64,000 bases of DNA from a phage. This document shows, piece after piece, positions 1 through 64,000 of this stretch. Below the pieces are notes generated by a model. The model had not been told where the DNA came from. It ran no database searches and was given only the letters and a program-made list of their open reading frames with translations. The translations under genes and the position numbers were made by a program. The stretch's first letter is position 1. Each line of letters opens with the position of its first letter. The stretch is from the sequence record PX880100.1; one strand, written 5' to 3'.

Positions 1-464
1 CCTGGCTCAAACCCAAACCATTTACGAACTTCTGCAGCCCACATTTCACGAATAGATGTATTCGTACAGATTACCAAAGTTTTCTGGCCAAATTTATACG
101 CAAGCGCAAGGGCTAGGATAGTTTTACCAAATCCAGGCTTACCATTAATAATACAGGTATCATCGCATTCTTCGTATATTGGAAGCTGATCTTCTTCACG
201 CAGCTTGAACTTAGGTTCTGGTATATCTACCGGAGCTAATGTGCGTTTATCAACTAATTCGTATTTTACTCCTTTAGCATCTAATAAATCCAGACGCGTG
301 ATAGGAATCCACTTAATCTCTTTAGCAACAACACCACTATTCTTATACATAATAGGGTATTTACTAGTCATTGTCTCTATGTGATAAGTGGTTTGCTTAC
401 TACAATAATCCCAAAGTTCATCATCGGGCTTGAAATAGGCTTTATTAGATATAACAACCTTCAT
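1..464 (-). CDS. helicase-like P-loop ATPase, N-terminal part (gene runs past window start)
   Basis: Reverse-strand translation from ATG at 464..462 gives MKVV...INGKPGFGKTILALALAY (Walker A GxxGxGKT); start overlaps the stop of the upstream ORF (ATGA). Confidence 0.55.
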   Translation of the reverse strand, partial: MKVVISNKAYFKPDDELWDYCSKQTTYHIETMTSKYPIMYKNSGVVAKEIKWIPITRLDLLDAKGVKYELVDKRTLAPVDIPEPKFKLREEDQLPIYEECDDTCIINGKPGFGKTILALALAYKFGQKTLVICTNTSIREMWAAEVRKWFGFEP

Positions 465-958
465 AATTTTATTCTAAGTCTAGGAATTTCAGGCTCCTCT
501 TGATGGACTTGATAAATAACAGGGCTATTATTTACCAGAATATAGCTTATATAAGCTGGAACATAGGATAATACAAATGGATATGGAACTTTAGCTACAT
601 AGCATTGGTATTTTCCGTTATAAATTCTAGCTGAATGCAAAACTTTAGAGGTGACAACATCATAGAACGTAGTTTTCTTCCAGTTAATAAGATTTCCATC
701 AGAATCTATAAATTGGCTACGCTTTGACCCAACTAATTGAGACAACATTGATATTCTACCTCTAATAGGATAGAGCTTGTATGGTAATTCTTTCCGTTTC
801 TCAAATAGAATAAGCCTACGTTGAGAAAAAGTGCCAGGCAACTTCCTGTTATCTAGCACATATTTATTATACCTTGTTGTAATTACGGAATAATCACCTT
901 CTTGTTCAATTGATACAAATGCCCGTAAAGCATATACGGGCAATTTGAAATCAAGCAC
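461..958 (-). CDS. hypothetical protein (165 aa)
   Basis: Track ORF; 8-nt overlap with the polymerase gene and ATGA overlap with the downstream helicase gene; no motif recognised. Confidence 0.5.
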   Translation of the reverse strand: MLDFKLPVYALRAFVSIEQEGDYSVITTRYNKYVLDNRKLPGTFSQRRLILFEKRKELPYKLYPIRGRISMLSQLVGSKRSQFIDSDGNLINWKKTTFYDVVTSKVLHSARIYNGKYQCYVAKVPYPFVLSYVPAYISYILVNNSPVIYQVHQEEPEIPRLRIKL

Positions 959-3518
959 CGAGAATCCTTCTCACGTTATCCAAATCTTTACATACAGCAA
1001 TAAACTTATCATCCTTGTATTTGCTATGATCTGGATGCTCTTTATCCATTGCAGCTAGTTTCTTATACTCGAACTCTGCATCAAGTAATACACCCTTGAC
1101 ATAACGAGTATATTCATCATCATCAATACAAGCGATTGATGGGTGCTGTTTCTTCATCTTACCACAAGAATAGTCACGAGAACCTCCAGCTTCAGAATCT
1201 GAGTCAATACCAATCGGACAACCAGGAATACTGATACCACGGTCTTTCTGAATATTACGAATCAGGATTTCATTGTATTGGTCGATCAAATCCTCACGAA
1301 CAATAGCAACTACGGAGTCGTGAACCAGCATAACAATCTTCATCTCTTGTTCTAGGCCAAGAGAAATGATCTCATTATCTGCATCTACAGCACCTAAAAG
1401 GAGACTATCAGAAGAAGCAGACTGAATGATTGCGTTAAATCCAGAACGGATTTCTTCACCCTGAACACCACGGTCTTCGGAATGGATATTATGCAGACGA
1501 CGTTTACGCCCAAAGTGACTATAGATAAATCCATGATTCTTGATCTGGTCGTGACATTTATCAATCCAACGCTTAAGCTGCGGGAACTGACCGAAGTAAG
1601 TTTCGATATAGTCCTTCGCATCCGCAACAGTACACTCTACAAACGGTTCTCCTGTCTTAGCAGCCTGTTCCAAAAGAGCTTCGTTAACAGAATGAGCTAC
1701 CTTAGCCGGGCCAGAACCATACAAAATACCAAAGGTGATTGCTTTAGCTGCTTGACGCAGAGCTGGGAATAACTTTTTAACATCACGAGGCTCGCATTGG
1801 AGCTTAAATACCATGTGTGCGATGTTAGAGTGGAAGTCAGGGTATTTATCTGGTTCATTTCTCATGTTGATAAATACTTGTTGCATATTTCTATCACCAG
1901 ATAGAACAGCAGCATAATAAACTTCCGCAGTTGTTAAGTCCCATGCAATTACACGATACCCGGGAGGGGCTACTACACAACCCTTGATAATAGATTCATC
2001 ACGAGGTAACTGTTGCAGATTCAGTTTACCAGAAGAACTCAGACGACCAGAAGTAGTCATATGTTCATGGAAGCCAGTACGAATGCAACCATCAGCATCA
2101 ATGCTCAGAAGAATCTTCTCAACGTAAGTAGAGATCAGCTTAGTCAGCTTACGAATCTCTAGTAGGGTCTTAGCAATTGGATGCTGCGTAGACAATTCGT
2201 TCAGAGCTTCTGCATCTGTAGAGTCTGCTCCAGTATCCGTCAATTTACCTGTTGGAGTTAAGCCAACATAATCAAACAGAAGAACACGGAGTTGTTTAAC
2301 AGAGTTTGGGTTAAACGCTTCGTTCTGATCTTTCTCTAGCTGAACGACTTCTGGATAAGTATACAGCTTTTCACGAGCTTTATTCAGATTATGAGTTAAC
2401 TGGTACTGTGCTTCTTTCAAGCGATCAATAGAAATTGGTACACCACGATCTTCAACACGCTGGAGAAATACGCAACCAGGCATTAGAACATCATAATACA
2501 GACTGCAAAGTTTTTCATTCTTCTCAATTTTTGGTAAGAAGAAATTGTGCAAACGTAGGGTGGCATCGGTATCTTTTGCAGCGTAAGGCCACATAATATC
2601 AAACGGAATTAAATCATAGGTGAAATCTTCTTTCTTGATCTTATGTGCTTTGCAGTAATCATCCTTGAACTTATCTAGTTCAAAGTCATAGTCACCCATA
2701 TCGGTATACTTCATTGCTAGAGATTTCAAGCCATGAGTACCACGACGTTCATCTAGAACATAATGCTGCAACATAGTATCATGGAGCCTGCGTTCTTTAT
2801 GCGCTTTATCAAAAGTAAGTCCCAGATGGTACTTATAAAAGTGCATATCAAACTTCAAGTTGTGAAAAACAATAGTGTGGTTTTCACTATCCAGAATTTT
2901 CTGGAGATAATATACTGCAACCTCTGTGAGACAATCAGAATCGATATATACACCCTGATATTCTTGGTGAGACATAGAAACACCAAGCAGATAACCATCT
3001 CGACAGTATAGTGCTGAGGTTTCGGAGTCGAATGCGACAGGTCCGATAACCATATTATACACCATCTTGATATATTCTTCCGCCTCGTCAGGGTCAGTAA
3101 TAGGACGGTAATCACCAGCTTTTGCAATCTTCTCACGACCATTGATAATATCGTGGATATTTTCTACTGTTGCATCGAAAACTGGTTTCATTTCAGGCTT
3201 AAAGTGTAACTGGGCTGGGCTGATACTCGCAATCCAGTTAGCATATCCATTATACTCTACACGTTTACCAGTATAGTCACCAATGCCTTTCTTACCTGCG
3301 AAATACAGGAAAGGTTCAGCACCTACCAGTATAACAAAATCATAATCATTCGGGTCAAATGGGTTTTCCGGAGTCCCAATAGTAATATGCTTTTTGAGCA
3401 AACGACCGGATAACTTCTCGTTACACATATGGAATACATCAACTTCCTCGCCGTATAGCTGGAAATGTTTATCGTAACGAGTGTTATTTAGAGCTTTATC
3501 AACTACTGCGATTTTCAA
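951..3518 (-). CDS. DNA polymerase, family A (Pol I-like) with 3'-5' exonuclease domain
   Basis: 855 aa; exonuclease motif FDSETSALY, polymerase motif B KAITFGILYGSG, motif C-like LVHDSVV; matches T5-type replicative polymerase architecture. Confidence 0.93.
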   Translation of the reverse strand: MKIAVVDKALNNTRYDKHFQLYGEEVDVFHMCNEKLSGRLLKKHITIGTPENPFDPNDYDFVILVGAEPFLYFAGKKGIGDYTGKRVEYNGYANWIASISPAQLHFKPEMKPVFDATVENIHDIINGREKIAKAGDYRPITDPDEAEEYIKMVYNMVIGPVAFDSETSALYCRDGYLLGVSMSHQEYQGVYIDSDCLTEVAVYYLQKILDSENHTIVFHNLKFDMHFYKYHLGLTFDKAHKERRLHDTMLQHYVLDERRGTHGLKSLAMKYTDMGDYDFELDKFKDDYCKAHKIKKEDFTYDLIPFDIMWPYAAKDTDATLRLHNFFLPKIEKNEKLCSLYYDVLMPGCVFLQRVEDRGVPISIDRLKEAQYQLTHNLNKAREKLYTYPEVVQLEKDQNEAFNPNSVKQLRVLLFDYVGLTPTGKLTDTGADSTDAEALNELSTQHPIAKTLLEIRKLTKLISTYVEKILLSIDADGCIRTGFHEHMTTSGRLSSSGKLNLQQLPRDESIIKGCVVAPPGYRVIAWDLTTAEVYYAAVLSGDRNMQQVFINMRNEPDKYPDFHSNIAHMVFKLQCEPRDVKKLFPALRQAAKAITFGILYGSGPAKVAHSVNEALLEQAAKTGEPFVECTVADAKDYIETYFGQFPQLKRWIDKCHDQIKNHGFIYSHFGRKRRLHNIHSEDRGVQGEEIRSGFNAIIQSASSDSLLLGAVDADNEIISLGLEQEMKIVMLVHDSVVAIVREDLIDQYNEILIRNIQKDRGISIPGCPIGIDSDSEAGGSRDYSCGKMKKQHPSIACIDDDEYTRYVKGVLLDAEFEYKKLAAMDKEHPDHSKYKDDKFIAVCKDLDNVRRILGA

Positions 3519-3580
3519 ATTTAATCTCCTCTTGGTAAGTAAGTATAACTTCAGTGTTTCTTCTCTAACTTACCAATATA

Positions 3581-4471
3581 TTATACCAAATCTTTAAGCG
3601 ATTCAGCAACTAAAATTTCAATACGTTTTGCTAACATATCAATTTCATCTTTGTTTAAGTCACCTGGATCTTTGCCTTCTGGTAGAAGAAAGTTAGCAAC
3701 TACAGGTGTTAAACGCGTTTTTGTACGAATTAGCTTAGCCAATGCTTGTGCAGCCTTATTACCAGAAGCATCATTATCTAATAAGATAACAACAACTTTA
3801 ACACCAGCAATAATATAAGGACTGAACTTATCTGCAATGTTATCCGAGGTAAACTGATGTGTACCAAAGCAGCAAGAAGCATAGTCTATACCATTATCCT
3901 CTAGGTTCAGCATATCAAAGATACCTTCAACTAGAATAAGAACTGGAGTATTATATCGTACAGGGAAAATCGGTGGTGAAACTTGTTTTGGTTTTACTAA
4001 GTATTTAGGAGGGGCAGAACTGTTTATAGAACGACCCAAAAATAGGATATTGCGTCCAACAGCATCTGTGATTGGGAATACAATTCTGCCTTCCCAGTCT
4101 GCTTGGTGTTGGAAAGCAAAATATTTCTTCAAGGTCTTAGAACTTATACCTCGGAAATCACCTTCGAAAAGGTAAGCAGATTCAGGAATTGCAAGATTTG
4201 TAGATCCATTCCTAATCTCTGAAATCTTTTTACGTACCTGCGATAGTCTTGGGGACTGTCGGTACTGAGTCTCATTAAAATAATGGTAAATGCTCGGTAT
4301 ACCTTTACCGAAGCCACAACTCAAGCAGTGCATAATACCTGTTTCAGGATCAATACGCAAACTTGGGTGTTTATCGTCATGATCTGGATTGAGACAACAG
4401 ATGAGGATGTCCCCACCTGTGTCTTTATATTCAATGCCTTTCAGATCAAGTAGTTCTGTTATTCTACTCAT
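3581..4471 (-). CDS. DNA primase (DnaG-like: zinc-binding region plus TOPRIM)
   Basis: 296 aa; N-terminal CCLNPDHDDKHPS...HCLSCGFG zinc-ribbon-like motif, C-terminal VVVILLDNDASG TOPRIM-like motif; 4-nt overlap with helicase gene. Confidence 0.8.
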   Translation of the reverse strand: MSRITELLDLKGIEYKDTGGDILICCLNPDHDDKHPSLRIDPETGIMHCLSCGFGKGIPSIYHYFNETQYRQSPRLSQVRKKISEIRNGSTNLAIPESAYLFEGDFRGISSKTLKKYFAFQHQADWEGRIVFPITDAVGRNILFLGRSINSSAPPKYLVKPKQVSPPIFPVRYNTPVLILVEGIFDMLNLEDNGIDYASCCFGTHQFTSDNIADKFSPYIIAGVKVVVILLDNDASGNKAAQALAKLIRTKTRLTPVVANFLLPEGKDPGDLNKDEIDMLAKRIEILVAESLKDLV

Positions 4472-5991
4472 ATATCGCTGGCCTGTTCACCTGTTGAATT
4501 TTCAGTTTTGTCTTTCTTAGCACGTTTAGGTTGAGCCGGCTTATCCTTCTCAATAGGGATAACGAACTCAGCTTCCATTTGAGATATATCTTCCATTGCT
4601 AGGTTGGTAGTGTTATCCATTCGCAGAGTTTCCCAGTTCATTTTAGGCATAAACTTCACGCTATCAGAAGAACGAGTCTTAACGAAGTCAAACATAATAG
4701 CACCTTGACCATTATCAGCTTTTGCAGCGTTAAGATTAGCAGCCATGTCGGCGGAATCAAGAATCCCCTTTGACATACGTGTTCTACCATCTTGATCAAT
4801 CTGGTAAGGAGCTACACCAGCCACGTTATGTTTCTGGCAGATAGATTTGAAAGACGAGCTAACAACCATCTGTTCTTTCCAGTCATACATATCAATGGTT
4901 TTAGAGTCTGGAAGTCGGGTTTGGTTAATATAGTCCAGTAAAGCTACTGTAACTTTATCTCCATATCTAGCAACTAATTTATTTAATTCTACGTCAACTG
5001 TTGTAATAGATAGCTCAGGGTCATAAACAATAATCATAGGAGTATGTAGCTCATACCCTTCTATTAGCTTACTTTCCATATCGTAGAAATCACTCATCTT
5101 AGCCATTGTGTACTGTTTAACGAAGTTATCGAAAAGCTCTTCACCCCCATTAAACATTCTAGCTCTAGTTCTGGCTAATCTCAATAGAGCTGCACCTTCT
5201 AGAGTATTATTACGCATTGCTAATGCTGATACACCAGCTAACATGGCTAGATTACGTCTAAATACTTCATGTTCTTTCATCTCAATTGAGAAGTATGGAG
5301 CAATATCTCCATTCAAATATTGCTGAACCTGTATGTTTGAACAGATAATGGATTTACCAGTACCACGCCAACCACCAAGCAGTAACGTTTCTGTGCGAGC
5401 TAAACCAATTTGAGCGTCGAACTCATTACAAATACCAAGAGCGATTAAGTTCAGTTTGGTATCTTCTTCTCTCTGGAAAATACGCATGTTATCTGCGTTG
5501 AATACTTTTCCAGTATTCGTTACTTTCTCTTCTAATTTTAAGTGAAGGGAGGCAACTCGGTTGAGAATTTCTCCCTGATCCAGCATTGTTAAATCTTGAA
5601 GCACGTCTGTTTCTAGAAGCTTCAGGAATAAATCTTGTGTATATTCGGCTTCTAGGACTTCAAGTGCCTGTTCCATGCTCACTTCTGGAATTTGAGTGTT
5701 AGCTAAGACGACTAGAGCTTGAGAAAGGCGGGCGTTCCTATTAGCTTCAAGCATAAGTGCGTCAATGGACGGCATTGTGTTATATTTTTTATAATAATTC
5801 TGGACGGCTTGGTAAATTGAGGAGAAAGCGTCATTAAAATGATCTTTATGCAGTTTTGAGAATGTTTCCAATGCTATTTGCTTCTGTTCGGAAGCTAGAA
5901 GCATCTTCAACACTACAGCTTGCACGTTAAACAAGGTCATTCTCCTTTGCACGCTTTCGTGCCTTCTAAATGCAAAAAGGGGAAGGAGCAT
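4468..5991 (-). CDS. replicative helicase-like RecA-fold ATPase
   Basis: 507 aa; Walker A LLGGWRGTGKS; GGAGG-type RBS before ATG at 5991 (alternative start at 5940); operon with primase and polymerase. Confidence 0.7.
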   Translation of the reverse strand: MLLPLFAFRRHESVQRRMTLFNVQAVVLKMLLASEQKQIALETFSKLHKDHFNDAFSSIYQAVQNYYKKYNTMPSIDALMLEANRNARLSQALVVLANTQIPEVSMEQALEVLEAEYTQDLFLKLLETDVLQDLTMLDQGEILNRVASLHLKLEEKVTNTGKVFNADNMRIFQREEDTKLNLIALGICNEFDAQIGLARTETLLLGGWRGTGKSIICSNIQVQQYLNGDIAPYFSIEMKEHEVFRRNLAMLAGVSALAMRNNTLEGAALLRLARTRARMFNGGEELFDNFVKQYTMAKMSDFYDMESKLIEGYELHTPMIIVYDPELSITTVDVELNKLVARYGDKVTVALLDYINQTRLPDSKTIDMYDWKEQMVVSSSFKSICQKHNVAGVAPYQIDQDGRTRMSKGILDSADMAANLNAAKADNGQGAIMFDFVKTRSSDSVKFMPKMNWETLRMDNTTNLAMEDISQMEAEFVIPIEKDKPAQPKRAKKDKTENSTGEQASDI

Positions 5992-6022
5992 AGCCCCCTC
6001 CCCTTAGGTTTAATTTACCAGA

Positions 6023-6790
6023 TTATTCAGCAGCCGCAGCTTTTGCATCCAGTTTAGCACGCTTAGCGGCACCATCATAGTCCTTAGCAACCAGACCGCG
6101 ACGAGACAGCATAGATTTAACACCGCGCTCAGACTTACCAGTTTTCTCAGCGATCTCAGCAACAGTCATGTTAACCAGATCCAGACCTTCTAACAGATCT
6201 TCACGAGTTTTAGCACTTGAAGTTTCCTGTACCGGCATAGCAGCGATACGACCTTCACGAAGTAGGCTCAGAGCTTTACCACGGATCTGCTTGATATTAC
6301 GACCGAAGTGAGCAGCGATAGCTTCAATAGTAGCACCAGCAACAACCTGATTAACAAAATCAGTTTCTTCATCCGGAGTGAAGGAACGAACAGCAGCAGC
6401 TTTTTCAGTTGGCTTAACAGAAGCGGTCATTTCCAGACTCAGGATCTTACCCTGTACCTGTTTAGCACCGAACTGACCACCAGCTACAGCAGCAGCGATT
6501 TCAGCATAGGTATACTGACCAGCATGAGCGTTCAGGAAATCAACCAGTTCAGCTTCCTGCTCAGGAGTCCACGGGGATTTCTGCACTTCGTTAGCTTTTT
6601 GTACTTCAAAACCTTCTTTACGCAGTTTAGAGCCAACAGAGCGAGCAGTAACATCTTTGCCAGTTTCAGCAGCCAGTTCAGCAGCAATAGCAGCTACTTG
6701 TTCTTGAGAGATTACAGAAACACCCAGAGCAGTGGCTTTTGCTTTCAGAGACTCGGTTACACCTTCTACGTTCCAGTTCAGTTTAGACAT
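6023..6790 (-). CDS. putative DNA-binding protein (T5 D5-like by size and position)
   Basis: 255 aa Ala/Glu/Lys-rich protein between helicase and ligase genes; assignment by synteny, not by motif. Confidence 0.4.
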   Translation of the reverse strand: MSKLNWNVEGVTESLKAKATALGVSVISQEQVAAIAAELAAETGKDVTARSVGSKLRKEGFEVQKANEVQKSPWTPEQEAELVDFLNAHAGQYTYAEIAAAVAGGQFGAKQVQGKILSLEMTASVKPTEKAAAVRSFTPDEETDFVNQVVAGATIEAIAAHFGRNIKQIRGKALSLLREGRIAAMPVQETSSAKTREDLLEGLDLVNMTVAEIAEKTGKSERGVKSMLSRRGLVAKDYDGAAKRAKLDAKAAAAE

Positions 6791-7556
6791 TATTATTTTT
6801 CTCCAATAGTTCTTTAATCGACAGGATTTCTATCCCATTCGTTTCGGCTTTCTTATAAGATGAGGAAGAACGTTTTGATTCATCCTCACAGATTAGGTAT
6901 TTGACGTCTTTGGTAACGGATTTCTTAACCGTATATCCTAGACCTTCTAAATAGTTTGTTGCATCCGTTCGATTTGCAAAATCTTGCAAAGATCCGGTAA
7001 TACATACCGCGATTCCATTTGGCTGGGCAACTAAATCATCAGTAACGACGGTTTTAGCTTTAGCACCAGTTGAGAATTTCCACGGTAGTTCGATAACATC
7101 CTTGCCTTGTGGGGAATTTAGCCAGGCTTTATAATTTTCTCCAGCCTTGCCGTCAGCCTTCACATCGTGGAAGCTAGTGCAATTTTGGGATAATTTCTTT
7201 GCTGCAACCTCTCCAATTAGAGGGATTCCTAAAGAACCGAGAACTGAACCAAAGTCAATGTCTCCGCGAACTTTAGTATTTAATTCGCTAATTAACTTAG
7301 CGGCAACCTTGCTACCCACGGCTCTAACCAAATCTTCTTCGGTTAGGTAAAATAGTTCTGAAATCTTCGTCAGCTCCAGCTTCTCAATAGTTTTCGGGCC
7401 AAAGCCCTTTAACTTCATTTTTGTACAGAAGTTCTCAATTAACTTACTTGATTGCGCTGAACAGTTGGACTTATTACGACAGAATAATTGTCCGTTGACA
7501 AGATCTAGCTTAGAACCACAAGAGGGACATTGTGTTGGAATTTCGATTTTCATCAA
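6783..7556 (-). CDS. NAD-dependent DNA ligase, C-terminal subunit (Zn-finger/HhH/BRCT part)
   Basis: 257 aa; CPSCGSKLDLVNGQLFCRNKSNC zinc finger, helix-hairpin-helix-like GFGPKTIEKL, BRCT-like tail; separate gene from the adenylation part. Confidence 0.8.
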   Translation of the reverse strand: MMKIEIPTQCPSCGSKLDLVNGQLFCRNKSNCSAQSSKLIENFCTKMKLKGFGPKTIEKLELTKISELFYLTEEDLVRAVGSKVAAKLISELNTKVRGDIDFGSVLGSLGIPLIGEVAAKKLSQNCTSFHDVKADGKAGENYKAWLNSPQGKDVIELPWKFSTGAKAKTVVTDDLVAQPNGIAVCITGSLQDFANRTDATNYLEGLGYTVKKSVTKDVKYLICEDESKRSSSSYKKAETNGIEILSIKELLEKNNNV

Positions 7557-7583
7557 ATTTCTTCCTTATCAATTTATATAGAT

Positions 7584-7612
7584 ATTATAGCAAGTATTTA
7601 AGCATTTAGCAA
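7584..7612 (-). promoter_or_regulatory. early promoter (TTGCTA -35, 17-bp spacer, TATAAT -10) for ligase C-terminal subunit gene
   Basis: Reverse strand reads TTGCTAAATGCTTAAATACTTGCTATAATATCTATATAAATTGATAAGGAAG upstream of ATG 7556; coordinates approximate. Confidence 0.6.
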
Positions 7613-7755
7613 CTACAATTTTAACTAACTTTGCTTACCCTCGCCATAACTTTCTATCCCTCAACTGAATGATAATAGTATATACCTAAGCGGCGAAAAT
7701 GTCAATAACCACTTTATAATTCCGATATGGTAGATGGGTAGCAAAGGGTTATGTA

Positions 7756-8730
7756 TTAATCGTATACTCGTTCTACTATGCATGGGATTACACCACCAGC
7801 ACGAATCACTCGAATCTGGCAACCGATCTCTAGATCAAGAGAGTTAATATAATCAACGTTATTAAGAGTCGCTTTAACAATTGTAGCATCATCAATAATT
7901 ACTGGTTCAAAATAACCTACTGGAGTTACTTTACCAGAAGCCCCTACCTGCCATTCAACTTTAGTAAGAGTTGTAATCTCGCCTTCTTCATCCTCTTTAA
8001 TGGCGAATGCTCCACGAGGGAATTTATTAGTCCAGCCTTCACGGAAGAATTTGTTGTTGTCATTAATACGAACAACTTTACCGTCCGTCGGAATCCATTT
8101 AAAAAAGGAACGCACATTAACAACTGTTAAGAAGTTCTCATTCTCTAGCCAAAGCATATCTTTTAAATATGCTTCTGTAATACCTACAGATTCAGCAGAA
8201 CACTGGATACCGTATGCAACGAAGATTAAGCCACCTTCCCCGATACGTTGTACGAAATCATCGCTATCTTTGAGGTTAATAGCACCAGAGGCAAAGTTAC
8301 GTTTATTTTCTACTTCTTTTGTAATTAGAACTTCACCAGTGATTTGAGTAGGTACTTTTTGGGAAATCTTTTTAGGGATGTTCAGCAATCTTACGTTGCT
8401 TGTGACATCATTTCCCAGAATACCGTTACCACGAGTTAATGCTTGAACAAATTCACCGTTAATATATAATAGAGAAATTGCACAACCATCTAACTTATCT
8501 GTTTCTACCTGACCTAAAGGATTAAATGGTGGTTTATCCCCACGATTATAATAAACTTTCTGTAAAGAATACATACGGTACAGATGTGGAATATCACCCT
8601 TAGGCCCGATCTCTTCTTCTAATGGGAAGCGTTTTACCAGGCAATCATACTCCTCATCAGAGATTAAAGACATGCCTTGATAATATGCTTCTTGACAACG
8701 CTTAATAAAGCCTTTTACATTATTCATCAT
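7756..8730 (-). CDS. NAD-dependent DNA ligase, N-terminal adenylation subunit
   Basis: 324 aa; KxDG adenylation motif (ETDKLDGCAISLLY); lies ~200 bp upstream of the C-terminal ligase gene. Confidence 0.82.
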   Translation of the reverse strand: MMNNVKGFIKRCQEAYYQGMSLISDEEYDCLVKRFPLEEEIGPKGDIPHLYRMYSLQKVYYNRGDKPPFNPLGQVETDKLDGCAISLLYINGEFVQALTRGNGILGNDVTSNVRLLNIPKKISQKVPTQITGEVLITKEVENKRNFASGAINLKDSDDFVQRIGEGGLIFVAYGIQCSAESVGITEAYLKDMLWLENENFLTVVNVRSFFKWIPTDGKVVRINDNNKFFREGWTNKFPRGAFAIKEDEEGEITTLTKVEWQVGASGKVTPVGYFEPVIIDDATIVKATLNNVDYINSLDLEIGCQIRVIRAGGVIPCIVERVYD

Positions 8731-8935
8731 CGGCGATTTCCATCTTGAGTTCTTTATTATATTGTGTAACCATATCCATCAAATCAGCAGATTCTTTCAG
8801 AAACGAATCTTTGTACGCCTTTTGATTTACTGTGCCTATGCTATCTTGATAATTAATACGTGCTGTGGAAAGTAGATTAAGTTTTGCTTGAATCTTGGGA
8901 AGTGTTACTGTCATAGCCATGATTGATCCTCTCAT
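8720..8935 (-). CDS. hypothetical protein (71 aa)
   Basis: Track ORF; promoter immediately upstream; overlaps ligase gene start by 11 nt. Confidence 0.5.
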   Translation of the reverse strand: MRGSIMAMTVTLPKIQAKLNLLSTARINYQDSIGTVNQKAYKDSFLKESADLMDMVTQYNKELKMEIADDE

Positions 8936-8949
8936 TAATTTATATAAAT

Positions 8950-8978
8950 ATTATATAACAAAACTGAGTTGAAAGCAA
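8950..8978 (-). promoter_or_regulatory. PN25-type early promoter
   Basis: Reverse strand: TTGCTT -35, 17-bp spacer, TATAAT -10, then ATTTATATAAATTAATGAGAGG; approximate coordinates. Confidence 0.6.
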
Positions 8979-9005
8979 ATACATTTATAAAGAAAAAGCC
9001 AAGAA

Positions 9006-9314
9006 CTAGGCATTCTTGGCTTTTAGTTCTTCAGCTCGTTTCTGTACTTCATGTAAAACCTCAGATTCACTAAGAATCTGTGTAAACGCATAGAAAAGCT
9101 GTGATGTTGTTTCTAGGGTGTAAGGAAAAGAGAAGCCAGATTTCGTTGGAAACCATTCATCATTAATATCAAGAAGCCAGTAACGAATACCCATGTATAG
9201 ATTCCCACGAAATTCAGATACTGTTAATCTTACTTGTTCCCCCTCCTTCTCCCAAAGTATGATGGACTGGTCATCAACGTGTCCTTCATAGTTTTGATTT
9301 ACCTGTTCGCTCAT
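9006..9314 (-). CDS. hypothetical protein (102 aa)
   Basis: Track ORF co-oriented with neighbours; no motif recognised. Confidence 0.5.
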   Translation of the reverse strand: MSEQVNQNYEGHVDDQSIILWEKEGEQVRLTVSEFRGNLYMGIRYWLLDINDEWFPTKSGFSFPYTLETTSQLFYAFTQILSESEVLHEVQKRAEELKAKNA

Positions 9315-9364
9315 TTACATATCCCAAATACACAAAAAGCCCCATATAGGGGCTAATTGTTTTC

Positions 9365-9661
9365 TTATCGGCCTACTGGAGAAGCACGATCTAACTCTGA
9401 TTGGAGGCTAGTCACACGACGGACTTTCTCGACAGGAATAAAACGGAAGCTATCATTAGTACGAGAGAAGACAAGGATTTCATCATCTTTCGCTTTACGG
9501 ATACGTTCGCGTTTAATACGCTCAGCCAGATATTTATCTTGGGCCGGATCAAATTCCATTGTACCCTGAAGGTACGTGGTTCCTTTCTGACGAAGTTTCT
9601 CGTAATGAAGATAAAACTCACCAAATTTTTCGCACTGTGCAATAATTTCAGCTTTAGTCAT
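9365..9661 (-). CDS. hypothetical protein (98 aa)
   Basis: Track ORF co-oriented with neighbours; no motif recognised. Confidence 0.5.
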   Translation of the reverse strand: MTKAEIIAQCEKFGEFYLHYEKLRQKGTTYLQGTMEFDPAQDKYLAERIKRERIRKAKDDEILVFSRTNDSFRFIPVEKVRRVTSLQSELDRASPVGR

Positions 9662-9698
9662 AGCTATAGTTCCTTTTGTTGGTGGATTTATCTAAATA

Positions 9699-10109
9699 TT
9701 ACTTAGTGATAGCTCGGATTGCTTCTGCCAGATGAGCAGCCGCTTTACCGGTCAGTTTGTCGATAATTGCATCATCCAGAAAATCTGGTGCTAGGCCAGC
9801 ATCAGAGAATGCTGAACGAAGGTCGGCATGAGCTTGGGCTTTGGAAGTACGAGAACCGCCAGAAGCTTTTTCTCCAGTAGATGCGCTAGATTTAGAAGCA
9901 GAGCCAGCAGCTTTCTTGATATACAAACCTGCTTTAGTCAGCTTCATACGAAAACCGTTCGGAGTTACACCATTTTCCTGGGCAATTTCGCTAACAATTT
10001 CCATGCTAACACCCGGACGTTCATCCTCTGGGAATTGCTCCATACGAGCAACGTATTCGGAAGACATTTTTTCGAACAGTTCATCAGTCCACTGAGTTGG
10101 AGTAGTCAT
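9699..10109 (-). CDS. hypothetical protein (136 aa)
   Basis: Track ORF; Ser/Ala/Lys-rich C-terminal half; no motif recognised. Confidence 0.5.
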   Translation of the reverse strand: MTTPTQWTDELFEKMSSEYVARMEQFPEDERPGVSMEIVSEIAQENGVTPNGFRMKLTKAGLYIKKAAGSASKSSASTGEKASGGSRTSKAQAHADLRSAFSDAGLAPDFLDDAIIDKLTGKAAAHLAEAIRAITK

Positions 10110-10212
10110 ATTTTATATTTCCTTAATTAAGAATTAAACAGAATAGTTCTTTCAAACTATGAGAATATTATATCAAGAATTATAGGATTAAGCAACTGAA
10201 ATTTTTCAGTAG

Positions 10213-10488
10213 TTACTCCACCAGGCCAACAGCGAGCATATCATCAATGCTGGCAATCTCCCAATCGTCGGCAATAGCTTCGCATACTGTTAATGTAACA
10301 ATCTCACTATAGGGATAATTACCAGCTACCCAGGTATGTTGGGTAACTACATCCGAATCAGTATCCAAAGTTAATAATACTAAACCGTTATTATCGTTAT
10401 TCCAACTTTTACGATACACGGTTTTTGTTTCACCATCTTTGAGCAAATCTGTTAGTTTACTCACGGCGTTTTCCTTTTTCTTTATCAA
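10213..10488 (-). CDS. hypothetical protein (91 aa)
   Basis: Track ORF co-oriented with neighbours; no motif recognised. Confidence 0.45.
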   Translation of the reverse strand: MIKKKENAVSKLTDLLKDGETKTVYRKSWNNDNNGLVLLTLDTDSDVVTQHTWVAGNYPYSEIVTLTVCEAIADDWEIASIDDMLAVGLVE

Positions 10489-11161
10489 GTTTCAGGGCAG
10501 CCTTAACAGCTTCGTTAATCAACGTAATAATTTCTTCACGAGTCCATTTATACCCCAGAGACTTTACATCAACCCCTAGCTTTTCCAGATGTTTAACAGA
10601 GGCCAACTCGTAATTCATATAATGAACGTTCTGTTGTTTGCCTTCTGATAAAAGCCATACACGGTAGCAACCAACAGGATTATCCATTGCTTTTTTGATT
10701 TCACCGATACACTGGTATCCAGGAACCCAAACAAGCTCACCAACTGCAAATTCTTCTGCTACAGCATCATCAGGAATAATCGGAGGATTCAATGGATCTA
10801 CAATATCATTCAAACGAAGTAGAGCACCGTAGCGTTCCAGAACAGATTTAACCATTGCTACAGAGCGATAATTACGATCGGCAATTTCTTCAAAAGAATC
10901 ACCAGATAAATACTGCTCAATAACGTTGGCTAACTCGATGCCTTCAATAAGTGTGCCACGTTTCTTTTTCTTCATTTCGGCAACTTGAATCTGGCGGTCT
11001 TGCCATTCTTCAATCATCCTTTCCATAGTTGGATTGGATGATACGCCGAGCATTTCACATGCTGCTTTCTTAGTACCACCGTTCTCCAGATGCTCTATAA
11101 CCTTTTTAAAGACTTCATCCGGAATTTCATGGATATGTTTCTTTCTACGAGAACCAGCCAT
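10457..11161 (-). CDS. hypothetical protein (234 aa), possible HTH regulator
   Basis: Track ORF; N-terminal LENGGTKKAACEMLGVSSNPTMERMIEEW resembles a helix-turn-helix; headed by a PN25-like promoter. Confidence 0.5.
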   Translation of the reverse strand: MAGSRRKKHIHEIPDEVFKKVIEHLENGGTKKAACEMLGVSSNPTMERMIEEWQDRQIQVAEMKKKKRGTLIEGIELANVIEQYLSGDSFEEIADRNYRSVAMVKSVLERYGALLRLNDIVDPLNPPIIPDDAVAEEFAVGELVWVPGYQCIGEIKKAMDNPVGCYRVWLLSEGKQQNVHYMNYELASVKHLEKLGVDVKSLGYKWTREEIITLINEAVKAALKLDKEKGKRRE

Positions 11162-11192
11162 ATTTAAACTCCTCTCTCAAATTTATGAATCT

Positions 11193-11222
11193 ATTATACA
11201 GAAATTTTTTGCACTATGCAAA
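11193..11222 (-). promoter_or_regulatory. PN25-like early promoter
   Basis: Reverse strand: AAAAATTTATTTGCATAGTGCAAAAAATTTCTGTATAATAGATTCATAAATTTGAGAGAGGAG just upstream of ATG 11161; approximate coordinates. Confidence 0.65.
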
Positions 11223-11229
11223 TAAATTT

Positions 11230-11514
11230 TTACGATTCCTTGAGTAAAGAAGCAAGTTCAGCATAGACTTTATCTAACTCAAAGCCGATGCGAAGAGACA
11301 CGTTTGTTTTCCGTTGTTTAAGTAACCACTCGGATATGTTAGGGATGCCAGCTAATCTATGCGGTACCACCCTACATAGCTTTTCCGAAGTGTCGTAAAC
11401 AGGAACTTTACGTTCCTTTACTGGGAACTTCCTTGTTTCCCATTTTTTATTCTTCACTGTCATTTCTAGCACCCAGCTCTGCCATTGCTTCATCATGCAT
11501 ATGTTTCTCCTCAT
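11230..11514 (-). CDS. hypothetical protein (94 aa)
   Basis: Track ORF overlapping the 3' end of the large ATPase gene; no motif recognised. Confidence 0.4.
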   Translation of the reverse strand: MRRNICMMKQWQSWVLEMTVKNKKWETRKFPVKERKVPVYDTSEKLCRVVPHRLAGIPNISEWLLKQRKTNVSLRIGFELDKVYAELASLLKES

Positions 11515-14236
11515 CAGTCATAAACTTATACGGGATTGGCATACACTCGATTTTACAATAGGTTCTGTACCAGTCTACAATATTCTCCGTGTTCATATCC
11601 TTACCAATACCCATCATACCAAGATACATTCTTGCATATTTTGGGTTAGCACTCTGACCTGTTTTAAGGAAGAAATCTTTCTTCTTACCTTTCAGAGCTT
11701 CTATGAATGGTTTGATAGTGACATTTGAACACTTCTTAATATCTTCCCAGAACATCTCGTGCATCTTATGGAAGAATGCAGCTCGATCATTCGGTTTATC
11801 CTTGATATATTGTTCAACATGCTCAACTGTTACATCTTTAATAGACTCAAGATGATAGTAGCGAACAAGAAGTAGTTTAGCTTCATACGCATCTGCATGG
11901 CGTGGAGCACAATAATCAGGAGTTGAATACAAAATAGCTTTGATTCGCTCTTCCGTATATTCCTTCCCAGCACCTTCGATAGTTCCCCAGCTTTCACTGA
12001 AAATATCAATAGTTGCACCCTGATCAAGCAAGTAATAACGTAAAGTACTAGTATAATTCCTAGACTCCAGCTCCCTGCGACGTGCGTATAATTGCTGTGC
12101 TAACTCCAGCCAACCTTCATCAATGTTATATTGCTCAGAACCTGCGGAGAATCCACTCGTAGATTTATCAATAAAATAATAAATGTTCTGAGCGCCACGG
12201 TCGCGCCTGATTGCTTGGAAACGCATGTTTGGCGCTTGGTTGCTGGTTCTAGTAATAACGAATACGTTATCAAAATAGTTGAAATCAACACCACTAGTTA
12301 CGGATGGGCTACATAATAAGCAATCAATTTGTTGGTCAATTAGCTCATTAGTTGTGTAATCCAGAATACGTCGAATATCCACATCAGATGTGGAGTTTGA
12401 GTGGATTTCCTTAACTAACGCACCCGTATTACGACGCAGCGCCATGCCCTTCTCATTCAGTTCATCAGGACCACAATCAGATACCAGAATAGATTTCTCA
12501 CCCATTTCTAGAGAAGTCTGAAGTGCAACCCAAATACTGGATTCATCCGGGAACTCATAAGCATGAGCTTTTGACAGCATCTTACGGTGATGATTATAAA
12601 ATGCTACTGGTTTATCAAACTCAATCAAAGAGCCATATGCTTCAATTGTTTCTGCACTAATATCCCCATCAGATAATATAATAATTTTTGCAGTTGCAAG
12701 AATGTCCCGAAGAACCTGAATACATTCACGACGTTGTTTAACAACCGGGGCGAATAATAGGTCATTCATTACAGCATCACATTCATCGATAAAGATTGCA
12801 TCAATTTGACCAATAAAACTCTTGAACTTATGCAAAGAGTGAATAGTTGTGGACATACGGTCAATAGCACCACGCTTAAAATTAAGCATATCTACAGACT
12901 TATCATATTGTCCTGCACTGAATTTCTTAGCATTTGAAGACACCAGCGCTCTAGTATTGGTAATTGCTAAGAAATTACCTTTAATAACTCCCGAATCTAA
13001 CCAACGCACAACCGCCGTAGTTTTACCTGTACCTAGACTTGCTTTTACAAAAGTCATATAACCTTCTGGTGGCACAGTATTTAATTTCAAGAAGTTATCA
13101 GTTTCTAGAGAATTAGTTTCTAGCTTTTTAAGTGGAATACCTTTTAAAACATCTGGTATATCACGTTTAGAATTATTAACAAATGCTTTCAGAGCCTGTT
13201 TACGACCATTATTAAAGTAATCTTGAATATTGCGACTATTATCTTTAGTTGCAATATATTCTGATAAGGCTGGACGAATTTCTTTTTCTAGCCATGCAAA
13301 ATCAACACCATCCTCCAAAGCTCTATGATAGAGTTTAGGGATAATACGTAGATACACCCCATCCTCAGCTTCTTCTAGTTCGCTGATAGTTTCCTCTACT
13401 TTATCAGAGGCAGCTTTTTTACCTTTAATTTGATCGAGTAAAGAGTAAAACTCCTCCTTAAACTCACCTCTAGTTGTTTCATAGTCAACCAGATTATTGG
13501 GTAAATTTACTTTAGAACCCTTAACAAATACCAGACGTGAAGCACCCTCCGCTTTAAACGGATCTACTATACCATCAATAAATAACGGATCTGCAAAATA
13601 ATGGAGCTGTACGGAAGAGTAATAAGCTAAGTCGGCAATATCAAAGCCATACTTTTGTCTACTACTTTCGTTGATAGATGTAAATAAGAATTTGATTTGA
13701 CCCTGAGTTACTTTAACATTAGATTCTAGTATTAAGTGCATTCGGATACCTGGTTTTAGCCCAGCCGAAGACGATGCATGAGCAATAAACCCTGCATCAA
13801 GAGGAAACATATCCTCACTAATACTATTTAACATTCTAATAATATGTCGAGCCATGCCAACAAGATCAAACTTGTTACAACCACCTGTATCTACAATACC
13901 ATCCACGTCCATTGCAATTATATGACTTGGGTTAGATACATTAAAGTTGCCCTTCTTACGTCGCACATTATTTTTAGGTGCAAGACATCGACCTCGTACC
14001 GCAACGATATGAGGGTCAGACGTTAAACGTCTCATAAGAGGAAGCATTTCTACTAGGGTTTGAGGATCAACTTCATCAATTACATCAAACTTGAAGGGCA
14101 TTGAAGCTGGTTTACCTTCAGGATGCTTTGAGGAAAATCTTTTAGCAAAAAGATAGTCTTCTGCTTTAACTTCTCGCCAATTGCCTGTGGCTAAATCGCG
14201 ATGAAATCCTGCATGACCTTGTAGGATTGAGAACAC
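11447..14236 (-). CDS. origin-binding/replication-initiation type P-loop helicase-like ATPase (T5 D2-like by size and position)
   Basis: Track ORF 11447..14314; Walker A SLGTGKTTAVV; GTG at 14236 preceded by ACAGGAG RBS is the likelier start; family assignment tentative. Confidence 0.6.
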   Translation of the reverse strand: MFSILQGHAGFHRDLATGNWREVKAEDYLFAKRFSSKHPEGKPASMPFKFDVIDEVDPQTLVEMLPLMRRLTSDPHIVAVRGRCLAPKNNVRRKKGNFNVSNPSHIIAMDVDGIVDTGGCNKFDLVGMARHIIRMLNSISEDMFPLDAGFIAHASSSAGLKPGIRMHLILESNVKVTQGQIKFLFTSINESSRQKYGFDIADLAYYSSVQLHYFADPLFIDGIVDPFKAEGASRLVFVKGSKVNLPNNLVDYETTRGEFKEEFYSLLDQIKGKKAASDKVEETISELEEAEDGVYLRIIPKLYHRALEDGVDFAWLEKEIRPALSEYIATKDNSRNIQDYFNNGRKQALKAFVNNSKRDIPDVLKGIPLKKLETNSLETDNFLKLNTVPPEGYMTFVKASLGTGKTTAVVRWLDSGVIKGNFLAITNTRALVSSNAKKFSAGQYDKSVDMLNFKRGAIDRMSTTIHSLHKFKSFIGQIDAIFIDECDAVMNDLLFAPVVKQRRECIQVLRDILATAKIIILSDGDISAETIEAYGSLIEFDKPVAFYNHHRKMLSKAHAYEFPDESSIWVALQTSLEMGEKSILVSDCGPDELNEKGMALRRNTGALVKEIHSNSTSDVDIRRILDYTTNELIDQQIDCLLCSPSVTSGVDFNYFDNVFVITRTSNQAPNMRFQAIRRDRGAQNIYYFIDKSTSGFSAGSEQYNIDEGWLELAQQLYARRRELESRNYTSTLRYYLLDQGATIDIFSESWGTIEGAGKEYTEERIKAILYSTPDYCAPRHADAYEAKLLLVRYYHLESIKDVTVEHVEQYIKDKPNDRAAFFHKMHEMFWEDIKKCSNVTIKPFIEALKGKKKDFFLKTGQSANPKYARMYLGMMGIGKDMNTENIVDWYRTYCKIECMPIPYKFMTDEEKHMHDEAMAELGARNDSEE

Positions 14237-14359
14237 AACAATACTCCTGTGTTGGAAATGAAATAAGTTTTCTTTAGGACTATTCAGAAAGAATAGAACA
14301 ACTGTTACTGTCAATTTCTCAACAAATTAATTGCAAATACTGAAGTGGGGTGGCAACTT

Positions 14360-14540
14360 CCACTTTCACGCTACACTGCCGCTTCACTATACCGCACAAA
14401 TCCTTGAGGATGGCCGCTAAGCCAGATTTGCTCACCTAATGCTTCATGTACTAGCTCATACTAGATGTAGTATACCTTACGTCATCACTTCTCAGAGTTT
14501 TTCACTCTTCCCGTCTCACTTCACAACCACCTCACACTAG
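14360..14540. repeat. iteron-like TCAC(T) direct repeats in ORF-free leader
   Basis: CTTTCACG, CTTCACTA, ATCACTTC, TTCACTCT, TCACTTCAC, CTCACACT recur at ~10-20 bp spacing in a GC-richer ORF-free stretch. Confidence 0.4.
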
Positions 14541-14735
14541 GTTGCTTCGAGGCCTTACCAGGGTTCCTACGGGATGTAGATCGCTAAGTATTCTATTAAT
14601 TATTTGTTTAAAAACCAACACGTAACAGTTAAAACAACCCTTAATGGGGCAGCCTAACTGTTCCGTATCGCGGATTGTAAACAAGAAAAATTAGCAAAAT
14701 CAATTTTTACTAATGTCTCTCGATTCAATATAAAT

Positions 14736-14764
14736 ATTATATCAAGATTTTGGGCATCCTGCAA
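14736..14764 (-). promoter_or_regulatory. early promoter driving ~500-nt leader and the large ATPase gene
   Basis: Reverse strand: TTGCAG -35, 17-bp spacer, TATAAT -10, ATTTATATTGAAT; approximate coordinates. Confidence 0.55.
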
Positions 14765-14840
14765 GTAAAATTTTCCGGATGGTGCTATCATTGGTCTTGA
14801 GTACGAGTAAAACCGAGCCAAAATGACTCGGTTATGTAGA

Positions 14841-15038
14841 TTAGACACTTAAAATACTTCTAATCTCTTCTATATACTTATCTACTTTTTTAGCATCTAC
14901 TTTACTTAGTTTTCCTATGTCAAAATCAGGATCAGTAAACATTCTAGCTATCTCTATCTCTAGAGACTTACTAATTTTCCCTGTAGTATTCCACTTAGAA
15001 ATCTTACCTTTTATCTTCCAAAATTCCTTATTCATCAT
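14841..15038 (-). CDS. hypothetical protein (65 aa)
   Basis: Track ORF co-oriented with neighbours. Confidence 0.45.
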   Translation of the reverse strand: MMNKEFWKIKGKISKWNTTGKISKSLEIEIARMFTDPDFDIGKLSKVDAKKVDKYIEEIRSILSV

Positions 15039-15118
15039 TTAACCCCGGAACATATATCCCAACACGGTTTAATTGTTCTTTAGCTTCTTTGAGAATATCT
15101 GGAGTGTACTCCCAAATA

Positions 15119-15421
15119 TCATCTTCCACCTGTAAAAAAATGGGGCGAACAACCATCATCCGGCACACGACATATGGCCAAACAACGTGGATGGAACAAA
15201 GAGAAATTTAGGGCAACAATTAAACCCATAGCAGACAATTCATTCCAATCCAATTCCCATTCCCCGGCGTATCCAGACAGGAAAACGCCAATGCATGGAT
15301 CATCTATTTGCTGCTCAGGAAAAGTGAAAGAGACTTGTCTTACCCCCAACCAACGTTGTAGCAGCTTCTCCGCACGTTTCACCAAACTAGGATCAATCTG
15401 ACGCCAATATACTTGTTCCAT
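15119..15421 (-). CDS. hypothetical protein (100 aa), paralog of the adjacent gene
   Basis: Shares DDPCIGVFLSGYAGEWELDWNELSAMGLIVALNFSLF with DEAPCIGLIVQVEEGLEEIVGWKELDEMGLVFALNYKLF in ORF 15431..15859. Confidence 0.55.
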   Translation of the reverse strand: MEQVYWRQIDPSLVKRAEKLLQRWLGVRQVSFTFPEQQIDDPCIGVFLSGYAGEWELDWNELSAMGLIVALNFSLFHPRCLAICRVPDDGCSPHFFTGGR

Positions 15422-15430
15422 TCTGCCTCC

Positions 15431-15859
15431 TTAAGCAGTTAAACCTGGGATCATATACCCGAAACGGCGAAGTTTTTGGATACCATCATTCACTTCTTCT
15501 GGTGAGTAAGACCAACCATAACGTTCATTAACCTGAAAACCAGGAGATTCACTAGTTTTATAGTTAACAACGAGGCGATGCTTAGCAGACATAAACAGCT
15601 TATAGTTTAACGCAAAAACTAAGCCCATTTCATCTAACTCTTTCCAGCCGACAATCTCTTCAAGGCCCTCTTCTACCTGAACAATTAAACCAATACAGGG
15701 GGCCTCATCAATATCATCTTTAAAAGCAAAGGAGATTTCGTTATTCTCACACCATATTTTCAAGGAGTTAATAGCCTCATTATACAGGCTAGCCGGGAGA
15801 GTACGCCAAAAGTTAACCAAAATTGGGTTAGCTTCTTTAGAGAAGACATTATTAAACAT
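15431..15859 (-). CDS. hypothetical protein (142 aa), paralog of the adjacent gene
   Basis: Track ORF; C-terminal half homologous to ORF 15119..15421 (tandem duplication). Confidence 0.55.
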   Translation of the reverse strand: MFNNVFSKEANPILVNFWRTLPASLYNEAINSLKIWCENNEISFAFKDDIDEAPCIGLIVQVEEGLEEIVGWKELDEMGLVFALNYKLFMSAKHRLVVNYKTSESPGFQVNERYGWSYSPEEVNDGIQKLRRFGYMIPGLTA

Positions 15860-15861
15860 AT

Positions 15862-16374
15862 TTACACCTTAAATTGTTGTAGGGCTTTACACATTTCAAG
15901 ATCTGGACTAAATTCTAACATATAGCTAACAGCTTTTAAATCCTGAAGATTTATCCCGGTCCTACCGTTGACTATAACCGTTGGATACTGATACATCATA
16001 GCACCCCCATCATCAAGCACACACCAATGTTTGAGCTTATGCTTTTCAACGAAGCGAAGAACAGAATTACCCCTAGATAATCCACCCCCAGTAAAATCCG
16101 TTGTACCAAGAAAACGATCGATAAGACCTAATCCGGTCATAATCTGAACGTTCTCCATCTCATTTCTGACAGAGAACCAAGATGATACTCCAACAATCAT
16201 TATCGGAGAAGGACGAATAAAGTCCTGAAAAGCCTTGAGAAGCGGTTTGAAAACCCAGTCACTTCCAAAGAAAATCTTTTCATCATCAGGTGCATGATGG
16301 TGGGAGATGCTTGAATTGAGCACCCCATCAATGTCCAGAAAAATAATTGGAGTATTACTTATTTCCTGACACAT
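15862..16374 (-). CDS. HAD-superfamily hydrolase (phosphatase/nucleotidase-like)
   Basis: 170 aa; N-terminal IIFLDIDGVLNS matches HAD motif I (DxDG[TV]); 20-nt overlap with upstream Sir2-like gene. Confidence 0.6.
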   Translation of the reverse strand: MCQEISNTPIIFLDIDGVLNSSISHHHAPDDEKIFFGSDWVFKPLLKAFQDFIRPSPIMIVGVSSWFSVRNEMENVQIMTGLGLIDRFLGTTDFTGGGLSRGNSVLRFVEKHKLKHWCVLDDGGAMMYQYPTVIVNGRTGINLQDLKAVSYMLEFSPDLEMCKALQQFKV

Positions 16375-17170
16375 GAGGTCTACCCCCTAAATGAGCTTCT
16401 ACACGAGCAATAAAATCAGGATCACTGAAAGCATCTACCGCACCTTTACTCCAGTAAGGGATACCGCGTTCTTCCAGCTGGTACATCTCACTACGAGTCA
16501 TACCTTGATAGCCAGGTTCCGCCGCTAGGGCACTATCATAGTAGTTAACAACCATTAGCTTGGCAGCAGTCAAATTAAGAACAGGAAATAGTTCCCAGTA
16601 GAAGTTAATTACTTGGTTAGAGCAACCAACCACAATGATCATATCTTGACTGGTAATACCATCAAAAACATTGTACATTTCCGCATATGCTGGAGCATGC
16701 TCTCCAAAGAAGATTACATTAGGTTTAACCCATTTATAATCATCTGGATCAATAGAATTGTATCCTACATCAATAATCCGTTTATTGCTACTATTGTAGC
16801 TATCAGCTACAACAACCTCTTTTAAATATCCGTGAATGTGCAGAATGTCACTATGTGGAACGCCAGCACGCTCAATAAGGTCATCAACGTTGGTAGTCAA
16901 GTTTACTACTTGACCTGGATATTGTTTATACCATTCACCAATACGCAAATGCGCAAGATTGGGTTCAACAGTTTTTAGCTCTTCACGACGCCTGTTGTAA
17001 AACATATGGGTTTTATGATAAAAATTACCACGAAAGGCATGAATATTGCATACCTCTTCTAAGTCATAATCATCCCACAATGCTTTACCACTAGCAGTAT
17101 CAGTACGGAAGGCTCGTACACCGCTTTCAACACTCAAACCTGCACCGCTAATAACAATTAATCTACGCAT
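16355..17170 (-). CDS. Sir2-family NAD-dependent enzyme (zinc-ribbon-less sirtuin-like protein)
   Basis: 271 aa; GAGLSVESGVRAFR, TTNVDDL, HIHG and NVIFFGE motifs in Sir2 order; no CxxC zinc-ribbon cysteines after the HG motif. Confidence 0.7.
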   Translation of the reverse strand: MRRLIVISGAGLSVESGVRAFRTDTASGKALWDDYDLEEVCNIHAFRGNFYHKTHMFYNRRREELKTVEPNLAHLRIGEWYKQYPGQVVNLTTNVDDLIERAGVPHSDILHIHGYLKEVVVADSYNSSNKRIIDVGYNSIDPDDYKWVKPNVIFFGEHAPAYAEMYNVFDGITSQDMIIVVGCSNQVINFYWELFPVLNLTAAKLMVVNYYDSALAAEPGYQGMTRSEMYQLEERGIPYWSKGAVDAFSDPDFIARVEAHLGGRPHVSGNK

Positions 17171-17384
17171 TTTTCACCTGTTCTCTGAAGTTTTGCCCAA
17201 TACTGTCTAATAGCTCAGCTAATTCTTTATTGCCTTTCTCCATTAAGGTATTAGCAATAACTTCTAGCATAGTAGCGCAGGATTCAATACCATCCTTATA
17301 GCCAGTTTCCCAGTGCTGCATTAATGCGTTTTCCAAAGCGGCGTTTAAACCCTTATCTGGTAGCATCGGCTTCGAGAATGCCAT
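17163..17384 (-). CDS. hypothetical protein (73 aa)
   Basis: Track ORF, overlapping neighbours in an operon-like chain. Confidence 0.45.
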   Translation of the reverse strand: MAFSKPMLPDKGLNAALENALMQHWETGYKDGIESCATMLEVIANTLMEKGNKELAELLDSIGQNFREQVKNA

Positions 17385-17577
17385 AAAGTTTCTCCTCTAG
17401 TTCCATAACACGATTTTCATAAGAGGCACGCAACTTTTCAATTGCCAGCGCACGCACTGTAACCTCATTAGAATTAATAGCTAACTGGGCCAGATCTTCT
17501 GTTTCCATACGTCCGTTGTAAATTAAGCGATATTTAAGGTGCTTCACATTCTTAGTCATTATTAAACTCCACTGCAA
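17353..17577 (-). CDS. hypothetical protein (74 aa)
   Basis: Track ORF, overlapping neighbours in an operon-like chain. Confidence 0.45.
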   Translation of the reverse strand: MQWSLIMTKNVKHLKYRLIYNGRMETEDLAQLAINSNEVTVRALAIEKLRASYENRVMELEEKLYGILEADATR

Positions 17578-17932
17578 CTGTTTCTAGGTCTTCATCAGAA
17601 AAACTAGAGTATATATCTTTAAGATACTGTTTAATACTCCAAGTAATATCTTCATACCCATTGGGGCTACGTTGGTATACTTTTAACACTCTATTATACA
17701 CAAATTCAAGATTACATTTTACTTCATCTCTGTCTTCATCAAACAAGCAATATGGGTTATAAGGCGATACATCTAGATTTGTTCCTACCCAATCGCCAAT
17801 AATGGTAGGGTATGCAACACCCTCTATACGCGAGTAATCACCTGTGGCAGCAAAGACAGCCTCCGCAATATCATCCACACCCAGATGGAAACTACCACAT
17901 GTAGATTCAACTATATAAGGCTTTAATTTCAT
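17552..17932 (-). CDS. hypothetical protein (126 aa)
   Basis: Track ORF; PN25-like promoter immediately upstream. Confidence 0.5.
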   Translation of the reverse strand: MKLKPYIVESTCGSFHLGVDDIAEAVFAATGDYSRIEGVAYPTIIGDWVGTNLDVSPYNPYCLFDEDRDEVKCNLEFVYNRVLKVYQRSPNGYEDITWSIKQYLKDIYSSFSDEDLETVAVEFNND

Positions 17933-17960
17933 ATTTTTCTCCTCTCAAATTTATAAATCT

Positions 17961-17989
17961 ATTATATATAAATTTTTGGCTGAAAGCAA
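17961..17989 (-). promoter_or_regulatory. PN25-like early promoter
   Basis: Reverse strand: TTTATTTGCTTTCAGCCAAAAATTTATATATAATAGATTTATAAATTTGAGAGGAG; approximate coordinates. Confidence 0.65.
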
Positions 17990-18024
17990 ATAAAATAAAA
18001 GCCAGGTCGACTAGCAACCCGGCT
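17990..18024 (-). terminator. putative rho-independent terminator after nrdD
   Basis: Imperfect GC-rich hairpin (GCCAGGT...ACCCGGC) followed on the reverse strand by a T-run; approximate. Confidence 0.45.
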
Positions 18025-18031
18025 GATTAGC

Positions 18032-19906
18032 TTATTTAGCTCGAATATCCTGATGTTTCACCCTGCCCATAACCTCGTGCTGTTTGCCGGGGTTAAATGG
18101 ACGAGCACCCGGATTTCCAAGATACCCACAAACTCGACGAGTTACTTCAAGAGTTTCGGGGTCATGATTACCACAGATAGGGCACTTAAATCCATCTTCG
18201 GATGCTATTGTTTCACCTAAGAATCCACATTTACCACAAGAATCCACTGGAGTATTAATACCGAAGTAATGAACCTTACTAGCCGCATAATTAATAACCC
18301 ATTCCAGTGCATCTGGGAATCGTTTCATATCCGGTAGTTCTACATAGGAAATGCACCCACCAGAAGCAATCGGAGTAAAGTTAGACTCATAATCAAATTT
18401 CACGTTAGGAGCAACTTTACGTTCCACATCAAGGTGGTGAGAGTTAGTGTAGTATCCTTTGGACAGAATATCTTCATGCTCCGGGAAATATTCACGGTCT
18501 AGACGACAAAAACGGTCGCATAGGGATTCTGATGGTGTAGCATACAGACTATAACCTAGTTTAGTTTCTTCCTTCTTCTGATCGACTCTATCCCGCATGT
18601 ACTGCAATACACGCTGAACAAACTTGATGCAGGTCTCGGACATTGTGTCTACATCTTTGCCAAACATGAACTGTAGCATTTCATGGCAGCCAATATACCC
18701 TAGAGATACAGAAGCACGGTTATAGAAATGATCGAATACATATTCCTCAGGCCCCAAGCGTAACCCAAAGGCTCCTGACATATAGAGGATGGGTGCAGCT
18801 TTAGCTTGAATGTATTTTAAGCGATCAACTCTCCACTCCAACGCTTTTAATGCTGTATCCACACGTAGCTCAAGCAAATCAAAGAATAGGTCAATATTTC
18901 CCTCAGCTTCGATAGCAATTCTAGGCAAGTTTACAGAAACAACACCTAAGTTATTACGACCGGCAGTTTCACCATCTTCTGTAGCAGCTAGGAATGAACG
19001 ACAGCCCATAGAAACTTTGTAGTCCCCAGTAACTTCCACAACCTTATCATAGCTGATATAATCTGGATACATACGTTCAGCAGTACATTTCATAGCTAAC
19101 TTCTTGATGTCATAATTAACATCTCCTGGTTTCATGTTAACACCATCACGAAGTACAAATACCAGTTTCGGGAAGATAGCTGTACGTTTATTGATACCTA
19201 AACCATCCATGCGTACTTTCAGTATTGCTTTCTGTACTAGACGTGCTTCCCAAGAAGTTCCTAGACCAAAACCAAAGGTAATAAATGGACTCTGACCGTT
19301 AGAGTTGAACATTGTATTGATTTCATACTCTAGACCCTGACAGGCATCATAGACTTCCTTTTCAGTCATCTCCGTAGCCATTACTGATGCTTTGGCTTCA
19401 TCCTTAGTCCAACGTTTTGCAAACGCATGATTTTTGTCATAGGATTTACGAACATAAGGGGCTAATACTTCATCAAGGCGATCTACAGAAGTACCACCAT
19501 ACTGATGGGAGCTAACCTGAGTGATAATCTGAGCAGTAATAGCCGCCGCAGTAGTAATAGAGTTTGGAGTGCTAATTTCAGCATTACCAACCTTCATACC
19601 ATTCTTCAACATATCTTCCAGAGCTACCAGACAACAGTTAGTCATGCCTAATGCAGCATAATCAGCATCATGGAAATGAATATCCCCAATCATATGAGCA
19701 TTTCGAATCTGAATTGGCATTTCTTCTAGAATCAGATACTTACTCAATTCACCTGCAAGCATATCCCTTTGTGTAGGGAAACGTTCTGAGGGTTTATTAG
19801 CATTATTAAACAGCAGCTCTTCATCTGCTGACCCTTCGATAATCTCTTTGCAGTTTCTAATTAACGCCTGCATTTCTTTATACTTTAGTTCTTCATTGCG
19901 ATTCAT
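18032..19906 (-). CDS. nrdD: anaerobic ribonucleoside-triphosphate reductase (class III RNR)
   Basis: 624 aa; C-terminal zinc ribbon CGKCGF...CPICG and glycyl-radical motif RVCGYLG. Confidence 0.9.
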   Translation of the reverse strand: MNRNEELKYKEMQALIRNCKEIIEGSADEELLFNNANKPSERFPTQRDMLAGELSKYLILEEMPIQIRNAHMIGDIHFHDADYAALGMTNCCLVALEDMLKNGMKVGNAEISTPNSITTAAAITAQIITQVSSHQYGGTSVDRLDEVLAPYVRKSYDKNHAFAKRWTKDEAKASVMATEMTEKEVYDACQGLEYEINTMFNSNGQSPFITFGFGLGTSWEARLVQKAILKVRMDGLGINKRTAIFPKLVFVLRDGVNMKPGDVNYDIKKLAMKCTAERMYPDYISYDKVVEVTGDYKVSMGCRSFLAATEDGETAGRNNLGVVSVNLPRIAIEAEGNIDLFFDLLELRVDTALKALEWRVDRLKYIQAKAAPILYMSGAFGLRLGPEEYVFDHFYNRASVSLGYIGCHEMLQFMFGKDVDTMSETCIKFVQRVLQYMRDRVDQKKEETKLGYSLYATPSESLCDRFCRLDREYFPEHEDILSKGYYTNSHHLDVERKVAPNVKFDYESNFTPIASGGCISYVELPDMKRFPDALEWVINYAASKVHYFGINTPVDSCGKCGFLGETIASEDGFKCPICGNHDPETLEVTRRVCGYLGNPGARPFNPGKQHEVMGRVKHQDIRAK

Positions 19907-19935
19907 TATACTCTCCTTCTCTAACTAAGACTACT

Positions 19936-19964
19936 ATTATAACTCATTCGAGGGCGGATGTCAA
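19936..19964 (-). promoter_or_regulatory. consensus sigma70 promoter for nrdD
   Basis: Reverse strand: TTGACA, 17-bp spacer, TATAAT, ~40 nt upstream of the nrdD ATG; approximate coordinates. Confidence 0.65.
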
Positions 19965-20156
19965 CAATATTTTACTATAAAGTTCTGTAACATGATCTGA
20001 GTCAAAAAATTTTATTTGCCAATCTCTATTAAAAATTGTATAATCACGCACTCGTGCACGCGATATAAAATGATTATCTAGTATCACACATCTCACGTTA
20101 AAAGCAAGCAAATTTTTTATTTAAATGCAATATCATAGGCTTATTTAAAATTGTAG

Positions 20157-20185
20157 TTGCTTTTTACTGTATATATTGGTATAAT
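20157..20185 (+). promoter_or_regulatory. early promoter for phoH operon (divergent from the nrdD promoter)
   Basis: TTGCTT, 17-bp spacer, TATAAT, then ATATTTGTAAGTTGATAAAC; approximate coordinates. Confidence 0.6.
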
Positions 20186-20258
20186 ATATTTGTAAGTTGA
20201 TAAACAAGATCTTTTTGTTGATCCTCTGTTAGCGAAGTACACTATAGGAGTGTTATTT

Positions 20259-21011
20259 ATGGGAAAAGCACGTCAAAAAAGAGAGAACCGCAATGGTTCA
20301 AGAAAGCGTGGCAACAAGTATGAGAATAACGTAATTCAGGCTGATTTTTCTAATGATTACGCTAACCCAGTTGCTAAATCCCTAGTAGGTAAAAACCGCG
20401 AGCAAAAATCATATATCAATATGATCAAGAACAACACAGTGACTGTGGGTATTGGTGAGCCAGGTACAGGTAAAACCTTTATTCCGTCTGTTCTTGCAGC
20501 TCAGGAACTTGTAGACATTCACTCAGATATTGAGCAAGTGATCCTCGTACGTCCTAATGAACCTCTAGGTAAGTCTCTTGGTATGCTTCCTGGTGATCTA
20601 GCGGAAAAGCTAGAGCCTTGGTTGGAGCCAATAGCTGATGGTATGAAATGGGCCATCGGCGATCATGCATATAAAGGATATGTCGAACGTCAGAAAATTA
20701 AATTTTTGGCTATCGAACATGCTCGTGGCAGAACTTTCAACAACTCCTATGTAATTGTCGACGAAGCTCAGAATATTTCCGTTGAGGCAATGATTTGTCT
20801 CCTAACTCGTGTAGGGCAAGACTGCCGTTTAATTATCTGCGGAGATATAGCTCAGAAAGACATTAAAGGTGACTCAGGTCTAGCACTCCTTATGGAAGTC
20901 TATGAGAAATACGAAAATGCCCCCTTCTCAATGATCGAATTGATTGATAACGTTCGTTCTGTTGAGTCTAAAGCATTCTATGATATTTTTAAAGACATGG
21001 GGAAGGTGTAA
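20259..21011 (+). CDS. phoH: PhoH-like P-loop ATPase
   Basis: Walker A GIGEPGTGKTF; ATG at 20259 with AGGAG RBS (track ORF starts at in-frame GTG 20250). Confidence 0.8.
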   Translation: MGKARQKRENRNGSRKRGNKYENNVIQADFSNDYANPVAKSLVGKNREQKSYINMIKNNTVTVGIGEPGTGKTFIPSVLAAQELVDIHSDIEQVILVRPNEPLGKSLGMLPGDLAEKLEPWLEPIADGMKWAIGDHAYKGYVERQKIKFLAIEHARGRTFNNSYVIVDEAQNISVEAMICLLTRVGQDCRLIICGDIAQKDIKGDSGLALLMEVYEKYENAPFSMIELIDNVRSVESKAFYDIFKDMGKV

Positions 21012-21012
21012 T

Positions 21013-21255
21013 ATGGGAAACGTCGTTCATCTGAGCCGTAAAACTAAAATACATCGTACTTCACTGAGTGCTGCTAATATGATTACACGTAAGGAAGGGG
21101 AAGAAAGTCCTAAGACAACCCTAGCGTGGAAAATTGTAACCTCAAATCCAAATAAACCATTCAATTATAACGAGCTAAGCACCTCTATAGATATTCTATT
21201 AAAAGAAGTAGCTAGAGCTAAAGTAATTGAACAAGCTAAAAAGCTAGACTGGTAA
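21013..21255 (+). CDS. hypothetical protein (80 aa)
   Basis: ATG at 21013 directly after the phoH stop, GGAAGGTG RBS; track lists a longer overlapping frame from 20944. Confidence 0.5.
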   Translation: MGNVVHLSRKTKIHRTSLSAANMITRKEGEESPKTTLAWKIVTSNPNKPFNYNELSTSIDILLKEVARAKVIEQAKKLDW

Positions 21256-21376
21256 TATACAGGGCCTGGGTATGAAAATACTCGGGCCTTTTCTATCAGA
21301 AAATTTTATTTGCCTAATGACCGATAATAAAGTAGAATATTCCTTAAATCCTGATAACTATAAAAAGGAAAGCCAA

Positions 21377-23707
21377 ATGAGCCATCGCATTGAAAAAGTA
21401 ATTAAACGTGACGGTACTGTAGAAGACTTTGCTCCTGAAAAACTCAATGGTTGGGCAGAGTATGGTTGCAAAACAGTTGATGTAAGTTGGTCAGCCATTA
21501 CTATGGCTGCTCAAAAAACTCTACCTAAAGGGGTTGTAGATTCCGATACTCTGATGGACGCATTAATTAAGGCTGCCGAAAGTCTTATCAAAGATAACCC
21601 AGCATATGATGTGCCCGCAAAGGAATTACGTCTTGCGCAAATGCGTAAACGTCTTTATGACTCTTTCGAACCGCCTTCTCTGCGCTTCTTCCACGACCAT
21701 ATGGTTAGCGTAGGTGCATGGGAAGACATGAGTGCATGGATTACCGATGAGCAATTTGAAGCTCTGAATCAGGTTATCGACCATGATCGTGACCGTCTTT
21801 TTACTAGTGGTGGACTGAAGCAGTTCTTTGATAAGTATTCCCGGCGTAACATAGCCACTGGTGAAATTTATGAAACTCCGCAGTTTGCCTACATGGGTAT
21901 GGCAATGGCGATGCTATCTCAACCTAACTGGACAATTCTAGATGCAATCGACCTCTACAACGCAATGTCACTCCACAAAATCAACGTTCCTACGCCGCCA
22001 CTGGTTGGTCTGCGCTCTAGTGACCGTGGATTTGCTAGTTGCTGCCTCGTGGATTCCACTGACACGTTGGATTCAATCGACACCGCCGAGCACATCGTCT
22101 TCAAAATGGTCGCAGCCAGAGCGGGAATCGGGTATCATCTTGAAAGCCGATCAATTGCTGATCCGGTGCGAAATGGGGCATTCCCGCATTCCGGAAAACT
22201 GCCATATTATCGACACATTGACCGCTCAGTAAAGGCTAATACTCAGCAAACTCGTGGTGGTTCTGCTACAGTGTCTTATCCATACTTCGATCCTGAAATC
22301 ATTCAATTGATGCAGGTTAAGCAACAACGTGCTACAGATGAGAATAAAATCGATAAGATGGATTATTCTCTGAGCTTCAACAATCTTTTGTTAAAACGTT
22401 ATCTGAAAAATGAAGATATTACGCTAATGTCATACTTCTATGCTCCAGAAGTTCATGAAGCGTTTTATAGTGATGACGAGGCTAAATTTGAAGAAATCTA
22501 CGTGGCAGCGGAGAAACGTGTGGCATCTCTTACAAAGATCGACCACGAAGGAAAAACAGTTCCAGCAGCTCCTAAAGTCTGTGCAAAAGAAATCCTAGAT
22601 ACTTGGCTACGTATCCGAATGGAAACAGGACGTATGTATGCTCATCACATCGGGGAATCTAATCGTCACGGTAACTTCCTTGATCCGATCCGTATGACAA
22701 ACCTTTGTGTTGAAATTACTCAGCCTACACGCCCGTTCCATCATATCACAGAGCTGTATAAGACAAAAGAGCAGCTTGATCAAATGAAGCCGGAGGATAT
22801 TGGTGAAGTATCTCTGTGTAACTTAGGTGGTGTTGTACTTGGACGCATGGAATCTCTGGCTGAGTGGGAAAAAACTTGCTACATCCTTCTGAAATTCGTT
22901 GATACAATTATTGAAATTCAGGATTATCCATTCCCAACTATGGAATATACGGCTAAGAAACGTCGTAATGTTGGTATTGGCCTGATGAACGCAGCAGGTG
23001 CAATGGCAGCAGAAGGTCTGGCTTATGAAGGTATTGAAGCCCGTAACTGGATTCACCGTGAGGCTGAAAAACTGTCTTACTTTCTGCATAAAGCCTCTGT
23101 ACGCCTAGCTAAAGAACAGGGTGCATGTGAGTGGTTTGATCGTACTAAACCATCTAAAGGAATTCTGGTAATCGACACTTACAAGAAAACTGTTGATGAA
23201 CTGGTATCCGTAGGTCTAGAAATGGATTGGGAGTCTCTGCGTGCAGATATTCTGAAATATGGTATGCGTAACTCTGTTCTGACTGCTCAGATGCCGGGAG
23301 AAAGTTCTTCTGTTCTGTTAGGTGTTACTAACTCTATTGAACCGCCTCGTAAGATTGTATCTATCAAAGGTAGTGCAGTGAATAAAGTAATTGCAATTGC
23401 TCCGGGTGCAACCGATTGGGAAACGTTAATGAGCTATAAACTGGCTTATGATGTAGATCGTATTGAGTGGATCAAATGGGTAGCAACTATGCAGAAATTC
23501 TTCAGTCAGTCTATCAGTACGAATATGTACTATGACTACACCAAGTTTGAGAATGAAATCATTCCTGGCCCAGTAGTAGTTCGTGATTTCATGACTGCTG
23601 TTAAGTATGGTTGGAAGACTTTCTATTACGCAAACTTCAACACCGCTAATGGTGGTGGTGCAGGAGAAGAATCCGCAGGCTGCGCTTCTGGTGGTTGTAC
23701 CATCTAA
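21377..23707 (+). CDS. nrdA: ribonucleoside-diphosphate reductase large subunit (class Ia)
   Basis: ATG at 21377 (MSHRIEKVIKRDG, ATP-cone-like start) with AAGGAAAG RBS; long RNR-alpha-like ORF; track lists an extended N-terminus from 21272. Confidence 0.85.
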   Translation: MSHRIEKVIKRDGTVEDFAPEKLNGWAEYGCKTVDVSWSAITMAAQKTLPKGVVDSDTLMDALIKAAESLIKDNPAYDVPAKELRLAQMRKRLYDSFEPPSLRFFHDHMVSVGAWEDMSAWITDEQFEALNQVIDHDRDRLFTSGGLKQFFDKYSRRNIATGEIYETPQFAYMGMAMAMLSQPNWTILDAIDLYNAMSLHKINVPTPPLVGLRSSDRGFASCCLVDSTDTLDSIDTAEHIVFKMVAARAGIGYHLESRSIADPVRNGAFPHSGKLPYYRHIDRSVKANTQQTRGGSATVSYPYFDPEIIQLMQVKQQRATDENKIDKMDYSLSFNNLLLKRYLKNEDITLMSYFYAPEVHEAFYSDDEAKFEEIYVAAEKRVASLTKIDHEGKTVPAAPKVCAKEILDTWLRIRMETGRMYAHHIGESNRHGNFLDPIRMTNLCVEITQPTRPFHHITELYKTKEQLDQMKPEDIGEVSLCNLGGVVLGRMESLAEWEKTCYILLKFVDTIIEIQDYPFPTMEYTAKKRRNVGIGLMNAAGAMAAEGLAYEGIEARNWIHREAEKLSYFLHKASVRLAKEQGACEWFDRTKPSKGILVIDTYKKTVDELVSVGLEMDWESLRADILKYGMRNSVLTAQMPGESSSVLLGVTNSIEPPRKIVSIKGSAVNKVIAIAPGATDWETLMSYKLAYDVDRIEWIKWVATMQKFFSQSISTNMYYDYTKFENEIIPGPVVVRDFMTAVKYGWKTFYYANFNTANGGGAGEESAGCASGGCTI

Positions 23708-23716
23708 TATTAACAA

Positions 23717-23738
23717 GGGGACGTATGTCCCCTTTATT
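23717..23738 (+). terminator. rho-independent terminator after nrdA
   Basis: GGGGAC-GTAT-GTCCCC hairpin followed by TTTATT; approximate coordinates. Confidence 0.6.
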
Positions 23739-23766
23739 AGGCCTTTTATGGCTGTAATTTTAAATT

Positions 23767-24249
23767 ATGGAAGAAAAATACAAAGAAATAGCGGGGTTAT
23801 TTGATTATAATCCAGAAACAGGGATATTTACCCATAAAGCTAGAGAAGATAAATCCTTCAATACTAGATTTGCTGGCAAAGAGGCTGGTTCTCTAGAAAA
23901 ATGCTCTGGATATATTGTAATGCAAGTAAAAGGCACTAAGTATTACGCGCATATCCTAGCATTCCTTATCGTTAATGGGTATATTCCAAAAGAAGTAGAT
24001 CACGATAATAGAATACGGCATGATAACCGAGCTATTAATTTAAAGGCCTCTGACAGACACAGTAATGGTAAAAATGTCGGGGCGCACAAAGATAATAAAT
24101 TAGGTATTAAAAATATTCACCAAAAAGCTAGTGGATCTTACCAGGTACAGATAGCCCGTAAAGGTGTAAAATATACTAAAACATTCAAAGAACTTGAGGA
24201 TGCTATAGAGTGGCGCGATATGAAACTATTGGAGCTTGATAGTTTATAA
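23767..24249 (+). CDS. HNH homing endonuclease-like protein with AP2-like DNA-binding domain
   Basis: 160 aa; HNH-type region EVDHDNRIRHDNRAINL and AP2-like segment GIKNIHQKASGSYQVQIARKGVKYTKTF; free-standing between nrdA and nrdB. Confidence 0.65.
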   Translation: MEEKYKEIAGLFDYNPETGIFTHKAREDKSFNTRFAGKEAGSLEKCSGYIVMQVKGTKYYAHILAFLIVNGYIPKEVDHDNRIRHDNRAINLKASDRHSNGKNVGAHKDNKLGIKNIHQKASGSYQVQIARKGVKYTKTFKELEDAIEWRDMKLLELDSL

Positions 24250-24255
24250 TTTTAC

Positions 24256-24284
24256 TTGCTAATCGCTACCTGATTTGCTATAAT
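24256..24284 (+). promoter_or_regulatory. early promoter upstream of nrdB
   Basis: TTGCTA, 17-bp spacer, TATAAT; approximate coordinates. Confidence 0.55.
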
Positions 24285-24315
24285 ATTCCTGAAATAGTGA
24301 GAAAGAGGAAAATCA

Positions 24316-25461
24316 ATGACTACTTTACTAAACCTGAATTGGGATCATACTAACGCTGATCTTTTCCTGGGCGATTCTCTAGGTATCGCAGATTATGTAC
24401 GTGTAGCACATCCAGAACTAGAACGTCTGGCACTTCTGCAACGCTCTCAATTTTGGACTGAAACTGAAATCAGTCTGGAAGCAGATAAGAAACAATGGCC
24501 CAATCTCCCACGTGAAATCCAGGAAATCACACTCCTGAACTTAGCATGGCAGACTCAAACAGATTCCTTTATCAGTCGTGCTCCTGAAGCAGCTATTATG
24601 CCGCTTGTAAGCCGTCCAGAATTGGAAGGTATGCTCAAGCAGTGGAGCTATTTTGAAGACCTGCATAGTCGTGCTTATAGTAATATTATTCGTAATGTGC
24701 TGACTGATCCAGCAGAATTTATTGATTCTGTAACCAAAAACCAAGAAGCATTCGCACGTATCGCTGATTCTGTTGAGCTGTTCGATGAACTGTACCAGTT
24801 AGGTCAGTATTTCATCGCGGTACGTGATCATCGTGGTGACAATACATATCCAGAAACTGAGTTCCCTGAAGTTAAGCGTGAAACTCAGGCTAAACTGTTA
24901 GATGCTTATTTTGCAATCTACGGTCTGGAAGCAATGCAGTTCTACGCATCCTTTGCATGTACTTTTGCTCTAGCAGAGAACGATATTCTGCAAGGTATTG
25001 CTAAAAATCTGCAATTAATCGCTAAAGATGAGGCTCTGCACACCCAGATGTCTAAAACAATCATCCAGATTATGTTCCAGCAGTTTGACAAAGATCTGGT
25101 AGATGAAGCAGTGGCTAAAGCACCAGCACAGCTCCTGAAAACTCTAAAAACTGAGATTGAATGGGGTCATTTCATTTTCAAAGGTCGTAGTCTGATTGGT
25201 TTGAATGCAGAACTTCTAGAAGAATACTTGTACTTTGTGGGGCGTAATGCATTTATGCACATTGGTGTAGAATGGCCTAGTCACTTACCAGTAATCACTA
25301 AAAACCCTATTCCGTGGATCATGAACTGGTTGGATACTACTTCTCTACAGCCTGCTCCACAAGAAATCCAGATTGGTGCAGCCTACCGTGTAGGTCAGGT
25401 AACTGAGACCTCTACTGATACTCTGGAAGATCTGGGCAATGAATTTGGAGATTTCCTATGA
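24316..25461 (+). CDS. nrdB: ribonucleoside-diphosphate reductase small subunit
   Basis: 381 aa; position after nrdA, iron-ligand-like EALH segment; 4-nt overlap with the DHFR gene. Confidence 0.8.
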   Translation: MTTLLNLNWDHTNADLFLGDSLGIADYVRVAHPELERLALLQRSQFWTETEISLEADKKQWPNLPREIQEITLLNLAWQTQTDSFISRAPEAAIMPLVSRPELEGMLKQWSYFEDLHSRAYSNIIRNVLTDPAEFIDSVTKNQEAFARIADSVELFDELYQLGQYFIAVRDHRGDNTYPETEFPEVKRETQAKLLDAYFAIYGLEAMQFYASFACTFALAENDILQGIAKNLQLIAKDEALHTQMSKTIIQIMFQQFDKDLVDEAVAKAPAQLLKTLKTEIEWGHFIFKGRSLIGLNAELLEEYLYFVGRNAFMHIGVEWPSHLPVITKNPIPWIMNWLDTTSLQPAPQEIQIGAAYRVGQVTETSTDTLEDLGNEFGDFL

Positions 25462-25991
25462 TTACAGCAATGTATGCAGTTGGGCCGAATGGGGAGTTCG
25501 GCCTCCGAGGTAAGCTTCCCTGGGGTTCTTTTAAAGAAGAACTAGATGCTTTTTATTCACAATTAGATGTACTAAATCCTGATAATATTATTATTGGGGC
25601 AGGTACTTATTTAGCTCTTCCATATGCCGTTAGGGAACGTATGATTGGAGCTTCTGACCTATTTATTCGTGCTGATCGTCCACTGCCAGATGATATTACA
25701 CATGATATTTACACTCCCATATCAATGATAGGTGATACATTACCTACTTTTCTAAAAGATCAGCAAACAGTAGTTCTAGGTGGAGCTAATCTTCTTCTAG
25801 AAATGTATCAACATGGGCATATTGAAAGTGCTTTTGTATCTACAATCTTTAGTGAACAGAAGCTAGAGGCAGATACACACCTAGATAGTATGATACTGGA
25901 TTATAACTATGAATCCACTCGATTAGTCTATGCAGTTGGCGCAAACAGTGATAACAGCCTGCGATTTGTACAGGAATTGGTTACTTATTAA
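25458..25991 (+). CDS. frd: dihydrofolate reductase
   Basis: 177 aa; N-terminal MITAMYAVGPNGEFGLRGKLPW typical of DHFR; start overlaps nrdB stop and end overlaps thyA start. Confidence 0.8.
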   Translation: MITAMYAVGPNGEFGLRGKLPWGSFKEELDAFYSQLDVLNPDNIIIGAGTYLALPYAVRERMIGASDLFIRADRPLPDDITHDIYTPISMIGDTLPTFLKDQQTVVLGGANLLLEMYQHGHIESAFVSTIFSEQKLEADTHLDSMILDYNYESTRLVYAVGANSDNSLRFVQELVTY

Positions 25992-26830
25992 TGCAACAAT
26001 ACTTAAAAATTTTGACAGATGTAATTTTACTAGGTGAACCCCGTAATGACCGTACAGGAACAGGCACAGTTTCAATTTTTGATTCCTATGCTAAGTTTGA
26101 CCTACGTGAAGGGTTCCCGGCTGTAACTACTAAACGCCTGGCCTGGAAATCAGTAGTAGGAGAACTCTTATGGTTCCTATCTGGGTCTACAAATCTCCAT
26201 GATCTGCGTGTATTCACATTTGGTCGTGACGAAGGACAGTGGACTATCTGGACCCCAAATTATGAAGACCAAGCTATAAGTATGGGGTATGATAAGGGTA
26301 ACCTAGGACCAGTATATGGTAAACAGTGGCGTAACTTTGGTGGGCGAGATCAGATTCTAGAACTTATTGAAGGACTCAAGAATAATCCTCATGGCCGCAG
26401 ACATCTAGTTTCTGCATGGAACGTAGCTGAACTAGACAAAATGGCGTTACCACCATGTCACTACGGCTTCCAGTGTTATGTAAGTAACGATGGATACCTA
26501 GATCTTAAATGGACACAACGTTCTGTAGATTGTTTCCTCGGTTTACCTTTCAATATTGCTAGTTATGCTTTATTAACGCATATATTAGCAAAACTGACAG
26601 GATTAAAACCTCGTTATCTTATCTTTAGTGGCGGTGATACTCATATCTATAATGACCACATGGAACAGGTAGAAGAACAGGTAAAACGTAAACCTCGTGC
26701 TTTACCTACTCTAGTAATGCCAGAGTTTGTAGATCTTTACGATTTATTAGAAAATAATACGGCAGCTTGGTCATTCCATTTAGAGGGGTATGATCCTCAC
26801 CCAGCTCTTAAAGCTAAGATGTCTTCTTAA
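25991..26830 (+). CDS. thyA: thymidylate synthase
   Basis: 279 aa; catalytic-cysteine motif ALPPCHYGFQCYV. Confidence 0.9.
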   Translation: MQQYLKILTDVILLGEPRNDRTGTGTVSIFDSYAKFDLREGFPAVTTKRLAWKSVVGELLWFLSGSTNLHDLRVFTFGRDEGQWTIWTPNYEDQAISMGYDKGNLGPVYGKQWRNFGGRDQILELIEGLKNNPHGRRHLVSAWNVAELDKMALPPCHYGFQCYVSNDGYLDLKWTQRSVDCFLGLPFNIASYALLTHILAKLTGLKPRYLIFSGGDTHIYNDHMEQVEEQVKRKPRALPTLVMPEFVDLYDLLENNTAAWSFHLEGYDPHPALKAKMSS

Positions 26831-26835
26831 CTCAA

Positions 26836-26860
26836 ATAGCCCTTCGGGGCTATTATATTT
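26836..26860 (+). terminator. rho-independent terminator after thyA
   Basis: ATAGCCC-TTCG-GGGCTAT hairpin followed by a T-rich tract; approximate. Confidence 0.55.
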
Positions 26861-26869
26861 AAATTTCAT

Positions 26870-26898
26870 TTGCTTACTGAGTGAAATTTAGATATAAT
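26870..26898 (+). promoter_or_regulatory. early promoter
   Basis: TTGCTT, 17-bp spacer, TATAAT; approximate. Confidence 0.55.
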
Positions 26899-26922
26899 AT
26901 ATTTTATAAATCGGAGACAACT

Positions 26923-27177
26923 ATGGGACTCTTTAAAAAGAAAGTTTATTTAACACAAAGTCAAGAACGTAGGTTCTTAGCTCTGTCTCAATATTATCAC
27001 TTACCTTTCGATCATTTTGTAGAACGGGCGTTAGAACAATTCCTAGAAAAGGAATTAAAGGCAATTAGACCTGAACCGCCAAGAGTACCAAATGATGCAC
27101 AGAGAGGTCATCCATGTATTCCTCCTATGCCGCCAATTCCTCCAGCGACTAGGGTAATTATAGAAGGCGAAAACTAA
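26923..27177 (+). CDS. hypothetical protein (84 aa)
   Basis: ATG at 26923 with GGAGA RBS downstream of the promoter; track ORF extends upstream to 26881. Confidence 0.5.
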   Translation: MGLFKKKVYLTQSQERRFLALSQYYHLPFDHFVERALEQFLEKELKAIRPEPPRVPNDAQRGHPCIPPMPPIPPATRVIIEGEN

Positions 27178-27446
27178 TGTCTATTCTTTTATCTGCTTTA
27201 GAAGCAAAACAAAATACTATTGCTGTTATTAAACAGGAAGTACTTAATCTAGAGTCACTTATTGCCGTAGAGATTGATAAAGCAATCAAAGAAAAAGAAT
27301 TTAACTGCCATATTCAGGGATTAACTGAATATTCAGAAAACGCCAGAAACAGCGTTATGCAACGACTCACTAAACTAGGCTATGTCGTAGAAGCTAAGTA
27401 TGAGCAGCGTGAAGGTTTTTGGCTTGAAATTGACTGGAGCAAATAA
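27177..27446 (+). CDS. hypothetical protein (89 aa)
   Basis: Track ORF, start overlapping the upstream stop. Confidence 0.5.
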   Translation: MSILLSALEAKQNTIAVIKQEVLNLESLIAVEIDKAIKEKEFNCHIQGLTEYSENARNSVMQRLTKLGYVVEAKYEQREGFWLEIDWSK

Positions 27447-27922
27447 TGTCGGTTTTCCACATTTACACAGATGGTGCTTGTAAGTCTAACCCAGGTCCAG
27501 GTGCTTGGGGTTTTATTGTCTATGATGATAACGACGATCGTTTAGGTTCTAAATCTGGTTATAATCCTAAAACTACAAATAATGAGATGGAACTCACAGC
27601 TATTGTAGAAGCTCTACGTTGGTCTGTTAAAAAAGATAATAGACCAATTGCTATCTATACTGACTCTGCTTATTGCAAAAATGGCATGGAAAGTTGGATG
27701 TTTTCTTGGCAAAAGAAAGGCTGGAAGAAAGCAGATGGTGAAGTTCCTCTTAATCTAGAACTTTGGCAGGAAGCATTTAAATTAACACAGCAGTATATCA
27801 ACTTTCATAATACTAATCCTACCTTTATTAAGGTTAAAGGGCATTCTGGTATTAGTGGTAATGAAGCTGTAGATGCATTGTGTAATACAGTTATTACCGA
27901 GCAAGAACTTGCCGATATGTAA
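27446..27922 (+). CDS. rnhA: ribonuclease H (RNase HI-like)
   Basis: 158 aa; MSVFHIYTDGACKSNPGPGAWG N-terminal motif typical of RNase HI. Confidence 0.85.
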   Translation: MSVFHIYTDGACKSNPGPGAWGFIVYDDNDDRLGSKSGYNPKTTNNEMELTAIVEALRWSVKKDNRPIAIYTDSAYCKNGMESWMFSWQKKGWKKADGEVPLNLELWQEAFKLTQQYINFHNTNPTFIKVKGHSGISGNEAVDALCNTVITEQELADM

Positions 27923-27942
27923 TAAATAAATTAAAAATTTTC

Positions 27943-27971
27943 TTGCTTAAAGCCCTCTAATTTAGTATAAT
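27943..27971 (+). promoter_or_regulatory. early promoter
   Basis: TTGCTT, 17-bp spacer, TATAAT; approximate. Confidence 0.55.
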
Positions 27972-27998
27972 ATTCGTATTGAAAGTGAGGAGGGCTTT

Positions 27999-28277
27999 AT
28001 GCGAATTTATAACTCAAATTCACTAGGATTTAAACCATTGAGAAAACGTGCACAATCACCTCGTCAAATAAGAAAGGCTAATATTGGTGAGCCAGAAACA
28101 CGTCTTCCACCCCCTCCAGAACAACGTTTAGTTTATCTGGACGAAGAATTAGCTAAACGCGAAAGAAAAGCTCAAGAAGAGATTGAGCGTAAGAAAATGT
28201 GTACTGCTCCGGCGTATAATAAAGGAGCGTATCAATATGTCTCAGATGCTGAACAAGCTAAGATGGTTGGTAGATAA
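27999..28277 (+). CDS. hypothetical protein (92 aa)
   Basis: Track ORF directly downstream of promoter and RBS. Confidence 0.5.
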   Translation: MRIYNSNSLGFKPLRKRAQSPRQIRKANIGEPETRLPPPPEQRLVYLDEELAKRERKAQEEIERKKMCTAPAYNKGAYQYVSDAEQAKMVGR

Positions 28278-28293
28278 TTTTTAAAAAATTCAT

Positions 28294-28322
28294 TTGCTAA
28301 ACGCTTCAAATTCTCGTATAAT
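28294..28322 (+). promoter_or_regulatory. PN25-type early promoter
   Basis: TTGCTA, 17-bp spacer, TATAAT, then ATACTTCATAAATTGATAAAC; approximate. Confidence 0.6.
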
Positions 28323-28360
28323 ATACTTCATAAATTGATAAACAAAAAGGAAAACAAATA

Positions 28361-28876
28361 ATGGCTAAGCAGAAAAACGCAAAAACTCAAGCAGCTCCGG
28401 CAGTTAAAACTTTCCCGCAGACTGAGGCTAATCGCAAAGCTCGTCTGGAACGTCACCTGCGTAAGCATCCTACCGATGCTCAGGCTGCTCAAGCACTGAA
28501 TAATCCGGCTCCGATTCGTCAGAAGCCTAAAGCTAAAAATGCCACCCGTAAATCCTACAAAATGGTTATGTATGTAGAAAATTACGGACACAAATCTGTC
28601 CCAGTTTCCCTGAGCTTCAACGCTGGGGCTGAATTGTTCTCTCGTAATGGTATGTCTATGAAAGACTATGAGAAGGCAGTTAACCAGAAACGTAAACCAA
28701 CAGCAGATGTATTGCGTGATACTCGTGGACAGTTTGGTTCTGTTAAGCCAAATATCTTTGGCGTAGAGTATAGTAAAGATAATGTTCGTGCTCTGTGTTA
28801 CGGTGTAGGCATTAAGTTCACGGGTGATTCTGCTCGTAAATCTGCTAAACCAGCTCGCAAGCGTAAAGCGAAGTAA
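28361..28876 (+). CDS. hypothetical basic protein (171 aa)
   Basis: Track ORF; Lys/Arg/Ala-rich, possibly nucleic-acid binding; no specific motif. Confidence 0.5.
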   Translation: MAKQKNAKTQAAPAVKTFPQTEANRKARLERHLRKHPTDAQAAQALNNPAPIRQKPKAKNATRKSYKMVMYVENYGHKSVPVSLSFNAGAELFSRNGMSMKDYEKAVNQKRKPTADVLRDTRGQFGSVKPNIFGVEYSKDNVRALCYGVGIKFTGDSARKSAKPARKRKAK

Positions 28877-28939
28877 TAGATAAATAGGGGCAGAAGCCCC
28901 TACAATCTACTAATTCTCTAACTAATCAAGGATATTTTT

Positions 28940-29155
28940 ATGTTCTCTAAGAAACCACGCTCCGTTACTGAAATCGTTGCTTCCTTTACCACTATCACTG
29001 ATGAGCTTCAAGCTCGTATTGAGGCTGATCAAAAAATTGCTGCGGATATTCAGAAACAGCAGGAAGAACTCGCTTTAAAGTTGGCTGAAACCAACAAGAG
29101 TGAAAAATCTGCCCAAACTATTATGGAAAATATCCTTAAACTGCTGGGCAAGTGA
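28940..29155 (+). CDS. hypothetical protein (71 aa)
   Basis: Track ORF followed by a terminator hairpin. Confidence 0.5.
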   Translation: MFSKKPRSVTEIVASFTTITDELQARIEADQKIAADIQKQQEELALKLAETNKSEKSAQTIMENILKLLGK

Positions 29156-29163
29156 TTTAAATC

Positions 29164-29188
29164 AGGGGGCGAAAGCCCCTCTTATTTG
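29164..29188 (+). terminator. rho-independent terminator
   Basis: AGGGGGC-GAAA-GCCCCT hairpin followed by CTTATTTGG; approximate. Confidence 0.55.
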
Positions 29189-29196
29189 GAGAAACT

Positions 29197-29433
29197 ATGC
29201 GTAATTTTGTAGCAAAGAATGATTTTAACCGTGCTAGCACTCATAAGTCCGCTAGAGATTATACACGACTTTCTAGTCATGAGGTAATGGATACCTGTTA
29301 TGAAGAGCTGGAAGGTAGCTGGAATGAGTGGCCCGACTTCTCTATGGAAGAGAACTGGGATGTCAGTGAGGATATGCTTCCTGGTTTTAAAGACCCCAAG
29401 AAGTGGGAGTCTATTAAAGAGACAGCTCTTTAA
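29197..29433 (+). CDS. hypothetical protein (78 aa)
   Basis: Track ORF, no motif. Confidence 0.45.
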   Translation: MRNFVAKNDFNRASTHKSARDYTRLSSHEVMDTCYEELEGSWNEWPDFSMEENWDVSEDMLPGFKDPKKWESIKETAL

Positions 29434-29461
29434 TAGTTTTCTACACAATAAAGGATAAGTT

Positions 29462-30163
29462 ATGAAAGTAAAACCATTTGGTATGCTAGATATTGAATCT
29501 CTGGGAACTCCAGGAGATTGTGGTACTACTCATATCGCAATGCCTTCTTTCGCTTTTGTGGCTATGCATGGAATTGATAAAGACCCTGATCTAATATTTG
29601 TTACTTTGGATGTACAAGATCAGCTTAATTCTGGTGCCAAAGTTACAGCATCTACTCTAGCATTCTGGATGGATCAAGCTAAAAATAGCCCGTCTGCTAT
29701 CCACATTATGGAAGCTATGAAGGAACGTAATCCAAAACTGATTGCCTTCCAAAATGGTAAACATCATTGCACTAATAAACTCGGCTCTAACTATGCTGCC
29801 TACTCTATGGCTAAAAATATTATGGAGTTGGCTTTAGGCGAAAATGCTTTGTATTATGGCAACGGTCCAGAGTTTGATATGACTATCTACTCTGCAAACA
29901 CGTTCCATGCTGGAACCAATGAAGAGGTAGTTCCGTGGAAATTCTGGAATTTGGGTAATGTTCGATCTCTTCGTAACCTCTGGATGCAAGCTGGATACAG
30001 TTATAAAGCTCTAGAGACCGAAGGTATTAGCTGGGCAATAGCTAAAATGGAGAAGATGGACACCATTCGTTATGGGATCTATCCGGTTAAGCACGACCCA
30101 GCATTTGATGCCTTAGTTGAAAGCTATTGTGTTGCAGCTATGATCGAAAAAATGAAAATTTGA
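29462..30163 (+). CDS. putative DEDDh-type 3'-5' exonuclease
   Basis: 233 aa; N-terminal FGMLDIESLG (exo motif I-like D-x-E) and C-terminal YPVKHDPAFDALVE (H-x4-D motif III-like); tentative. Confidence 0.4.
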   Translation: MKVKPFGMLDIESLGTPGDCGTTHIAMPSFAFVAMHGIDKDPDLIFVTLDVQDQLNSGAKVTASTLAFWMDQAKNSPSAIHIMEAMKERNPKLIAFQNGKHHCTNKLGSNYAAYSMAKNIMELALGENALYYGNGPEFDMTIYSANTFHAGTNEEVVPWKFWNLGNVRSLRNLWMQAGYSYKALETEGISWAIAKMEKMDTIRYGIYPVKHDPAFDALVESYCVAAMIEKMKI

Positions 30164-30164
30164 T

Positions 30165-30193
30165 TTGCTTCCGGCCCCAAAATTCTGTATAAT
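30165..30193 (+). promoter_or_regulatory. PN25-type early promoter
   Basis: TTGCTT, 17-bp spacer, TATAAT, then ATATTCATAAATTTGAGAAAAC; approximate. Confidence 0.6.
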
Positions 30194-30233
30194 ATATTCA
30201 TAAATTTGAGAAAACAACAAAAGGAAAACAAAT

Positions 30234-30416
30234 ATGCCAGTATCTAAAAATGTTCGTAAAAATGGTAAGAAAGCTACTCGTAATCTGGGTATCCGTCGTA
30301 TGGCTGAACGTCAATCAGGTGTCCAGAAAATCTTTGATCTGCTAAATCGTGCTAATCCTAAAATTGATAACAGTAAAGATACTGTTCTGCGTACCTTACT
30401 GGCAATGGGTCTGTAA
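30234..30416 (+). CDS. hypothetical protein (60 aa)
   Basis: Track ORF directly downstream of promoter. Confidence 0.45.
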   Translation: MPVSKNVRKNGKKATRNLGIRRMAERQSGVQKIFDLLNRANPKIDNSKDTVLRTLLAMGL

Positions 30417-30468
30417 TAGACCAACTTTAAACAAATTCAAATCTTAAACTTCATATAAGGAAGAAACA

Positions 30469-31107
30469 ATGACCACTCGTATTTCTAAAACTCGTGCTCT
30501 GGCAACCATCAAATCTCTGGAAGCTAAAATCCGTAAAGCTACTGAACAACAGCTTCTGATCGCTGTTGGTGAAGGTAAGGATAAAAACCAGGTTGTAGTT
30601 GGCGCTGCAATCGAAGTAGCTGATCTGTCTACTCGTATTAAGACTGATTTCCAGTCTCTGCTGGATATGATGTCCCAGCGCGATCGTATCAAAGCTGCTC
30701 TGATTAAAAGCAATGCGGAAACAATCGTTGAGATTGGCTCTCGTAAGATGACTGTTGCGGAAGCAATTGAAGCTAAGCGTTCTATGGAACTTAAAGCTCA
30801 ACTGCTGGCTAACATGCGTAAGCAGTTCCATGCCGCTACAGTTAAGTTTAATGCGCAGAAAGCACAGTTTGATGCTAAATATGAGCGTTTGCAGGATAGC
30901 ATGGCTACCCGCGATAAGAAAACTTCCGAAGATGAAGTTAAAATGCAGCTCAACCTGCTGGAACTCAAGAATACTCCATTCTTGATTGATCCGCTGGAAC
31001 TGGAGAAGCTGATTAAGCAGCATGACGAGGAATACCAGGACTTTGCAACAAATGTTGACTTTGTTCTGTCCGAGTCTAACGCCTCTACCTTCATTGAAGT
31101 AGAGTAA
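30469..31107 (+). CDS. hypothetical coiled-coil protein (212 aa)
   Basis: Track ORF; Ala/Glu/Lys-rich helical sequence. Confidence 0.5.
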   Translation: MTTRISKTRALATIKSLEAKIRKATEQQLLIAVGEGKDKNQVVVGAAIEVADLSTRIKTDFQSLLDMMSQRDRIKAALIKSNAETIVEIGSRKMTVAEAIEAKRSMELKAQLLANMRKQFHAATVKFNAQKAQFDAKYERLQDSMATRDKKTSEDEVKMQLNLLELKNTPFLIDPLELEKLIKQHDEEYQDFATNVDFVLSESNASTFIEVE

Positions 31108-31490
31108 TAATTTAAAAGCTAGTAAATCGGTAGACGAAAGCCCAAGCATCTTACCTCGCAGCAGCGGTTGAAATACGAGGTTAAATAAGACCGCTGACCA
31201 TACTATAAAGTATAATCTATTGGAGATTATGTTTATTACACCAGCCTTTTAAGCTGACACGTAAGAACAAAGCGTCGTTGATATTACCGACACAACTTCA
31301 AAGATCAACATTTAAGTATGAAAGCTGAAAAGTTTAAAGAACTCAAACTTCTAAACTTCTAAAGCTAAAAGATGCAAAGTATTCGTTGATGATTCAAACC
31401 CTAGATCAAAGGTACATGGCTCATAAGATATGGCCTGTGGCGCCTCTAGGCTGTTTATCGGTTTACTAGTTTCACAATTTAAAAATGTAT

Positions 31491-31519
31491 TTGCTAATTT
31501 ATTAAGTTATCTGTATAAT
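31491..31519 (+). promoter_or_regulatory. early promoter
   Basis: TTGCTA, 17-bp spacer, TATAAT; approximate. Confidence 0.55.
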
Positions 31520-31549
31520 ATATTTTTAAATTGATGAAACGAGGCTATT

Positions 31550-31867
31550 ATGACTTTTCATATTTTGATTGATGATGTGCGTAATCTTCACGGAATGGAC
31601 ATTATCATTCGAACCCCAGAAGCCGCTGTAGAGTTTCTGAATAAAACTGATACCACCGGCCATTTCGTTTATATGGATAATGACTTGGCTGTAGATGGTA
31701 TGGAAGGTTATCAAATTCTTCGTTTACTCTTAGAATTTGGGCAGAGACCAAAGAAAGTGGTACTAGTAACCTCGAACCCAGTAGCTAAGCAAAATATGCG
31801 TAATGATTTGCTTGACTTAGGGTATAAAGAAAATCCCAATCGTGTTGAATATGATTGGCAGGAGTAA
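31550..31867 (+). CDS. hypothetical protein (105 aa)
   Basis: Track ORF downstream of promoter. Confidence 0.5.
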   Translation: MTFHILIDDVRNLHGMDIIIRTPEAAVEFLNKTDTTGHFVYMDNDLAVDGMEGYQILRLLLEFGQRPKKVVLVTSNPVAKQNMRNDLLDLGYKENPNRVEYDWQE

Positions 31868-31872
31868 AAAGA

Positions 31873-32322
31873 ATGAAGGCAGCTTTGCTTTTAGTAGCTG
31901 CCCTTACCTTCAGCTTTAGTAGTCAGGCATCGCACGATGCAAAAGAAATAGATTGCATTGCTAAAAATATCTATTTCGAAAGTCGTGGTGAGGGCATAAA
32001 GGGAATGACGGCGATTGCACATGTTACTAAAAACCGTGTAAACTCCGGTAAATTCCCAGATTCCTACTGTAAAGTAGTATATCAGTCTAACCAGTTCTCT
32101 TGGGTATCTAAGAGACCAAAAGTTGATAAAACTGATGAGGCTTGGCAAACCGCTAAGAATTTAGCTAGAGTGATATACTACGTTGATTTACCACAAGATC
32201 CTACATATGGAGCACTTTACTTCCATAGTGGTAAAGATAAACCTTACTGGACAAAGAAGTTTAAGAAAACAACTAAGATTAAGGGACATACGTTTTATAA
32301 ACCTGTTGTCACTAAAACTTAA
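31873..32322 (+). CDS. secreted SleB/CwlJ-like cell-wall hydrolase
   Basis: ATG at 31873 with GGAG RBS; signal peptide MKAALLLVAALTFSFSSQA; conserved segment IAKNIYFESRGEGIKGMTAIAHVTKNRVNSGKFPDSYCKVVYQSNQFSW. Confidence 0.6.
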   Translation: MKAALLLVAALTFSFSSQASHDAKEIDCIAKNIYFESRGEGIKGMTAIAHVTKNRVNSGKFPDSYCKVVYQSNQFSWVSKRPKVDKTDEAWQTAKNLARVIYYVDLPQDPTYGALYFHSGKDKPYWTKKFKKTTKIKGHTFYKPVVTKT

Positions 32323-32330
32323 AAATTTAC

Positions 32331-32359
32331 TTGCTTAAATACTTAAATTTCCGTATAAT
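32331..32359 (+). promoter_or_regulatory. early promoter
   Basis: TTGCTT, 17-bp spacer, TATAAT; approximate. Confidence 0.55.
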
Positions 32360-32390
32360 ACTTCCATAAATTAATGAGAGGAAGCGAAAT

Positions 32391-32561
32391 ATGAAATCAG
32401 TTGTAATTATTGGTGTTAACACTCGCGGTATTCGTACTACGAAAACTGTTAAAACTTCCAACGTTGCTGAGATCACTACGAACCCTAAAAAGTTTGATTT
32501 CGCCAAAGTCTCAGCAGTTATGACAGAACAATCTTTTAACCAAGCGTTAGGAATGAAATAA
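32391..32561 (+). CDS. hypothetical small protein (56 aa, below track cutoff)
   Basis: ATG at 32391 with GAGAGGAAG RBS after the promoter; stop overlaps ATG of next gene (TAATG). Confidence 0.5.
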   Translation: MKSVVIIGVNTRGIRTTKTVKTSNVAEITTNPKKFDFAKVSAVMTEQSFNQALGMK

Positions 32562-33004
32562 TGGAAGAGAATATTTTAGATGTTTTGCGTAGAGCTTTGC
32601 AGGATTCTAAGTTTAATGGTTCTGATAAAGAAGTCGCTAAAAGCTATCAGACCATAATCGGGGATCTTCAGCGTATTGATAAAGATTTCATCACTTCTGA
32701 ACAATTTGTGTCTTATCTCAAAGCTCAACTAAAAAGCATTAACCAGATGAAAGCTAAACTTCATGGTCAAGATCTTGATAGTTATAGCTTGCAGTCCGCT
32801 CAGTATGAATACATTCTAAATAAGTGGTTGCAGGAGTATCTGCCTCCTCAGTTATCTGATACTGAGATTCGTAAATACTTTGCAGAATTAGTTAAGCTAA
32901 ACCCTGGAATTACAAAAGGTATGCTGATGAAAGCGATTAAGGAAGAATTTCCTGGGCGTTATGATGGTGGTACTGCTGCTCAGATTGCTGGCGAATTTAA
33001 TTAA
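32561..33004 (+). CDS. hypothetical protein (147 aa)
   Basis: Track ORF; translationally coupled to the upstream small ORF. Confidence 0.5.
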   Translation: MEENILDVLRRALQDSKFNGSDKEVAKSYQTIIGDLQRIDKDFITSEQFVSYLKAQLKSINQMKAKLHGQDLDSYSLQSAQYEYILNKWLQEYLPPQLSDTEIRKYFAELVKLNPGITKGMLMKAIKEEFPGRYDGGTAAQIAGEFN

Positions 33005-33012
33005 AAATTTAT

Positions 33013-33041
33013 TTGCTAAATGCTTATAAATTCTGTATAAT
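33013..33041 (+). promoter_or_regulatory. PN25-type early promoter feeding an ORF-free RNA region
   Basis: TTGCTA, 17-bp spacer, TATAAT, ATATTCATAAATTAGAGAAC; no ORF for the next ~800 bp; approximate. Confidence 0.6.
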
Positions 33042-33264
33042 ATATTCATAAATTAGAGAACAGCGAGCCGATTACGCTGAGTGCAGAATCCCAACCGGAG
33101 CGCATTGAATAGAGTCGGTGGGTTAGTTGTAAAACTAGTACACAGGGGGCGGCAATCCCGGTTAGTGGCTAGAACGTGTAAAATGAGGCGTCTGAAACCT
33201 CTCCCCTAAACTCTTCTCTAATTTATAAATAGTGGGGTGTGGAAATCACTTATGTAGTAACACT

Positions 33265-33336
33265 GCCGTCCTAGTATAATTGGTATTATCAAGCCGTAAC
33301 TGGTGGAAGATGTAGGTTCGAATCCTACGGTCGGTA
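33265..33336 (+). ncRNA. tRNA-like element (T-arm and acceptor stem present, anticodon arm not foldable by eye)
   Basis: GTAGG-TTCGAAT-CCTAC T-arm and GCCGTCC/GGTCGGT acceptor pairing (one mismatch); no convincing anticodon stem; possible pseudo-tRNA. Confidence 0.3.
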
Positions 33337-33838
33337 AGAACTGGATAACTGATGCTTTTAACGTAAAAGCTTCCGAGGTTAGTTGCGCACTGCCTAAACC
33401 ACGCGGTAGTTGGTTCCAGACTAACCAACCAGTCTGCTGAATAGTTTTATTACGATTTAACTATGTCCAGGCTAAAGAAGAACTTTAGAAGGTATTCTAG
33501 GATAGTGAAGTTCTTTCTCCACATCGGAGTAGTTTTTCAAGCTATCCACAAAGTGGGAAATGCTGACATGAGAGATGTCACTAATGGTGCACAATAGCAC
33601 AGGTAATTCGCGATAATTCCTGTTGAGTAGCAGCAAAAGGCGGGAAGTCATGACCCCAAGCCTAACCGAGTCCTCAATATACCGCAGGACATAACCACTA
33701 AGTCACCCTGACTTAAACTGGAAAATAATAGACGTTACTGTATTTTGTCTTGAAATACTTAATGAGTGAGACTTATGACTCTCCCGGTATCGTCTGTATT
33801 TTTAAGAGTTTTTACGAGAGTTCTTAAAAATACTTAAA

Positions 33839-33913
33839 CGGGGTGTAGTCTAAGGGAGAGGCAGGAGTCTTCTAAATTCCTTTATGCAGGTTCGAATCCT
33901 GTCACCTCGGCCA
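33839..33913 (+). tRNA. tRNA-Arg (anticodon UCU)
   Basis: Acceptor CGGGGTG/CACCTCG, D-arm GTCT..AGGC, anticodon arm GGAGT-CTTCTAA-ATTCC, T-arm GCAGG-TTCGAAT-CCTGT, encoded CCA. Confidence 0.7.
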
Positions 33914-33947
33914 ATTTTATTAACTGTAACTAAAACAAAGGAAATAT

Positions 33948-34895
33948 ATGTTTAATACTAAAAATATGAAAGAACTGACTTCTGAGCAGAAAGTAATTCG
34001 TACTATTAAACGTTGGGGGATTGGTGCTGTAGTTGGTTTAGCAGGTTTAGTTCTAGCTCTTAACTCCTATACCGTTGTTCAAGACGGTACTGTTAAGACC
34101 CAGACTTTCTTGGGTAAAGTTGATCCTAATCCAGTATTACCTGGTTTCCATGTTGTAAATCCTTTTGCTTCTTTTGATACTTTTAGTACTAAAGATATTG
34201 CTCTAAAATTAGATAAACTTCAGGTTCCTAGTCAGGATAAGTTTAAATCCACTGTTGACCTGACTGTTATGTTGCAGTTTGATGGTTCTAAAGCACCGAT
34301 TAACCGTATTAATGCAGGTAATCAGGATCAAGCGTTAGACAAATATGTAACTGAAAAATTACTGTCTACTATTCGTGAGTTTGGTAAGTCTGTACCTAAA
34401 GCACAAGATTTATTTGATGCTAAAATTCAGGCTCAATTGCAAACTGCAATTCAACAGGAAGTTGAAGAGTATGCACGCCCATATGGTTACACAGTTAAGC
34501 AGGTGTTCCTTCAGGATATTACTTTGCCACCGGTAATCATGGAACAGGTACAGAATACCAAAGTTCGTGAAGAACAGGTTAATGCTGCTAAAGCTGAATT
34601 AGCTCGTGTTGAACAGGAAGCACAGCAAAAAGTTAAACAAGCAGAAGCAGATCGTGAAGCTCGCAACAACCAAGCTATTGCTAATGAACGTGACGCAGAT
34701 GCTAAACTGTACGCAGCTAAGAAAGAAGCTGAAGCTAACGCCGCATTGCAACGTACCATTACTCCTGAGATGATTCGCTGGAAGCAACTGGAAGTTGAAA
34801 TGATCCGTGCTCAGAAGTATCAAGGTGGTGTACCACAGACGGTAGTTGGTACTGGTTATGATGGCCAAATGATCATGGATATGCGTAATAAATAA
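33948..34895 (+). CDS. SPFH/band-7 (prohibitin/HflC-like) membrane protein
   Basis: 315 aa; N-terminal TM helix (WGIGAVVGLAGLVLALN), central SPFH-like region, C-terminal coiled coil rich in A/E/Q/K/R. Confidence 0.6.
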   Translation: MFNTKNMKELTSEQKVIRTIKRWGIGAVVGLAGLVLALNSYTVVQDGTVKTQTFLGKVDPNPVLPGFHVVNPFASFDTFSTKDIALKLDKLQVPSQDKFKSTVDLTVMLQFDGSKAPINRINAGNQDQALDKYVTEKLLSTIREFGKSVPKAQDLFDAKIQAQLQTAIQQEVEEYARPYGYTVKQVFLQDITLPPVIMEQVQNTKVREEQVNAAKAELARVEQEAQQKVKQAEADREARNNQAIANERDADAKLYAAKKEAEANAALQRTITPEMIRWKQLEVEMIRAQKYQGGVPQTVVGTGYDGQMIMDMRNK

Positions 34896-34919
34896 TACCC
34901 GCATGTAACATCTGAAGTA

Positions 34920-34954
34920 AGCCCTGCGTTTCCTGGAGAGCGCAGGGCTTTTCT
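34920..34954 (+). terminator. rho-independent terminator
   Basis: AGCCCTGCG...CGCAGGGCT hairpin followed by TTTCT; approximate. Confidence 0.6.
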
Positions 34955-34991
34955 ATATAATGTAATTATAAAACTAACTAGGAGATTAAAC

Positions 34992-35510
34992 ATGGGTGTT
35001 GATGAATTAACACAGCATCTTCTATCTAGAGGATTTGATGCAGATAAATATCATTGCTGGTTAAGTCCGGAAGGATGGCTAACAGTCCCGTTGTATGATT
35101 TCTCTGGGATGTTGAGGGGCTATCAAACTTATAATCCTTCTGCTCCAAAAGGTCATGGTAAGTATCCCTTTGAAGCTAAATATTTTACCTATTCTACTAC
35201 CCAGTGTGTATGGGGATTAGAAACTCTCAATGGAGATGAAAAAGTAGTATTGATCGCTGAATCTGTATTTAAGGCAGTTGCGTTACATAACGCTGGTTAT
35301 CCAGCCCTAGCAATGTTGGGTTCTTCTCCAGGAAAAGCGTTATTAAAGCAACTGAAATTATTACCTTTTAAATTGGTAGCTGTCGGGGATAACGATCCTG
35401 CGGGTGAAAAATTTGCTAGAAAATTAAACGGCTTTGTTTCTCCTGTAGATGTGGATGAGATGTCTACCGAAAACTTGAAAAATTTTCTTGCTATGAAGCT
35501 AAATTTCTAA
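34992..35510 (+). CDS. hypothetical protein (172 aa)
   Basis: Track ORF with GGAGA RBS. Confidence 0.5.
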   Translation: MGVDELTQHLLSRGFDADKYHCWLSPEGWLTVPLYDFSGMLRGYQTYNPSAPKGHGKYPFEAKYFTYSTTQCVWGLETLNGDEKVVLIAESVFKAVALHNAGYPALAMLGSSPGKALLKQLKLLPFKLVAVGDNDPAGEKFARKLNGFVSPVDVDEMSTENLKNFLAMKLNF

Positions 35511-35531
35511 TATAATATATCTTATAAATTC

Positions 35532-35620
35532 GGAAGAATAGCATAACGGTATTGCAGCAGATTGCTAATCTGTCGGTTTGAAATATAGCCTTGTGGGTTC
35601 GATTCCCACTTCTTCCGCCA
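35532..35620 (+). tRNA. tRNA-Ser (anticodon GCU), class II
   Basis: Acceptor GGAAGAA/TTCTTCC, 3-bp D-stem, anticodon arm GCAGA-TTGCTAA-TCTGT, long variable arm, T-arm GTGGG-TTCGATT-CCCAC, encoded CCA. Confidence 0.7.
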
Positions 35621-35626
35621 AATTCT

Positions 35627-35704
35627 GGTTCTCAAGCTCATATGGTATGAGCACCCAGCTCATAACTGGAAGGTACGTAGGTTCGAATCCTCGGGGAGCC
35701 ACCA
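35627..35704 (+). tRNA. tRNA with CAU anticodon (Met or Ile2 type)
   Basis: Acceptor GGTTCTC/GGGAGCC with G-U pairs, D-arm GCTC..GAGC, anticodon loop CTCATAA, encoded CCA; T-stem has two mismatches, so fold is uncertain. Confidence 0.5.
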
Positions 35705-35922
35705 ACTTAATTAGGGGATTACAAGTGGAATTATACATAGTTTATGTTGTGTTTATTCAAGATAGAGAATACCCTGATGAATATAAAAAAGGATATAGGT
35801 TAGCCAGAGCTACCTCTGAAGTCCAAGCTATGGATAAAGTGGCAGATTATATGATTACGGTAGAAAACGTACACTATATCGACTACCTTGAGGCCTCAAA
35901 AGTAATTGACTAAGGAGACTAT

Positions 35923-36108
35923 ATGTCCAAGTTTCAAGAACTCAAGCAAGAGCTAGAAGAATGTGCCTGCCCTGAGTGTAGGGGAATTGGTGAAAGTTCT
36001 GATGCAGAAGCAGGAGATACTTTTTGCAATATCTGGGTTTGCCCAAATTGCAATGGTACAGGTATTAATCCTAACTGTGGTATTTCTCTAGATATTGAAA
36101 GAGGGTAA
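35923..36108 (+). CDS. small zinc-ribbon-like protein (61 aa)
   Basis: Track ORF; CxxC...CxxC cysteine pairs (CACPECRG, CPNCNG); AAGGAG RBS. Confidence 0.5.
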   Translation: MSKFQELKQELEECACPECRGIGESSDAEAGDTFCNIWVCPNCNGTGINPNCGISLDIERG

Positions 36109-36209
36109 TATCTGTGAAACTAAAAGATTATTATATTGGTTGGTTTGTGGGACTAGTAGTAGGATTTTCACTAGGCTATAATATGTATCAACTAATAAAC
36201 TGATTACAC

Positions 36210-36286
36210 GGGGGTGTAATCGAATTGGCATAGGTACTGGACTTAAAATTCAGGTTTTGTGGGTTCGAATCCCACCACCCCTACCA
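36210..36286 (+). tRNA. tRNA with UAA anticodon (Leu-type anticodon, short variable arm)
   Basis: Acceptor GGGGGTG/CACCCCT, anticodon arm CTGGA-CTTAAAA-TTCAG, T-arm GTGGG-TTCGAAT-CCCAC, encoded CCA; D-arm not cleanly resolved. Confidence 0.5.
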
Positions 36287-36301
36287 AATTAAGGAAATAA
36301 G

Positions 36302-36469
36302 ATGTATAGACCTCCACCTCCGCCAACACGTCGTTCTAGAGAAGTTATCCTCATGGAATTGACTAAAAACTTCAAGGCAACTCTTGAAGATAGAGATTTA
36401 GGCACGGATGAAGACATTGATTTTATTTGTAGACTATTAAAGATGAAACTGGAGAAACAACATGGCTAA
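36302..36469 (+). CDS. hypothetical small protein (55 aa, below track cutoff)
   Basis: ATG at 36302 with AAGGAAATAAG RBS right after the tRNA; proline-rich N-terminus; overlaps the next ORF start. Confidence 0.5.
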   Translation: MYRPPPPPTRRSREVILMELTKNFKATLEDRDLGTDEDIDFICRLLKMKLEKQHG

Positions 36470-36668
36470 TCCTGAAATTACCGCACAACGTTTCATGCTT
36501 AAAGGCATGATTGCTGAAGCAGGTATGACTCAAGAGGTTGCAGACTTTCATAAGCAAATTCTTGATATTATAACTCTAGCTAAAGAGACTGGAGAAAAAG
36601 AGCACGCAGCAGCAATTATGGCTATATCTCTTATTAGTCTAGACTTGGCTGAAGAATCTGGAGTTTAG
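36462..36668 (+). CDS. hypothetical protein (68 aa)
   Basis: Track ORF. Confidence 0.5.
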   Translation: MANPEITAQRFMLKGMIAEAGMTQEVADFHKQILDIITLAKETGEKEHAAAIMAISLISLDLAEESGV

Positions 36669-36698
36669 CTCCTCCAAATAGAATTTTTAAAAATGTAC

Positions 36699-36728
36699 TT
36701 GCCTTTTGCTTTAAATTTCTGATATAAT
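36699..36728 (+). promoter_or_regulatory. early promoter
   Basis: TTGCCT, 18-bp spacer, TATAAT, then AGTTATATAAATTGATGAAGGAG; approximate. Confidence 0.55.
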
Positions 36729-36758
36729 AGTTATATAAATTGATGAAGGAGTTAACTA

Positions 36759-37034
36759 ATGCAAAATCGTGTTATAGCAACTGGTATTGAAAGTGCAATC
36801 TGTAAATCCTGGGAAGGCTGGGAAGGTGAGATTGAATGGCTTTATTTCTATGATGTAGAACTTCTGCCGGAAGTTAAAGCTAAATGTGTTGAAGCTGGAA
36901 TGGCTCCAGATGCAAAAGCTGATATTGATATTTCAATGTCTGAACTTAAAGGCCGTGTAATTACTGTTAGTGATGAGGGTGAAGAAGTTTTCGAACTTCC
37001 ATTCTCCTTAACTGTCACTCCTAAGTTCGACTAA
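36759..37034 (+). CDS. hypothetical protein (91 aa)
   Basis: Track ORF downstream of promoter. Confidence 0.5.
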   Translation: MQNRVIATGIESAICKSWEGWEGEIEWLYFYDVELLPEVKAKCVEAGMAPDAKADIDISMSELKGRVITVSDEGEEVFELPFSLTVTPKFD

Positions 37035-37070
37035 CTAATACAGCACTGAGCAAGTTCTTTAAAATTTGAC

Positions 37071-37099
37071 TTGCTCAGTGCCTTAAAACTTGGTATAAT
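37071..37099 (+). promoter_or_regulatory. early promoter feeding a tRNA block
   Basis: TTGCTC, 17-bp spacer, TATAAT; followed by a 14-bp inverted-repeat leader hairpin and tRNAs; approximate. Confidence 0.5.
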
Positions 37100-37161
37100 A
37101 GTTATCTAATTTGGAAACATATTTAAAAGTGTTTAAACTAGTATTTGAATACTTTTAAATA

Positions 37162-37267
37162 TGTTGGATTAGTATCGTAGAGGTAGCGAAGCAGACTGTA
37201 AATCTGCCGACTCGGAAGGGTCTCGGGTGGTTCGACTCCATCATCCATCATCCATCATCCAACACCA
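37162..37267 (+). tRNA. tRNA-Tyr-like (anticodon GUA), class II, atypically long; boundaries uncertain
   Basis: Perfect anticodon arm GCAGA-CTGTAAA-TCTGC, D-stem TCG/CGA, T-arm GGTGG-TTCGACT-CCATC; 3' region carries ATCCATC-ATCCATC-ATCCAAC then ACCA; GTTGGAT pairs with the last copy. Confidence 0.5.
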
Positions 37268-37274
37268 AATTTAA

Positions 37275-37351
37275 GTCCTGTTAGACAAACTGGTAAAGTC
37301 ACTACCCTTTCAAGGTAGGATTTGCGGGTTCGATCCCCGCACAGGACGCCA
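37275..37351 (+). tRNA. tRNA-Glu (anticodon UUC)
   Basis: Acceptor GTCCTGT/ACAGGAC, anticodon arm CTACC-CTTTCAA-GGTAG, T-arm GCGGG-TTCGATC-CCCGC, encoded CCA. Confidence 0.8.
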
Positions 37352-37360
37352 ATTTCTGCA

Positions 37361-37436
37361 TTCCTAGAGTGTTACTGGACAGCATGTCGGTCTCCAAAAT
37401 CGTACGGTCTAGGTTCGAGTCCTAGTAGGTTTGCCA
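37361..37436 (+). tRNA. tRNA-Trp-like (anticodon CCA), acceptor pairing unresolved
   Basis: Anticodon arm TCGGT-CTCCAAA-ATCGT and T-arm CTAGG-TTCGAGT-CCTAG with encoded CCA; spacing to neighbouring tRNAs fits, but 5' acceptor strand could not be paired by eye. Confidence 0.4.
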
Positions 37437-37442
37437 AAATTT

Positions 37443-37517
37443 GCACCTTTAGCTGAGATGGATTAGCGCTTGCCTGAAGAGCTTGAGAGGTTCGTTCGAT
37501 ACGAACAGGGTGCACCA
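37443..37517 (+). tRNA. tRNA-Phe-like (anticodon GAA)
   Basis: Acceptor GCACCTT/AGGGTGC, D-arm GCTG..TAGC, T-arm GTTCG-TTCGATA-CGAAC, encoded CCA; anticodon loop CTGAAGA but stem has two U-U mismatches. Confidence 0.55.
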
Positions 37518-37519
37518 AA

Positions 37520-37807
37520 TTGAGGGGGCTGCTGATGCATCCTGAAAACTTCTTTATTTACTGCGCTGATAAGTCGCTGAAACGTAGAATTAACAAAGTC
37601 TATCATTATCGTGCTAGTCAACAGCCTTATGTATATGCTTTTGACGGTGATCACATTCCATTAGAACAATTATCTTGTGATTACATGATATTGAAGAACT
37701 TTGACGAGACAAAGATCTCAAGCGTTCATAATCGACAGAATCCCTTAACGTGGAAATATAAGAAGAAAAAGAAAGGCATCAAATTCTTAAAAAATGTAGT
37801 TGCTTAG
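37520..37807 (+). CDS. hypothetical protein (95 aa)
   Basis: Track ORF starting 3 nt after the tRNA; TTG start. Confidence 0.45.
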   Translation: MRGLLMHPENFFIYCADKSLKRRINKVYHYRASQQPYVYAFDGDHIPLEQLSCDYMILKNFDETKISSVHNRQNPLTWKYKKKKKGIKFLKNVVA

Positions 37808-37828
37808 TTTCCAAAAGTTCTGTATAAT
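37800..37828 (+). promoter_or_regulatory. PN25-type early promoter
   Basis: TTGCTT, 17-bp spacer, TATAAT, then AATTACATAAATTGAACTGGAG; approximate. Confidence 0.55.
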
Positions 37829-37857
37829 AATTACATAAATTGAACTGGAGAAGCAAC

Positions 37858-38082
37858 ATGACAGAACAAGAATTGAATGAACGTAAGCTGGTAATGCTCC
37901 GCTTACTAAACATTTTCTCTGGTATGGATGGGGGTATTGACTTTGTTCATCTACGTTCTTTTGTAGAAGAAGCAGAAGGTGAATCTATCACTAAAATCCT
38001 TAAACATATGGGTTTACTATTAGATGCTGCTGGTGTAGCAACGGAATATAACCTCGAAGATCTACCGGAGCGTATTAAATGA
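37858..38082 (+). CDS. hypothetical protein (75 aa)
   Basis: ATG at 37858 with GGAG RBS; track lists an extended frame from 37840. Confidence 0.5.
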   Translation: MTEQELNERKLVMLRLLNIFSGMDGGIDFVHLRSFVEEAEGESITKILKHMGLLLDAAGVATEYNLEDLPERIK

Positions 38083-38267
38083 AGAAGCCAAAAGCTAAAT
38101 TAGTTAAGTTCGACTGTTGTGACACAGAAATCTTATTCACTAAGTTTGGTGAATTTAAGATGTGTGAATGTGGAACATGTGGTTATGATCATGGTGATGG
38201 ATATTATTGCAGGACTCTTGGACCAGCAAATCTAATCCACTTTTCATGGCCGGAAGATAAAGAATAA
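38079..38267 (+). CDS. small zinc-ribbon-like protein (62 aa)
   Basis: Track ORF; cysteine clusters FDCCDTE and CECGTCGYDHGDGYYC; 4-nt overlap with upstream gene. Confidence 0.5.
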   Translation: MKKPKAKLVKFDCCDTEILFTKFGEFKMCECGTCGYDHGDGYYCRTLGPANLIHFSWPEDKE

Positions 38268-38269
38268 TT

Positions 38270-38344
38270 GCATCCTTGTCCGAGTGGCTTAGGTGACGGT
38301 CTGCAAAATCGTCTAGGTTGGTTCAATTCCAGCAGGGTGCTCCA
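38270..38344 (+). tRNA. tRNA-Cys (anticodon GCA)
   Basis: Acceptor GCATCCT/AGGGTGC, anticodon arm ACGGT-CTGCAAA-ATCGT, T-arm GTTGG-TTCAATT-CCAGC, encoded CCA. Confidence 0.7.
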
Positions 38345-38350
38345 AATTCA

Positions 38351-38433
38351 GGGTCGTTAGCCAAGCGGTTTGGCGGTGGACTGTTAATCCATGTCGAAAG
38401 ACAACGTAGGTTCGAATCCTACACGGCCCGCCA
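38351..38433 (+). tRNA. tRNA-Asn (anticodon GUU) with an enlarged (~13-nt) variable region
   Basis: Acceptor GGGTCGT/ACGGCCC, D-arm GCCA..TGGC, anticodon arm GTGGA-CTGTTAA-TCCAT, T-arm GTAGG-TTCGAAT-CCTAC, encoded CCA. Confidence 0.65.
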
Positions 38434-38535
38434 AATTCTGTGTAGAGTTAAGTAAACCGGTAGCCAACCAGCTATCATTGCTGACATCGAATTCAGCCAC
38501 AGATACCATTTTCATTAATAACTGAGGAAACAAGC

Positions 38536-38721
38536 ATGTCCAAGAATGTAATTGCGCAGCTAGAAGTTCATCGTGATAGCACTATCAACAATATTGAAGT
38601 TGAGAAGAAATACATCGAAGAACTTAAACATGATATACTAGTAAGTCTCAACCGTCTTAATGTACGAAAAGAGTTTCTTAAAGAACTTAATGCAGCTATT
38701 GAAAAACTCAAAGCTGAGTAA
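38536..38721 (+). CDS. hypothetical protein (61 aa)
   Basis: Track ORF with GAGGAAAC RBS. Confidence 0.5.
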   Translation: MSKNVIAQLEVHRDSTINNIEVEKKYIEELKHDILVSLNRLNVRKEFLKELNAAIEKLKAE

Positions 38722-38730
38722 ATGAATTAT

Positions 38731-38807
38731 GCGACCGGGGCTGGCTTGGTAATGGTACTCCCCTGTCACGGGAGGGAATGTGGGTTCAAATCCCATCGGT
38801 CGCGCCA
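38731..38807 (+). tRNA. tRNA-Asp (anticodon GUC)
   Basis: Acceptor GCGACCG/CGGTCGC, anticodon arm CTCCC-CTGTCAC-GGGAG, T-arm GTGGG-TTCAAAT-CCCAT, encoded CCA. Confidence 0.8.
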
Positions 38808-38824
38808 AATAAGGTAGGTTAGCT

Positions 38825-38983
38825 ATGGAACGTAGAGAGTTTACTCCAGAAGAGATAGAGCAGATAAAAGAATCTGCTACGAAAAATGCTAGAATATCTC
38901 TGTCACTAGAAGGTATCATTATTAGTGATGTAAACTTTGAAAAAATCAAAGCCATAGCTGATGAACTGGAAAAAGTAATTTAA
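38825..38983 (+). CDS. hypothetical small protein (52 aa, below track cutoff)
   Basis: ATG at 38825 with AAGGTAGG RBS between two tRNAs; acidic helical peptide. Confidence 0.45.
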   Translation: MERREFTPEEIEQIKESATKNARISLSLEGIIISDVNFEKIKAIADELEKVI

Positions 38984-38984
38984 T

Positions 38985-39060
38985 ACATCCATAGCTCAAT
39001 GGTTAGAGCTACCGCCTCTTAAGCGGAGGGTTCTAGGTTCAAGTCCTAGTGGGTGTACCA
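38985..39060 (+). tRNA. tRNA-Lys (anticodon CUU)
   Basis: Acceptor ACATCCA/TGGGTGT, D-arm GCTC..GAGC, anticodon arm CCGC-CTCTTAA-GCGG, T-arm CTAGG-TTCAAGT-CCTAG, encoded CCA. Confidence 0.65.
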
Positions 39061-39086
39061 AACTAAACTAGCACGAGAAATATACT

Positions 39087-39434
39087 ATGCGTAATGCTAA
39101 AGAAGAGTTGTTACTTGCCTTAAAAAATACTAATTCTGAAGTTAAGTGTATTAAAATAGAATTCGGGTATTATGGGGACAAAAAAGTTTGGGTATTACCT
39201 CTGGGGTATACAGAAGAAGATATTGGGGATTTTCTTAATAACCTAGACTTTGAGTATGATTCTGGTTATGGTGGACAACTACTTTATGGTAATGTATGGT
39301 TTGCCGATGGAACCTGGCTAGAACGTGGGGAATATGATGGAGCTGAGTGGTGGGAATACAAGGCTACTCCAGCAATTCCAGAGGAATGCCGAACAATTAA
39401 TGGTGAAGTAGATAATACTTTAAGGTTAAACTAA
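39087..39434 (+). CDS. hypothetical protein (115 aa)
   Basis: Track ORF. Confidence 0.5.
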   Translation: MRNAKEELLLALKNTNSEVKCIKIEFGYYGDKKVWVLPLGYTEEDIGDFLNNLDFEYDSGYGGQLLYGNVWFADGTWLERGEYDGAEWWEYKATPAIPEECRTINGEVDNTLRLN

Positions 39435-39438
39435 TAAA

Positions 39439-39538
39439 ATTTCAGTGCAGAACACGGAGCTAGCAATTCGGAAGTGCTGACTCATGATAAGCTGCCTATG
39501 TACTTGCAAAGCGGTCGTGTCCAAGACTCGGACTCTTG
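39439..39538 (+). ncRNA. structured ORF-free element closed by a ~10-bp long-range stem
   Basis: TTCAGTGCAG at the 5' end pairs with CTTGCACTGAA at the 3' end, enclosing internal hairpins (GTCC-AAGACTC-GGAC); no ORF. Confidence 0.35.
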
Positions 39539-39556
39539 CACTGAAAACAATCAAAC

Positions 39557-39684
39557 ATTCTAGCGTGGTTGATGGGGAAACCAGCTTGGCTAGGGCAGAA
39601 GCTCGTTCGATTCGAGTGAAAGAATGGTTCTCGTAAGTCCGCACAAGTGATAATAGGTTCGAGTCCTGTCTAGAATGACACTAT
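39557..39684 (+). ncRNA. tRNA-like element of atypical length (~128 nt)
   Basis: ATTCTAG...CTAGAAT acceptor-like pairing, D-arm-like GGTT-GATGGGGA-AACC, two T-arm-like motifs; too long for a canonical tRNA. Confidence 0.3.
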
Positions 39685-39826
39685 AAAGTTTACTTATTAT
39701 GTAGGTTCCGATAGATCGGCGGGTCTATTCTGGCATTTAAGAGAGGTCTCGCAAACTTCTTTGTCAGCCGTGGGGTTGGTAGCCTCCAGGTGGCCTACAC
39801 AATAAGTAAATTTATTAAAAATTCAT

Positions 39827-39855
39827 TTGCTATTTCTCTTAATTATCTGTATAAT
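39827..39855 (+). promoter_or_regulatory. PN25-type early promoter
   Basis: TTGCTA, 17-bp spacer, TATAAT, then ATATTTTATAAAGTGAAGAGAAGG; approximate. Confidence 0.55.
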
Positions 39856-39887
39856 ATATTTTATAAAGTGAAGAGAAGGAAAGCAAA

Positions 39888-40046
39888 ATGAAACACAAGA
39901 TAGCTCAAGTTTTTATGGCATTATGGTGTATGCCAATAGCTATAACAGCATTTAATCTAGATACTTTTACTATAGAAGAAAAATGTATCGGATTAGTTAG
40001 TGGCTTTAGTATGCTTGGCTTATCTTTGTTGTGGTTGAAGAAATAA
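39888..40046 (+). CDS. hypothetical small membrane peptide (52 aa, below track cutoff)
   Basis: ATG at 39888 with GAAGGAAAG RBS after the promoter; hydrophobic sequence; stops 4 nt before tRNA-Pro. Confidence 0.5.
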   Translation: MKHKIAQVFMALWCMPIAITAFNLDTFTIEEKCIGLVSGFSMLGLSLLWLKK

Positions 40047-40050
40047 TATT

Positions 40051-40128
40051 CTCCGTGTAGCTCAGTTTGGCCAGAGCGTTTCGTTTGGGGCGATAGGGTC
40101 GGGGGTTCAAATCCTCCCACGGAGACCA
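40051..40128 (+). tRNA. tRNA-Pro (anticodon UGG)
   Basis: Acceptor CTCCGTG/CACGGAG, D-arm GCTC..GAGC, anticodon loop TTTGGGG (stem with one U-U), T-arm GGGGG-TTCAAAT-CCTCC, encoded CCA. Confidence 0.7.
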
Positions 40129-40134
40129 AACAAT

Positions 40135-40212
40135 TGCGGGTTAGATCTCTGGTAGAGATCGCTAGTCTCATAAGCTAGAAAGAGGTAGGTTCGATTCCTG
40201 CACCCGCTTCCA
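40135..40212 (+). tRNA. tRNA with CAU anticodon (Met-type; T-T mismatch at pair 1-72)
   Basis: Acceptor TGCGGGT/ACCCGCT, D-arm GATC..GATC, anticodon arm CTAGT-CTCATAA-GCTAG, T-arm GTAGG-TTCGATT-CCTGC, encoded CCA. Confidence 0.6.
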
Positions 40213-40232
40213 TTTTAATAGAGGATTTCGAA

Positions 40233-40400
40233 ATGAAAGTATTTCGATTAGTAGTAAGTGACAAACGCTTAGGTAAGAATACATCAAAATCCTTACTTGC
40301 TCATTATGGTAGAAATTGGGATGAAGTAATGGCAGAGTTTAGTACTAATCACTCTTACTTGAAAGTTCACTCTATTAAAGAAGTATACAATGGTTACTAA
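40233..40400 (+). CDS. hypothetical small protein (55 aa, below track cutoff)
   Basis: ATG at 40233 with GAGGA RBS between tRNAs. Confidence 0.45.
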   Translation: MKVFRLVVSDKRLGKNTSKSLLAHYGRNWDEVMAEFSTNHSYLKVHSIKEVYNGY

Positions 40401-40401
40401 T

Positions 40402-40480
40402 AGATCGCTAGCTCAATAGGTTTAGTAGCATCCGACTTTTAATCGGAAGGTTCTGGGTTCAAGTCCCAGGCGATCTACCA
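40402..40480 (+). tRNA. tRNA-Lys (anticodon UUU)
   Basis: Acceptor AGATCGC/GCGATCT, anticodon arm TCCGA-CTTTTAA-TCGGA, T-arm CTGGG-TTCAAGT-CCCAG, encoded CCA. Confidence 0.8.
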
Positions 40481-40484
40481 ATTT

Positions 40485-40558
40485 GCTCGGTTAGTTTAAT
40501 GGGAGAACCCCGTCTTTACATGGCGGTTGAGATAGTTCGATTCTATCACCGGGTACCA
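40485..40558 (+). tRNA. tRNA-Val (anticodon UAC)
   Basis: Acceptor GCTCGGT/ACCGGGT, anticodon arm CCGTC-TTTACAT-GGCGG, T-arm GATAG-TTCGATT-CTATC, encoded CCA. Confidence 0.8.
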
Positions 40559-40577
40559 ATTAACTCAAAATAAGGAA

Positions 40578-40937
40578 TTGCAAATGCAATTATCAAGCAA
40601 GATTCAAGGTTATTTCGGTCATGTGACAATGGAGTTCGCTATCTCTAAAGGTTGGGACTTCGAACAAGATTTAGCTGAGTTCTACAAAGATATTGATCTG
40701 AACGTACCGTACATGGGACTTTCTACTGGTCAGGAGATCACAGAAGCCGATGTATTCAAGGCAAGTCAAGGTGAGGTAACACCTAGTTTTGCCGAGTTCT
40801 GGTTAGGCATTACGTTAAAAGAAGATGCACCAGATAGTGGTGTACTAATGTCTAGTATGCACTCTGGAAGTTCCGATTACCTTTTCATTAGCGATGTTAA
40901 GGAAATACAAGAAGTCTGCAAAAATGTACTTGCTTGA
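40578..40937 (+). CDS. hypothetical protein (119 aa)
   Basis: Track ORF (TTG start; in-frame ATG at 40584) with AAGGAATTG RBS. Confidence 0.5.
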   Translation: MQMQLSSKIQGYFGHVTMEFAISKGWDFEQDLAEFYKDIDLNVPYMGLSTGQEITEADVFKASQGEVTPSFAEFWLGITLKEDAPDSGVLMSSMHSGSSDYLFISDVKEIQEVCKNVLA

Positions 40938-40957
40938 TGCTTAATTTCTTGTTATAA
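40929..40957 (+). promoter_or_regulatory. PN25-type early promoter feeding an ORF-free leader and tRNAs
   Basis: TTGCTT, 17-bp spacer, TATAAT, then ATTTATATAAATTGATGAGGAG; approximate. Confidence 0.55.
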
Positions 40958-41195
40958 TATTTATATAAATTGATGAGGAGAAATCCTCATCATAGTTCAC
41001 TAAGGTATTAGCTCGACCTAGGACTGGCTGCCAAAAAGCACGATCCCTACGATTCGGGAGAAGTTCTAGATTGGTCCACTAGATTCAGCGGCAACTGAAT
41101 AGTGTATTGGGTTTGCGAGATGACGTAGTTCCTTCCGCTCTAAGCGAAGGTGCTGTAGTTACGCCGAGCTAATAGCCTTAGTAAACTAAAGAATT

Positions 41196-41274
41196 TGGGG
41201 AATGGGTCTGCATGGAGTGGACACCTCGCTTGCACCGAGGACATCAGAACGGTTCGATTCCGTTATTCTCCACC
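41196..41274 (+). tRNA. tRNA-Ala (anticodon UGC)
   Basis: Acceptor GGGGAAT/ATTCTCC, D-arm GTCT..GGAC, anticodon arm CCTCG-CTTGCAC-CGAGG, T-arm AACGG-TTCGATT-CCGTT, encoded CCA. Confidence 0.8.
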
Positions 41275-41279
41275 AAATA

Positions 41280-41356
41280 CGCGTGATTGATGGAATTGGC
41301 ATACATACCGTCCTTAGAAGTCGGGTTTTGAGGGTTCGAATCCCTTGTCACGCACC
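41280..41356 (+). tRNA. tRNA with UAG anticodon (Leu-type anticodon, short variable arm)
   Basis: Acceptor GCGTGAT/GTCACGC, anticodon arm CCGTC-CTTAGAA-GTCGG (one mismatch), T-arm GAGGG-TTCGAAT-CCCTT, encoded CCA. Confidence 0.5.
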
Positions 41357-41468
41357 AAATTTGATGGTCAGAGTAAATTAAACCTACTATCTCGGTTGAG
41401 CTGTTTTAATGGGTTCGAATCCCAGCGAGGCGTAACTGCCTGGTGTGATAGAGGCATCATCTTATTAT

Positions 41469-41559
41469 TGGAAGAGCAAATCGAATTGGCGACGAAAACC
41501 GCTTGGAAAGTGGCTGACTGGTAAAACGGCTTGAGAGTTCAAATCTCTCCTCTTCCGCC
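41469..41559 (+). tRNA. tRNA-Ser (anticodon GGA), class II
   Basis: Acceptor GGAAGAG/CTCTTCC, anticodon arm ACCGC-TTGGAAA-GTGGC, long variable arm, T-arm GAGAG-TTCAAAT-CTCTC, encoded CCA. Confidence 0.7.
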
Positions 41560-41571
41560 AAACAATTTATA

Positions 41572-41666
41572 TGGTAGGTCAATCCAATGGCTGGCGTGGG
41601 ACTCCGACTTGAAATCGGTTGATCGTAGTGATACGGTGTAAGGGTTCGATCCCCTTACCTACCTCC
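41572..41666 (+). tRNA. tRNA-Ser (anticodon UGA), class II
   Basis: Acceptor GGTAGGT/ACCTACC, anticodon arm TCCGA-CTTGAAA-TCGGT, long variable arm, T-arm AAGGG-TTCGATC-CCCTT, encoded CCA. Confidence 0.7.
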
Positions 41667-42032
41667 AAATCTTGAAGTATGCCGGAATCGGTAGACGGGG
41701 CTGCCTAAAAGGTTTATAGGGAACATCCACTCCCTGCAACATACCCCATAAAGCGGCTGAGATAAATGGTCTATCTCGTGAAGGTTCAAGTCCTTCTGCT
41801 TCTTGATACATCAATGGCTCAAAGTGTAACGGCGCTATTTGATGCGCTTAGTAAGACTTCCCCGACATGCGTTCGGGAGTAAGCTGCTAAGGCTAGAGTA
41901 GAAGAGTTTCTGAGAGCCGCCACAATTGAAGATTCGTACTCGTCTTGAGCTGCGTGCAATAGGAGATAACTTGATTAGTATTCTAGAACATGCTAATTGA
42001 GGAAGGTTTCGCTAACCCTGCGAGTTTTCAAT

Positions 42033-42109
42033 TGTGGCTATATCATAATTGGTTAATGATCCTGATTGTGAATCAGGCCTATGTGGATTCGAATTCCACT
42101 AGCCACCCC
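42033..42109 (+). tRNA. tRNA-His (anticodon GUG)
   Basis: Acceptor GTGGCTA/TAGCCAC, D-arm TCAT..ATGA, anticodon arm CCTGA-TTGTGAA-TCAGG, T-arm GTGGA-TTCGAAT-TCCAC, encoded CCA. Confidence 0.85.
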
Positions 42110-42135
42110 AAATTAACTTAAATAGGAAATAAAAT

Positions 42136-42330
42136 ATGGCTGATTTCTGCAAACAATGCTCCATTGATATGTGGGGCAGAGATACTGGTGATCTTTCTGG
42201 TTTGATTACAGAAGCTGAAGTTAAAGAAGGCTACGGTGCTGTTGTGATTTGCGAGGGATGCGGAGTTATTCGAGTAGATCATGAAGGCAAACGTTTGGAA
42301 GAATCTGAGCCAACAACAATTTTTCCGTAG
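42136..42330 (+). CDS. small zinc-ribbon-like protein (64 aa)
   Basis: Track ORF; CKQCS...CEGCG cysteine pairs; AGGAAATAAA RBS. Confidence 0.5.
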   Translation: MADFCKQCSIDMWGRDTGDLSGLITEAEVKEGYGAVVICEGCGVIRVDHEGKRLEESEPTTIFP

Positions 42331-42342
42331 AATAAAAATTAT

Positions 42343-42418
42343 TGGGATGTAGATCAATTGGCAGATCGTCGGCCTCTGACTCCGAAGGCTCCACGTTCGA
42401 TCCGTGGCATCCCAGCCA
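42343..42418 (+). tRNA. tRNA-Gln (anticodon CUG)
   Basis: Acceptor TGGGATG/CATCCCA, D-arm GATC..GATC, anticodon loop CTCTGAC, T-arm CCACG-TTCGATC-CGTGG, encoded CCA. Confidence 0.7.
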
Positions 42419-42424
42419 AATAAT

Positions 42425-42500
42425 TGGAGAGTAGTGTAACGGTTAGCACAACGGCCTTTGACTCCGTTAATGGTAGGTTCGATTCCTCCTTCTCCAGCCA
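42425..42500 (+). tRNA. tRNA-Gln (anticodon UUG)
   Basis: Acceptor TGGAGAG/TTCTCCA, D-arm GTGT..GCAC, anticodon loop CTTTGAC, T-arm GTAGG-TTCGATT-CCTCC, encoded CCA. Confidence 0.7.
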
Positions 42501-42508
42501 AATAATAA

Positions 42509-42584
42509 GCGGTTAAGCACACGGGTTGTGTCGCAGGCCTTCCAAGCCTCGCTGAGTAGGGTTCGATTCCCTCTAGCCGCTCCA
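42509..42584 (+). tRNA. tRNA-Gly (anticodon UCC)
   Basis: Acceptor GCGGTTA/TAGCCGC, anticodon arm AGGC-CTTCCAA-GCCT, T-loop TTCGATT, encoded CCA. Confidence 0.65.
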
Positions 42585-42600
42585 ACTTTAAGGGGACATT

Positions 42601-42822
42601 ATGCACGTTTTTGAGTTTCGTAATAAAAGTACCGATAAACGAGTTATTGTTATCGGGGAAACATACCGAGCATACGAACAAACTGACGGCTCTGTTATCC
42701 TGAATGACGAAAAAGGAGGTTTTAGCTTTTATCCCAAAGAAACTTACGAAGAATTTCGTACAAAGTTTCTTCTACCAGACTGGCTAGAAGTAGCGCAGCA
42801 ACGAGAACCCGAAGATGGCTGA
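42601..42822 (+). CDS. hypothetical protein (73 aa)
   Basis: Track ORF with AAGGGGAC RBS. Confidence 0.5.
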   Translation: MHVFEFRNKSTDKRVIVIGETYRAYEQTDGSVILNDEKGGFSFYPKETYEEFRTKFLLPDWLEVAQQREPEDG

Positions 42823-42979
42823 TAACCTAAAAGTCAAGATCGATAAACAAAAGAAACGTGTCGAAGTAGAGATTGGTGAAGAACGTGTAGCCTTCACCTT
42901 TGAATTTCTACAACAAATGGCAATGACAGTTATGACTGATAAGTCTCCTGTTATTGAAAAAGAAATCCCGTTGAAATAA
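42815..42979 (+). CDS. hypothetical small protein (54 aa, below track cutoff)
   Basis: ATG at 42815 overlapping the upstream stop; ends 10 nt before tRNA-Thr. Confidence 0.4.
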   Translation: MADNLKVKIDKQKKRVEVEIGEERVAFTFEFLQQMAMTVMTDKSPVIEKEIPLK

Positions 42980-42988
42980 CGGGCTATC

Positions 42989-43063
42989 GCTCCTAAAGCA
43001 TTGTTGGCGATGCAGTTGCCTTGTAAGCATCTGAACCGGGTTCGATTCCTGGTGGGAGCACCA
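42989..43063 (+). tRNA. tRNA-Thr (anticodon UGU)
   Basis: Acceptor GCTCCTA/TGGGAGC, D-arm GCAT..ATGC, anticodon loop CTTGTAA, T-arm CCGGG-TTCGATT-CCTGG, encoded CCA. Confidence 0.75.
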
Positions 43064-43078
43064 AATTTAAAAATTCAT

Positions 43079-43107
43079 TTGCTTTCTCTCTTATTTCTTG
43101 TTATAAT
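43079..43107 (+). promoter_or_regulatory. PN25-type early promoter
   Basis: TTGCTT, 17-bp spacer, TATAAT, then ATTTATATAAATTAATGAGAGGG; approximate. Confidence 0.55.
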
Positions 43108-43137
43108 ATTTATATAAATTAATGAGAGGGAAGCCAA

Positions 43138-43431
43138 ATGAAACGTTATCTTTCTGTTGTGTTCCAAACTGGTGGTCAGCGCTATACTTACGAATTTCCT
43201 GGCTCTTGGAAAGTCAAAGAAGGTGATCAAGTAGTTGTATTAACACCGCGTGACGGGTATAAGGTAGTAACGGTTAAGCAAGTATTTTCAAAAGACTATG
43301 AACCGTCTAAGTCTATTAACTATAAGATGATTCATGGTGTAGTTCGTCAAGTACCACGAGCGGAAGTCGAAATCAAAGTAGATAAAGATGATAAACTTAA
43401 ATATACCTCTTGCATAGACGAGTTGCTATAA
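43138..43431 (+). CDS. hypothetical protein (97 aa)
   Basis: Track ORF downstream of promoter. Confidence 0.5.
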   Translation: MKRYLSVVFQTGGQRYTYEFPGSWKVKEGDQVVVLTPRDGYKVVTVKQVFSKDYEPSKSINYKMIHGVVRQVPRAEVEIKVDKDDKLKYTSCIDELL

Positions 43432-43637
43432 TGAGGATTACTTTTACAGAAAAGATTATGAGTAATGGTGTTATGATCATTACCGCATGGGACAGTAATC
43501 AGTGGTGTAGTGTTTCAGGTATTAAGCCTGAAGAACAAACACTAGAAAATATCTCAAAGATTAAGCGAAGAATGGCAGAACGTGCACGACTTCCAGGTGC
43601 ACCTAGAAATGGCAAACGTTCTGCTGTGAAATGTTAA
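43431..43637 (+). CDS. hypothetical protein (68 aa)
   Basis: ATG at 43431 overlapping the upstream TAA (TAATG); track lists a longer frame from 43410. Confidence 0.45.
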   Translation: MRITFTEKIMSNGVMIITAWDSNQWCSVSGIKPEEQTLENISKIKRRMAERARLPGAPRNGKRSAVKC

Positions 43638-43638
43638 T

Positions 43639-43715
43639 GCTTCGGTAGCTTAGCGATCTAAAGCACTCGGCTGATAACCGAGAGATCGGGGGTTTAAATC
43701 CCTCCCGGAGTACCA
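43639..43715 (+). tRNA. tRNA-Ile (anticodon GAU)
   Basis: Acceptor GCTTCGG/CCGGAGT, D-arm GCTT..AAGC, anticodon arm CTCGG-CTGATAA-CCGAG, T-arm GGGGG-TTTAAAT-CCCTC, encoded CCA. Confidence 0.8.
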
Positions 43716-43811
43716 AATTTAGGAATTAAGACTATGCGTCCAGGAAAGTTTAGAAAAGCTAATTGGTCTAAAGAGTATAAAGAATACTTACTTAGTCTAG
43801 TAAAACATAAC

Positions 43812-43887
43812 AGTTAGTTGGCAGAGTGGTTATGCACCTCCTTCATACGGAGCGACTACAGTGGTTCAAATCCACTACTAACTACCA
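43812..43887 (+). tRNA. tRNA-Met (anticodon CAU)
   Basis: Acceptor AGTTAGT/ACTAACT, anticodon loop TTCATAC, T-arm AGTGG-TTCAAAT-CCACT, encoded CCA. Confidence 0.7.
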
Positions 43888-43924
43888 TTAAAACAGCTAG
43901 AGATAGCTAAATATAGGAGCAATT

Positions 43925-44119
43925 ATGTTAACAGTTAAAATAATGTCCACTGATGGTGGTGAGCAGATTCATGTTGGTAAAAGCGTAGGGTTTAACCCCA
44001 GAAATAAAAGCATAGCTATTTCTGGAATAGATCAAGCAATCTTCTTAAAAGAAGATGAAGTAGCATACGTTATGAACCAAACCGGTAAGACAGTTTCTGT
44101 ATATCGTGGTAAACTATAG
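43925..44119 (+). CDS. hypothetical protein (64 aa)
   Basis: Track ORF with AGGAG RBS. Confidence 0.5.
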   Translation: MLTVKIMSTDGGEQIHVGKSVGFNPRNKSIAISGIDQAIFLKEDEVAYVMNQTGKTVSVYRGKL

Positions 44120-44161
44120 AGAATAAAGAGCTGAGCCAATTTCTAACATCAGGGAGATCTA

Positions 44162-44530
44162 ATGAAAGCATATCAAAATCTTAAATCTGGAGTAATCAAC
44201 CTCGTTCATGAAAATCAGATCATTCAACTATACTCCGATAACGGTGAACTTAAACAGAAAGTTCTAGTTGAAGACCTAGAAGGTATCACACCACAATTCG
44301 ATCCCGAAGCCTTCCGTGAGGTCAAAGTGGAAGTCGCCCCTCAAATCGAAGGTGGTCAACACCTAAACGTCAATGTGTTAAGCCGTGATCAGCTTTTGGA
44401 TGCGCAGAAACATCCTGAAAAATACCCTCAATTAACTATCCGTGTTTCAGGGTACGCTGTACGTTTTAACGCACTGACGCGTGAACAACAGAACGACGTT
44501 ATTAGTCGTACATTTACTCAGGCGATGTAA
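44162..44530 (+). CDS. autonomous glycyl-radical cofactor-like protein (GrcA/YfiD-like)
   Basis: 122 aa; C-terminal [31 protein letters not shown] closely resembles the glycyl-radical motif RVSGYAVRF of GrcA and pyruvate formate-lyase C-termini. Confidence 0.7.
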
Positions 44531-44611
44531 TGGGGTTTGGATACGGTTTCTCCGAACTACGCAAGGTAGTCGAGCAAACTCCATTTATCTCTCAAGTTTT
44601 AGGAGAAATGT

Positions 44612-44926
44612 GTGGATCGAGCATTAAGACGTCATCACCGCCAACGTGTGAAGAACAACCGCAAGAAGTATTGGACAGTCTTTCCACATGAAGAAAGCCC
44701 TAAGCGGTTAGGTATTATCACTACTACTCCTTGCATCTGTTCTTGTTGGATGTGTGGGGACCCTCGCAAATACTATAAGAATAGTAAAGCAGGCATGAAA
44801 ATTTCGGAGATTAGAAAAATGGAAGCAATGATTATGGGCATCTCAAATGATGAATTTGATGGCTTTGTAGGATTCGGAGAAGGAATTAGCTCAGGCTGTT
44901 TCGAAGATGAACGCCCCGATCTGTAA
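44612..44926 (+). CDS. hypothetical protein (104 aa)
   Basis: Track ORF (GTG start) followed by a terminator. Confidence 0.45.
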   Translation: MDRALRRHHRQRVKNNRKKYWTVFPHEESPKRLGIITTTPCICSCWMCGDPRKYYKNSKAGMKISEIRKMEAMIMGISNDEFDGFVGFGEGISSGCFEDERPDL

Positions 44927-44934
44927 TTAATAAC

Positions 44935-44971
44935 AAACCCCAGCTATTGAATAAGTAGTCTGGGGTTTTTC
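44935..44971 (+). terminator. rho-independent terminator
   Basis: ACCCCAG...CTGGGGT hairpin followed by TTTTTCT; approximate. Confidence 0.6.
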
Positions 44972-45047
44972 TGTATACAGGTAAATAATCTATGTATAAT
45001 AAAATTCATCCACATTAGGTTAATTTAAAAGACTTAATGGAGGTAAT

Positions 45048-45395
45048 ATGAGCCGTACTTATCGTAAACAATCTGGTGATCAGTGGTGGAAGTCTAAAGA
45101 ACACTTCTCTCAAGAATATTCTTTCTTCAAAGAAAATGGCTACTGGATTCGTGTTATTTATGCCAAATCCTGGGACGACATCAAAAAAGAAATGAAGGAA
45201 GCAACCATTCGTAATGAGAAAAAGGATGGTTATAACTGGAATTCCATTAGTAAGAATGTTAAGTGGCACTCTAATAAAATGGTTCGTCAAGGGAATCGTC
45301 AAGAACTCCACCGCGTGATGAAAGATCCAGAAAATTACGATTATAATCGCGATCATGACATGCGTAAGCGTGGGTTATGGTGGTGCTATGACTAA
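45048..45395 (+). CDS. hypothetical protein (115 aa)
   Basis: Track ORF with GGAGG RBS. Confidence 0.5.
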   Translation: MSRTYRKQSGDQWWKSKEHFSQEYSFFKENGYWIRVIYAKSWDDIKKEMKEATIRNEKKDGYNWNSISKNVKWHSNKMVRQGNRQELHRVMKDPENYDYNRDHDMRKRGLWWCYD

Positions 45396-45412
45396 ATTCT
45401 GAAATAATTCAT

Positions 45413-45441
45413 TTGCTAAACCTCTCTTTTCTTGCTATAAT
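45413..45441 (+). promoter_or_regulatory. PN25-type early promoter
   Basis: TTGCTA, 17-bp spacer, TATAAT, then ATATTTATAAATTGATGAGAGAGG; approximate. Confidence 0.55.
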
Positions 45442-45471
45442 ATATTTATAAATTGATGAGAGAGGTTTGAA

Positions 45472-45753
45472 ATGAAAAATCGCCTAGACTGTGCCATTCA
45501 TGTTCTTGAACATGATGTTACTGGAACCTGTATGTCCTACCATGAAGCAGGTCGTTTAATTAAAGAACGTGTGGCAGATGTGTGCGGATTGAAGATTACT
45601 GCTGAGGAAGCTGATGATCTTTTAGGTCAAGCACTGGAGAAAACCGAAATGTTCCTCTGCGATTCTTGTTCTTGGTGGTGTGAAGCTCACGAACGTTCTT
45701 TCAACGATTATGATGTATGTCGTGATTGTAGTGGGGAGGATGAAGATGAATAA
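45472..45753 (+). CDS. hypothetical Cys-rich protein (93 aa)
   Basis: Track ORF; CDSCSWWC...CRDCSG cysteine pairs; acidic C-terminal tail GEDEDE. Confidence 0.5.
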   Translation: MKNRLDCAIHVLEHDVTGTCMSYHEAGRLIKERVADVCGLKITAEEADDLLGQALEKTEMFLCDSCSWWCEAHERSFNDYDVCRDCSGEDEDE

Positions 45754-46045
45754 GTTTATTATTGCACTGATGATCTCCGCAGTTAGTTTCGGTTCTCTGG
45801 CGTCTACCAAAGTTTCTATGAAAAATGGTAATGTTAAAGTCCAACAGAGCGGCATTATTACCGAGTATGGTAAAGTTCGTGATGTTAAAGAACGTAATGG
45901 TAAGGTAGAAATCTATACTAATAAAAACTTCTCTACTCCAGCCGTTACTATTAGCAAACGCGGTGAAATAACCACTCAACGTACTAATAGCTCCAGTTCT
46001 TTTACTTGTCGTTATGATTGCGACTTTGAAGGTGAAGATGAATAA
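45746..46045 (+). CDS. hypothetical secreted protein with signal peptide (99 aa)
   Basis: ATG at 45746 inside GAAGATGAATAA junction; N-terminal MNKFIIALMISAVSFGSLAS signal-like sequence; track frame extends upstream to 45680. Confidence 0.5.
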   Translation: MNKFIIALMISAVSFGSLASTKVSMKNGNVKVQQSGIITEYGKVRDVKERNGKVEIYTNKNFSTPAVTISKRGEITTQRTNSSSSFTCRYDCDFEGEDE

Positions 46046-46433
46046 TTTAGACCCTAGAATTAAATTTGCAATTACAGAAATCCAAGATCAAATTGATGAG
46101 GACTTCACTGTTTGGTCAAGGTCTGGTAATGGAGAATATTGCCAGCTTTATAGCATGAAAATGGGTATCTCAATTGAGCTTAATATCAACTCTGAAGGCA
46201 GAGTAGAAGCCCAACCCATGTTCAGTGTTCCAGGCTTCTCTGGATTTGTTGCAGGTATAAAATTGTGTCTACCAAATAACCATCTTCATCGAGTTATTTG
46301 TCAGCTAGAGACTATTAAGCATTTCTTGCCAGAAGATAACATTAATGACTACTACCACGAAGTTGTAGCAGCTCATATGATGAAAGAATCTAAACGTCGG
46401 AGAGAAGAACGTGAAAAGACTAAACATCAATAG
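46038..46433 (+). CDS. hypothetical protein (131 aa)
   Basis: ATG at 46038 inside a second GAAGATGAATAA junction; track frame starts at 46014. Confidence 0.5.
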   Translation: MNNLDPRIKFAITEIQDQIDEDFTVWSRSGNGEYCQLYSMKMGISIELNINSEGRVEAQPMFSVPGFSGFVAGIKLCLPNNHLHRVICQLETIKHFLPEDNINDYYHEVVAAHMMKESKRRREEREKTKHQ

Positions 46434-46707
46434 CACAGTGCAGATTCCAGCAACTAAGGATGTTTTAACATTCCTACGGAGTGAAAACGCTCAGTTTTGG
46501 CATGATCATGTTGTAAAGAACGGTAGTACTCCAGATGTAGTTGCCTTTGCTAAAAAACGTATCGAAGAATATAAAGATCCAGAGATTAAAGATGGGATGA
46601 TTACTATGCAATTGTGGGTAGCCATGAATACGTTTGGACCTACTATGAGTCTAGGAGTTACTCCACTGTTTACTAATATTCTAATTAATGAAAAGGATCT
46701 GAAATGA
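46411..46707 (+). CDS. hypothetical protein (98 aa)
   Basis: Track ORF overlapping neighbours. Confidence 0.45.
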   Translation: MKRLNINSTVQIPATKDVLTFLRSENAQFWHDHVVKNGSTPDVVAFAKKRIEEYKDPEIKDGMITMQLWVAMNTFGPTMSLGVTPLFTNILINEKDLK

Positions 46708-46988
46708 TTATCTCTCCATTTGCTCTTTGGTTCGTCATTGGATCTATAGTAGCTATTTACAGCTTGGTTGATGATCTGTATATTTCTAAGAATAAAGATG
46801 TAATATTATACGTTATACATAAAACTCGACCGTTAGATCTGCCTCCTCTTGATGATAAAACATTACTCAGATGTGCTAGATCTATGATATTTATTGTGGA
46901 TATTCTTCTAGGCCCAACATCTGTATTTTTCTTTTATAGAAAGACTCGTAATATGAAAAAATTTAAAGCTGAAATGCAGAATACCTAA
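46704..46988 (+). CDS. hypothetical membrane protein (94 aa)
   Basis: Track ORF; hydrophobic N-terminus ISPFALWFVIGSIVAIYSL. Confidence 0.45.
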   Translation: MIISPFALWFVIGSIVAIYSLVDDLYISKNKDVILYVIHKTRPLDLPPLDDKTLLRCARSMIFIVDILLGPTSVFFFYRKTRNMKKFKAEMQNT

Positions 46989-47098
46989 AGAACTCGCGTA
47001 GGACCGAGTTGCGTCACCTGCAGCTGTTACGGATAAGGGAGTCGTGCCCCTTAGTGCGGTAAGTGGTGAGGTGGCTGCTAGCCATAACTGGAGATAAT

Positions 47099-47443
47099 AT
47101 GACTACATTACTAATTCTTGTTACAACTTGGTTTTTAATCGGTGCTGGATATGCGATAGCTATTATTAGACATCTGGACGAATATTCTGCTGAATGGTTT
47201 GTTAAGTATCTACGTATTGATGATCAAGAACAGAAGTTTAAAGATGAAAAGCAGAAAAAAGCAGTAAATAATATGACAGCCAAAGAATGCTTGTTCTACA
47301 TGCGTATTGTAGGGTTCTTTGGACTATTAGTTGCTGGCCCAATTGGTTCTACCATTGCCCCGTATAAAGAAACAGTTGCTGACATCAAATTGTGGAGAAA
47401 TGCAGGGGTACTACGCAAAGCTAGAGAAACTAATATTACATAA
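47099..47443 (+). CDS. hypothetical membrane protein (114 aa)
   Basis: ATG at 47099 with GGAGATAAT RBS; two predicted TM segments; track frame starts at 47063. Confidence 0.5.
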   Translation: MTTLLILVTTWFLIGAGYAIAIIRHLDEYSAEWFVKYLRIDDQEQKFKDEKQKKAVNNMTAKECLFYMRIVGFFGLLVAGPIGSTIAPYKETVADIKLWRNAGVLRKARETNIT

Positions 47444-47538
47444 GATTGATATTAAAATCAACTTACTAGCAAAAGCAAATAATGACAAAGCCCAGCCTGC
47501 AAAGTTGCGACTGGGCTATTTTTATAATAAAATTTTAG

Positions 47539-47567
47539 TTGCTTAGATGCCCAAACTTTTGTATAAT
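47539..47567 (+). promoter_or_regulatory. early promoter
   Basis: TTGCTT, 17-bp spacer, TATAAT; approximate. Confidence 0.55.
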
Positions 47568-47598
47568 ATGTTTATAGATTGAGGCAAGAGGATTAAAT

Positions 47599-48297
47599 AT
47601 GAGGATTATTTCTAAGTTCGCCGATGTGTATGATTTGCAGAACAGTTTGTTAGACCCAGATCGTGTTTGGGAACGTAAAACTGAAGAGTTGCTGGTTAAA
47701 GTAACCGATGATGCAGAAAAGAACATTGTGCACACTCGCCAGGTATTTCGTGATGGTTCGCTATCTTTCCGTGGTGATTTCGAATATTTTGTAAACCCAC
47801 TATTTGTTGCAGGTGAAGTTTACTGGTTACACGAGCTATACTGCTGGCATCCAGCATTTAGCTTCAAAACGTTTAATCTCGACACTATGTTCGATAAAAT
47901 GGAAGAGATGGGATTGCATGCTCGTTCTTACTTAATGGATAAGAGTCGCGGAGATGTTCGTGAAACAATGCGTGATTTGCTCGCTGAAGCAAAACCTAAA
48001 GCAGAACGTATCTTATCCGAACTGCGTGTACCGATTGCATATGTGAAAGGTATTAAAAAGAACGATAACGATGATGTTCGTAACTTCGTGATTCAGACTA
48101 ACATTCGTTTCCATCAGTCAGGTATTCCGTGGCAGGAAATTGAAAGTAACTTATACCGTTTACACCAAGTTCTCGAACAGTATATCTTTGGAGTACTAGG
48201 AACTGGTGAGCCTGATATGATTAAAGTATCAGATAAAGACAGGTTAGCAGCGCATGGATTTGATACAAAAACTTCTTTCAGGAATATGGCACGGTAA
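47599..48297 (+). CDS. hypothetical protein (232 aa)
   Basis: Track ORF with AGAGGAT RBS. Confidence 0.5.
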   Translation: MRIISKFADVYDLQNSLLDPDRVWERKTEELLVKVTDDAEKNIVHTRQVFRDGSLSFRGDFEYFVNPLFVAGEVYWLHELYCWHPAFSFKTFNLDTMFDKMEEMGLHARSYLMDKSRGDVRETMRDLLAEAKPKAERILSELRVPIAYVKGIKKNDNDDVRNFVIQTNIRFHQSGIPWQEIESNLYRLHQVLEQYIFGVLGTGEPDMIKVSDKDRLAAHGFDTKTSFRNMAR

Positions 48298-48703
48298 GTG
48301 GTATATCCTGGGAGCAGGTCTAGCGATAGGCATCGGGTTTGGTACTTATCACTTAGTAGATAAAGTGGAGACTCTAGCAGGTGATCTTGCAGTAGCTACT
48401 AAAAAGATCTCTTCTCTAGAGACTTCGCTTAATAAGGTGAAAGCTGAAAGCGAACTTCGTGAGACTAGAATGAATCAGTATTTCACGATGAATAACATTT
48501 CGCAAACAGATCTAGACAAAAAGATTAAGCAGTTAGATAAAGCTCTTAGTCGACAAGATATTATAGCTGCAAAGCCTGGATTGGTAACATTAATTGCTAA
48601 AAAGCAGAGTAAAGAGTTCGAGGAAAGATTAGCGTGTTTAACTGGAAACTTGGAATACTGCTCGCAGCCGCAATCACAATCACAGGCTGTGCAGAAGAAA
48701 TAA
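48254..48703 (+). CDS. candidate i-spanin (TM anchor plus coiled coil)
   Basis: 149 aa; one N-terminal TM helix (WYILGAGLAIGIGFGTY) followed by helical, charged periplasmic-type sequence; lipoprotein gene embedded in its 3' end. Confidence 0.45.
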   Translation: MDLIQKLLSGIWHGKWYILGAGLAIGIGFGTYHLVDKVETLAGDLAVATKKISSLETSLNKVKAESELRETRMNQYFTMNNISQTDLDKKIKQLDKALSRQDIIAAKPGLVTLIAKKQSKEFEERLACLTGNLEYCSQPQSQSQAVQKK

Positions 48704-48987
48704 AACCAGAGCCATCTCATGAGTTAAAGCAAGCTCATGTAGACTGGCCTAAAGGACTTCAACCGTGTAGCTTTGACTTTAAGTTTGAAAAGAAATTAGC
48801 TACAAATGGAGAAGATGGCGTAGTAGTTGTTGTACCATATAAAGATTGGAATATGTTGGCAAAATGCCGTGAGGCAGAATATTCATATATTTCACGACTG
48901 ACTGGTATGGTTTGCTTCTATCGCCAAGATTTACAAGAAAAACGTTGCTTAGTTTACTATCCACCAATTAACAATAGGAAAGATTAA
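48634..48987 (+). CDS. candidate o-spanin (outer-membrane lipoprotein)
   Basis: 117 aa; GTG start with GAGGAAAG RBS inside the preceding gene; signal peptide with lipobox-like LAAAITITGC; stop overlaps dNMP kinase ATG. Confidence 0.45.
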   Translation: MFNWKLGILLAAAITITGCAEEIKPEPSHELKQAHVDWPKGLQPCSFDFKFEKKLATNGEDGVVVVVPYKDWNMLAKCREAEYSYISRLTGMVCFYRQDLQEKRCLVYYPPINNRKD

Positions 48988-49739
48988 TGTCAGTATTAGT
49001 CGGTTTACATGGTGAAGCTGGTTCGGGAAAAGATACCGTTGCAAAATTAATTATCGATTGGTGTAATGACACGTATCCAACGTGTTTATCCCGTCGTTAT
49101 AGTTTTGCTAAGCCCGTTTATGAACTTGCATCCGTAATCCTCGGTGTAACTCCAGAGTTTCTAGGAGAGCGCAGGGGAAAAGAGATTGACCAATGGTTTA
49201 CGGTCACACAATCTCAGTTGGAGCGAGCCAGGGATGTATGGTTTAAGTACGGTATCGATAAGTTCGAAGATTTCTCGTACGTTTGGCCTATTTTTGAGGA
49301 AAAATATCTTAATCCTCAACAACTTATATCAGAGAATAAAGAAGACGGTCTTTATAGTTTATTTATTTCTCCGAGAAAAATGTTACAGCTCGTAGGAACA
49401 GAGCTAGGAAGGCAGCTGGTGCATGAACGCATTTGGCTCATAATTCTGGAGCAATCCATCTCTAAAGACGACCCAGATGTCGCCGTAATAACAGATGTTA
49501 GATTCCCCAATGAAGGAGAGCTACTCAGAGAAACAAACCATTTAGATATGGATTCTTTGATAGTAAATGTAGTACCAGCTGAGCAGAAGTTCACTATTAA
49601 ATCAGATCATCCATCTGAAAGTGGTATTCCTGCAAAATATATTACTCACGAATTAGTTAATAAATTCGATGGTATCAATAACCTTAAACTAGAAGTTTAT
49701 AACTTCTGTGACTTAGAGCTAGAACCACTAGTTGGATAA
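48987..49739 (+). CDS. dnk: deoxynucleoside monophosphate kinase
   Basis: 250 aa; P-loop LVGLHGEAGSGKDT at the N-terminus. Confidence 0.7.
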   Translation: MSVLVGLHGEAGSGKDTVAKLIIDWCNDTYPTCLSRRYSFAKPVYELASVILGVTPEFLGERRGKEIDQWFTVTQSQLERARDVWFKYGIDKFEDFSYVWPIFEEKYLNPQQLISENKEDGLYSLFISPRKMLQLVGTELGRQLVHERIWLIILEQSISKDDPDVAVITDVRFPNEGELLRETNHLDMDSLIVNVVPAEQKFTIKSDHPSESGIPAKYITHELVNKFDGINNLKLEVYNFCDLELEPLVG

Positions 49740-49751
49740 TCAAGGATCGCT

Positions 49752-50351
49752 ATGACTAATAAAAAAGAAGAAAAGACTAACCTGTTTCACTCCATTCGCC
49801 AATCTAATGAGTATACCTTTTTCTTTGATGAAGAATTAGGCCCGCCGGATGAATACCGTGATTTATCAATGGTACTTATGCAGGCAAATGAGGACGACGA
49901 AATTAATCTGATGATTAATGGCCCAGGTGGTTATGTTGATACTGCTGCACAGTTATCTAACTTAATTGCTAATTGCCGTGGAACAGTTATAGGGCATCTG
50001 GTTGGTCCTAGTGCTTCTGCTTACTGTACAATTTTCCTATCCTGTCATGGATGGGTAGTACATCCACATGCTACGCTAATGGGACACACGTTCTCTGGCG
50101 GATTCTGTGAGAAGGGTCAAGAAATCAAGAAAGCCTATGAATCTTACAACAAGTTCGTAGAAGATATGATGCTAGATGTCTACTATCCGTTCTTCTCAAT
50201 AGACGAAATCGACGAGATGGTAAAAGACAACAAAAATATCTATCTAGATAGCAAAGAAATCCATAAGCGTATTGAAATCTTGGCGAAATATCGATCTGAG
50301 CAGTATAATAAAGCCCAGTTACCTCAATCCGAGGAGTATAACGAAGAGTAA
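49752..50351 (+). CDS. ClpP-like serine peptidase (S14 family-like)
   Basis: 199 aa; INGPGGYVDTAAQ (cf. ClpP INSPGG), GPSASAYCTIF (catalytic Ser context), VVHPH (His). Confidence 0.55.
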   Translation: MTNKKEEKTNLFHSIRQSNEYTFFFDEELGPPDEYRDLSMVLMQANEDDEINLMINGPGGYVDTAAQLSNLIANCRGTVIGHLVGPSASAYCTIFLSCHGWVVHPHATLMGHTFSGGFCEKGQEIKKAYESYNKFVEDMMLDVYYPFFSIDEIDEMVKDNKNIYLDSKEIHKRIEILAKYRSEQYNKAQLPQSEEYNEE

Positions 50352-50360
50352 GTAGTTTTA

Positions 50361-50393
50361 AGCCAGGGTTTAACGACCCTGGCTTTTCTTTTA
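50361..50393 (+). terminator. rho-independent terminator
   Basis: AGCCAGGG...CCCTGGCT hairpin followed by TTTCTTTTAT; approximate. Confidence 0.6.
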
Positions 50394-50454
50394 TCTAAAA
50401 TTCTTCTTGACAACGACAAAATTTTGTGCTCCAAAGAAAATCTTTAAAAACACA

Positions 50455-50482
50455 TTGTAATTTTCCTCCAAAATTAGTATAA
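50455..50482 (+). promoter_or_regulatory. promoter for the holin-endolysin pair
   Basis: TTGTAA -35-like, 16-bp spacer, TATAAT; approximate. Confidence 0.45.
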
Positions 50483-50507
50483 TGGTACTGGTTAGAGGAG
50501 GTTACAA

Positions 50508-51164
50508 TTGGAAAAGTTCTTACAATTATTAACGGTACTGCTCCAAGAAGCGAAAGATCCAGCATCGCTTCTTAAACGTCTGCTAACTATCTTAGTTGCT
50601 GTCATTATTTTCTTATTTGTTAGTAATACTAGCGAGGTGATGTCATTCTTAAAGACTTTCTCCACGTCTGCGGTTCTACAGGATGTTCAAACTCAAAGGA
50701 TAGATAACTTTCCTAATGTAGCTAGAGAAAAGAGCATGGTACTCTTTTCTCAAACGGGTGCGGATGCTGTTTTTGTAGTCAAGTATAAACCCGATGCCAT
50801 TAATGATTATTCTAACATTATTGCATGGGAAAGCAATGCGCAATTAGATAGGGCTGACTTGGCCGATAAAGCAGTAAATAAAACGTCTGAGCTATACAGA
50901 CGTCACTTAGAGGGCTTTAACTACGCATCGGATTTAAGTGTAAGAGTAAATAAATATACGGGGTTAAATATACCTGCGTTTAAGAATGTTACTTTTAATT
51001 ACATATACACTTGTCCATATTTCAATCTAAACAATATCTATGCTGGATATATTGGTATTGCTTGGAAAGATAATCCTGTAGATGCAGCCGATTCTGAGAA
51101 ATTCAAGGAATATTTAACAAAGCTCTGTTCCCCACAACAGAGATCTTTAGGTAGATCAATATGA
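50508..51164 (+). CDS. holin-like membrane protein
   Basis: 218 aa; TTG start after GAGGAGG RBS; TM segment LLTILVAVIIFLFV; stop overlaps endolysin ATG (ATGA). Confidence 0.5.
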   Translation: MEKFLQLLTVLLQEAKDPASLLKRLLTILVAVIIFLFVSNTSEVMSFLKTFSTSAVLQDVQTQRIDNFPNVAREKSMVLFSQTGADAVFVVKYKPDAINDYSNIIAWESNAQLDRADLADKAVNKTSELYRRHLEGFNYASDLSVRVNKYTGLNIPAFKNVTFNYIYTCPYFNLNNIYAGYIGIAWKDNPVDAADSEKFKEYLTKLCSPQQRSLGRSI

Positions 51165-51574
51165 GTTTTAAATTTGGTAAAAACAGCGAAAAACAATTAG
51201 CTACCGTTAAGCCAGAGCTACAAAAAGTAGCTCGTAGAGCTTTAGAATTATCTCCATATGATTTCACGATCGTACAGGGTATTCGTACAGTAGCACAAAG
51301 TGCCCAGAATATTGCTAATGGTACCTCATTTTTAAAAGATCCTAGTAAAAGCAAGCATATTACTGGGGATGCGCTTGATTTTGCTCCATATATTAATGGC
51401 AAAATTGATTGGAATGACTTAGAAGCATTTTGGGCGGTTAAAAAGGCTTTTGAACAAGCGGGTAAAGAACTAGGTATTAAACTTCGTTTTGGTGCTGATT
51501 GGAATAACTCCGGAGACTATCACGATGAAATAAAACGTGGTACCTATGACGGCGGTCATGTCGAACTAGTTTAA
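51161..51574 (+). CDS. lys: endolysin, L-alanyl-D-glutamate peptidase (M15 family)
   Basis: 137 aa; zinc-ligand pattern SKHITGDALDF ... GDYHDEIKRGTYDGGHVE typical of M15/VanY-type peptidases. Confidence 0.8.
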   Translation: MSFKFGKNSEKQLATVKPELQKVARRALELSPYDFTIVQGIRTVAQSAQNIANGTSFLKDPSKSKHITGDALDFAPYINGKIDWNDLEAFWAVKKAFEQAGKELGIKLRFGADWNNSGDYHDEIKRGTYDGGHVELV

Positions 51575-51585
51575 TTAATAACTGA

Positions 51586-51608
51586 GGCGGGAATATTCCC
51601 GCCTTTTT
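51586..51608 (+). terminator. rho-independent terminator after endolysin
   Basis: GGCGGG-AATATT-CCCGCC hairpin followed by TTTTT. Confidence 0.65.
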
Positions 51609-51651
51609 AGGCAAAGGGGGCTTTAATAATTTTTGAAGATAGGAGAAAGCC

Positions 51652-52068
51652 ATGTTTGCAGAACTATTCACTATGATGCTGCTAGGTATCTGGAAAATAA
51701 GTCTAGTAGTATTCGTTTTAATGATAGTCTTCACTATCATTGCATTAACTACCCGAAATAGCTTATTAATAAAGGTTATTCACGGACTAGAGTATATAAT
51801 TATGGGTTCATTCGGCGTTTGTAAATGCAATTGCCATAGAGATACGAAATATTGTTGGTTATGGATGGAACTAGAGAATCCTATATCCATAGCTTTGGCT
51901 GTTTCATTCGGTATGATTCTTATGGCCCTTACTCTAGCATTAATACCTTTGATGTTAGCTGGGGGAGTTACAGCGTATTTCACCCTTTTCTCCCCGATAC
52001 TTATGTACTCAATTTACCCAGTAACTATGTATCTAGTTAGGAAAAAATTTATACATGCAGTAGATTAA
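51652..52068 (+). CDS. hypothetical multi-pass membrane protein (138 aa)
   Basis: Track ORF; several hydrophobic segments. Confidence 0.5.
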   Translation: MFAELFTMMLLGIWKISLVVFVLMIVFTIIALTTRNSLLIKVIHGLEYIIMGSFGVCKCNCHRDTKYCWLWMELENPISIALAVSFGMILMALTLALIPLMLAGGVTAYFTLFSPILMYSIYPVTMYLVRKKFIHAVD

Positions 52069-52081
52069 GATAAAAAAGTAG

Positions 52082-52110
52082 TTGACTTTTAGCCCTAGTT
52101 ATTATATAAT
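52082..52110 (+). promoter_or_regulatory. early promoter
   Basis: TTGACT, 17-bp spacer, TATAAT, then ATATACATAAATTAGTTAAGAGAGG; approximate. Confidence 0.55.
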
Positions 52111-52143
52111 ATATACATAAATTAGTTAAGAGAGGTATATATT

Positions 52144-52575
52144 ATGTCTGATCGTTTCTATACTCAAATGGCGGAGCATTTTCGTATACCACATTACGAG
52201 CTAAACATTGCACTCCGTGATCATGACTCTCCTGAGTACAAAAAGCTCGAAAAGAAAGCGGAAAAATCTATTGATACAAAGGTAGGTGCATCTATGTCTA
52301 AGGGCAAAAAGTTAACTCGTCTTGATCTTAATAAAATTTTAACTGAACTTTTGGGTACTGATATTGAGGGTGCTAAATTACCGCTTATTGTACTAGAGAC
52401 TATGATTAAAAAGGTCAAAAATAAAGAATATAAGAAGGTAGAAGTCCCAGAAGGCAGATTAAAGGCTCCTTATCAGGAAGCATTAACCGAGTGTTTGGGT
52501 GTAAATCTTGATCTGAGCACCGCAACCGTAAAAACTATGAAAAACTTCTTAGAGGCCATTAATAACTATGAGTAA
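52144..52575 (+). CDS. hypothetical protein (143 aa)
   Basis: Track ORF downstream of promoter. Confidence 0.5.
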   Translation: MSDRFYTQMAEHFRIPHYELNIALRDHDSPEYKKLEKKAEKSIDTKVGASMSKGKKLTRLDLNKILTELLGTDIEGAKLPLIVLETMIKKVKNKEYKKVEVPEGRLKAPYQEALTECLGVNLDLSTATVKTMKNFLEAINNYE

Positions 52576-52858
52576 ATTAGTATATCTATTGAAAGGTTCC
52601 ACCTGCAATCCTTGCAAGATGTTTGAGCCAGTATTTGATAAAGTAGTCAGTGACTATAATTTGGAAATCCATAAAGAGACTGATAATACAGAATTAATGC
52701 AGAAATTTGGTGTGCGCCAAGTTCCTGTAGTAGTTCTAGCAGATCGCTTACCTAATGGTCGAGTAGAAGCCAATCATATTTTGATTGGACGTCAGCTTCG
52801 TAAAGAAACTATGCACGAAGCTATTAAAAATTTCCTGGATGATAATCCAGAGGACTAA
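52568..52858 (+). CDS. thioredoxin/glutaredoxin-like protein
   Basis: 96 aa; N-terminal CxxC active-site-like motif STCNPCK. Confidence 0.55.
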   Translation: MSKLVYLLKGSTCNPCKMFEPVFDKVVSDYNLEIHKETDNTELMQKFGVRQVPVVVLADRLPNGRVEANHILIGRQLRKETMHEAIKNFLDDNPED

Positions 52859-52865
52859 TAAACAA

Positions 52866-52896
52866 AGCCTGATCTTAGCGGATCAGGCTTTTATTT
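52866..52896 (+). terminator. rho-independent terminator
   Basis: AGCCTGATC...GATCAGGCT hairpin followed by TTTATTTTAC; approximate. Confidence 0.6.
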
Positions 52897-52899
52897 TAC

Positions 52900-52928
52900 T
52901 TGCTTTTTGCTAAAAATTTTGGTATAAT
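52900..52928 (+). promoter_or_regulatory. early promoter
   Basis: TTGCTT, 17-bp spacer, TATAAT; approximate. Confidence 0.55.
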
Positions 52929-52955
52929 ACTTATATAAATTGATTGGAGGATTAA

Positions 52956-53201
52956 ATGTTAGCGGAACAGGCAAAACGTTTAGCCAGGATAAATAGAGCT
53001 GCCCTTCTTAAGAGCAGAAAGAAACCATATAAATATGTTAAAAAGAGAATAGTTTCTTCTGTGGGGATTGGAGGTTCTTTTGTACAGTTTAATCGTGATG
53101 AAATCAGTTATGAGGCTATAAAAGCCCTCTATAAAGAGGGTTATACTCTACAACTATCTAATGATTATGGCACAACTATTTTAACTGTTATTTGGGAATA
53201 A
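52956..53201 (+). CDS. hypothetical protein (81 aa)
   Basis: Track ORF. Confidence 0.5.
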   Translation: MLAEQAKRLARINRAALLKSRKKPYKYVKKRIVSSVGIGGSFVQFNRDEISYEAIKALYKEGYTLQLSNDYGTTILTVIWE

Positions 53202-53203
53202 TT

Positions 53204-54067
53204 ATGAAAAAAGAATTTAATGTACATAAAACTCTAGTAGTGCCAGATGACGCCAACTTGTTTTTCGTCGGTGATATTCATGGATGCAATGATTTGCTAG
53301 AAGATGCACTGAAATTAGCTGGGTATAATAGCAAAAAAGATTGCTTAGTATGTGTTGGTGACTTAATTGACCGAGGCACACAAAACCTACAAGTTTTAGC
53401 CAAATTCCTGTATAATCCACATTTTGTCAGTGTCCGTGGTAATCACGACCAGTTTATGATTGCAGGAGATTGGGCTAATTGGATGTATAACGGTGGTATA
53501 TGGGCTATGGAAGAGCTGGATGCAGACACCATTAAAAATATCGCCGAAGATATGGCTGAAAAAATGCCAGTATTCCTAACTGTTAGACATCGTGGTAAGA
53601 AGTATGGTGTTGTTCATGGTGGTGTACCTTTTACATACAAAGAATGCGGTAATGAGGTAGAAACCCCAGTATGGGATAATCTTATTGCACAAGTAGAAGC
53701 AGCTAAGGAAGACCCACATGACCATCCTGGATACCATATTGAACCATATTTATGGGATCGAGATGTAATCCAAGAAATAGGCTTCTACTTGTCCAAAAAC
53801 GGTGAGGAACATCCGTATTTTCAGCGTTATGCAGGATTTAAAGAAAAATACATGGTAGAAGTGCCCGAAGTTAAAGGGGTAGATTTCGTGTTTCATGGAC
53901 ATACTGGAGTACCTTACCCACTTCTTTATAAAAACCGTGTTTACCTTGATACTGGCGGTGTTTTCAACGGGCAGTTGACGGTTGCGCAAGTTAACGATGA
54001 AACTGGCAAAATCACCACATTTACCACAGACAAAAATAATAGCTGCGGTGTACAGAGGATTCTTTAA
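53204..54067 (+). CDS. Ser/Thr protein phosphatase (calcineurin-like metallophosphoesterase)
   Basis: Motifs GDIHGC, GDLIDRG, GNHD in canonical order; ATG at 53204 (track frame begins at TTG 53192). Confidence 0.8.
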   Translation: MKKEFNVHKTLVVPDDANLFFVGDIHGCNDLLEDALKLAGYNSKKDCLVCVGDLIDRGTQNLQVLAKFLYNPHFVSVRGNHDQFMIAGDWANWMYNGGIWAMEELDADTIKNIAEDMAEKMPVFLTVRHRGKKYGVVHGGVPFTYKECGNEVETPVWDNLIAQVEAAKEDPHDHPGYHIEPYLWDRDVIQEIGFYLSKNGEEHPYFQRYAGFKEKYMVEVPEVKGVDFVFHGHTGVPYPLLYKNRVYLDTGGVFNGQLTVAQVNDETGKITTFTTDKNNSCGVQRIL

Positions 54068-54366
54068 TGAATGATAGAATGAAAGAGGTACGAGAAGAAT
54101 TACAAGCCATGCATATTGATGCCCTTCGTTGGAGGGCATTAGTTAATGCTTTCGTCAAAGGAGATACCGGAGTAATATATTCTGGAATAGCAGTCAATTT
54201 TTGTTTTAATTCTCCTGCTGAAATAGAGATAGAGACAAGGCTTACTACCTATCTTAATGAGGTAGACCTTAAGGAAGGAGAGACTCCTGAGGAGTTTAAA
54301 ACCAAAGTGTTAACCTCTTGGGTTGATAGTTTAATACAGAATAAGGAAAAGAGTAATGAAAGTTAA
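54067..54366 (+). CDS. hypothetical protein (99 aa)
   Basis: Track ORF, start overlapping upstream stop. Confidence 0.5.
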   Translation: MNDRMKEVREELQAMHIDALRWRALVNAFVKGDTGVIYSGIAVNFCFNSPAEIEIETRLTTYLNEVDLKEGETPEEFKTKVLTSWVDSLIQNKEKSNES

Positions 54367-54946
54367 ATTCTGGTCAGACTTGCACTTAGACCACCCTGGA
54401 GCGTTACGTTTCCGTCCGTGGTTTAAGAACATGAAAGAGCACGATGAGTATATTCTAGATACTTTGTCCAAGCATATTGGTAAGCGAACAAAACTTATTT
54501 TGCTAGGGGATATTGCAGTAGGTCGTGAAGGTCTGGCCAAATTAAAGTCGGTTATCCACAATGTTCCTAACCAACTCATTATGGGTAATCATGATGCGGA
54601 ACGTCAAGGACTGAGCATTAGGGACTTAGCAGAAGTTTATGATGATATTCAGGCTCTAGGTAAACAGACTGGAGGTGGCAAAAAGTTTTGGCTATCTCAC
54701 TGCCCTTTACATCCTAATGAACTTCGTGGCAAACTAAATATTCACGGACATGTACATACTATTTCTTTACGTGACCCACGTTATATTAATGTCTCATTTG
54801 AAATGAGTAAAACTCCAGTTCCACTAGAGGATATTGTGTCTGGTAAGTTTACTAGCTATGACAGAGTAGTTAATTGTACTACCGGTGAAGTATTACAAAT
54901 AGGGGAAGATGTAGCTGCTGTATTACGTGGTGATATAAATGTCTGA
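54356..54946 (+). CDS. metallophosphoesterase (second calcineurin-like phosphatase)
   Basis: 196 aa; LGDIAVGREG and MGNHD motifs, GHVH near C-terminus. Confidence 0.65.
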   Translation: MKVKFWSDLHLDHPGALRFRPWFKNMKEHDEYILDTLSKHIGKRTKLILLGDIAVGREGLAKLKSVIHNVPNQLIMGNHDAERQGLSIRDLAEVYDDIQALGKQTGGGKKFWLSHCPLHPNELRGKLNIHGHVHTISLRDPRYINVSFEMSKTPVPLEDIVSGKFTSYDRVVNCTTGEVLQIGEDVAAVLRGDINV

Positions 54947-55054
54947 GTATATAGCTGAGGCTATTATTAAACGAATCATACAAGCGATAGCAATACTTAT
55001 AATCCTTTGTATTGCTATTGGTACGGGATTAGGCATTTTAATTAAAAGTTTTAT

Positions 55055-55083
55055 TTGCTAAAATGCTTAAGTTTCTGTATAAT
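55055..55083 (+). promoter_or_regulatory. early promoter
   Basis: TTGCTA, 17-bp spacer, TATAAT; approximate. Confidence 0.55.
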
Positions 55084-55113
55084 TACTTTATAAATTGATG
55101 AGAAGGAATCAAA

Positions 55114-55545
55114 ATGAACAAAGTTGATAAAGCTCTAGTTTTCGCAGCAGCAGATAAGTTTGAACAAGTTAAGGCAACTTTCCGAACCCTGTTCCAGTCT
55201 TACGTTCAGGATAAGTCTAATCCTATTTCTGAACGTTTGATGGTCTGGGAATGCCATGCCTGCAATGCCCTATTAATTGCGGATTATCGTAGCGATATAG
55301 ATAAAGATCTGTGCGAAATCCTTATCCCTGAGGAGGCAGAACGTTATCAGTTAATCTCTTTCCAAGATTTGGCGGAACATATCATTCCTGATGATCTTTG
55401 GGATAAATACTACGGTGATCCTGAGGACGAAGGAATGACTCCAGAAGCCTGTATTGAGCTGATCTGCAAAGATCATCCTGAAATTGCAGAGAAATTTGAA
55501 AAAGTTTTTGCTTCTGAGTTCTCCGGCGTTGTTAACGATTGGTAA
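55114..55545 (+). CDS. hypothetical acidic protein (143 aa)
   Basis: Track ORF downstream of promoter. Confidence 0.5.
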   Translation: MNKVDKALVFAAADKFEQVKATFRTLFQSYVQDKSNPISERLMVWECHACNALLIADYRSDIDKDLCEILIPEEAERYQLISFQDLAEHIIPDDLWDKYYGDPEDEGMTPEACIELICKDHPEIAEKFEKVFASEFSGVVNDW

Positions 55546-55562
55546 GTAATTAAAAAATTCAG

Positions 55563-55591
55563 TTGCTTTAAGCCTTAAAATTCTGTATAAT
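55563..55591 (+). promoter_or_regulatory. PN25-type early promoter
   Basis: TTGCTT, 17-bp spacer, TATAAT, then AAGTTCATAAATTAATGAGAGAGG; approximate. Confidence 0.55.
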
Positions 55592-55623
55592 AAGTTCATA
55601 AATTAATGAGAGAGGAAATTCTA

Positions 55624-55875
55624 ATGGAAAACATGACTAAAAACGAAATGGCTAACGTTCTGGCAATTCTCCTCGACATGCAGGGTTTTGAGGGTCAGCT
55701 CATGAAGATGTCTATTCCGGCAATGAAAAAGATGTATGATTCTCTGAATAAGAATGCTATGGCGTTCAACCTCGCAAAACAGGAAGCACGTTTTGCGAAA
55801 GAGCATCAAGCGACTGCCGAACGTCGTGCAGCATCTTTTGAGCGTGAAGTTAAGCAACTGAAAGGTAAGAAATAA
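55624..55875 (+). CDS. hypothetical protein (83 aa)
   Basis: ATG at 55624; track frame begins at 55606. Confidence 0.5.
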   Translation: MENMTKNEMANVLAILLDMQGFEGQLMKMSIPAMKKMYDSLNKNAMAFNLAKQEARFAKEHQATAERRAASFEREVKQLKGKK

Positions 55876-56039
55876 TGGAAAGGGTATCAATTGCACTCCT
55901 ATCATTACTTATAGGAATACTAGTATATAATATGGTTGCTCTTAACATACACTTAACCGAAGTAGACAAGTCTCTCCATGAGCTAAATGTAGAGATTTGC
56001 AAAGTAACTCCAAATAACGAAAAATGTAAGGGTATTTAA
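55875..56039 (+). CDS. hypothetical small membrane peptide (54 aa, below track cutoff)
   Basis: ATG overlapping the upstream TAA (TAATG) and stop overlapping the next ATG; hydrophobic core IALLSLLIGILVYNMVAL. Confidence 0.45.
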   Translation: MERVSIALLSLLIGILVYNMVALNIHLTEVDKSLHELNVEICKVTPNNEKCKGI

Positions 56040-56320
56040 TGTTAATTGAAATTCTTATTGGATTGTTAGTGCTTATGACACTAGCAGCGATTGGTGGGAT
56101 TATTGGTATTGTAAGCATACGAAAAAATATGGAGAGTATGCTTATTACTAATAGTGGACTCCACTGTCGCTTAATAGAACAAGAACAAGATATTGAACTA
56201 GCACAAAGACGCTCAGATATTCTAAAAGAAAAACTAAACAATATTGAAGCAATAGTTGGGAATACAAAATTACCTAATAAAGTGATGCGTGCACAGATAA
56301 TTACGGAGATTAAAAAATGA
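56039..56320 (+). CDS. hypothetical membrane protein (93 aa)
   Basis: Track ORF; N-terminal TM segment. Confidence 0.5.
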   Translation: MLIEILIGLLVLMTLAAIGGIIGIVSIRKNMESMLITNSGLHCRLIEQEQDIELAQRRSDILKEKLNNIEAIVGNTKLPNKVMRAQIITEIKK

Positions 56321-56562
56321 TGATGTTTATTCTAGCGTTTTATCTAATTGTGGTTGGTGTACTGGTTACTAAATACCACACATGGACGCCAAAGAATGTT
56401 GTTAAGGTAGCCTTATTTGTTATCCCAGTTCCACTTATTATCTTTTCTATGTTACTGGTGATGTTAGTTGGTAAAGTAACAAAAACCGATATTAAACGTA
56501 TTGCTGATGAATTACAACAGTCTTGTGATATGGTAGAGGATATTCTCAAAGATGAAGCTTAA
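56317..56562 (+). CDS. hypothetical membrane protein (81 aa)
   Basis: Track ORF; two hydrophobic segments. Confidence 0.5.
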   Translation: MMMFILAFYLIVVGVLVTKYHTWTPKNVVKVALFVIPVPLIIFSMLLVMLVGKVTKTDIKRIADELQQSCDMVEDILKDEA

Positions 56563-56878
56563 TTTTAATGAATTAAATACCTTACATGAGATACTACAGT
56601 TTGTAAATAATAATATTAGTATTCCAGATGATACATTAGAAGTTCTCACGTTAATCGAGAAAAAGGTAGGAATTGAGATTGAGGACTCTTGGAAACCACT
56701 CTCTGTATTAACACCACTTAATATGAAAGTGATAGTTAAAAATATTGATACTGGTGAAGAGTGTGAAATGATTCGTAAAGAACTAGCTGATAGCTATTCA
56801 CCAAAGTCTGTAGTAATGTACCATGATGATACCGCTAAGACTCTACAGACAGCTAATTACGTATGGCGTCTCCCATGA
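56552..56878 (+). CDS. hypothetical protein (108 aa)
   Basis: Track ORF. Confidence 0.5.
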   Translation: MKLNFNELNTLHEILQFVNNNISIPDDTLEVLTLIEKKVGIEIEDSWKPLSVLTPLNMKVIVKNIDTGEECEMIRKELADSYSPKSVVMYHDDTAKTLQTANYVWRLP

Positions 56879-56977
56879 TTGATTTAGTACCAATTACTGC
56901 GGGGCTACTAGCACTATTAGTGCTCGCAGTTTTTATTATTGTGGAGCAGGCCAAAGTAATAAGGAGACTTAAAAACA

Positions 56978-57178
56978 ATGATAAAACGTCTTGTTTATCA
57001 GGCACCAAAGATTGTAACTGAGTATTTTGTATTACTGCCTCAGATTGTATTTCTAACAGCGTTATTTAATATACTTTTTCAACATCTAGGAATAACGGAA
57101 AATATCTTCTACACTTCTGAACTACTTCCTTTTATGTACGAAGGCATCATCGTGGCAATTAACGGAGTTCGTAAATGA
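56978..57178 (+). CDS. hypothetical membrane protein (66 aa)
   Basis: Track ORF; hydrophobic. Confidence 0.45.
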   Translation: MIKRLVYQAPKIVTEYFVLLPQIVFLTALFNILFQHLGITENIFYTSELLPFMYEGIIVAINGVRK

Positions 57179-57636
57179 CAGCACTACAACAACTACAGAA
57201 TTACTGGTTTGATAACCAATTTAACGATCTCTTTATCCAGTTATTTGTCGAAACGAACGGACGCTTCAACTACCGATTCTTTAATAAGTTTCACGAAACA
57301 AAATTCTCGCATACAGAAATTAATGCAGCGATCCAAGACCTAACTGGTTCTAAAGTAATCCAGTATCGTGAAGTCTACTTCACACCAGATTGTTTTGGGT
57401 TTGAATTGTTTAAGAAAGCATATAAATTTGGTAAGTTTGAAGATGCTCGTCAATGGGTTTACGATTTCTGGTACAACACTGATATTGTTCCTAGTCGTGT
57501 GCTGATTCTTAACTGGATTGCTAAGCAACATCCACCTAAAGCTCAATCGTCCTTCTTACCAACTGACACAGGAAATCTCTACCATGACAGAAAAGAAAAA
57601 TCCATTGCTGGAGCAGATGAAGGAATGGGAGAGTAA
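57175..57636 (+). CDS. hypothetical protein (153 aa)
   Basis: Track ORF. Confidence 0.5.
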   Translation: MTALQQLQNYWFDNQFNDLFIQLFVETNGRFNYRFFNKFHETKFSHTEINAAIQDLTGSKVIQYREVYFTPDCFGFELFKKAYKFGKFEDARQWVYDFWYNTDIVPSRVLILNWIAKQHPPKAQSSFLPTDTGNLYHDRKEKSIAGADEGMGE

Positions 57637-57955
57637 TATTGAATCTGGTCTAGTAGACGGAGAAGATATTGTTAACTCTATGTTAGAAGTAACAATAGAT
57701 AATATTAACCCTATTTTGGCCAGTGAAACCTCAGATCTTATAGGACTTTCTAGTACTTTCGATTCTTTAGCTAAATTAGCTTTAGATGATGAAGAGATAA
57801 CCAAAGAAGATCTCGCCTCAGCTATGAATATGGCTATTAACGCTTACATTGGCAAACGTACCGATGAACTTGACAAACAAATCAAAAAGCGTGATACAAC
57901 GTTAAATCTTATGGAAACGGCCACTATTTTAAGAAGTGGTAAACAACTTCATTAA
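57584..57955 (+). CDS. hypothetical acidic protein (123 aa)
   Basis: ATG at 57584 with AGGAAA RBS, in frame with track ORF 57518..57955. Confidence 0.45.
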   Translation: MTEKKNPLLEQMKEWESNIESGLVDGEDIVNSMLEVTIDNINPILASETSDLIGLSSTFDSLAKLALDDEEITKEDLASAMNMAINAYIGKRTDELDKQIKKRDTTLNLMETATILRSGKQLH

Positions 57956-57960
57956 TTCTA

Positions 57961-57994
57961 GAGGCCAGGACTTAATTGTTCTGGCCTTTTGTGT
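57961..57994 (+). terminator. rho-independent terminator
   Basis: GGCCAGGA...TCTGGCC hairpin followed by TTTTGTGTTT; approximate. Confidence 0.55.
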
Positions 57995-58009
57995 TTCAAG
58001 GAACTTCAA

Positions 58010-58213
58010 ATGCAAGTATATGTCCTTACTAGAGATATAAATGAGTATAATCAGGATGGAGAGTATTTTGTAAAAGTATTCGCTGAAAAGCCAAGTAAAC
58101 AACAATTATTAGATGCTGGAGTACCAGAAGACCAGGCTAAGTGTATACTACAAGATAAAGAGTTTACTGGTGATGCTTACGAATGTTTCTACCTTAGCTG
58201 TGAGAATATCTAA
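58010..58213 (+). CDS. hypothetical protein (67 aa)
   Basis: ATG in frame with track ORF 57989..58213. Confidence 0.45.
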   Translation: MQVYVLTRDINEYNQDGEYFVKVFAEKPSKQQLLDAGVPEDQAKCILQDKEFTGDAYECFYLSCENI

Positions 58214-58214
58214 T

Positions 58215-58661
58215 ATGAGAGAAAAAGTAAATGAATTATTAATCGAGGAAGCTAACAACTTCCCAATAAATAGGTTTATCAAATCGGATGGATCTATTAA
58301 TAGAACTAAGATTAAGCAGCTACATCCCGACTTTCAACAAGAAGCGCTAAACCTTATATTTATCAAGAAAGCTGTTGCAGCTCATGGAGTTTTCTTTGGG
58401 TATGAACGTGTAAATTATAAGACAATGCAACAGCAAGTAGAGATCTATTGTCCAGATCATGATGGTTATTACTGGCAAACTGCTAGATCTCATTTAGAAG
58501 GGCATGGTTGTCGACTGTGTGCACACAAGGTTGTGCAGCGTGTCACGGATTATGGAACTTATACAGTACCAGCATGTTATCATAAATTTGTAATTGACGA
58601 TAATCATATAGTTTGGTATAATAAGTTTTCAAAGTTAAGAATGGAGATAAATAGTGAGTAG
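58215..58661 (+). CDS. hypothetical protein (148 aa)
   Basis: ATG at 58215 in frame with track ORF 58113..58661; Cys/His cluster CPDHDGYYW...HGCRLCAHK. Confidence 0.45.
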   Translation: MREKVNELLIEEANNFPINRFIKSDGSINRTKIKQLHPDFQQEALNLIFIKKAVAAHGVFFGYERVNYKTMQQQVEIYCPDHDGYYWQTARSHLEGHGCRLCAHKVVQRVTDYGTYTVPACYHKFVIDDNHIVWYNKFSKLRMEINSE

Positions 58662-58944
58662 CTATATTATATGGTCAAACCCATTAGCAGCACTTAGTAA
58701 CAAACTATTTAAAACAACGTGGGGATATAATGAAATAGACTTAAGCAGTCGCCCAATATCAAATACATGCTCTCTAGTCCCAGATCTGTATAAAGTAGTA
58801 ATAAATAGCGTAGAATATTTGGTTGACGAATTTGATAGAAGACATATACTAGAGGGCATTTATGATAACAATACATCAATGAATGAATTGATAGAACATG
58901 CCCAAATGTGTGATAAAAGCTGGATGTTAATATGGAAGTCATAG
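58654..58944 (+). CDS. hypothetical protein (96 aa)
   Basis: Track ORF. Confidence 0.45.
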   Translation: MSSYIIWSNPLAALSNKLFKTTWGYNEIDLSSRPISNTCSLVPDLYKVVINSVEYLVDEFDRRHILEGIYDNNTSMNELIEHAQMCDKSWMLIWKS

Positions 58945-59165
58945 CAATTATTTTAGTAATTATGTTATTCATCGTAATACTTGTATCTTTTGCTATTATG
59001 CATAGAGCCAGAGAATTAGCAGAAGATGTAGTAAAATTACGGGGTGAGTTGGCCGCTCTCAAACTACAACGTGAAGCTCTCAAGCTATTCGTAGCTCAAG
59101 GTAGCGTGGAGCATACAGCGGAAGACTTCATCATATATCTCAAACGTTACATGGGAATCAAATAA
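58932..59165 (+). CDS. hypothetical membrane protein (77 aa)
   Basis: Track ORF; N-terminal TM segment. Confidence 0.45.
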   Translation: MEVIAIILVIMLFIVILVSFAIMHRARELAEDVVKLRGELAALKLQREALKLFVAQGSVEHTAEDFIIYLKRYMGIK

Positions 59166-59350
59166 TGGAAACTCTTTTTCTTTTAATGCTCGTAGGTTCA
59201 CTGCTATTAATACTAGCACTTCTGCTAATCTGCAACATTCTTAATAATAAGAATCTAGAGTTAAAGTGTGAGAACCAAATCCTTAACCGTGAACTTAAAC
59301 AATATAATCTAGCAGCCCATAAACTGTTAGACAAACTGGAGAATAAATAA
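59165..59350 (+). CDS. hypothetical membrane protein (61 aa)
   Basis: Track ORF; N-terminal TM segment. Confidence 0.45.
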   Translation: METLFLLMLVGSLLLILALLLICNILNNKNLELKCENQILNRELKQYNLAAHKLLDKLENK

Positions 59351-59964
59351 TGTTTACACAACAACCTATTCAAGTAGTACCAGACCATGAACTGAACACA
59401 TGGGATTATAGCTTTAAAGATTTAACTGCTACTGTACAATTCAAATCTATGAAGCTAACATTTGCACACACTGACCTTAGAGCCTGTAAAGATCTTGAAA
59501 GTAAGCTCGAAGATGCTCGTAAGATTTTTGGCACGGCTCGCATCCCGGCTGATAACCTGATTAATGCACTGATCGATGCAGGGTACAAACTTGTGAAGAC
59601 TGAGGTAAATCGTCCCAGTACCCCAGTGACTATTAGAGATCCGTGGCAATCAGGGCCAATCGCAATGCTAAATAACTCCGATAAAAGATTAATGTCGGAT
59701 ATGCACAATGTTCCTTGTGGGGGTGTGATAAGTAGTACGCAGTCATATAAGTTTGCGGAAGATTACGGCCCATCTGTGCAGTTAAAACATACTCAAGAAG
59801 CTTTTGAATCTGATATACGAAGCGCAGCACCTGCGGATGCTGGAGTTTCTAGGAGTTCTGTTTGTACTACTCATTTTAATAATCCTAGTAAACATGGAAG
59901 TTTAGAGGATGCTATTATGGAGGCGTTAGGAGCTGCTCTTAATGAAGATAAGAGAGGTAATTAA
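59350..59964 (+). CDS. hypothetical protein (204 aa)
   Basis: Track ORF, start overlapping upstream stop. Confidence 0.5.
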   Translation: MFTQQPIQVVPDHELNTWDYSFKDLTATVQFKSMKLTFAHTDLRACKDLESKLEDARKIFGTARIPADNLINALIDAGYKLVKTEVNRPSTPVTIRDPWQSGPIAMLNNSDKRLMSDMHNVPCGGVISSTQSYKFAEDYGPSVQLKHTQEAFESDIRSAAPADAGVSRSSVCTTHFNNPSKHGSLEDAIMEALGAALNEDKRGN

Positions 59965-60854
59965 TGGGATTTTATAGTAATAGAAAACCAAAAGGTGTAA
60001 CTGGTAAATTCGCAGTTGAAGAAAGACCTTTTCCACCAGTAGATGTAGAGAAACTACGTGAACTTCTAGAAATGCTAGAAGGTTGCCATGAACGTTGTTA
60101 TTCTGAACTCTCTTTAAATGAGAAACGTGTTGTTGAGATGTTCTGTATTCGTTCAGCTAGAACAGCTAAAGGTACTTCTCCAAAAGATGAAGTAAAAGAA
60201 TACAGAGTTCTAGTGATGCATGCTTGGGCACAACGTTTTGCAGTTCATTCACTTCAGGAATGGTTTAATCTTCCAGCATATAAAGATTTCCATGTTTATG
60301 AAGATGAAGTTATGAATTATAATGAGTTGTATGGTTTGTCTTTCAAAAAGACAGGCTCACCGATGCATGATGCACTCAATTCATTCCCTGATCATTACCT
60401 TCCAGTTCGTGAATACAGAGATCGTGAAGGAAATAAACCCTGCTTCACTATTTGGAACAAGTCTAAGACGATATCTGATCTAGATAATTATTGGTTCCGC
60501 ACAAAAGAAGGATTCCTAGGAACAGAGCCTTTACCTAAGGATCTCAAACCTATCCTTCCGCCTGCGAAACCTAAGCATGAAGTAACGATTGCTATTAATA
60601 GAATAATTCTAGGAGCAGATGATCTTACTAAACAAATCGCCGCAGTTATCGCAGTTCTATTTGATGGTACAAATTCTTCTGCACGTTATGAGAAGCTAAC
60701 AGGTAACAAATTGCAGATACCTAACGAGTTATATGAGAGTTCGTGCAAGATCTATGATAATTTTAGTAAAGTAGATTACCCCGTGAGGTCCATCAAAGAA
60801 CTCATGGAGTATGCGGAGATGGGGATGAAAGGAAATCTCATGTTCGATGAATAA
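59964..60854 (+). CDS. hypothetical protein (296 aa)
   Basis: Track ORF; last rightward gene before the repeat region. Confidence 0.5.
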   Translation: MGFYSNRKPKGVTGKFAVEERPFPPVDVEKLRELLEMLEGCHERCYSELSLNEKRVVEMFCIRSARTAKGTSPKDEVKEYRVLVMHAWAQRFAVHSLQEWFNLPAYKDFHVYEDEVMNYNELYGLSFKKTGSPMHDALNSFPDHYLPVREYRDREGNKPCFTIWNKSKTISDLDNYWFRTKEGFLGTEPLPKDLKPILPPAKPKHEVTIAINRIILGADDLTKQIAAVIAVLFDGTNSSARYEKLTGNKLQIPNELYESSCKIYDNFSKVDYPVRSIKELMEYAEMGMKGNLMFDE

Positions 60855-60861
60855 ACTCTAC

Positions 60862-60890
60862 TTGACGTTATGATTTCTGCATGTTATAAT
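60862..60890 (+). promoter_or_regulatory. promoter directed into the ORF-free repeat region
   Basis: TTGACG, 17-bp spacer, TATAAT; no ORF downstream; approximate. Confidence 0.45.
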
Positions 60891-61193
60891 AACTCTATGA
60901 AATAACATAGAATAAAGAGATCCACCCGGATACGGATAGTGGATGGGAAACTTCTATTTCCCCCGTAGCTTGTCGGAGGGCTAGGGAAATCTTAAGAAGT
61001 TTTGTACCATCTCACGCAATTCGTATCCCAGGGGTGGAGCATCTCTTCCAATCTTTGGGGGATCTTATATTTAAATTAAAGGTAAAACTTTTGACCACAT
61101 AATTTACATTCAAGATGATACACTTGTTGCCACCGCTCTTCCTAGGATGGCACGACACTTTCTAGTAGACTCCTAAGTTTCTAGGAAAATCCT

Positions 61194-61930
61194 GTCGTAT
61201 TTGCACATATTATAGGGCAGTTTCTCTCCTGCTATAAATATCCTAGGCCGGTTTTCCTACACAGGGCGGTTATTGGGAGGGCGGTTATTTCTAGAAGACA
61301 TTTTTCCAAAACACATTTCCAGAATTCATTGTCGGATTCGCACATTGTGTTTCTAGAAATTTATGGTCGGATTTGCACAATCGCCTAAGTTTTTAGGAAC
61401 ATATAATCTCCTGAAAATGGCAGCATTATTTCGGGCCGAAGGCCCATGATTGCCTGAGTTTTTAGAGCCACAAGAATTTTCGCTTGTCAAGCTATTTTGC
61501 CCCATTTAGCTAATAAAATTTTACCTTTTCTGCACTTATCTCAAATTAACCCAAATCTTCTCAACTCTTCCCCAAAATCCCCGCAAATCAGGTGCTCCGC
61601 ACCAAACATGCACCTCTCTCACAGTTCTCTCAAATTTTTCTCGCTCTCTCAACTTCTCCCCGAACTCATACAATCACACACCCTCTAATCGAAGTCACAA
61701 AAATCTTGTCGGATTCGCACAAATAAACCCATGTCGGATCTGCACATACTCTAGCTAATTCCACAGGATTGATGCGCAGCATCGGATTGCTGGAGTTTTT
61801 GGGAAAATTCATTGTCGGATTTGCACACTATAAAAATTTTTCGGGTCGGATTTGCACACTACCAAAAATTGTCGGATTTGCACATACACGCCCACGCGTA
61901 ATCCATGGGGGCAAATGTCGGATTTGCACA
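61194..61930. repeat. nine dispersed copies of a 14-bp motif GTCGGAT(T/C)(T/C)GCACA
   Basis: Copies at about 61194, 61331, 61366, 61708, 61733, 61814, 61845, 61871, 61917, all in the same orientation with irregular spacing (25-342 bp). Confidence 0.7.
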
Positions 61931-61934
61931 AAAG

Positions 61935-61952
61935 CGCAGGGCAATTGCCCTG
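61935..61952. repeat. perfect 18-bp palindrome GCAGGGCAATTGCCCTGC
   Basis: Read directly; could form a hairpin or cruciform. Confidence 0.7.
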
Positions 61953-61972
61953 CTCGCCTGAATGCGAATAAA

Positions 61973-62150
61973 AATGAGAATGATTCTCATTTAAAAAGCG
62001 GAATGCGAATGATAATGATTCGTATTTAAGAATGGAAATGAGAATTATTCAGGAAGTGAAACGATTCTCATTTAAAAAGTGGAATGATTATTAGTTACAT
62101 AGTAAAACGCGAATGATAATGATTCGTATTTAAGAATGGAAGAGAGAAAC
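61973..62150. repeat. interleaved direct repeats and palindromes
   Basis: Unit GATTCTCATTTAAAAAG(C/T)GGAATG occurs twice and unit GCGAATGATAATGATTCGTATTTAAGAATGGAA twice; palindromes AATGAGAATGATTCTCATT and CGAATGATAATGATTCG inside. Confidence 0.65.
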
Positions 62151-62163
62151 ACTATTATTTAAG

Positions 62164-62172
62164 TTATCCACA
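62164..62172 (+). promoter_or_regulatory. DnaA box (TTATCCACA)
   Basis: Exact 9-mer consensus; second copy 73 bp downstream. Confidence 0.55.
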
Positions 62173-62236
62173 GACTTATTAACAGCACGATTTGACTTGA
62201 CAGAATCCTAGCCATTTTGAGGCGTTATTAACAGAC

Positions 62237-62245
62237 TTATCCACA
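62237..62245 (+). promoter_or_regulatory. DnaA box (TTATCCACA)
   Basis: Exact 9-mer consensus; flanked by permuted CAGACTTAT / TTAACAG motifs shared with the first box. Confidence 0.55.
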
Positions 62246-62263
62246 GCTTATCCTACTGTATAA

Positions 62264-62283
62264 ATATACAGTATTCCTACGCA
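62264..62283. promoter_or_regulatory. LexA (SOS) box-like palindrome TACTGTATAAATATACAGTA
   Basis: CTGT-N8-ACAG with AT-rich spacer and palindromic flanks, matching the E. coli LexA-box consensus pattern. Confidence 0.45.
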
Positions 62284-62467
62284 GTGAATAATTCTAATAT
62301 AGCGTTAAAACGTCCTAGATCGCATTCTAACGCGTTTAATTTTGTTGGGGATACTAAAACAAGGGCAAAATTGGAGGAGGCTTAGAAATTAGTTAGCTCG
62401 CTAACGATCACACAAGGCGACACGTAACACCCTAACCATTAGCAGGCTAACCATCGCGGGCGCGGTC

Positions 62468-62488
62468 AAATGAGAATCATTCTCATTT
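62468..62488. repeat. palindrome AAATGAGAATCATTCTCATTT
   Basis: Read directly; related to the AATGAGAATGATTCTCATT palindrome ~500 bp upstream. Confidence 0.65.
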
Positions 62489-62639
62489 GAGAATTGGGGG
62501 CACTTCCCGATAGTTGCGCCCCGTGATTATTACAGTAGTGGGCAACCGTTACGTTTTGCCCACTCCCGCCACTCATCTTGATACCTAGACTTGCGACGGC
62601 GTACTAAAAACCGTTTATACCAGTGATTAAACCATTGTT

Positions 62640-62873
62640 TCATAAATCCTCCTCCGGTAGTCGATGCGTGATTTTTTCCTCCTCCCCGTAGGAATCCGCC
62701 AAATGCTGATAATAACCATCGTGATCATAAATCACTTTATCATACTCGCCACGCTCGACCGCTTGCCGATTCTCCGGCGTATCGGGCACATAAAAAACAT
62801 CAACCATTGTACTAGTTTTGGTCACAATAATTTTATTGCTCATAATAACTCCTAGTAAATATATTTTTGCCAA
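62640..62873 (-). CDS. hypothetical protein (77 aa)
   Basis: Track ORF; higher GC than the rest of the window; GGAGG-type RBS upstream on the reverse strand. Confidence 0.5.
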   Translation of the reverse strand: MAKIYLLGVIMSNKIIVTKTSTMVDVFYVPDTPENRQAVERGEYDKVIYDHDGYYQHLADSYGEEEKITHRLPEEDL

Positions 62874-62943
62874 TAGTGGCGAACGTTATCGCCACCAGCG
62901 GAATCATTAGCTGCCTCAACATTACCAACGAAAATATATAATT

Positions 62944-63327
62944 TCATTGCGCCACCTTTCGAAACGCTGTTTCAATACTATCAGCGGTGGATTGAATATA
63001 CGCGCCTTTCATTATCAGGCGCTCGGTGCACACCTTGCGGAAAATATTAATAAAATCATCTTCATTTTCTGCAATTAACGCTTCACCCATAACCTGAACA
63101 TCACAAGATGCAAAGGTCAAAAATTGAAACGCTAGTTCACGGGCAACGACCGCATTGATTTTATAATGCGCCTTGCCCTCATAAATATTAATAACGCCCT
63201 TATAAGCGGGTGAAAGCTGATTCAAATAGTTTGCTAGTAATGCCGGACGGCAATTAGCAACAAAACGATTGCCTTCATAAATAACCATTTTATAACACCC
63301 CACGAAACGCAGCGTAAAAGGTGGCAA
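62944..63327 (-). CDS. hypothetical protein (127 aa; alternative start at 63288)
   Basis: Track ORF; the ATG at 63288 lies 1 nt after the upstream gene stop, suggesting coupling. Confidence 0.5.
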   Translation of the reverse strand: MPPFTLRFVGCYKMVIYEGNRFVANCRPALLANYLNQLSPAYKGVINIYEGKAHYKINAVVARELAFQFLTFASCDVQVMGEALIAENEDDFINIFRKVCTERLIMKGAYIQSTADSIETAFRKVAQ

Positions 63328-63502
63328 AGTGTTTAACCGTTTCAGCGATCACGTTGCCGCGCTTGTCGAATTTTTTCTCAGTAACACGAAAGGCATTTTT
63401 ATTACGTGCTACATATTCGATTTTACAGTCTTCACGCTCGAACGTGTTAACGTCCACCAGCTTAAAGCCTTTCGAACGTGCAAGGGAAACGTTACGAATC
63501 AT
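63290..63502 (-). CDS. hypothetical protein (70 aa)
   Basis: Track ORF with reverse-strand GGAGA RBS. Confidence 0.5.
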   Translation of the reverse strand: MIRNVSLARSKGFKLVDVNTFEREDCKIEYVARNKNAFRVTEKKFDKRGNVIAETVKHFATFYAAFRGVL

Positions 63503-63519
63503 TTTTATTCTCCTTTACC

Positions 63520-63652
63520 AGTCATGCAGCCCAGCAGATAAGAAAACGCAGCAATTACCGCGCCAATAATAACGGCGTGAACACCGAAAGCTATTGCAAA
63601 CAACGATAAAATAGCGCCCAAGATACCCGCCAGAATAGCTCGAAAAATAATC
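63520..63652 (-). CDS. hypothetical small membrane peptide (about 44 aa, below track cutoff)
   Basis: Reverse-strand ATG with AGGAGA RBS; product MIIFRAILAGILGAILSLFAIAFGVHAVIIGAVIAAF is one TM helix; coordinates approximate. Confidence 0.4.
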
Positions 63653-63700
63653 ATTTTTATTCTCCTAGTCAGTGGGGGATATAATATCCCCCGTTACTAA

Positions 63701-63931
63701 TTACATTAAAACAATTTTTGCAGCTTGTTTTTTAGTACAGTGTTCCGCTTTCAGCGTGTCCAGCAAAAAGCCCGCCGTTTGCTGATCGATTTTATCGGCG
63801 TTGTATAGTTCTTGGATGGTGTTATAAGTTTTAGCAATGCCGAACTCCTGCACCATTTCATGAATGATTACGCGATTAGACACCCAACCTTGAGCGGTGA
63901 ACAGATGACTAGCAGAAGAGTATGCAACCAT
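63701..63931 (-). CDS. hypothetical protein (76 aa)
   Basis: Track ORF; followed on the reverse strand by the GGGGGATAT-A-ATATCCCCC hairpin. Confidence 0.5.
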   Translation of the reverse strand: MVAYSSASHLFTAQGWVSNRVIIHEMVQEFGIAKTYNTIQELYNADKIDQQTAGFLLDTLKAEHCTKKQAAKIVLM

Positions 63932-64000
63932 TTTAAGCCTCCAAATTTTTGGGAAATTTTCAATCCACCGTTTTGGTGTAAAGGCATTATAACAAAAAAG

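What the first reader, a model, noticed from the sequence alone, without database searches (positions are those of the whole stretch)
15119..15859. Tandem paralogous small genes
The adjacent ORFs 15119..15421 and 15431..15859 share a clearly related ~40-residue block (PCIG...W(N/K)EL(S/D)(A/E)MGL(I/V)(V/F)ALN(F/Y)(S/K)LF) with different N-terminal extensions. A recent tandem duplication with divergence in a phage early region often marks genes under host-range or anti-defence selection.
Basis: seen in the sequence. Interest (0 to 1): 0.4.

Follow-up and report, generated by a model that had tools for sequence, protein, structure and literature searches.

The report
Old T5 paralog pair, one frameshifted
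The two neighbouring small genes are real relatives, but they are the long-known, anciently duplicated T5 early genes T5.106/T5.107 (domain family DUF7415, function unknown), and in this sequence the second copy is broken by one extra base in a run of seven T's.

Summary
In detail: the two minus-strand ORFs are paralogs (BLASTP E=3e-14). One extra T in a T7 run (window 15134-15140) shifts the frame, and the missing C-terminal third lies in the next frame (15028-15135). Repaired, the two proteins align end to end (about 30% identity).

The window is a T5-like phage. The pair corresponds to T5.106 (142 aa) and T5.107 (130 aa), both Pfam DUF7415 / phrog_2502.

The duplication is not recent. About two copies occur per genome in 524 phage records, and both types sit at the same position in the distant Klebsiella genus Sugarlandvirus. 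Both are under purifying selection (dN/dS about 0.09-0.10).

Divergence is asymmetric. Copy A (T5.107 type) keeps 17 of 22 conserved core positions of the wider family; copy B keeps 8. A published CRISPRi-ART screen calls T5.107 one of 17 fitness genes of T5 and T5.106 not.

The frameshift is private to this sequence: either a homopolymer sequencing error or a very recent mutation.

Neither model matches a solved structure. Genomic context and domain fusions point to an early replication / nucleotide-metabolism accessory role, which is inferred only.

It is a known family and of modest interest.

The parts
15431..15859 (-). Paralog B: intact 142-aa DUF7415 protein, ortholog of T5.106. This is the copy with the degenerate core.
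   Evidence: AF2 model pLDDT 87.8. Keeps only 8 of 22 conserved core positions.
15140..15421 (-). Paralog A, native codons 1-94 (Met1 to His94), ortholog of T5.107. This is the copy with the canonical core. The ORF as read (15119..15421) adds 6 out-of-frame codons (FFTGGR) and a stop.
   Evidence: Keeps 17 of 22 conserved core positions.
15134..15140 (-). Run of seven T (A7 on the + strand): the frameshift site. Relatives read CAT CTT TTA CAG; the window reads CAT TTT TTT ACA G (a C>T change plus one extra T).
   Evidence: The allele is absent from IMG/VR, JGI metagenomes, GTDB genomes and the gene-product index.
15028..15135 (-). C-terminal remnant of paralog A (Leu96 to Glu130 plus stop), in the +1 frame relative to the N-terminal part. 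It lies inside the mechanical ORF 15028..15168.
   Evidence: (phrog_2502 positions 97-134, E=3.6e-13).
15426..15430 (-). GGAGG ribosome-binding site for paralog A, in the 9-nt spacer after the stop codon of B.
   Evidence: Read directly from the sequence: TAAGGAGGCAGAATG on the minus strand.
15862..16374 (-). Upstream neighbour: a HAD-family hydrolase (Pfam HAD_SAK_2), ortholog of T5.105. Its stop codon lies 2 nt before the start of B.
16355..17170 (-). Sir2-family protein, ortholog of T5.102, in the same operon.
14841..15038 (-). 65-aa ORF (phrog_29527) whose start overlaps the stop of paralog A. It is the last gene before the terminator.
14807..14833 (-). Terminator-like hairpin AACCGAG-tcattttg-GCTCGGTT followed by TTTAC, marking the end of the operon.
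   Evidence: sequence. A terminator is annotated at the equivalent place in phage HASG4. The consensus scan did not report it.
11447..14314 (-). Downstream gene: replication-origin-binding helicase, ortholog of T5.108. Included as context only.

Best explanation
SHOWN. The two ORFs are the orthologs of the phage T5 early genes T5.106 (B, 142 aa) and T5.107 (A, 130 aa). They form a tandem pair of DUF7415 / phrog_2502 proteins that arose by an old gene duplication, before Markadamsvirinae and Sugarlandvirus diverged. Both are kept under purifying selection at a fixed position: (nrdD)-Sir2-(HAD)-B-A-terminator-origin-binding helicase.

The two copies diverged asymmetrically. A keeps the canonical ~55-residue DUF7415 core (D-W-N-E-L-S..G-L...N....H-P.G-L-A..R....G.S), the same core found as a free-standing small protein in T4-like, P2-like and other phages. 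B has lost most of the conserved polar residues of that core but keeps the shared N-terminal part and C-terminal helix.

In this window, copy A is interrupted after His94 by one extra T in a T7 run. That removes a beta-strand, the invariant Trp103 and Tyr105, the C-terminal helix and the invariant G..GL end. The change is private to this sequence and shows no downstream decay. It is therefore either a homopolymer sequencing error or a very recent mutation; I lean slightly toward error.

INFERRED (about 0.25). The DUF7415 core is a small binding module for a partner or a nucleotide-like ligand, and it acts early in infection within the replication / nucleotide-supply module. A supplies that activity, which fits its fitness effect in T5. 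B is a degenerated paralog that works through its retained scaffold, possibly as a partner of A.

The overall confidence of 0.6 blends about 0.95 for identity, orthology and the frameshift, about 0.8 for the old age and the asymmetry, and about 0.25 for the mechanism.
For: Paralogy.

Orthology and synteny with T5.106/T5.107.

Age of the duplication: 524 records with 1037 places; the Klebsiella Sugarlandvirus pair at the same position; the tree and identities group its upstream gene with B (36% vs 22%) and its downstream gene with A (33% vs 26%).

Purifying selection: dN/dS 0.088 (B) and 0.102 (A).

Asymmetry: an HMM built only from 49 single-unit homologs scores A cores at 60-81 bits and B cores at 22-32 bits. 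A keeps 17 and B keeps 8 of 22 conserved core positions. The single-copy Slocum-type protein has B-like termini and an A-like core. Natural in-frame deletion of the B core occurs in 7 contigs; a 74-aa DUF7415 protein of phage SE11 is probably the same variant.

Frameshift. It is private. A is intact in all 31 related loci and covers at least 80% of the query in 436 of 441 records. dN downstream of the site is not raised (0.017 vs 0.027 upstream).

Fitness: the CRISPRi-ART screen lists T5.107 as Fit and T5.106 as Not Fit (PMC11879866 supplements).

Context and fusions: in JD18 the gene lies between nrdD and nrdG. In P2-like phages it follows replication gene A and the ASCH-like orf91, or is fused to that domain. 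There are fusions to dATP/dGTP pyrophosphohydrolase, thymidylate kinase and ASCH/DUF3850. In the neighbour census, Phage_GPA occurs in 10 of 30 loci and Dam-class methylase in 6, with RNR and NUDIX also present.

Against: The context evidence is weak. Phage early regions are crowded with small genes, several contexts are only arrays of hypothetical genes, and the neighbour census is biased toward P2-like elements by the search pattern. Some fusion partners bind DNA instead (Cox, HTH_17).

Nothing tested here shows that A and B interact.

The T5.107 'Fit' call is marginal (0.0215), and the authors warn of poor guide consistency outside the T5 pre-early region.

If T5.107 matters for fitness, a truly broken copy in a viable phage is awkward. 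That is one reason to suspect a sequencing error, but it cannot be settled from the sequence.
Confidence: 0.6

Rival explanations
1. The frameshift is a sequencing or assembly error in a homopolymer. The real phage has T6 and encodes an intact 130-aa copy A carrying L95F. This is a rival only for the state of copy A in this genome.
For: The site is a 7-base homopolymer. A is under purifying selection and is called Fit in T5. There is no decay downstream. The allele is found nowhere else. The other A disruption that was read base by base is also a homopolymer insertion: OQ291061, G5 to G6. A second genome of the same Kenya submission series, Kenya-K18, has the A match split in two pieces, but that site was not read.
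Against: The assembly is not error-ridden: only about 3 uncompensated 1-bp indels fall inside CDSs over 38 kb compared with a 96%-identical genome. The site also carries a real substitution (C>T), which lengthens the run and would make slippage more likely in vivo as well. The in-frame T6 intermediate was not found in IMG/VR.
Confidence: 0.5
2. One reading: a recent tandem duplication whose copies are diverging under host-range or anti-defence (arms-race) selection.
For: The genes are tandem paralogs in an early region. T5.107 is a fitness gene of unknown function, and the screen's authors suggest such genes may include defence inhibitors. Each copy is occasionally damaged or trimmed in nature, as accessory genes often are.
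Against: The duplication is old and fixed. dN/dS is 0.09-0.10 for both copies. Copy number is stable at two in Markadamsvirinae and Sugarlandvirus. PADLOC finds no match, although that library does not cover counter-defence.
Confidence: 0.1
3. Each protein is itself an internal tandem of two DUF7415 units (helix plus beta-hairpin, twice), so the locus records a domain duplication nested inside a gene duplication.
For: The Pfam DUF7415 model hits the N- and C-terminal halves of both proteins separately, all above its 27-bit cut-off: 72, 53, 61 and 50 bits. The models show a helix followed by two strands, twice over.
Against: BLAST between the halves finds nothing. hhalign of the N-half profile against the C-half profile gives no in-register match. 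An HMM built only from single-unit homologs hits only the C-terminal unit, with N-halves scoring at most 1.1 bits against a shuffled maximum of 7.1. The Pfam seed may simply contain both kinds of segment.
Confidence: 0.3
4. The T7 run is a programmed recoding site (+1 ribosomal frameshift, or transcriptional slippage that drops one U) that still yields full-length copy A.
For: Runs of 7 U/A can slip at low frequency (general knowledge, not tested here). Losing one U in the mRNA would restore the frame exactly (read from the sequence).
Against: The run is absent from all 27 relatives examined at this site, which read CATCTTTTACAG with the gene in one frame. There is no unusual RNA structure nearby (z=-0.11). 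Rfam finds nothing. A recoding site private to one genome is not a conserved mechanism.
Confidence: 0.03
5. The proteins are what some GenBank records call them: an exonuclease, a tail tube protein or a tail protein.
For: Only the names given in some records.
Against: There is no nuclease or tail-family hit in Pfam, PHROGs or NCBIfam. No structural similarity to such proteins was found. The genes lie in the early operon, far from the structural module.
Confidence: 0.02

Closest known systems
Phage T5 genes T5.106 (YP_006934) and T5.107 (YP_006935)
   Same: Same order, spacing, lengths (429 and 393 nt) and flanking genes. Protein identity is about 92% for B and about 95% for A in the T5 locus L015. 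Both are annotated hypothetical, and both belong to phrog_2502.
   Different: In the window, the T5.107 ortholog carries a +1 T frameshift after codon 94 and a private G80C change. The small genes T5.103 and T5.104 between Sir2 and HAD are absent here.
Pfam DUF7415 (PF24187) single-unit phage proteins, e.g. Klebsiella phage JD18_054 (72 aa) and Escherichia phage Wphi orf92/gp92
   Same: They share the ~55-residue core (WNELS..GL...N..ILHP.GLA..R...G.S) with the C-terminal unit of A, and more weakly with that of B. They are also early genes next to replication or nucleotide-metabolism genes.
   Different: They lack the ~55-residue N-terminal part and often the C-terminal helix of the T5-type proteins, and they occur as one gene, not a pair.
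Single-copy two-part homolog of Serratia phage Slocum (CPT_Slocum_143, 164 aa)
   Same: Same two-part architecture and the same position directly after Sir2 and before the origin-binding helicase.
   Different: It is a single gene that combines B-like termini with a canonical, A-like core. It shows what the pair may have looked like before the duplication, or what remains after loss of one copy.
Fusion proteins dATP/dGTP pyrophosphohydrolase-DUF7415, DUF7415-thymidylate kinase and ASCH/DUF3850-DUF7415
   Same: They contain the same core unit.
   Different: There the unit is attached to a recognisable enzyme or ASCH domain. The window proteins contain no such domain.

Membership tests
Pfam DUF7415 (PF24187) | Whole-protein score above the curated gathering cut-off of 27 bits | tested here: met
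   ORF A scores 107.3 bits and ORF B 120.9 bits.
PHROG phrog_2502 | Significant full-length match to the 134-position profile | tested here: met
   B covers positions 2-134 with E=2.7e-61. A covers 4-102 with E=1.2e-43, and the 46-aa ORF covers 97-134 with E=3.6e-13.
T5.106/T5.107 orthologous pair | Conserved position and order: Sir2-(HAD)-B-A-terminator-origin-binding helicase | tested here: met
T5.106/T5.107 orthologous pair | Both genes intact (142 aa and about 130 aa) | tested here: not met
   B is intact. A is frameshifted after codon 94 in this window only.
DUF7415 fold as predicted for viral proteins (BFVD) | The predicted structure superposes on other DUF7415 models | tested here: met
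   TM 0.86/0.93 to the A-type protein of phage mar003J3. Only DUF7415 entries are significant.
Recent, lineage-specific tandem duplication | High identity between the copies and restriction to a narrow clade | tested here: not met
   Identity is 29-37%. The pair is present in Tequintavirus, Epseptimavirus and Sugarlandvirus.
Arms-race (diversifying selection) gene | Elevated dN/dS or hypervariability among close relatives | tested here: not met
   Gene-wide dN/dS is 0.088 and 0.102. Site-specific models were not run.
Known anti-phage defence or counter-defence protein | Match to a catalogued family, or an experimentally shown inhibition | tested here: inconclusive
   PADLOC finds no hit, but it does not model counter-defence proteins. 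No experiment is available.
Programmed ribosomal frameshift / transcriptional slippage site | Slippery run conserved in relatives, with two conserved overlapping frames | tested here: not met
   Relatives read CATCTTTTACAG and have a single frame. No stimulatory RNA structure is present.
Exonuclease / tail tube protein (names in some GenBank records) | Nuclease or tail-tube domain or fold | tested here: not met

The most novel reading that the evidence does not exclude
DUF7415 is a structurally new small phage module that binds a nucleotide-like ligand, or a replication or dNTP-supply protein. In T5-like phages it would work as an asymmetric A/B pair with one 'live' and one degenerate site, comparable to an enzyme/pseudo-enzyme heterodimer. 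This would explain why T5.107 is one of the few fitness genes of T5. On this reading the broken copy A in this phage would be a natural loss-of-function variant, tolerated on its host.
Probability: 0.15. Interest if true: 0.5.

Novelty: already known. Interest (0 to 1): 0.2.

Why it matters
As a finding in this window it matters little. The pair has been annotated in T5 since the reference genome, both genes already sit in one PHROG and one Pfam DUF, and the frameshift is a one-base private event that may be an error.

The family is of some wider interest. DUF7415 is widespread in T5-like, T4-like and P2-like phages. It has no solved or recognisable fold relative. The canonical copy (T5.107) is one of only 17 genes scored as fitness-relevant in a genome-wide T5 knock-down screen, yet nothing is known about what it does.

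The asymmetric A/B divergence and the natural variants described here give concrete handles for experiments: an in-frame deletion of the B core, and frameshifts in A.

For annotation, several GenBank names for these proteins ('exonuclease', 'tail tube protein') and for the HAD neighbour ('Sir2') are unsupported.

Tried and rejected
1. Internal repeat. Pfam hits both halves, but BLAST, hhalign and an independent single-unit HMM do not connect the halves. I left this as inconclusive.

3. Word-indexed protein searches stayed within T5-like phages. Only the exhaustive HMM search reached the wider family.

4. Looking for the T7 allele or the in-frame T6 intermediate in IMG/VR, JGI metagenomes, GTDB genomes and the gene-product index found nothing.

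5. Literature searches for 'DUF7415' and for the T5 locus tags in main texts found nothing. A search on the HAD 'Swiss Army Knife' family gave nothing relevant.

7. Private substitutions at conserved sites (A G80C, B P91S) as evidence of real decay: rejected as weak, because 4 of 20 (A) and 2 of 30 (B) other genomes also carry such changes.

8. A stimulatory RNA structure or an Rfam element at the frameshift site: none found.

Full report
**What is in the sequence.** Both ORFs are on the minus strand. ORF B (15431..15859, 142 aa) is followed after 9 nt, which contain a GGAGG ribosome-binding site, by ORF A (15119..15421, 100 aa). Their products align with E=3e-14, 37% identity over 73 residues.

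A third, purely mechanical ORF (15028..15168, 46 aa) lies in another frame. It resembles the C-terminus of B (E=2e-6) and matches positions 97-134 of phrog_2502, while ORF A matches positions 4-102 of the same profile. So ORF A plus the 46-aa ORF together make one gene that has been split by a frameshift.

**The frameshift.** The window is a T5-like phage: 430 phage records match, and the best is 96.7% identical (Tequintavirus). In phages SaI_NFG_5581, Spc35 and HASG4 the corresponding gene is a single 393-nt CDS of 130 aa. The DNA alignment places the difference precisely. Relatives read CCCCA-TCTTTTACAG, and the window reads CCCCATTTTTTTACAG, which is a C>T change plus one extra T, giving a T7 run at window 15134-15140.

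- All 31 related loci examined have gene A in one frame.
- 24 of the 27 A genes extracted read CATCTTTTACAG at this site; the search pattern found no match in the other three, and none has the T7 run.
- In a wider survey, 436 of 441 phage records cover at least 80% of intact A. Only 1 of 60 listed records is split in two pieces.
- The T7 allele is absent from IMG/VR, the JGI metagenomes, the GTDB genomes and the gene-product index.
- The in-frame T6 intermediate is absent from IMG/VR.

Against the nearest genome (FGS017, 96%), only about three uncompensated 1-bp indels fall inside a CDS over 38 kb. The assembly is therefore not riddled with homopolymer errors. The part of A downstream of the site shows no excess nonsynonymous change (dN 0.017, against 0.027 upstream). 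There is no unusual RNA structure (z=-0.11) and no Rfam match. The event is either a residual homopolymer error or a very recent mutation, and the sequence alone cannot decide which.

The truncated product ends after His94. It loses strand 95-97, the invariant Trp103 and Tyr105, helix 107-120 and the invariant C-terminal G..GL motif.

**What the genes are.** In phage T5 they are T5.106 (142 aa) and T5.107 (130 aa), both annotated hypothetical. They lie at the end of an early operon that starts at a promoter after nrdD and ends at a terminator before the origin-binding helicase T5.108. The window has the same layout: Sir2 (16355..17170), a HAD_SAK_2 hydrolase (15862..16374), B, A, a 65-aa ORF, a terminator-like hairpin at about 14807-14833, and then the helicase. 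Both proteins belong to Pfam DUF7415 and phrog_2502. NCBIfam and PADLOC have nothing.

**Age and selection.** A tblastn search with B finds 524 phage records and 1037 places, about two per genome. These span Tequintavirus (>90% identity), Epseptimavirus (~74%) and Klebsiella T5-like phages (~35%). In Klebsiella phage Uniso31 (Sugarlandvirus) a 155-aa gene and a 131-aa gene occupy the same position after Sir2. The upstream gene groups with B (36% identity to B, 22% to A) and the downstream gene with A (33% to A, 26% to B) (neighbour-joining tree without bootstrap). The duplication therefore predates the split of these genera and is not recent.

Among Tequintavirus orthologs, dN/dS is 0.088 for B and 0.102 for A, against 0.048 for the HAD neighbour. 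That is purifying selection, not an arms-race signature. Site-specific models were not run.

**Asymmetric divergence.** An exhaustive profile search of 1.84 billion representative proteins found 144 relatives. Most share only a ~55-residue core and are small proteins of 70-110 aa. All 46 relatives that were scanned are DUF7415.

- An HMM built only from 49 such single-unit proteins scores the C-terminal unit of A-type proteins at 60-81 bits and that of B-type proteins at 22-32 bits.
- Of 22 strongly conserved core positions, A keeps 17 and B keeps 8. B has lost Asn7, Ser10, His24, Gly-Leu-Ala27-29, Arg32 and Asp47 (core numbering).
- Serratia phage Slocum has a single two-part gene at this position. 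Its termini are closer to B and its core closer to A. B's core thus seems to have degenerated in lineages where A is present.
- Natural variants agree with this. Seven metagenomic contigs carry a B gene with a clean in-frame deletion of residues ~56-122, which removes the whole core. A 74-aa DUF7415 protein from Salmonella phage SE11 among the BFVD hits is probably the same variant, though its sequence was not read.
- Phage OQ291061 has an independent +1 insertion in a G-run of gene A.

**Experimental literature.** No paper uses the name DUF7415. The CRISPRi-ART screen of T5 (Nat Microbiol 2025, PMC11879866) lists T5.107 among 17 'Fit' genes and describes it as of entirely unknown function. 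T5.106, T5.105 and T5.108 are 'Not Fit'. The per-gene table gives T5.107 as -2.90 with 0.0215, and T5.106 as -3.28 with 0.167. The authors warn of inconsistent guides outside the pre-early region. The copy with the canonical core is thus the one with a measured fitness effect, and it is the copy broken in this window.

The Pfam model hits the two halves of each protein separately. BLAST, hhalign and my single-unit HMM do not link the halves, so an internal repeat remains unproven.

**Functional clues (inference).**
- In the T4-like phage JD18, a 72-aa single-unit gene lies between nrdD and nrdG and overlaps both.
- In P2-like phages the unit follows replication gene A and the ASCH-like orf91, or is fused to that domain.
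- Other fusions are to dATP/dGTP pyrophosphohydrolase, thymidylate kinase, a ClpX-type zinc finger, Cox and HTH_17.
- In 30 non-redundant IMG/VR loci the commonest neighbours are Phage_GPA (10) and Dam-class methylase (6), with RNR subunits and NUDIX also present. This census is biased toward P2-like elements.
- Other contexts are uninformative arrays of small genes.

The most economical reading is an early accessory module tied to replication and nucleotide supply. In that reading A carries the ancestral binding site and B is a degenerated paralog that acts through its scaffold. I put this mechanism at about 0.25. The identity, age and asymmetry of the pair are well supported.

**Verdict.** The feature is an already catalogued gene pair of unknown function, with a private one-base frameshift in one copy. 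Interest is low to modest.

Noticed in passing
window 15862..16374 (-): This gene is a HAD-family hydrolase (Pfam HAD_SAK_2, E=8.8e-20). Several phage records and phrog_18062 nevertheless name it 'Sir2 (NAD-dependent deacetylase)'. This looks like an annotation carried over from the real Sir2 gene next door.
   Followed up: partly
window 15028..15859 (-), and orthologs in GenBank records: Orthologs of the two DUF7415 genes are variously named 'exonuclease', 'Phage exonuclease (ACLAME 70)', 'tail tube protein', 'tail protein' or 'tail assembly protein'. None of these names is supported by domain or fold comparison.
   Followed up: yes
window 30147 and 30464: These are two more uncompensated 1-bp differences from phage FGS017 inside annotated CDSs. 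One is A7>A6, 46 nt before the end of an 'exonuclease' gene. The other is a 1-bp deletion near the end of a hypothetical gene. They may alter C-termini or be homopolymer errors.
   Followed up: no
L044 (Salmonella phage OQ291061.1), locus 800..2701: This phage has an independent +1 G insertion (G5>G6) near codon 25 of the T5.107-type gene. It also lacks the Sir2 gene between nrdD and the HAD gene.
   Followed up: partly
L045 2501..2725, L046, L047: A natural variant of the T5.106-type gene has an in-frame deletion of residues ~56-122. The 74-aa product keeps the N-terminal part and the C-terminal helix. Seven contigs carry it; the three places shown come from three samples. A 74-aa DUF7415 protein from Salmonella phage SE11 (BFVD hit) is probably the same variant, but its sequence was not read.
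   Followed up: partly
window 15182..15184 (A codon 80) and 15587..15589 (B codon 91): There are private substitutions at sites invariant in all sampled relatives: A G80C and B P91S. Both lie in the conserved H-P-x-G turn of the core. Such private hits also occur in a few other genomes, so they are not clearly meaningful.
   Followed up: yes
window 16355..16374: Here the Sir2 gene overlaps the HAD gene directly. T5 has two small genes (T5.103, T5.104) between them and HASG4 has one, so this spot is variable among T5-like phages.
   Followed up: no
L035 (Klebsiella phage JD18) 3489..3707: A 72-aa single-unit DUF7415 gene is wedged between nrdD and nrdG and overlaps both. The same arrangement is indicated for many Jiaodavirus genomes in the tblastn table.
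   Followed up: partly
P0055 (718 aa, from the representative search): This protein consists of 13 near-identical ~53-residue repeats that match the C-terminal part of the B/A profile (positions 91-125). It is probably a translated tandem DNA repeat or an assembly artefact.
   Followed up: no

What the first reader, a model, noticed from the sequence alone, without database searches (positions are those of the whole stretch)
15862..17170. Overlapping Sir2-like / HAD-hydrolase gene pair inside the replication module
ORF 16355..17170 carries the Sir2 catalytic motifs in order (GAGxS...FR, TTNVD, HG, VIFFGE) but none of the zinc-ribbon cysteines expected after the HG motif. Its last 20 nt overlap ORF 15862..16374, whose N-terminus is a HAD motif I (FLDIDGVLNS). 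Sir2-fold enzymes consume or rearrange NAD+ and HAD enzymes dephosphorylate nucleotides and sugar phosphates, so a coupled pair could form a small NAD+/ADP-ribose module. In a lytic phage that might be nucleotide salvage, host-protein modification, or a counter to NAD+-depleting defence; which of these is not decidable from sequence.
Basis: partly seen in the sequence, partly recalled or inferred. Interest (0 to 1): 0.7.

Follow-up and report, generated by a model that had tools for sequence, protein, structure and literature searches.

The report
T5 sirtuin–HAD phosphatase gene pair
This is the already annotated sirtuin-like gene and its neighbouring small phosphatase gene of T5-like phages. 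It is a real, conserved but dispensable NAD-linked accessory pair, its biochemical job has never been tested, and it most likely acts in RNA-end or ADP-ribose-phosphate processing.

Summary
On the minus strand, 16355..17170 encodes a 271-aa Sir2-family protein with every catalytic motif and no zinc-ribbon cysteines. 15862..16374 encodes a 170-aa capless HAD phosphatase (Pfam HAD_SAK_2) with all four HAD motifs. The two genes overlap by 20 nt.

The window is a T5-like phage, and the genes are the homologues of T5.102 and T5.105. They are 94–98% identical to copies in hundreds of sequenced phages.

The pairing was already described by Iyer et al. 2022 (type "SP15"), who proposed a KptA/Tpt1-like RNA 2'-phosphate removal role. 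No experiment was found in the held literature.

New here:
- The pair stays adjacent in divergent Demerecviridae although the gene order is permuted.
- The overlap itself is a minority arrangement; T5 has two small ORFs between the genes.
- Phage DT57C has lost both genes. Sugarland-type phages keep Sir2 only.
- T5-likes have no RNA ligase, kinase or NARP genes.
- The closest non-T5 relatives of this HAD sit inside NARP1 (Adps–Namat) NAD+-rebuilding operons. There, a Macro-domain ADPR-1''-phosphate phosphatase is the known accessory gene.

Best reading (about 0.35): the sirtuin transfers ADP-ribose onto a phosphate and the HAD clears the phosphorylated by-product. A CobB-like deacylase is the main rival.

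Ordinary as a finding; modest interest.

The parts
16355..17170 (-). Sir2-like sirtuin, 271 aa, homologue of T5.102. It is class-III (CobB/SIRT5)-like and has no zinc cysteines.
   Evidence: Pfam SIR2 8.5e-25. phrog_2162 1e-119. Best PDB sequence match is CobB 1s5p, 1e-17, with His/Asn/Asp aligned. AF2 pLDDT 90.3. Foldseek to CobB gives TM 0.71/0.85, followed by SIRT5. 94% aa identity to T5.102.
15862..16374 (-). Capless (C0) HAD phosphatase, 170 aa, HAD_SAK_2 family, homologue of T5.105.
16355..16388 (-). Gene junction: a 20-nt overlap of the Sir2 3' end with the HAD 5' end, plus an SD-like AGGGGG 8 nt upstream of the HAD ATG.
   Evidence: Read directly from the sequence. This arrangement is found in only 4 of 28 T5-like loci.
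17552..17932 (-). T5.100 homologue (126 aa, unknown function). First gene of the transcription unit. A relative sits between HAD and Sir2 in divergent Demerecviridae.
   Evidence: phrog_11748. phmmer to T5.100 9.5e-82 and to the L002 116-aa gene 1.6e-13. Alignment A3. No PDB or cREC relationship.
17353..17577 (-). T5.101 homologue (74 aa, unknown function).
   Evidence: phmmer 1.3e-37 to T5.101.
17163..17384 (-). 73-aa ORF overlapping the Sir2 start by 8 nt. Unknown function. No counterpart annotated in T5.
   Evidence: phrog_5827 1.2e-30. Annotated as gp151 in phiP4.
15431..15859 (-). DUF7415 protein (142 aa), T5.106 homologue, immediately downstream of the HAD.
   Evidence: Pfam DUF7415 2.5e-35. 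phmmer 7.8e-93 to T5.106.
15028..15421 (-). T5.107 homologue (a DUF7415 paralogue). In this window it is split into two frames by one extra T in a T-run.
   Evidence: ORFs 15119..15421 and 15028..15168 both match T5.107. The nucleotide alignment shows the +1 T.
18000..18024 (-). Terminator-like hairpin after nrdD. It marks the upstream boundary of the T5.100–T5.107-type unit.
   Evidence: Pattern scan. The T5 record annotates a terminator and a promoter at the same place.

Best explanation
The pair belongs to an early, accessory transcription unit of a T5-like phage (homologues of T5.100 to T5.107).

Shown:
- The 271-aa protein is a sirtuin of a phage-specific clade whose nearest cellular relatives are class-III deacylases (CobB, SIRT5).
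- It keeps the NAD+ site, the catalytic His113/Asn94/Asp96 and the Tyr58-x-x-Arg61 anion pocket.
- It has lost the four zinc cysteines.
- The 170-aa protein is a catalytically complete, capless HAD phosphomonoesterase.

Inferred mechanism:
1. The sirtuin uses NAD+ to ADP-ribosylate a phosphate group on a nucleic-acid end. This would be a 2'-phosphate left after healing of a 2',3'-cyclic phosphate, as proposed by Iyer et al. 2022.
2. The His-activated ribose 2''-OH then resolves the adduct, as in Tpt1/KptA. This frees the RNA hydroxyl and releases nicotinamide plus ADP-ribose cyclic or 1''-phosphate.
3. The HAD removes the phosphate from that ADP-ribose phosphate, or alternatively from the RNA end.

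In phages that also carry NARP1, the resulting ADP-ribose and nicotinamide can be rebuilt into NAD+. T5-likes have neither an RNA ligase/kinase nor NARP, so they would depend on host enzymes for the remaining steps.
For: Fold and residues.

HAD motifs and capless architecture.

Orthologous sirtuins (57-64% identity) in Vequintavirinae and Mydo-like phages lie in a co-directional run. The run is metallophosphoesterase, RNA_lig_T4_1, cREC ('cyclic-phosphate processing receiver'), AAA_33 kinase, then Sir2. In one jumbo-phage contig RnlA lies just upstream of Sir2.

The published comparative analysis names this exact SP15-type neighbourhood. The SP15 HAD is 97.6% identical (H111).

Coupling of the HAD with Sir2:
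- All 28 T5-like IMG/VR loci that carry the HAD have Sir2 directly upstream.
- Five divergent Demerecviridae contigs have the permuted order HAD, T5.100-like, Sir2, with overlapping junctions.
- In Epseptimavirus-type phages the Sir2 allele is only about 52-60% identical while the HAD is about 90% identical, and the genes are still adjacent.
- No HAD without Sir2 was seen in Demerecviridae, whereas Sir2 without the HAD was.

The HAD acting on an ADP-ribose phosphate:
- Its closest non-T5 relatives (35-43% identity, sister clade) sit in the NARP1 operon. The arrangements are HAD-Adps-Namat and HAD-99aa-Adps-Namat.
- In the contig an RNA-repair operon lies on the other strand, yet the HAD is in the NARP1 operon.
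- A Macro-domain ADPR-1''-phosphate phosphatase is the experimentally shown accessory of NARP1.
- A more distant HAD abuts a NatV-like NMNAT-Nudix gene.

Chemistry (established knowledge): ADP-ribose carries a phosphomonoester only if the ADP-ribosyl acceptor was a phosphate, or if NADP or RES-type phosphorolysis is involved.
Against: - No experiment exists for any phage sirtuin of this clade in the held literature.
- The protein retains every hallmark of a class-III lysine deacylase, including Y-x-x-R and FGE. No clade-specific basic residue was identified that would mark a phosphate acceptor site.
- T5 and this window have no detectable RNA ligase, polynucleotide kinase, cREC, Adps, Namat or NatV, so the pathway would be incomplete in this phage.
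- Co-occurrence within Demerecviridae reflects essentially one ancestral acquisition plus one rearrangement. It is not many independent events.
- NAD-salvage genes are common in large phages, so some of the adjacencies may be chance.
Confidence: 0.35

Rival explanations
1. The sirtuin is simply a phage-borne CobB-like protein lysine deacylase (deacetylase/desuccinylase) that reprogrammes host or phage proteins early in infection. The HAD is not mechanistically tied to it.
For: - The best sequence and fold matches are E. coli CobB and SIRT5.
- The best NCBIfam hits are NAD-dependent protein deacylase models.
- Invariant residues across 40 clade members include the catalytic His, Asn and Asp, the FGE substrate-staple motif and the class-III Y-x-x-R pocket.
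Against: - All NCBIfam scores are far below the curated cut-offs: 45-101 bits against 221-395.
- The zinc Cys4 module, which is near-universal in deacylase sirtuins, is missing in the whole clade.
- Conserved neighbours in other phages are RNA-end enzymes and NAD-salvage enzymes, never protein-modification genes.
- It does not explain the order-permuted but persistent adjacency with a phosphatase.
Confidence: 0.25
2. The two genes have unrelated jobs and are neighbours only by shared descent in a conserved early block. The HAD is a nucleotide or sugar-phosphate phosphatase of the adjacent nucleotide-metabolism module (nrdD, nrdAB, thy, frd).
For: - HAD relatives in T4-like phages lie among td, frd, nrdA.1 and dUTPase genes.
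- In about 50 divergent viral loci the HAD has no Sir2 within 10 kb.
- Sir2 occurs in about 1000 phage records and the HAD in about 480.
- The spacing between the two genes varies, and small ORFs are inserted between them.
- The closest fold match, MDP-1, is a sugar-phosphate or protein phosphatase.
Against: - Adjacency survives a permutation of gene order and a swap of the Sir2 allele.
- Within Demerecviridae the HAD was never seen without Sir2.
- The nearest HAD relatives are in NARP1 operons, which points to NAD-derived rather than dNTP substrates.
Confidence: 0.15
3. The pair is an anti-defence device aimed at host NAD+ warfare, independent of RNA. The HAD would dephosphorylate ADPR-1''-phosphate made by RES-type NAD+ phosphorylases (or 2'-phospho-ADPR). 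The sirtuin would act on another NAD-derived molecule or on a defence protein.
For: - A HAD of the same subfamily occupies the place in NARP1 operons where a Macro-domain ADPR-1P phosphatase counters aRES.
- The pair is dispensable, as anti-defence genes usually are.
- Sir2 clade members lie next to Nampt or NARP1 in several phages.
Against: - T5-likes encode no Adps, Namat, Nampt or NMNAT, so ADP-ribose could not be rebuilt into NAD+.
- An active sirtuin consumes NAD+, which would worsen depletion.
- There is no match to PADLOC models.
- No anti-defence report for these genes was found.
Confidence: 0.15

Closest known systems
E. coli CobB and human SIRT5 (class III sirtuins)
   Same: Same fold (Foldseek TM 0.71/0.85 to 1s5p). 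About 25% identity. The GAGxS, FR, TxNxD and HG catalytic motifs are aligned, as are the FYNxRR (Y-x-x-R) pocket, the (K/R)P-x-V-x-FFGE motif and the PNxxH motif.
   Different: No Cys4 zinc site, although a three-strand small module is still predicted with pLDDT above 90. Scores fall below all NCBIfam CobB cut-offs. It is phage-specific, with RNA-repair and NAD-salvage neighbours.
Sirtuin-centred phage 'RNA repair' neighbourhoods of Iyer, Burroughs, Anantharaman and Aravind 2022 (Viruses 14:1977), type 3 typified by Escherichia phage SP15
   Same: [quoted passage not shown] The SP15 HAD is 97.6% identical to the window's.
   Different: Nothing differs structurally. The function proposed in the paper is computational only. 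My census adds three things: the NARP1 link of the HAD, the permuted order in divergent relatives, and natural losses.
Tpt1/KptA RNA 2'-phosphotransferase plus Poa1p ADPR-1''-phosphate phosphatase (tRNA splicing pathway)
   Same: Proposed functional analogy. NAD+ is consumed to remove a 2'-phosphate, which gives nicotinamide and ADP-ribose cyclic or 1''-phosphate. A dedicated phosphatase then clears that product (for KptA; for Poa1p).
   Different: No homology. Tpt1 has an ART fold and Poa1p has a Macro fold. Here the proteins have a Rossmann sirtuin fold and a HAD fold. The activity is untested.
NARP1-AP (Adps–Adpp–Namat) of Osterman et al. 2026 preprint
   Same: A phosphatase gene embedded in a NARP1 operon. 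HADs 35-43% identical to the window's occupy that position in Serratia phage ChuuTotoro, ABPH49, Kashira and a metagenomic contig.
   Different: The published Adpp is a Macro-domain protein, not a HAD. The window phage has no Adps or Namat.
Capless HAD phosphatases (MDP-1, Scp1/Fcp1 CTD phosphatases, T4 Pnkp phosphatase domain)
Defence-type SIR2 NADases (ThsA, DSR1/2, SIR2-HerA, SIR2-pAgo)
   Same: Sir2 superfamily without zinc cysteines.
   Different: No PADLOC model matches. The top 50 Foldseek hits are all deacylase-type sirtuins. It is a stand-alone 271-aa protein without a sensor or partner domain, and it is encoded by the phage.

Membership tests
Sir2 family (Pfam PF02146) | Rossmann NAD+-binding core with the GAGxS and cofactor-loop FR motifs; score above the Pfam gathering cut-off. 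| tested here: met
   88.2 bits against a cut-off of 24. Motifs at residues 9-13 and 21-22. AF2 model matches sirtuin structures.
Sir2 family (Pfam PF02146) | Catalytic His with Asn/Asp of the TxNxD motif. | tested here: met
   H113, N94 and D96 align with the CobB catalytic residues. They are invariant in 40 homologues.
Canonical deacylase sirtuins (CobB/SIRT1-7) | Structural zinc bound by four cysteines in the small domain. | tested here: not met
   The only cysteines are C41 and C183, and none lies in residues 114-151. The tetrad is absent in all 40 clade members.
Class III sirtuins (CobB/SIRT5) | Y-x-x-R pocket for acidic acyl groups. Residue roles are taken from my own knowledge of SIRT5 Y102/R105. 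| tested here: met
   FYNRRR at residues 57-62 aligns with CobB FYNARRR. Y58 and R61 are invariant.
CobB equivalog (NCBIfam NF040867 and related) | Score above the curated cut-off. | tested here: not met
   90.3 bits against 320. The best subfamily hit scores 100.6 against 243.
Canonical deacylase sirtuins (CobB/SIRT1-7) | NAD+-dependent lysine deacylase activity. | not testable with these tools
   Needs an enzyme assay.
Defence SIR2 NADases (PADLOC models) | Match to a defence SIR2 model or an associated sensor domain. | tested here: not met
   No SIR2 model hit. The only hit is a 0.065 chance match to a type I REase.
HAD superfamily, HAD_SAK_2 (PF18143) | Score above the gathering cut-off, and four catalytic motifs: DxD, S/T, K/R and DD. 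| tested here: met
   71.9 bits against 27.5. D14/D16, S64/S65, R101 and D121/D122 are invariant or nearly invariant in 26 homologues.
HAD superfamily, HAD_SAK_2 (PF18143) | Fusion to RNA-repair domains ('Swiss army knife' architecture). | tested here: not met
   The window protein is single-domain. All of the best 120 of more than 7200 profile hits carry only PF18143. Fused forms may exist further out in the family.
Iyer et al. 2022 sirtuin RNA-repair neighbourhood, type 3 (SP15) | A sirtuin of the phage clade adjacent to a SAK-like HAD. | tested here: met
   SP15 itself appears among the near-identical hits.
Iyer et al. 2022 sirtuin RNA-repair neighbourhood, type 3 (SP15) | An RNA sealing or 5'-kinase enzyme is available in the same genome. 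| tested here: not met
   None is annotated in T5. There is no phmmer hit with E<=1 for four RNA ligases, the Pnk kinase or cREC. The search covered the window and T5 1-50 kb and 52-112 kb.
Tpt1/KptA RNA 2'-phosphotransferase | ART fold with the R-H-R-R catalytic tetrad. | tested here: not met
   The protein has a Rossmann sirtuin fold. Only a functional analogy is proposed.
NARP1 / NARP1-AP | Adps and Namat genes in the operon or genome. | tested here: not met
   No homologue in the window or in T5. They are present next to HAD relatives in other phages.

The most novel reading that the evidence does not exclude
This HAD subfamily is an ADP-ribose-phosphate phosphatase, that is, a non-homologous substitute for the Macro-domain Adpp/Poa1p. 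The zinc-less phage sirtuin clade is a non-homologous Tpt1. Together with NARP1, where present, they would form an NAD-neutral cycle in which nucleic-acid 2'-phosphates are removed at the expense of NAD+ and the ADP-ribose phosphate by-product is recycled. This would be the first sirtuin shown to act on a phosphate acceptor.
Probability: 0.2. Interest if true: 0.65.

Novelty: already known. Interest (0 to 1): 0.33.

Why it matters
About a thousand sequenced phage genomes carry a sirtuin of this clade, and not one has been assayed.

If it proves to be a Tpt1-like enzyme, it would extend sirtuin chemistry from acyl-lysine to phosphate acceptors. It would also add a new branch to phage RNA repair.

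If the HAD is an ADP-ribose-phosphate phosphatase, it would be a second, independent solution to the problem recently shown for NARP1-AP in the NAD+ arms race.

If the sirtuin is just a deacylase, it would be a tool by which T5-like phages rewrite host acylation.

The window itself adds nothing new. Its value is as a pointer to a cheap set of experiments.

Tried and rejected
- **PADLOC scan of both proteins:** nothing, so defence-type SIR2 was rejected.
- **PDB sequence search for the HAD:** no hit.
- **Foldseek afdb50 for the HAD:** the library was unavailable.
- **Burroughs and Aravind 2016 (source of the 'SAK' name):** not held under DOI or PMC id. What is said about SAK fusions therefore rests on the Pfam family name and on Iyer et al. 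2022.
- **T5.100-like third partner as a possible cREC domain of the Vequintavirinae clusters:** hhalign probability 0.2%, rejected.
- **PDB profile and sequence searches for T5.100-like and DUF7415:** only chance matches.
- **The gene upstream of the HAD in ChuuTotoro-type operons:** unrelated to T5.100.
- **Literature searches** for phage sirtuin experiments, T5.102/T5.105 and sirtuin+Tpt1: only the 2022 comparative paper and reviews.
- **The aRES preprint:** does not mention HAD phosphatases.
- **Bacterial contig L100 (same length as a Sir2 contig):** a coincidence, with no Sir2.
- **Several HAD contexts (L007, L010):** uninformative.
- **The idea that the sirtuin could rebuild NAD+ by reverse phosphorolysis of ADPR-1''-phosphate:** dropped as thermodynamically unfavourable and unsupported.
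Full report
**What is there**

The window is a T5-like phage (Tequintavirus). The 2-kb stretch around the finding is 97.7% identical at the nucleotide level to several Escherichia and Salmonella T5-like phages, and it matches 441 phage records. The window also carries 24 tRNA genes and the T5-type nrdD, origin-binding and nucleotide-metabolism genes.

Their motifs are exactly as described:
- GAGLS at residues 9-13, FR at 21-22, TTNVD at 92-96, H113-G114 and VIFFGE at 152-157 in the 271-aa protein.
- FLDIDGVLNS at residues 12-21 in the 170-aa protein.
- A 20-nt overlap, with an AGGGGG element 8 nt before the second ATG.

In phage T5 the genes are T5.102 and T5.105. They lie in a unit T5.100 to T5.107 that is bounded by an annotated promoter after the nrdD terminator and by a terminator before the origin-binding gene. 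The same terminator-like hairpin is present in the window at 18000-18024.

**The sirtuin**

- Pfam SIR2 scores 88 bits.
- The best solved relatives by sequence are E. coli CobB (1e-17), Sir2Af and SIRT5, with the catalytic His, Asn and Asp aligned.
- The AlphaFold model built on 40 homologues has pLDDT 90.3. Its best Foldseek matches are CobB (TM 0.71 by query, 0.85 by target) and then SIRT5 and other deacylase sirtuins. No defence SIR2 appears in the top 50, and PADLOC finds nothing.
- Forty homologues at 54-86% identity share invariant G9, A10, G11, S13, F21, R22, Y58, R61, R62, N94, D96, H113, G114, K149, P150, V152, F154, F155 and E157.
- The clade therefore keeps the class-III Y-x-x-R pocket. 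None of the 40 has the four zinc cysteines, and the window protein has only C41 and C183.
- The small three-strand module is still predicted with high confidence.
- All NCBIfam deacylase models score far below their cut-offs.

The protein is a genuine, probably active, Sir2-fold enzyme. It fails one defining feature of canonical deacylase sirtuins.

**The HAD**

- Pfam HAD_SAK_2 scores 72 bits.
- D14, G17, S64, S65, R101 and D121 are invariant, and D16 and D122 nearly so, in 26 homologues down to 27% identity.
- The model has pLDDT 95.2 and shows no cap insertion after strand 1 or strand 3.
- A profile search finds more than 7200 relatives. The best 120 are all single-domain proteins.

**Is the pair a pair?**

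- All 28 T5-like loci retrieved from IMG/VR through the HAD have Sir2 just upstream, but only four show the overlap. The rest have gaps of roughly 150, 320 or 500 nt. T5 itself has two small ORFs in the gap.
- Five divergent Demerecviridae contigs have the order HAD, T5.100-like gene, Sir2, with overlapping junctions. In these the HAD is 36-44% and Sir2 52-64% identical to the window's. The block sits between phoH/nrdD and the origin-binding gene. So the adjacency survived a permutation, and a third small gene travels with the pair.
- In Epseptimavirus-type phages Sir2 is only about 52-60% identical to the window's while the HAD is about 90% identical. The genes are still adjacent.
- Both genes are under purifying selection, with dN/dS 0.04-0.18.
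- Losses occur. Sugarland-type Klebsiella phages and one 106-kb contig keep Sir2 and the DUF7415 genes but have no HAD.
- DT57C retains only a 91-codon remnant that joins Sir2 residues about 171-212 to HAD residues 130-170. The pair is therefore dispensable.
- Within Demerecviridae I saw Sir2 without the HAD but never the HAD without Sir2.

**Context outside T5-likes**

The sirtuin clade is present in about 1000 phage records and the HAD in about 480.

*Sirtuin contexts.* In Vequintavirinae and Mydo-like phages the sirtuin ends a co-directional run. The run is metallophosphoesterase, RNA_lig_T4_1, cREC, AAA_33 kinase, then Sir2. A divergent Adps-Namat (NARP1) pair lies 4-5 kb away. Elsewhere the sirtuin follows a true Nampt (L160) or an RnlA (L161).

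*HAD contexts.* Beyond Demerecviridae the HAD has no Sir2 within 10 kb in about 50 loci. Its nearest relatives form a sister clade in a rough neighbour-joining tree, and they sit inside NARP1 operons:
- HAD overlapping Adps in Serratia phages ChuuTotoro and Kashira and in 'Acinetobacter' phage ABPH49.
- HAD-99aa-Adps-Namat in a metagenomic contig that also has the RNA-repair operon on the other strand.

Other HAD contexts are more distant:
- One HAD abuts a NatV-like NMNAT-Nudix gene.
- In Aeh1-like T4 relatives the HAD lies between td and nrdA.1, about 650 nt upstream of rnlA, and a T5.107-like DUF7415 gene follows rnlA.

**What is published**

Iyer et al. 2022 describe exactly this neighbourhood (type 3, phage SP15). 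They propose that the sirtuin acts like KptA on RNA 2'-phosphates, and that HAD, cREC, 2H and similar enzymes either open the cyclic phosphate or process the ADP-ribose cyclic phosphate.

Osterman et al. showed that NARP1 rebuilds NAD+ from ADP-ribose and nicotinamide. They also showed that some NARP1 operons add a Macro-domain ADPR-1''-phosphate phosphatase to beat RES-type NAD+ phosphorylases. HAD phosphatases are not mentioned there.

I found no experiment on any phage sirtuin of this clade.

**Mechanism**

*Shown:* two catalytically complete enzymes, an NAD+-using Sir2 and a phosphomonoesterase, are co-inherited and co-transcribed in an accessory early unit.

*Inferred:* a phosphatase can act downstream of a sirtuin only if the ADP-ribosyl acceptor is a phosphate. 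Sirtuin chemistry is formally the same as the two steps of Tpt1: a nucleophilic oxygen attacks C1'', then the His-activated 2''-OH attacks the electrophilic centre. The RNA-repair neighbours of the orthologous sirtuins, and the NARP1 position of the orthologous HADs, fit a scheme in which three things happen:
1. The sirtuin removes a nucleic-acid 2'-phosphate.
2. The HAD dephosphorylates the ADP-ribose phosphate by-product.
3. Where NARP1 is present, NAD+ is rebuilt.

I give this about 0.35.

The weak points are these:
- The protein still looks in every conserved residue like a class-III deacylase.
- T5-likes have no RNA ligase, kinase, cREC, Adps, Namat or NatV.
- The Demerecviridae co-occurrence is essentially one evolutionary event.

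The rivals are:
- a plain CobB-like deacylase (0.25);
- unrelated functions, with the HAD serving nucleotide metabolism (0.15);
- an RNA-independent anti-NAD+-depletion role (0.15).

**Verdict**

The gene pair is already annotated in T5, is present almost unchanged in hundreds of genomes, and has been described with a mechanistic hypothesis in the literature.

What remains open is the biochemistry. It suggests an ADP-ribose-phosphate substrate and is cheaply testable.

Noticed in passing
window 15028-15421 (minus strand): The T5.107 homologue (a DUF7415 paralogue) is broken into two frames by one extra T in a run of T's relative to T5. This is either a sequencing error in a homopolymer or a real pseudogene.
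   Followed up: partly
window 15862-16374; T5 record NC_005859 T5.105; many GenBank records: The HAD is widely mis-annotated as 'Sir2 (NAD-dependent deacetylase)', which is why many records list Sir2 twice. PHROG phrog_18062 (92 positions, labelled Sir2) matches HAD residues 79-170 in full and Sir2 residues 169-216 weakly. This is the composition of the DT57C dead fusion ORF, so the label probably spread from such remnants.
   Followed up: partly
L004 6001-9217 (Serratia phage ChuuTotoro), L011, L162: A HAD_SAK_2 gene is the first gene of some NARP1 (Adps–Namat) operons. This would be a possible HAD counterpart of the Macro-domain Adpp of NARP1-AP, and it is not mentioned in the sections of the aRES preprint that I read.
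   Followed up: partly
window 17552-17932; L002 743-1093; L099 7510-7872; L163 2894-3247; L164 6512-6868: A small protein family (T5.100-like, conserved G-D-Y-S-x-I-E-G-x-G-Y-P motif) travels with Sir2 and the HAD across Demerecviridae. It has no detectable relative in Pfam or the PDB.
   Followed up: partly
window 15431-15859 and 15028-15421; L012 7296-7529 (Aeh1 ORF299c): DUF7415 proteins follow the HAD in T5-likes, and a homologue follows rnlA in Aeromonas phage Aeh1. Its function is unknown.
   Followed up: no
L080 9950-11602 (KVP40-like Vibrio phage contig): A distant HAD_SAK_2 gene lies directly upstream of a NatV-like NMN adenylyltransferase–Nudix gene (NARP2 component).
   Followed up: partly
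L141, L144-L146 versus the window: Within T5-like phages the Sir2 gene exists as two strongly divergent alleles (about 52-60% identity, one with a roughly 26-residue insertion), while the flanking HAD stays about 90% identical. This suggests recombinational replacement of Sir2 alone.
   Followed up: partly
phage collection hits H38, H56, H72, H146, H166: Records named Listeria, Campylobacter or Acinetobacter phage carry near-identical T5-like or rV5-like sequences. Host labels or sample purity look doubtful.
   Followed up: no
window 33839-43887: There are 24 tRNA genes in a 10-kb block, as in T5. This is relevant background if the pair deals with tRNA damage.
   Followed up: no
window 17163-17384: A 73-aa ORF (phrog_5827) overlaps the Sir2 start codon by 8 nt. 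It has no annotated counterpart in T5, where a 55-nt gap precedes T5.102.
   Followed up: no

Follow-up and report, generated by a model that had tools for sequence, protein, structure and literature searches.

Why does one short element recur again and again in front of small genes and tRNAs in a phage genome, and what keeps its copies alike? An earlier note on record PX880100.1 had described it as a repeated promoter module of about 60 bp, of the PN25 type known from phage T5, and had suggested that selection also acts on its transcribed part. The DNA analysed here as a whole (the window, 64,000 nt) belongs to a T5-like phage (Demerecviridae); identity to T5 around the modules is about 92–96%, and several Salmonella and E. 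coli phages are 97% identical to the window. The repeated modules, of about 66 bp, appear to be T5 early-class sigma-70 promoters fused to very short leaders, a reading to which we assign a probability of roughly 95%. Direct observation covers the anatomy of the sequence, its excess over chance, its agreement with the genes in strand and position, its orthology with T5 and its conservation in another genus. The promoter family is already known: the same consensus is in print for phage AKFV33 (PMC3326045), as is the ATATT discriminator for T5 (PMC7472727).

The module family and its members

The pattern TTGCT-N16-18-TATAAT occurs in the window as 24 exact matches where 0.45 are expected (maximum 2 in 100 shuffles), always with a spacer of 17 bp. 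A PWM built from these sites over −48..+18 finds 29 sites above a threshold of 12 bits, 28 of which score 28–68 bits and one, 3585(−), 15.4, whereas the top score in 20 Markov shuffles was 7.4 bits, with none above 12. The five sites outside the exact set have one −35 substitution or an 18-bp spacer. A pattern-free repeat search likewise returned the module family as its top families D1–D4, along with D9, D11 and D14 on the minus strand. A generic TTGACA/TATAAT scan gave no excess (52 against 53.5 and 53 against 61.8 expected), so that the module signal depends on the T5-specific −35 variant. The repeated module is thus real, and the PWM recovered all 21 coordinates given in the earlier note, including the degenerate sites at 36699 (TTGCCT, 18-bp spacer), 52082 (TTGACT) and 11193(−) (TTGCAT). 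Eight sites come in addition, given here by the first T of TATAAT: 3585(−), 7589(−), 10172(−), 14741(−), 20180, 24279, 35511 and 37094. The 29 modules and their T5 counterparts are:

3554..3621 (−): weak (PWM 15.4 bits), TTGCTG, 18-bp spacer, TATAAT, initial transcribed sequence (ITS) GTAAGTT; precedes the DNA polymerase gene; ortholog of T5 promoter 70987-71061, 66/66 identity
7558..7625 (−): ortholog of T5 P-K28a; precedes ligB (257 aa)
8924..8991 (−): ortholog of T5 promoter 65284-65358 (ligA); here an insert of about 200 bp with a 66-aa ORF precedes ligA
10141..10208 (−): ortholog of T5 P-N26, upstream of D3
11167..11234 (−): −35 TTGCAT, ortholog of T5 P-N25; precedes D2 (234 aa)
14710..14777 (−): −35 TTGCAG, ortholog of T5 promoter 58999-59073; origin-binding protein gene downstream after a long leader
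17935..18002 (−): ortholog of T5 promoter 55708-55782, overlapping the T-tract of the nrdD terminator
20144..20211 (+): ortholog of T5 promoter 53638-53712, ahead of phoH; opens the series of plus-strand units at the divergent control region
24243..24310 (+): ortholog of T5 promoter 50061-50135, upstream of nrdB; T5 has the homing endonuclease gene hegH between them
26857..26924 (+): ortholog of T5 promoter 46937-47011; the RNase H gene follows here after about 500 bp that contain two small ORFs
27930..27997 (+): ortholog of T5 promoter 46337-46411 (T5.090)
28281..28348 (+): ortholog of T5 P-H207, 66/66 identical, upstream of a 171-aa ORF (T5.089)
30152..30219 (+): ortholog of T5 promoter 44393-44467
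31478..31545 (+): ortholog of T5 promoter 43067-43141
32318..32385 (+): ortholog of T5 P-D/E33
33000..33067 (+): ortholog of T5 P16-17; heads a non-coding stretch of about 790 nt (T5 'RNAX', a stable RNA) and tRNA-Arg
35475..35542 (+): ortholog of T5 P15b; tRNA-Ser(GCU) starts about 9 nt past the predicted +1, which leaves little more than the conserved ITS as leader
36687..36754 (+): TTGCCT, 18-bp spacer, ortholog of T5 P15c
37058..37125 (+): TTGCTC, ITS CTAATTT (a weak match), ortholog of T5 P14a; tRNA-Tyr/Glu/Trp/Phe follow
37787..37854 (+): ortholog of T5 P14b; small ORFs, then tRNA-Cys/Asn
39814..39881 (+): ortholog of T5 P13a; 52-aa ORF, then tRNA-Pro/Met
40917..40984 (+): ortholog of T5 P13b; a non-coding stretch (T5 RNA2H) follows, then tRNA-Ala/Leu
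43066..43133 (+): ortholog of T5 P11; 97-aa ORF, then tRNA-Ile/Met
45400..45467 (+): ortholog of T5 promoter 26722-26796
47526..47593 (+): ortholog of T5 promoter 24443-24517
52069..52136 (+): −35 TTGACT, ortholog of T5 promoter 19368-19442
52887..52954 (+): ortholog of T5 promoter 18550-18624; a terminator hairpin with a 12-bp stem (52864-52891) lies directly before it, its T-tract in place of the A-tract
55042..55109 (+): ortholog of T5 P-F30
55550..55617 (+): ortholog of T5 promoter 16245-16319; top PWM score, 67.9 bits

Modules and surrounding genes agree in orientation throughout: to the left of 20.1 kb all seven modules are on the minus strand, and to the right of it all 22 are on the plus strand. 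In most of them 18–34 nt with a Shine-Dalgarno sequence separate +1 from the ATG, and four head tRNA or stable-RNA units. The suggestion that each module heads a small-gene or tRNA operon therefore stands as far as position is concerned, since the modules do lie directly upstream of small genes or of tRNA or stable-RNA units. That these are separate operons is only partly borne out, because most junctions lack a predicted hairpin terminator; many modules are therefore probably internal promoters that boost transcription within read-through units. A copy occurs every 0.4–4.5 kb in each of the two divergent arms of the early region, always in the direction of the genes, and the array would thereby drive strong expression, at nearly the same time, of the replication genes, the tRNA cluster and numerous small early genes.

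Correspondence with T5 and related phages

Early promoters of the T5 type are very strong and are read by the host RNA polymerase, and PN25 is a standard model of promoter escape and a workhorse of expression vectors. The T5 early promoters, reportedly characterised by the Bujard laboratory, resemble the modules of the window in the A-tract at −43, TTGCTw, the 17-bp spacer, TATAAT, the ATATT discriminator and the ATAAATT start. The assignment to the T5/PN25 type is borne out by position as well: for all 29 modules the −10 falls inside a promoter feature annotated in the T5 reference AY543070 with matching downstream genes (24 full-span and 5 partial alignments), and one module is the direct ortholog of PN25. 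This copy, 11198(−), is identical to authentic PN25 over −12..+20 (32/32), but it differs from it in its −35 (TTGCAT) and matches it at 58/68 positions overall. Since the other modules reach only 34–49/68, the view that several copies are almost identical to PN25 holds for this one alone. For the PX880100.1 phage, start sites and timing are predicted by orthology: given what is published on T5 and PN25, we would expect sigma-70 dependence, a start at the A of ATAAATT (7 nt after TATAAT), early timing and a role of the ITS in escape.

The promoter complement of the window is approximately one-to-one with that of the T5 reference, and T5 itself has 31 PWM sites in 85 kb. The differences are that a terminator hairpin stands in the place of T5 P15a, that T5 P12 and its genes are absent from the window, and that some promoters are separated from their T5 target genes by additional small ORFs. 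Between the window and T5, identity is 96.0% within modules and 92.0% and 93.4% in the flanks, a modest excess, given flanks that are mostly coding, which counts against our reading. In the T5-like phage AKFV33, a different isolate, 32 promoters have been described with TTGCTw/TATAATA, a spacer of 17–18 bp, AAAAATT at −43 and TAAATT at +1 (Niu et al. 2012, PMC3326045), a consensus identical to that of the modules with nothing of substance to set the two apart. The Klebsiella phage vB_Kpn_B01, a Sugarlandvirus and thus of another genus, has 18 module sites in 40 kb, while shuffles never exceeded −2.2 bits; its flanks have diverged past detection by megablast, yet the ATAAATT start is kept. The scientific value of all this is small; it confirms the window as the early region of a T5-like phage. 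For annotation, it allows 29 promoters to be placed to the base, where most public relatives have none or only software-predicted ones, and it lists which T5 promoters were kept, altered or lost.

Conservation within the module and its transcribed part

Conservation is concentrated at particular positions. Column information peaks at −45..−42, −40, −37, −35..−31, −12..−6, −3, −1 and +2..+7. A occupies −45..−42 in 20–23 of the 24 exact sites and T occupies −40 in all 24, while AAAA or AAAT lies within −48..−36 in 26/29 modules, the exceptions following terminator T-tracts. The −35 TTGCT(T/A) and the −10 TATAAT(A) stand 17–18 bp apart, as in the T5 early class, and the AT-rich discriminator matches the ATATT class (out of 24: A at −6 in 23, T at −5 in 17, T at −3 in 20, T at −1 in 18). 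Pairwise identity between paralogs is 1.00 in the −10, 0.84 in the −35, 0.65 in the UP tract, 0.61 at +1..+9, 0.58 in the discriminator, 0.42 in the spacer and 0.40 in the RBS zone, falling to background (0.25–0.29) beyond −49 and +19. To have called the modules near-identical was therefore an overstatement: they share 60–81% with a reference copy over about 62 nt, a consensus-level likeness that resides at functional positions.

From 5' to 3' a module comprises an A-tract at about −46..−41, a putative UP element for the alpha C-terminal domains, then TTGCT(T/A), a 17-bp spacer, a perfect TATAAT, a discriminator A-T-x-T-x-T, a start A-T-A-A-A-T-T and a C-poor, purine-rich stretch, in which the Shine-Dalgarno sequence GAGAGG usually lies some 8 nt ahead of the start codon ATG. 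Polymerase may be recruited very efficiently through the strong upstream contacts, and the conserved C-poor ITS may let it break them and escape fast while also yielding an unstructured leader for translation. The UP-element-dependent promoter rrnB P1 is similar in its near-consensus hexamers and in its A/T-rich block upstream of the −35, which there raises polymerase recruitment. However, the discriminator of rrn P1 promoters is GC-rich and their open complexes are short-lived, whereas the T5 modules, with their AT-rich discriminator, would be limited at escape rather than by open-complex stability (PMC12464699).

The effect of the PN25 ITS on promoter escape has been measured since 1986, and the modules illustrate how conservation of a strong promoter extends well into its transcribed part, a lesson published as early as the 1980s. 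In the window this conservation of the transcribed part is genuine, and the search pattern did not select for it. ATAAATT occurs 41 times on the two strands of the window, 18 times starting at a predicted module +1 (0.002 expected per module), and ATAAATT or TAAATT lies there in 18–19 of the 29 modules (0.002–0.005 expected per module). C makes up 4.8% of +1..+20 against a background of 17.5%, with the first C at a median of +19.5 instead of about 3.6, and purine content is 71%, so that the ITS is C-poor and purine-rich like that of native N25. The native N25 ITS, with no C until +30, gives fast escape, and an anti-ITS about one-tenth of the productive RNA (PMC12464699); an ITS effect of more than 10-fold occurs in vivo (Kammerer et al.), and productive yield correlates with purine content (PMC5961368). 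The ITS is not simply pause-free, since a YG step with G at +6..+9, a motif reported to slow escape at other promoters (PMC5961368), is present in 20/28 modules.

Translation, recombination and the early-to-late switch

It is conceivable that everything conserved 3' of the −10 reflects translation signals, a 5' UTR with its RBS, rather than transcription initiation. Indeed, purines predominate at +10..+18, where GAGAGG keeps a constant spacing to the ATG, and the leaders have less structure than sense 40-mers taken at random (−3.1 against −4.9 kcal/mol, p = 2e-4), which composition brings about. However, ATAAATT is kept at +1..+7 in units that have no RBS, namely 33036 (RNAX), 35511 (tRNA-Ser) and 40953, +1..+9 is more alike among copies than the RBS zone, and published N25 ITS swaps alter productive transcription by a factor of about 10, both in vitro and in vivo (PMC12464699, PMC5961368). 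Translation signals probably explain the conservation of +10..+18, but as the sole cause they are very unlikely. The earlier suggestion of selection on the transcribed part or 5' UTR is supported by these RBS-less units, by Sugarlandvirus and by agreement with the N25 experiments. Less credible still is the idea that the modules are a recently duplicated dispersed repeat, recombination joints or mobile promoter cassettes, akin to the PeSL of T4, that shuffle gene blocks. No other dispersed repeat in the window ranks above this family, 7/60 homology breakpoints between the window and T5 fall within a module ±10 nt (4.4% expected, p = 0.017), and several insertions lie just 3' of a promoter (8728-8928, 26907-27405 and hegH in T5). 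Yet against an intergenic-only null this enrichment vanishes (4/23 breakpoints where the share of non-coding DNA is 19%, p = 0.67, for one genome pair), the modules have neither terminal inverted repeats nor target duplications, and copy identity is position-specific (spacer and flanks at or near background, the hexamers at 0.84–1.00), unlike what a recent duplication would leave. T4-type early promoters and PeSL likewise comprise many strong host-polymerase promoters of extended conservation scattered among the small early genes of a large virulent phage. Their consensus differs, however, and the T5 modules have no consistent stem-loop and no breakpoint enrichment beyond that of their intergenic location.

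A further scenario is that the −6..+9 block of discriminator and ITS is mainly a class-specific signal, with a phage protein such as gpT5.026 helping to shut early promoters off at the switch. Early and late T5 promoters, several of which were detected in vivo by primer extension, differ mainly in the discriminator, and ATATT is found in all known early ones (Klimuk et al. 2020, PMC7472727). With gpT5.026, RNAP binds the N25 −12/+2 strand (N25 −12..+2 being TATAATAGATTCAT) about 8-fold more weakly, and its loss raises early transcripts (PMC7472727); the −6..+9 block, moreover, is conserved across genera. However, the effect of gpT5.026 on transcription in vitro is at most 2-fold and the early-to-late switch still occurs without it (PMC7472727), the escape function of the ITS has been demonstrated directly with no phage factor (PMC12464699), and the window holds no late promoters for comparison. 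We therefore regard a mainly class-specific role as doubtful, and such a role would be compatible with strong early promoters whose start favours escape rather than an alternative to them. In a similarly tentative vein, the block (AT-x-T-x-T / ATAAATT), conserved across Demerecviridae genera and kept even before tRNAs, might be more than a start optimised for escape and might serve as the signature by which gpT5.026 and the switch proteins recognise and silence the whole early class at once, a proposal raised in part as a hypothesis by Klimuk et al. (PMC7472727).

Correspondence with the T5 early promoters

The 29 promoter modules of the window are the classical T5 early promoters, a set already known, annotated in the reference and described for several relatives. 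When each module was placed in T5 (AY543070) by BLAST with ±250 nt of flank, its −10 element fell inside an annotated T5 promoter in 29/29 cases (24 by full-span alignment, 5 by partial), which supports the reading as PN25-type promoters made in the earlier note from sequence alone. The T5 record annotates promoters throughout the matching region, many under historical names.

Modules with named T5 counterparts (handle: window coordinate of the first T of TATAAT; (−), minus strand)
7589(−): P-K28a
10172(−): P-N26
11198(−): P-N25, upstream of D2
28317: P-H207
32354: P-D/E33
33036: P16-17, ahead of RNAX and tRNA-Arg
35511: P15b
36723: P15c
37094: P14a
37823: P14b
39850: P13a
40953: P13b
43102: P11
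55078: P-F30

The family itself emerges as the largest in a pattern-free repeat search. TTGCT-N16-18-TATAAT matches the window 24 times against 0.45 expected, with a 17 bp spacer in 24/24, and a matrix (PWM) built from these exact sites and spanning −48..+18 returns 29 sites at 15–68 bits, the top score in 20 Markov shuffles being 7.4 bits. All 21 positions proposed earlier were recovered, together with 8 additional sites. Scanning the window for generic sigma-70 promoters (TTGACA/TATAAT) gives no more sites than in shuffled sequence, because TTGCTT matches TTGACA at just 3/6 positions; since such a scan misses these sites it cannot be used to judge the family, and the promoter signal is specific to the T5 −35 variant.

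Modules are 96.0% identical between window and T5, their two flanks 92.0% and 93.4%. The suggestion that several copies are almost PN25 holds for 11198(−), the P-N25 counterpart, which matches PN25 at 58/68 positions overall and 32/32 over −12..+20, but not for the others (34–49/68). T5 promoters outside the module type also lie where they would be expected (P-K28b, the nrdD and the holin promoters), as does the non-module promoter internal to T5.023, at window ~58594; T5 P12 is absent from the window. In the P15a equivalent a terminator hairpin has taken the place of the upstream half: at 34919-34990, a 13-bp-stem hairpin (AAGCCCTGCG...CGCAGGGCTT) is followed by a TATAAT without T5-type −35 or UP tract, so that the phage seems to have lost this early promoter or remodelled it.

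The module also occurs in another genus. Scored with the same matrix, T5 (1–85 kb) has 31 sites above 15 bits, and 40 kb of Klebsiella phage vB_Kpn_B01 (Sugarlandvirus) has 18 co-oriented sites; shuffles of the latter top out at −2.2 bits, and the consensus of its sites reads AAAAATTCA-TTGCnA-17-TATAAT-AGTTTn-ATAAATTnA. Its presence there with ATAAATT makes the module, including the transcribed part, a family-wide feature; Klebsiella T5-like phages match the PN25 region over just ~37–51 nt, a length that corresponds to the module. Homologies among T5 promoters at −43 and downstream of +1 had reportedly already been noted by Gentz and Bujard in 1985. The 32 promoters described for AKFV33 have exactly the module consensus, including AAAAATT at −43 and TAAATT at +1 (Niu et al. 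2012, PMC3326045), and the early promoters listed as predicted in the BF23 record coincide in position with the modules (PMC10644984). Several T5 promoters have been seen in vivo by primer extension (Klimuk et al. 2020, PMC7472727).

Conservation of the module and its transcribed part

Numbering follows the PN25 start site, TATAATAGATTCAT being −12..+2 (PMC7472727). Information peaks at A −45..−42, T −40, A −37, TTGCT −35..−31, TATAATA −12..−6, T −3, T −1 and ATAAATT +1..+7, followed by a purine-rich zone to ~+17.

Mean pairwise identity among paralogous modules, by segment
Upstream of −49: 0.29
UP tract: 0.65
−35 hexamer: 0.84
Spacer: 0.42
−10 hexamer: 1.00
Discriminator: 0.58
+1..+9: 0.61
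+10..+18: 0.40
Beyond +19: 0.25–0.29

This profile delimits a module of ~66 bp that is conserved at functional positions only. The copies are thus not near-identical, as had been claimed, but 60–81% identical to a reference copy, and the position-specific profile excludes recent duplication as their origin. Two modules, 17966(−) and 52923(+), directly follow terminator hairpins, and the terminator T-tract (GCTTTTATTTT) sits where the A-tract usually is, leaving a T-rich UP-like region.

The heptamer ATAAATT, which opens the initial transcribed sequence (ITS) of a typical module, is found at 41 places in the window, and 18 of these coincide exactly with a predicted +1. The ITS is typical in modules 55586 and 43102, for example, and atypical in 37094, 24279 and 3585(−). 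Most modules have an ATG with a Shine-Dalgarno sequence 18–34 nt after +1. A purely translational cause of the downstream conservation fails for +1..+9: three of the four RNA-heading modules keep ATAAATT without a ribosome-binding site, which argues that +1..+9 is selected for transcription rather than translation and sustains the earlier proposal of selection on the transcribed part. Translation signals probably account for the conservation of +10..+18. Over +1..+20 the modules contain 4.8% C against a background of 17.5%, with 71% purine, and the first C in the transcript lies at a median of +19.5 against ~3.6 expected. A role of the N25 ITS is established by experiment, an anti-ITS reducing productive RNA to ~1/10 (PMC12464699), and Kammerer et al., as quoted in PMC5961368, put the ITS effect at >10-fold in vivo.

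Leaders fold less than random sense 40-mers, but shuffling a leader does not change its folding (mean z = −0.29); their weak folding thus reflects composition, not a specific structure under selection. Nor does the ITS avoid pyrimidine-G (YG) steps, at which initiation reportedly pauses in other promoters (PMC5961368): 20/28 modules carry one whose G falls within +6..+9, in most cases the TG of ATAAATTGA, a curious feature in promoters thought to be optimised for escape. A class-specific regulatory role of the discriminator/ITS block would be compatible with the modules being the T5 early promoters, and we regard it as unlikely. The ATATT discriminator is found in all known T5 early promoters, and gpT5.026 has been proposed to act through the discriminator (Klimuk et al. 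2020, PMC7472727).

Recombination and gene context

It could be imagined that the modules serve as recombination joints or mobile cassettes, since 7/60 homology breakpoints between window and T5 fall at modules (p = 0.017). However, no enrichment is left when the null is restricted to intergenic DNA (p = 0.67), and we reject this reading. Gene gain and loss directly after promoters looks frequent but is indistinguishable from the intergenic null. Relative to T5, extra DNA lies exactly between a module and ligA (8728-8928; a 66-aa ORF) and between a module and the RNase H gene (26907-27405; ORFs of 84 and 89 aa); conversely, it is in T5 that nrdB is separated from the 24279-type promoter, by the homing endonuclease gene hegH.

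The 7 minus-strand modules are all found to the left of 20.1 kb and the 22 plus-strand modules all to its right, in agreement with two divergent gene blocks. Only a few junctions have a strong predicted hairpin terminator (e.g. 34919, 50360, 52864, 57960), and many modules are therefore likely to be promoters inside read-through units and not the starts of separate operons, which qualifies the claim that each heads an operon. Four modules head RNA units.

Modules heading RNA units
33036, plus: ~790 nt non-coding, then tRNA-Arg
35511, plus: tRNA-Ser, starting ~9 nt after +1
37094, plus: tRNA-Tyr/Glu/Trp/Phe
40953, plus: non-coding stretch, then tRNA-Ala/Leu

Layout of the window

The window (36–43% G+C) is collinear with T5 in reverse orientation, between T5 coordinates of ~74.6 and 7.6 kb and with 81–97% identity in the individual segments, and thus spans nearly all of the early region and the inner end of the left terminal repeat. 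GC skew indicates a strand switch near 20 kb and a second near 60 kb. By megablast, window 26–34 kb matches 460 phage records, all T5-like, the closest (Salmonella phage SIA3lw, Escherichia phages Baret and mar004NP2) being 96.8% identical across the whole 8 kb.

Divergent control region between the early arms (19900-20260; several promoters packed in ~300 bp)
Within 19900-20260, minus: nrdD promoter equivalent
20016-20044, plus: TTGCCA-17-TATAAT site, equivalent of T5 promoter 53776-53850
20144-20211, plus: module, in tandem with the 20016-20044 site

Stretch 61362-61937 and 61969-62148, poor in ORFs, is the counterpart of the injection stop signal (iss) region that T5 has at the inner end of its left terminal repeat; it carries a 104-nt tandem duplication and at least 8 copies of the GTCGGATTTGCACA motif.

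The 24 tRNA genes cluster at 33.8–43.9 kb, and an Rfam scan of the window returned tRNAs only and no other family. Between the P16-17-type promoter and tRNA-Arg, 33048-33838 (~790 nt without a convincing ORF) is the counterpart of T5 'RNAX', a stable RNA. A tRNA-like element lies within it at 33265-33336 (Rfam tRNA, 35.5 bits), and a nearly identical version of its initial ~30 nt occurs in a Klebsiella Sugarlandvirus (L004 ~23329). Directly after tRNA-Ser, a tRNA-like sequence at 35627-35701 (Rfam 38.2 bits; no ARAGORN call) is probably the equivalent of T5 tRNA-Ile2(CAU). Two further segments, 41531-41564 and 42555-42588, have T-arm/acceptor-like ends and CCA-like tails but no tRNA call, and are possibly degenerate tRNA genes.
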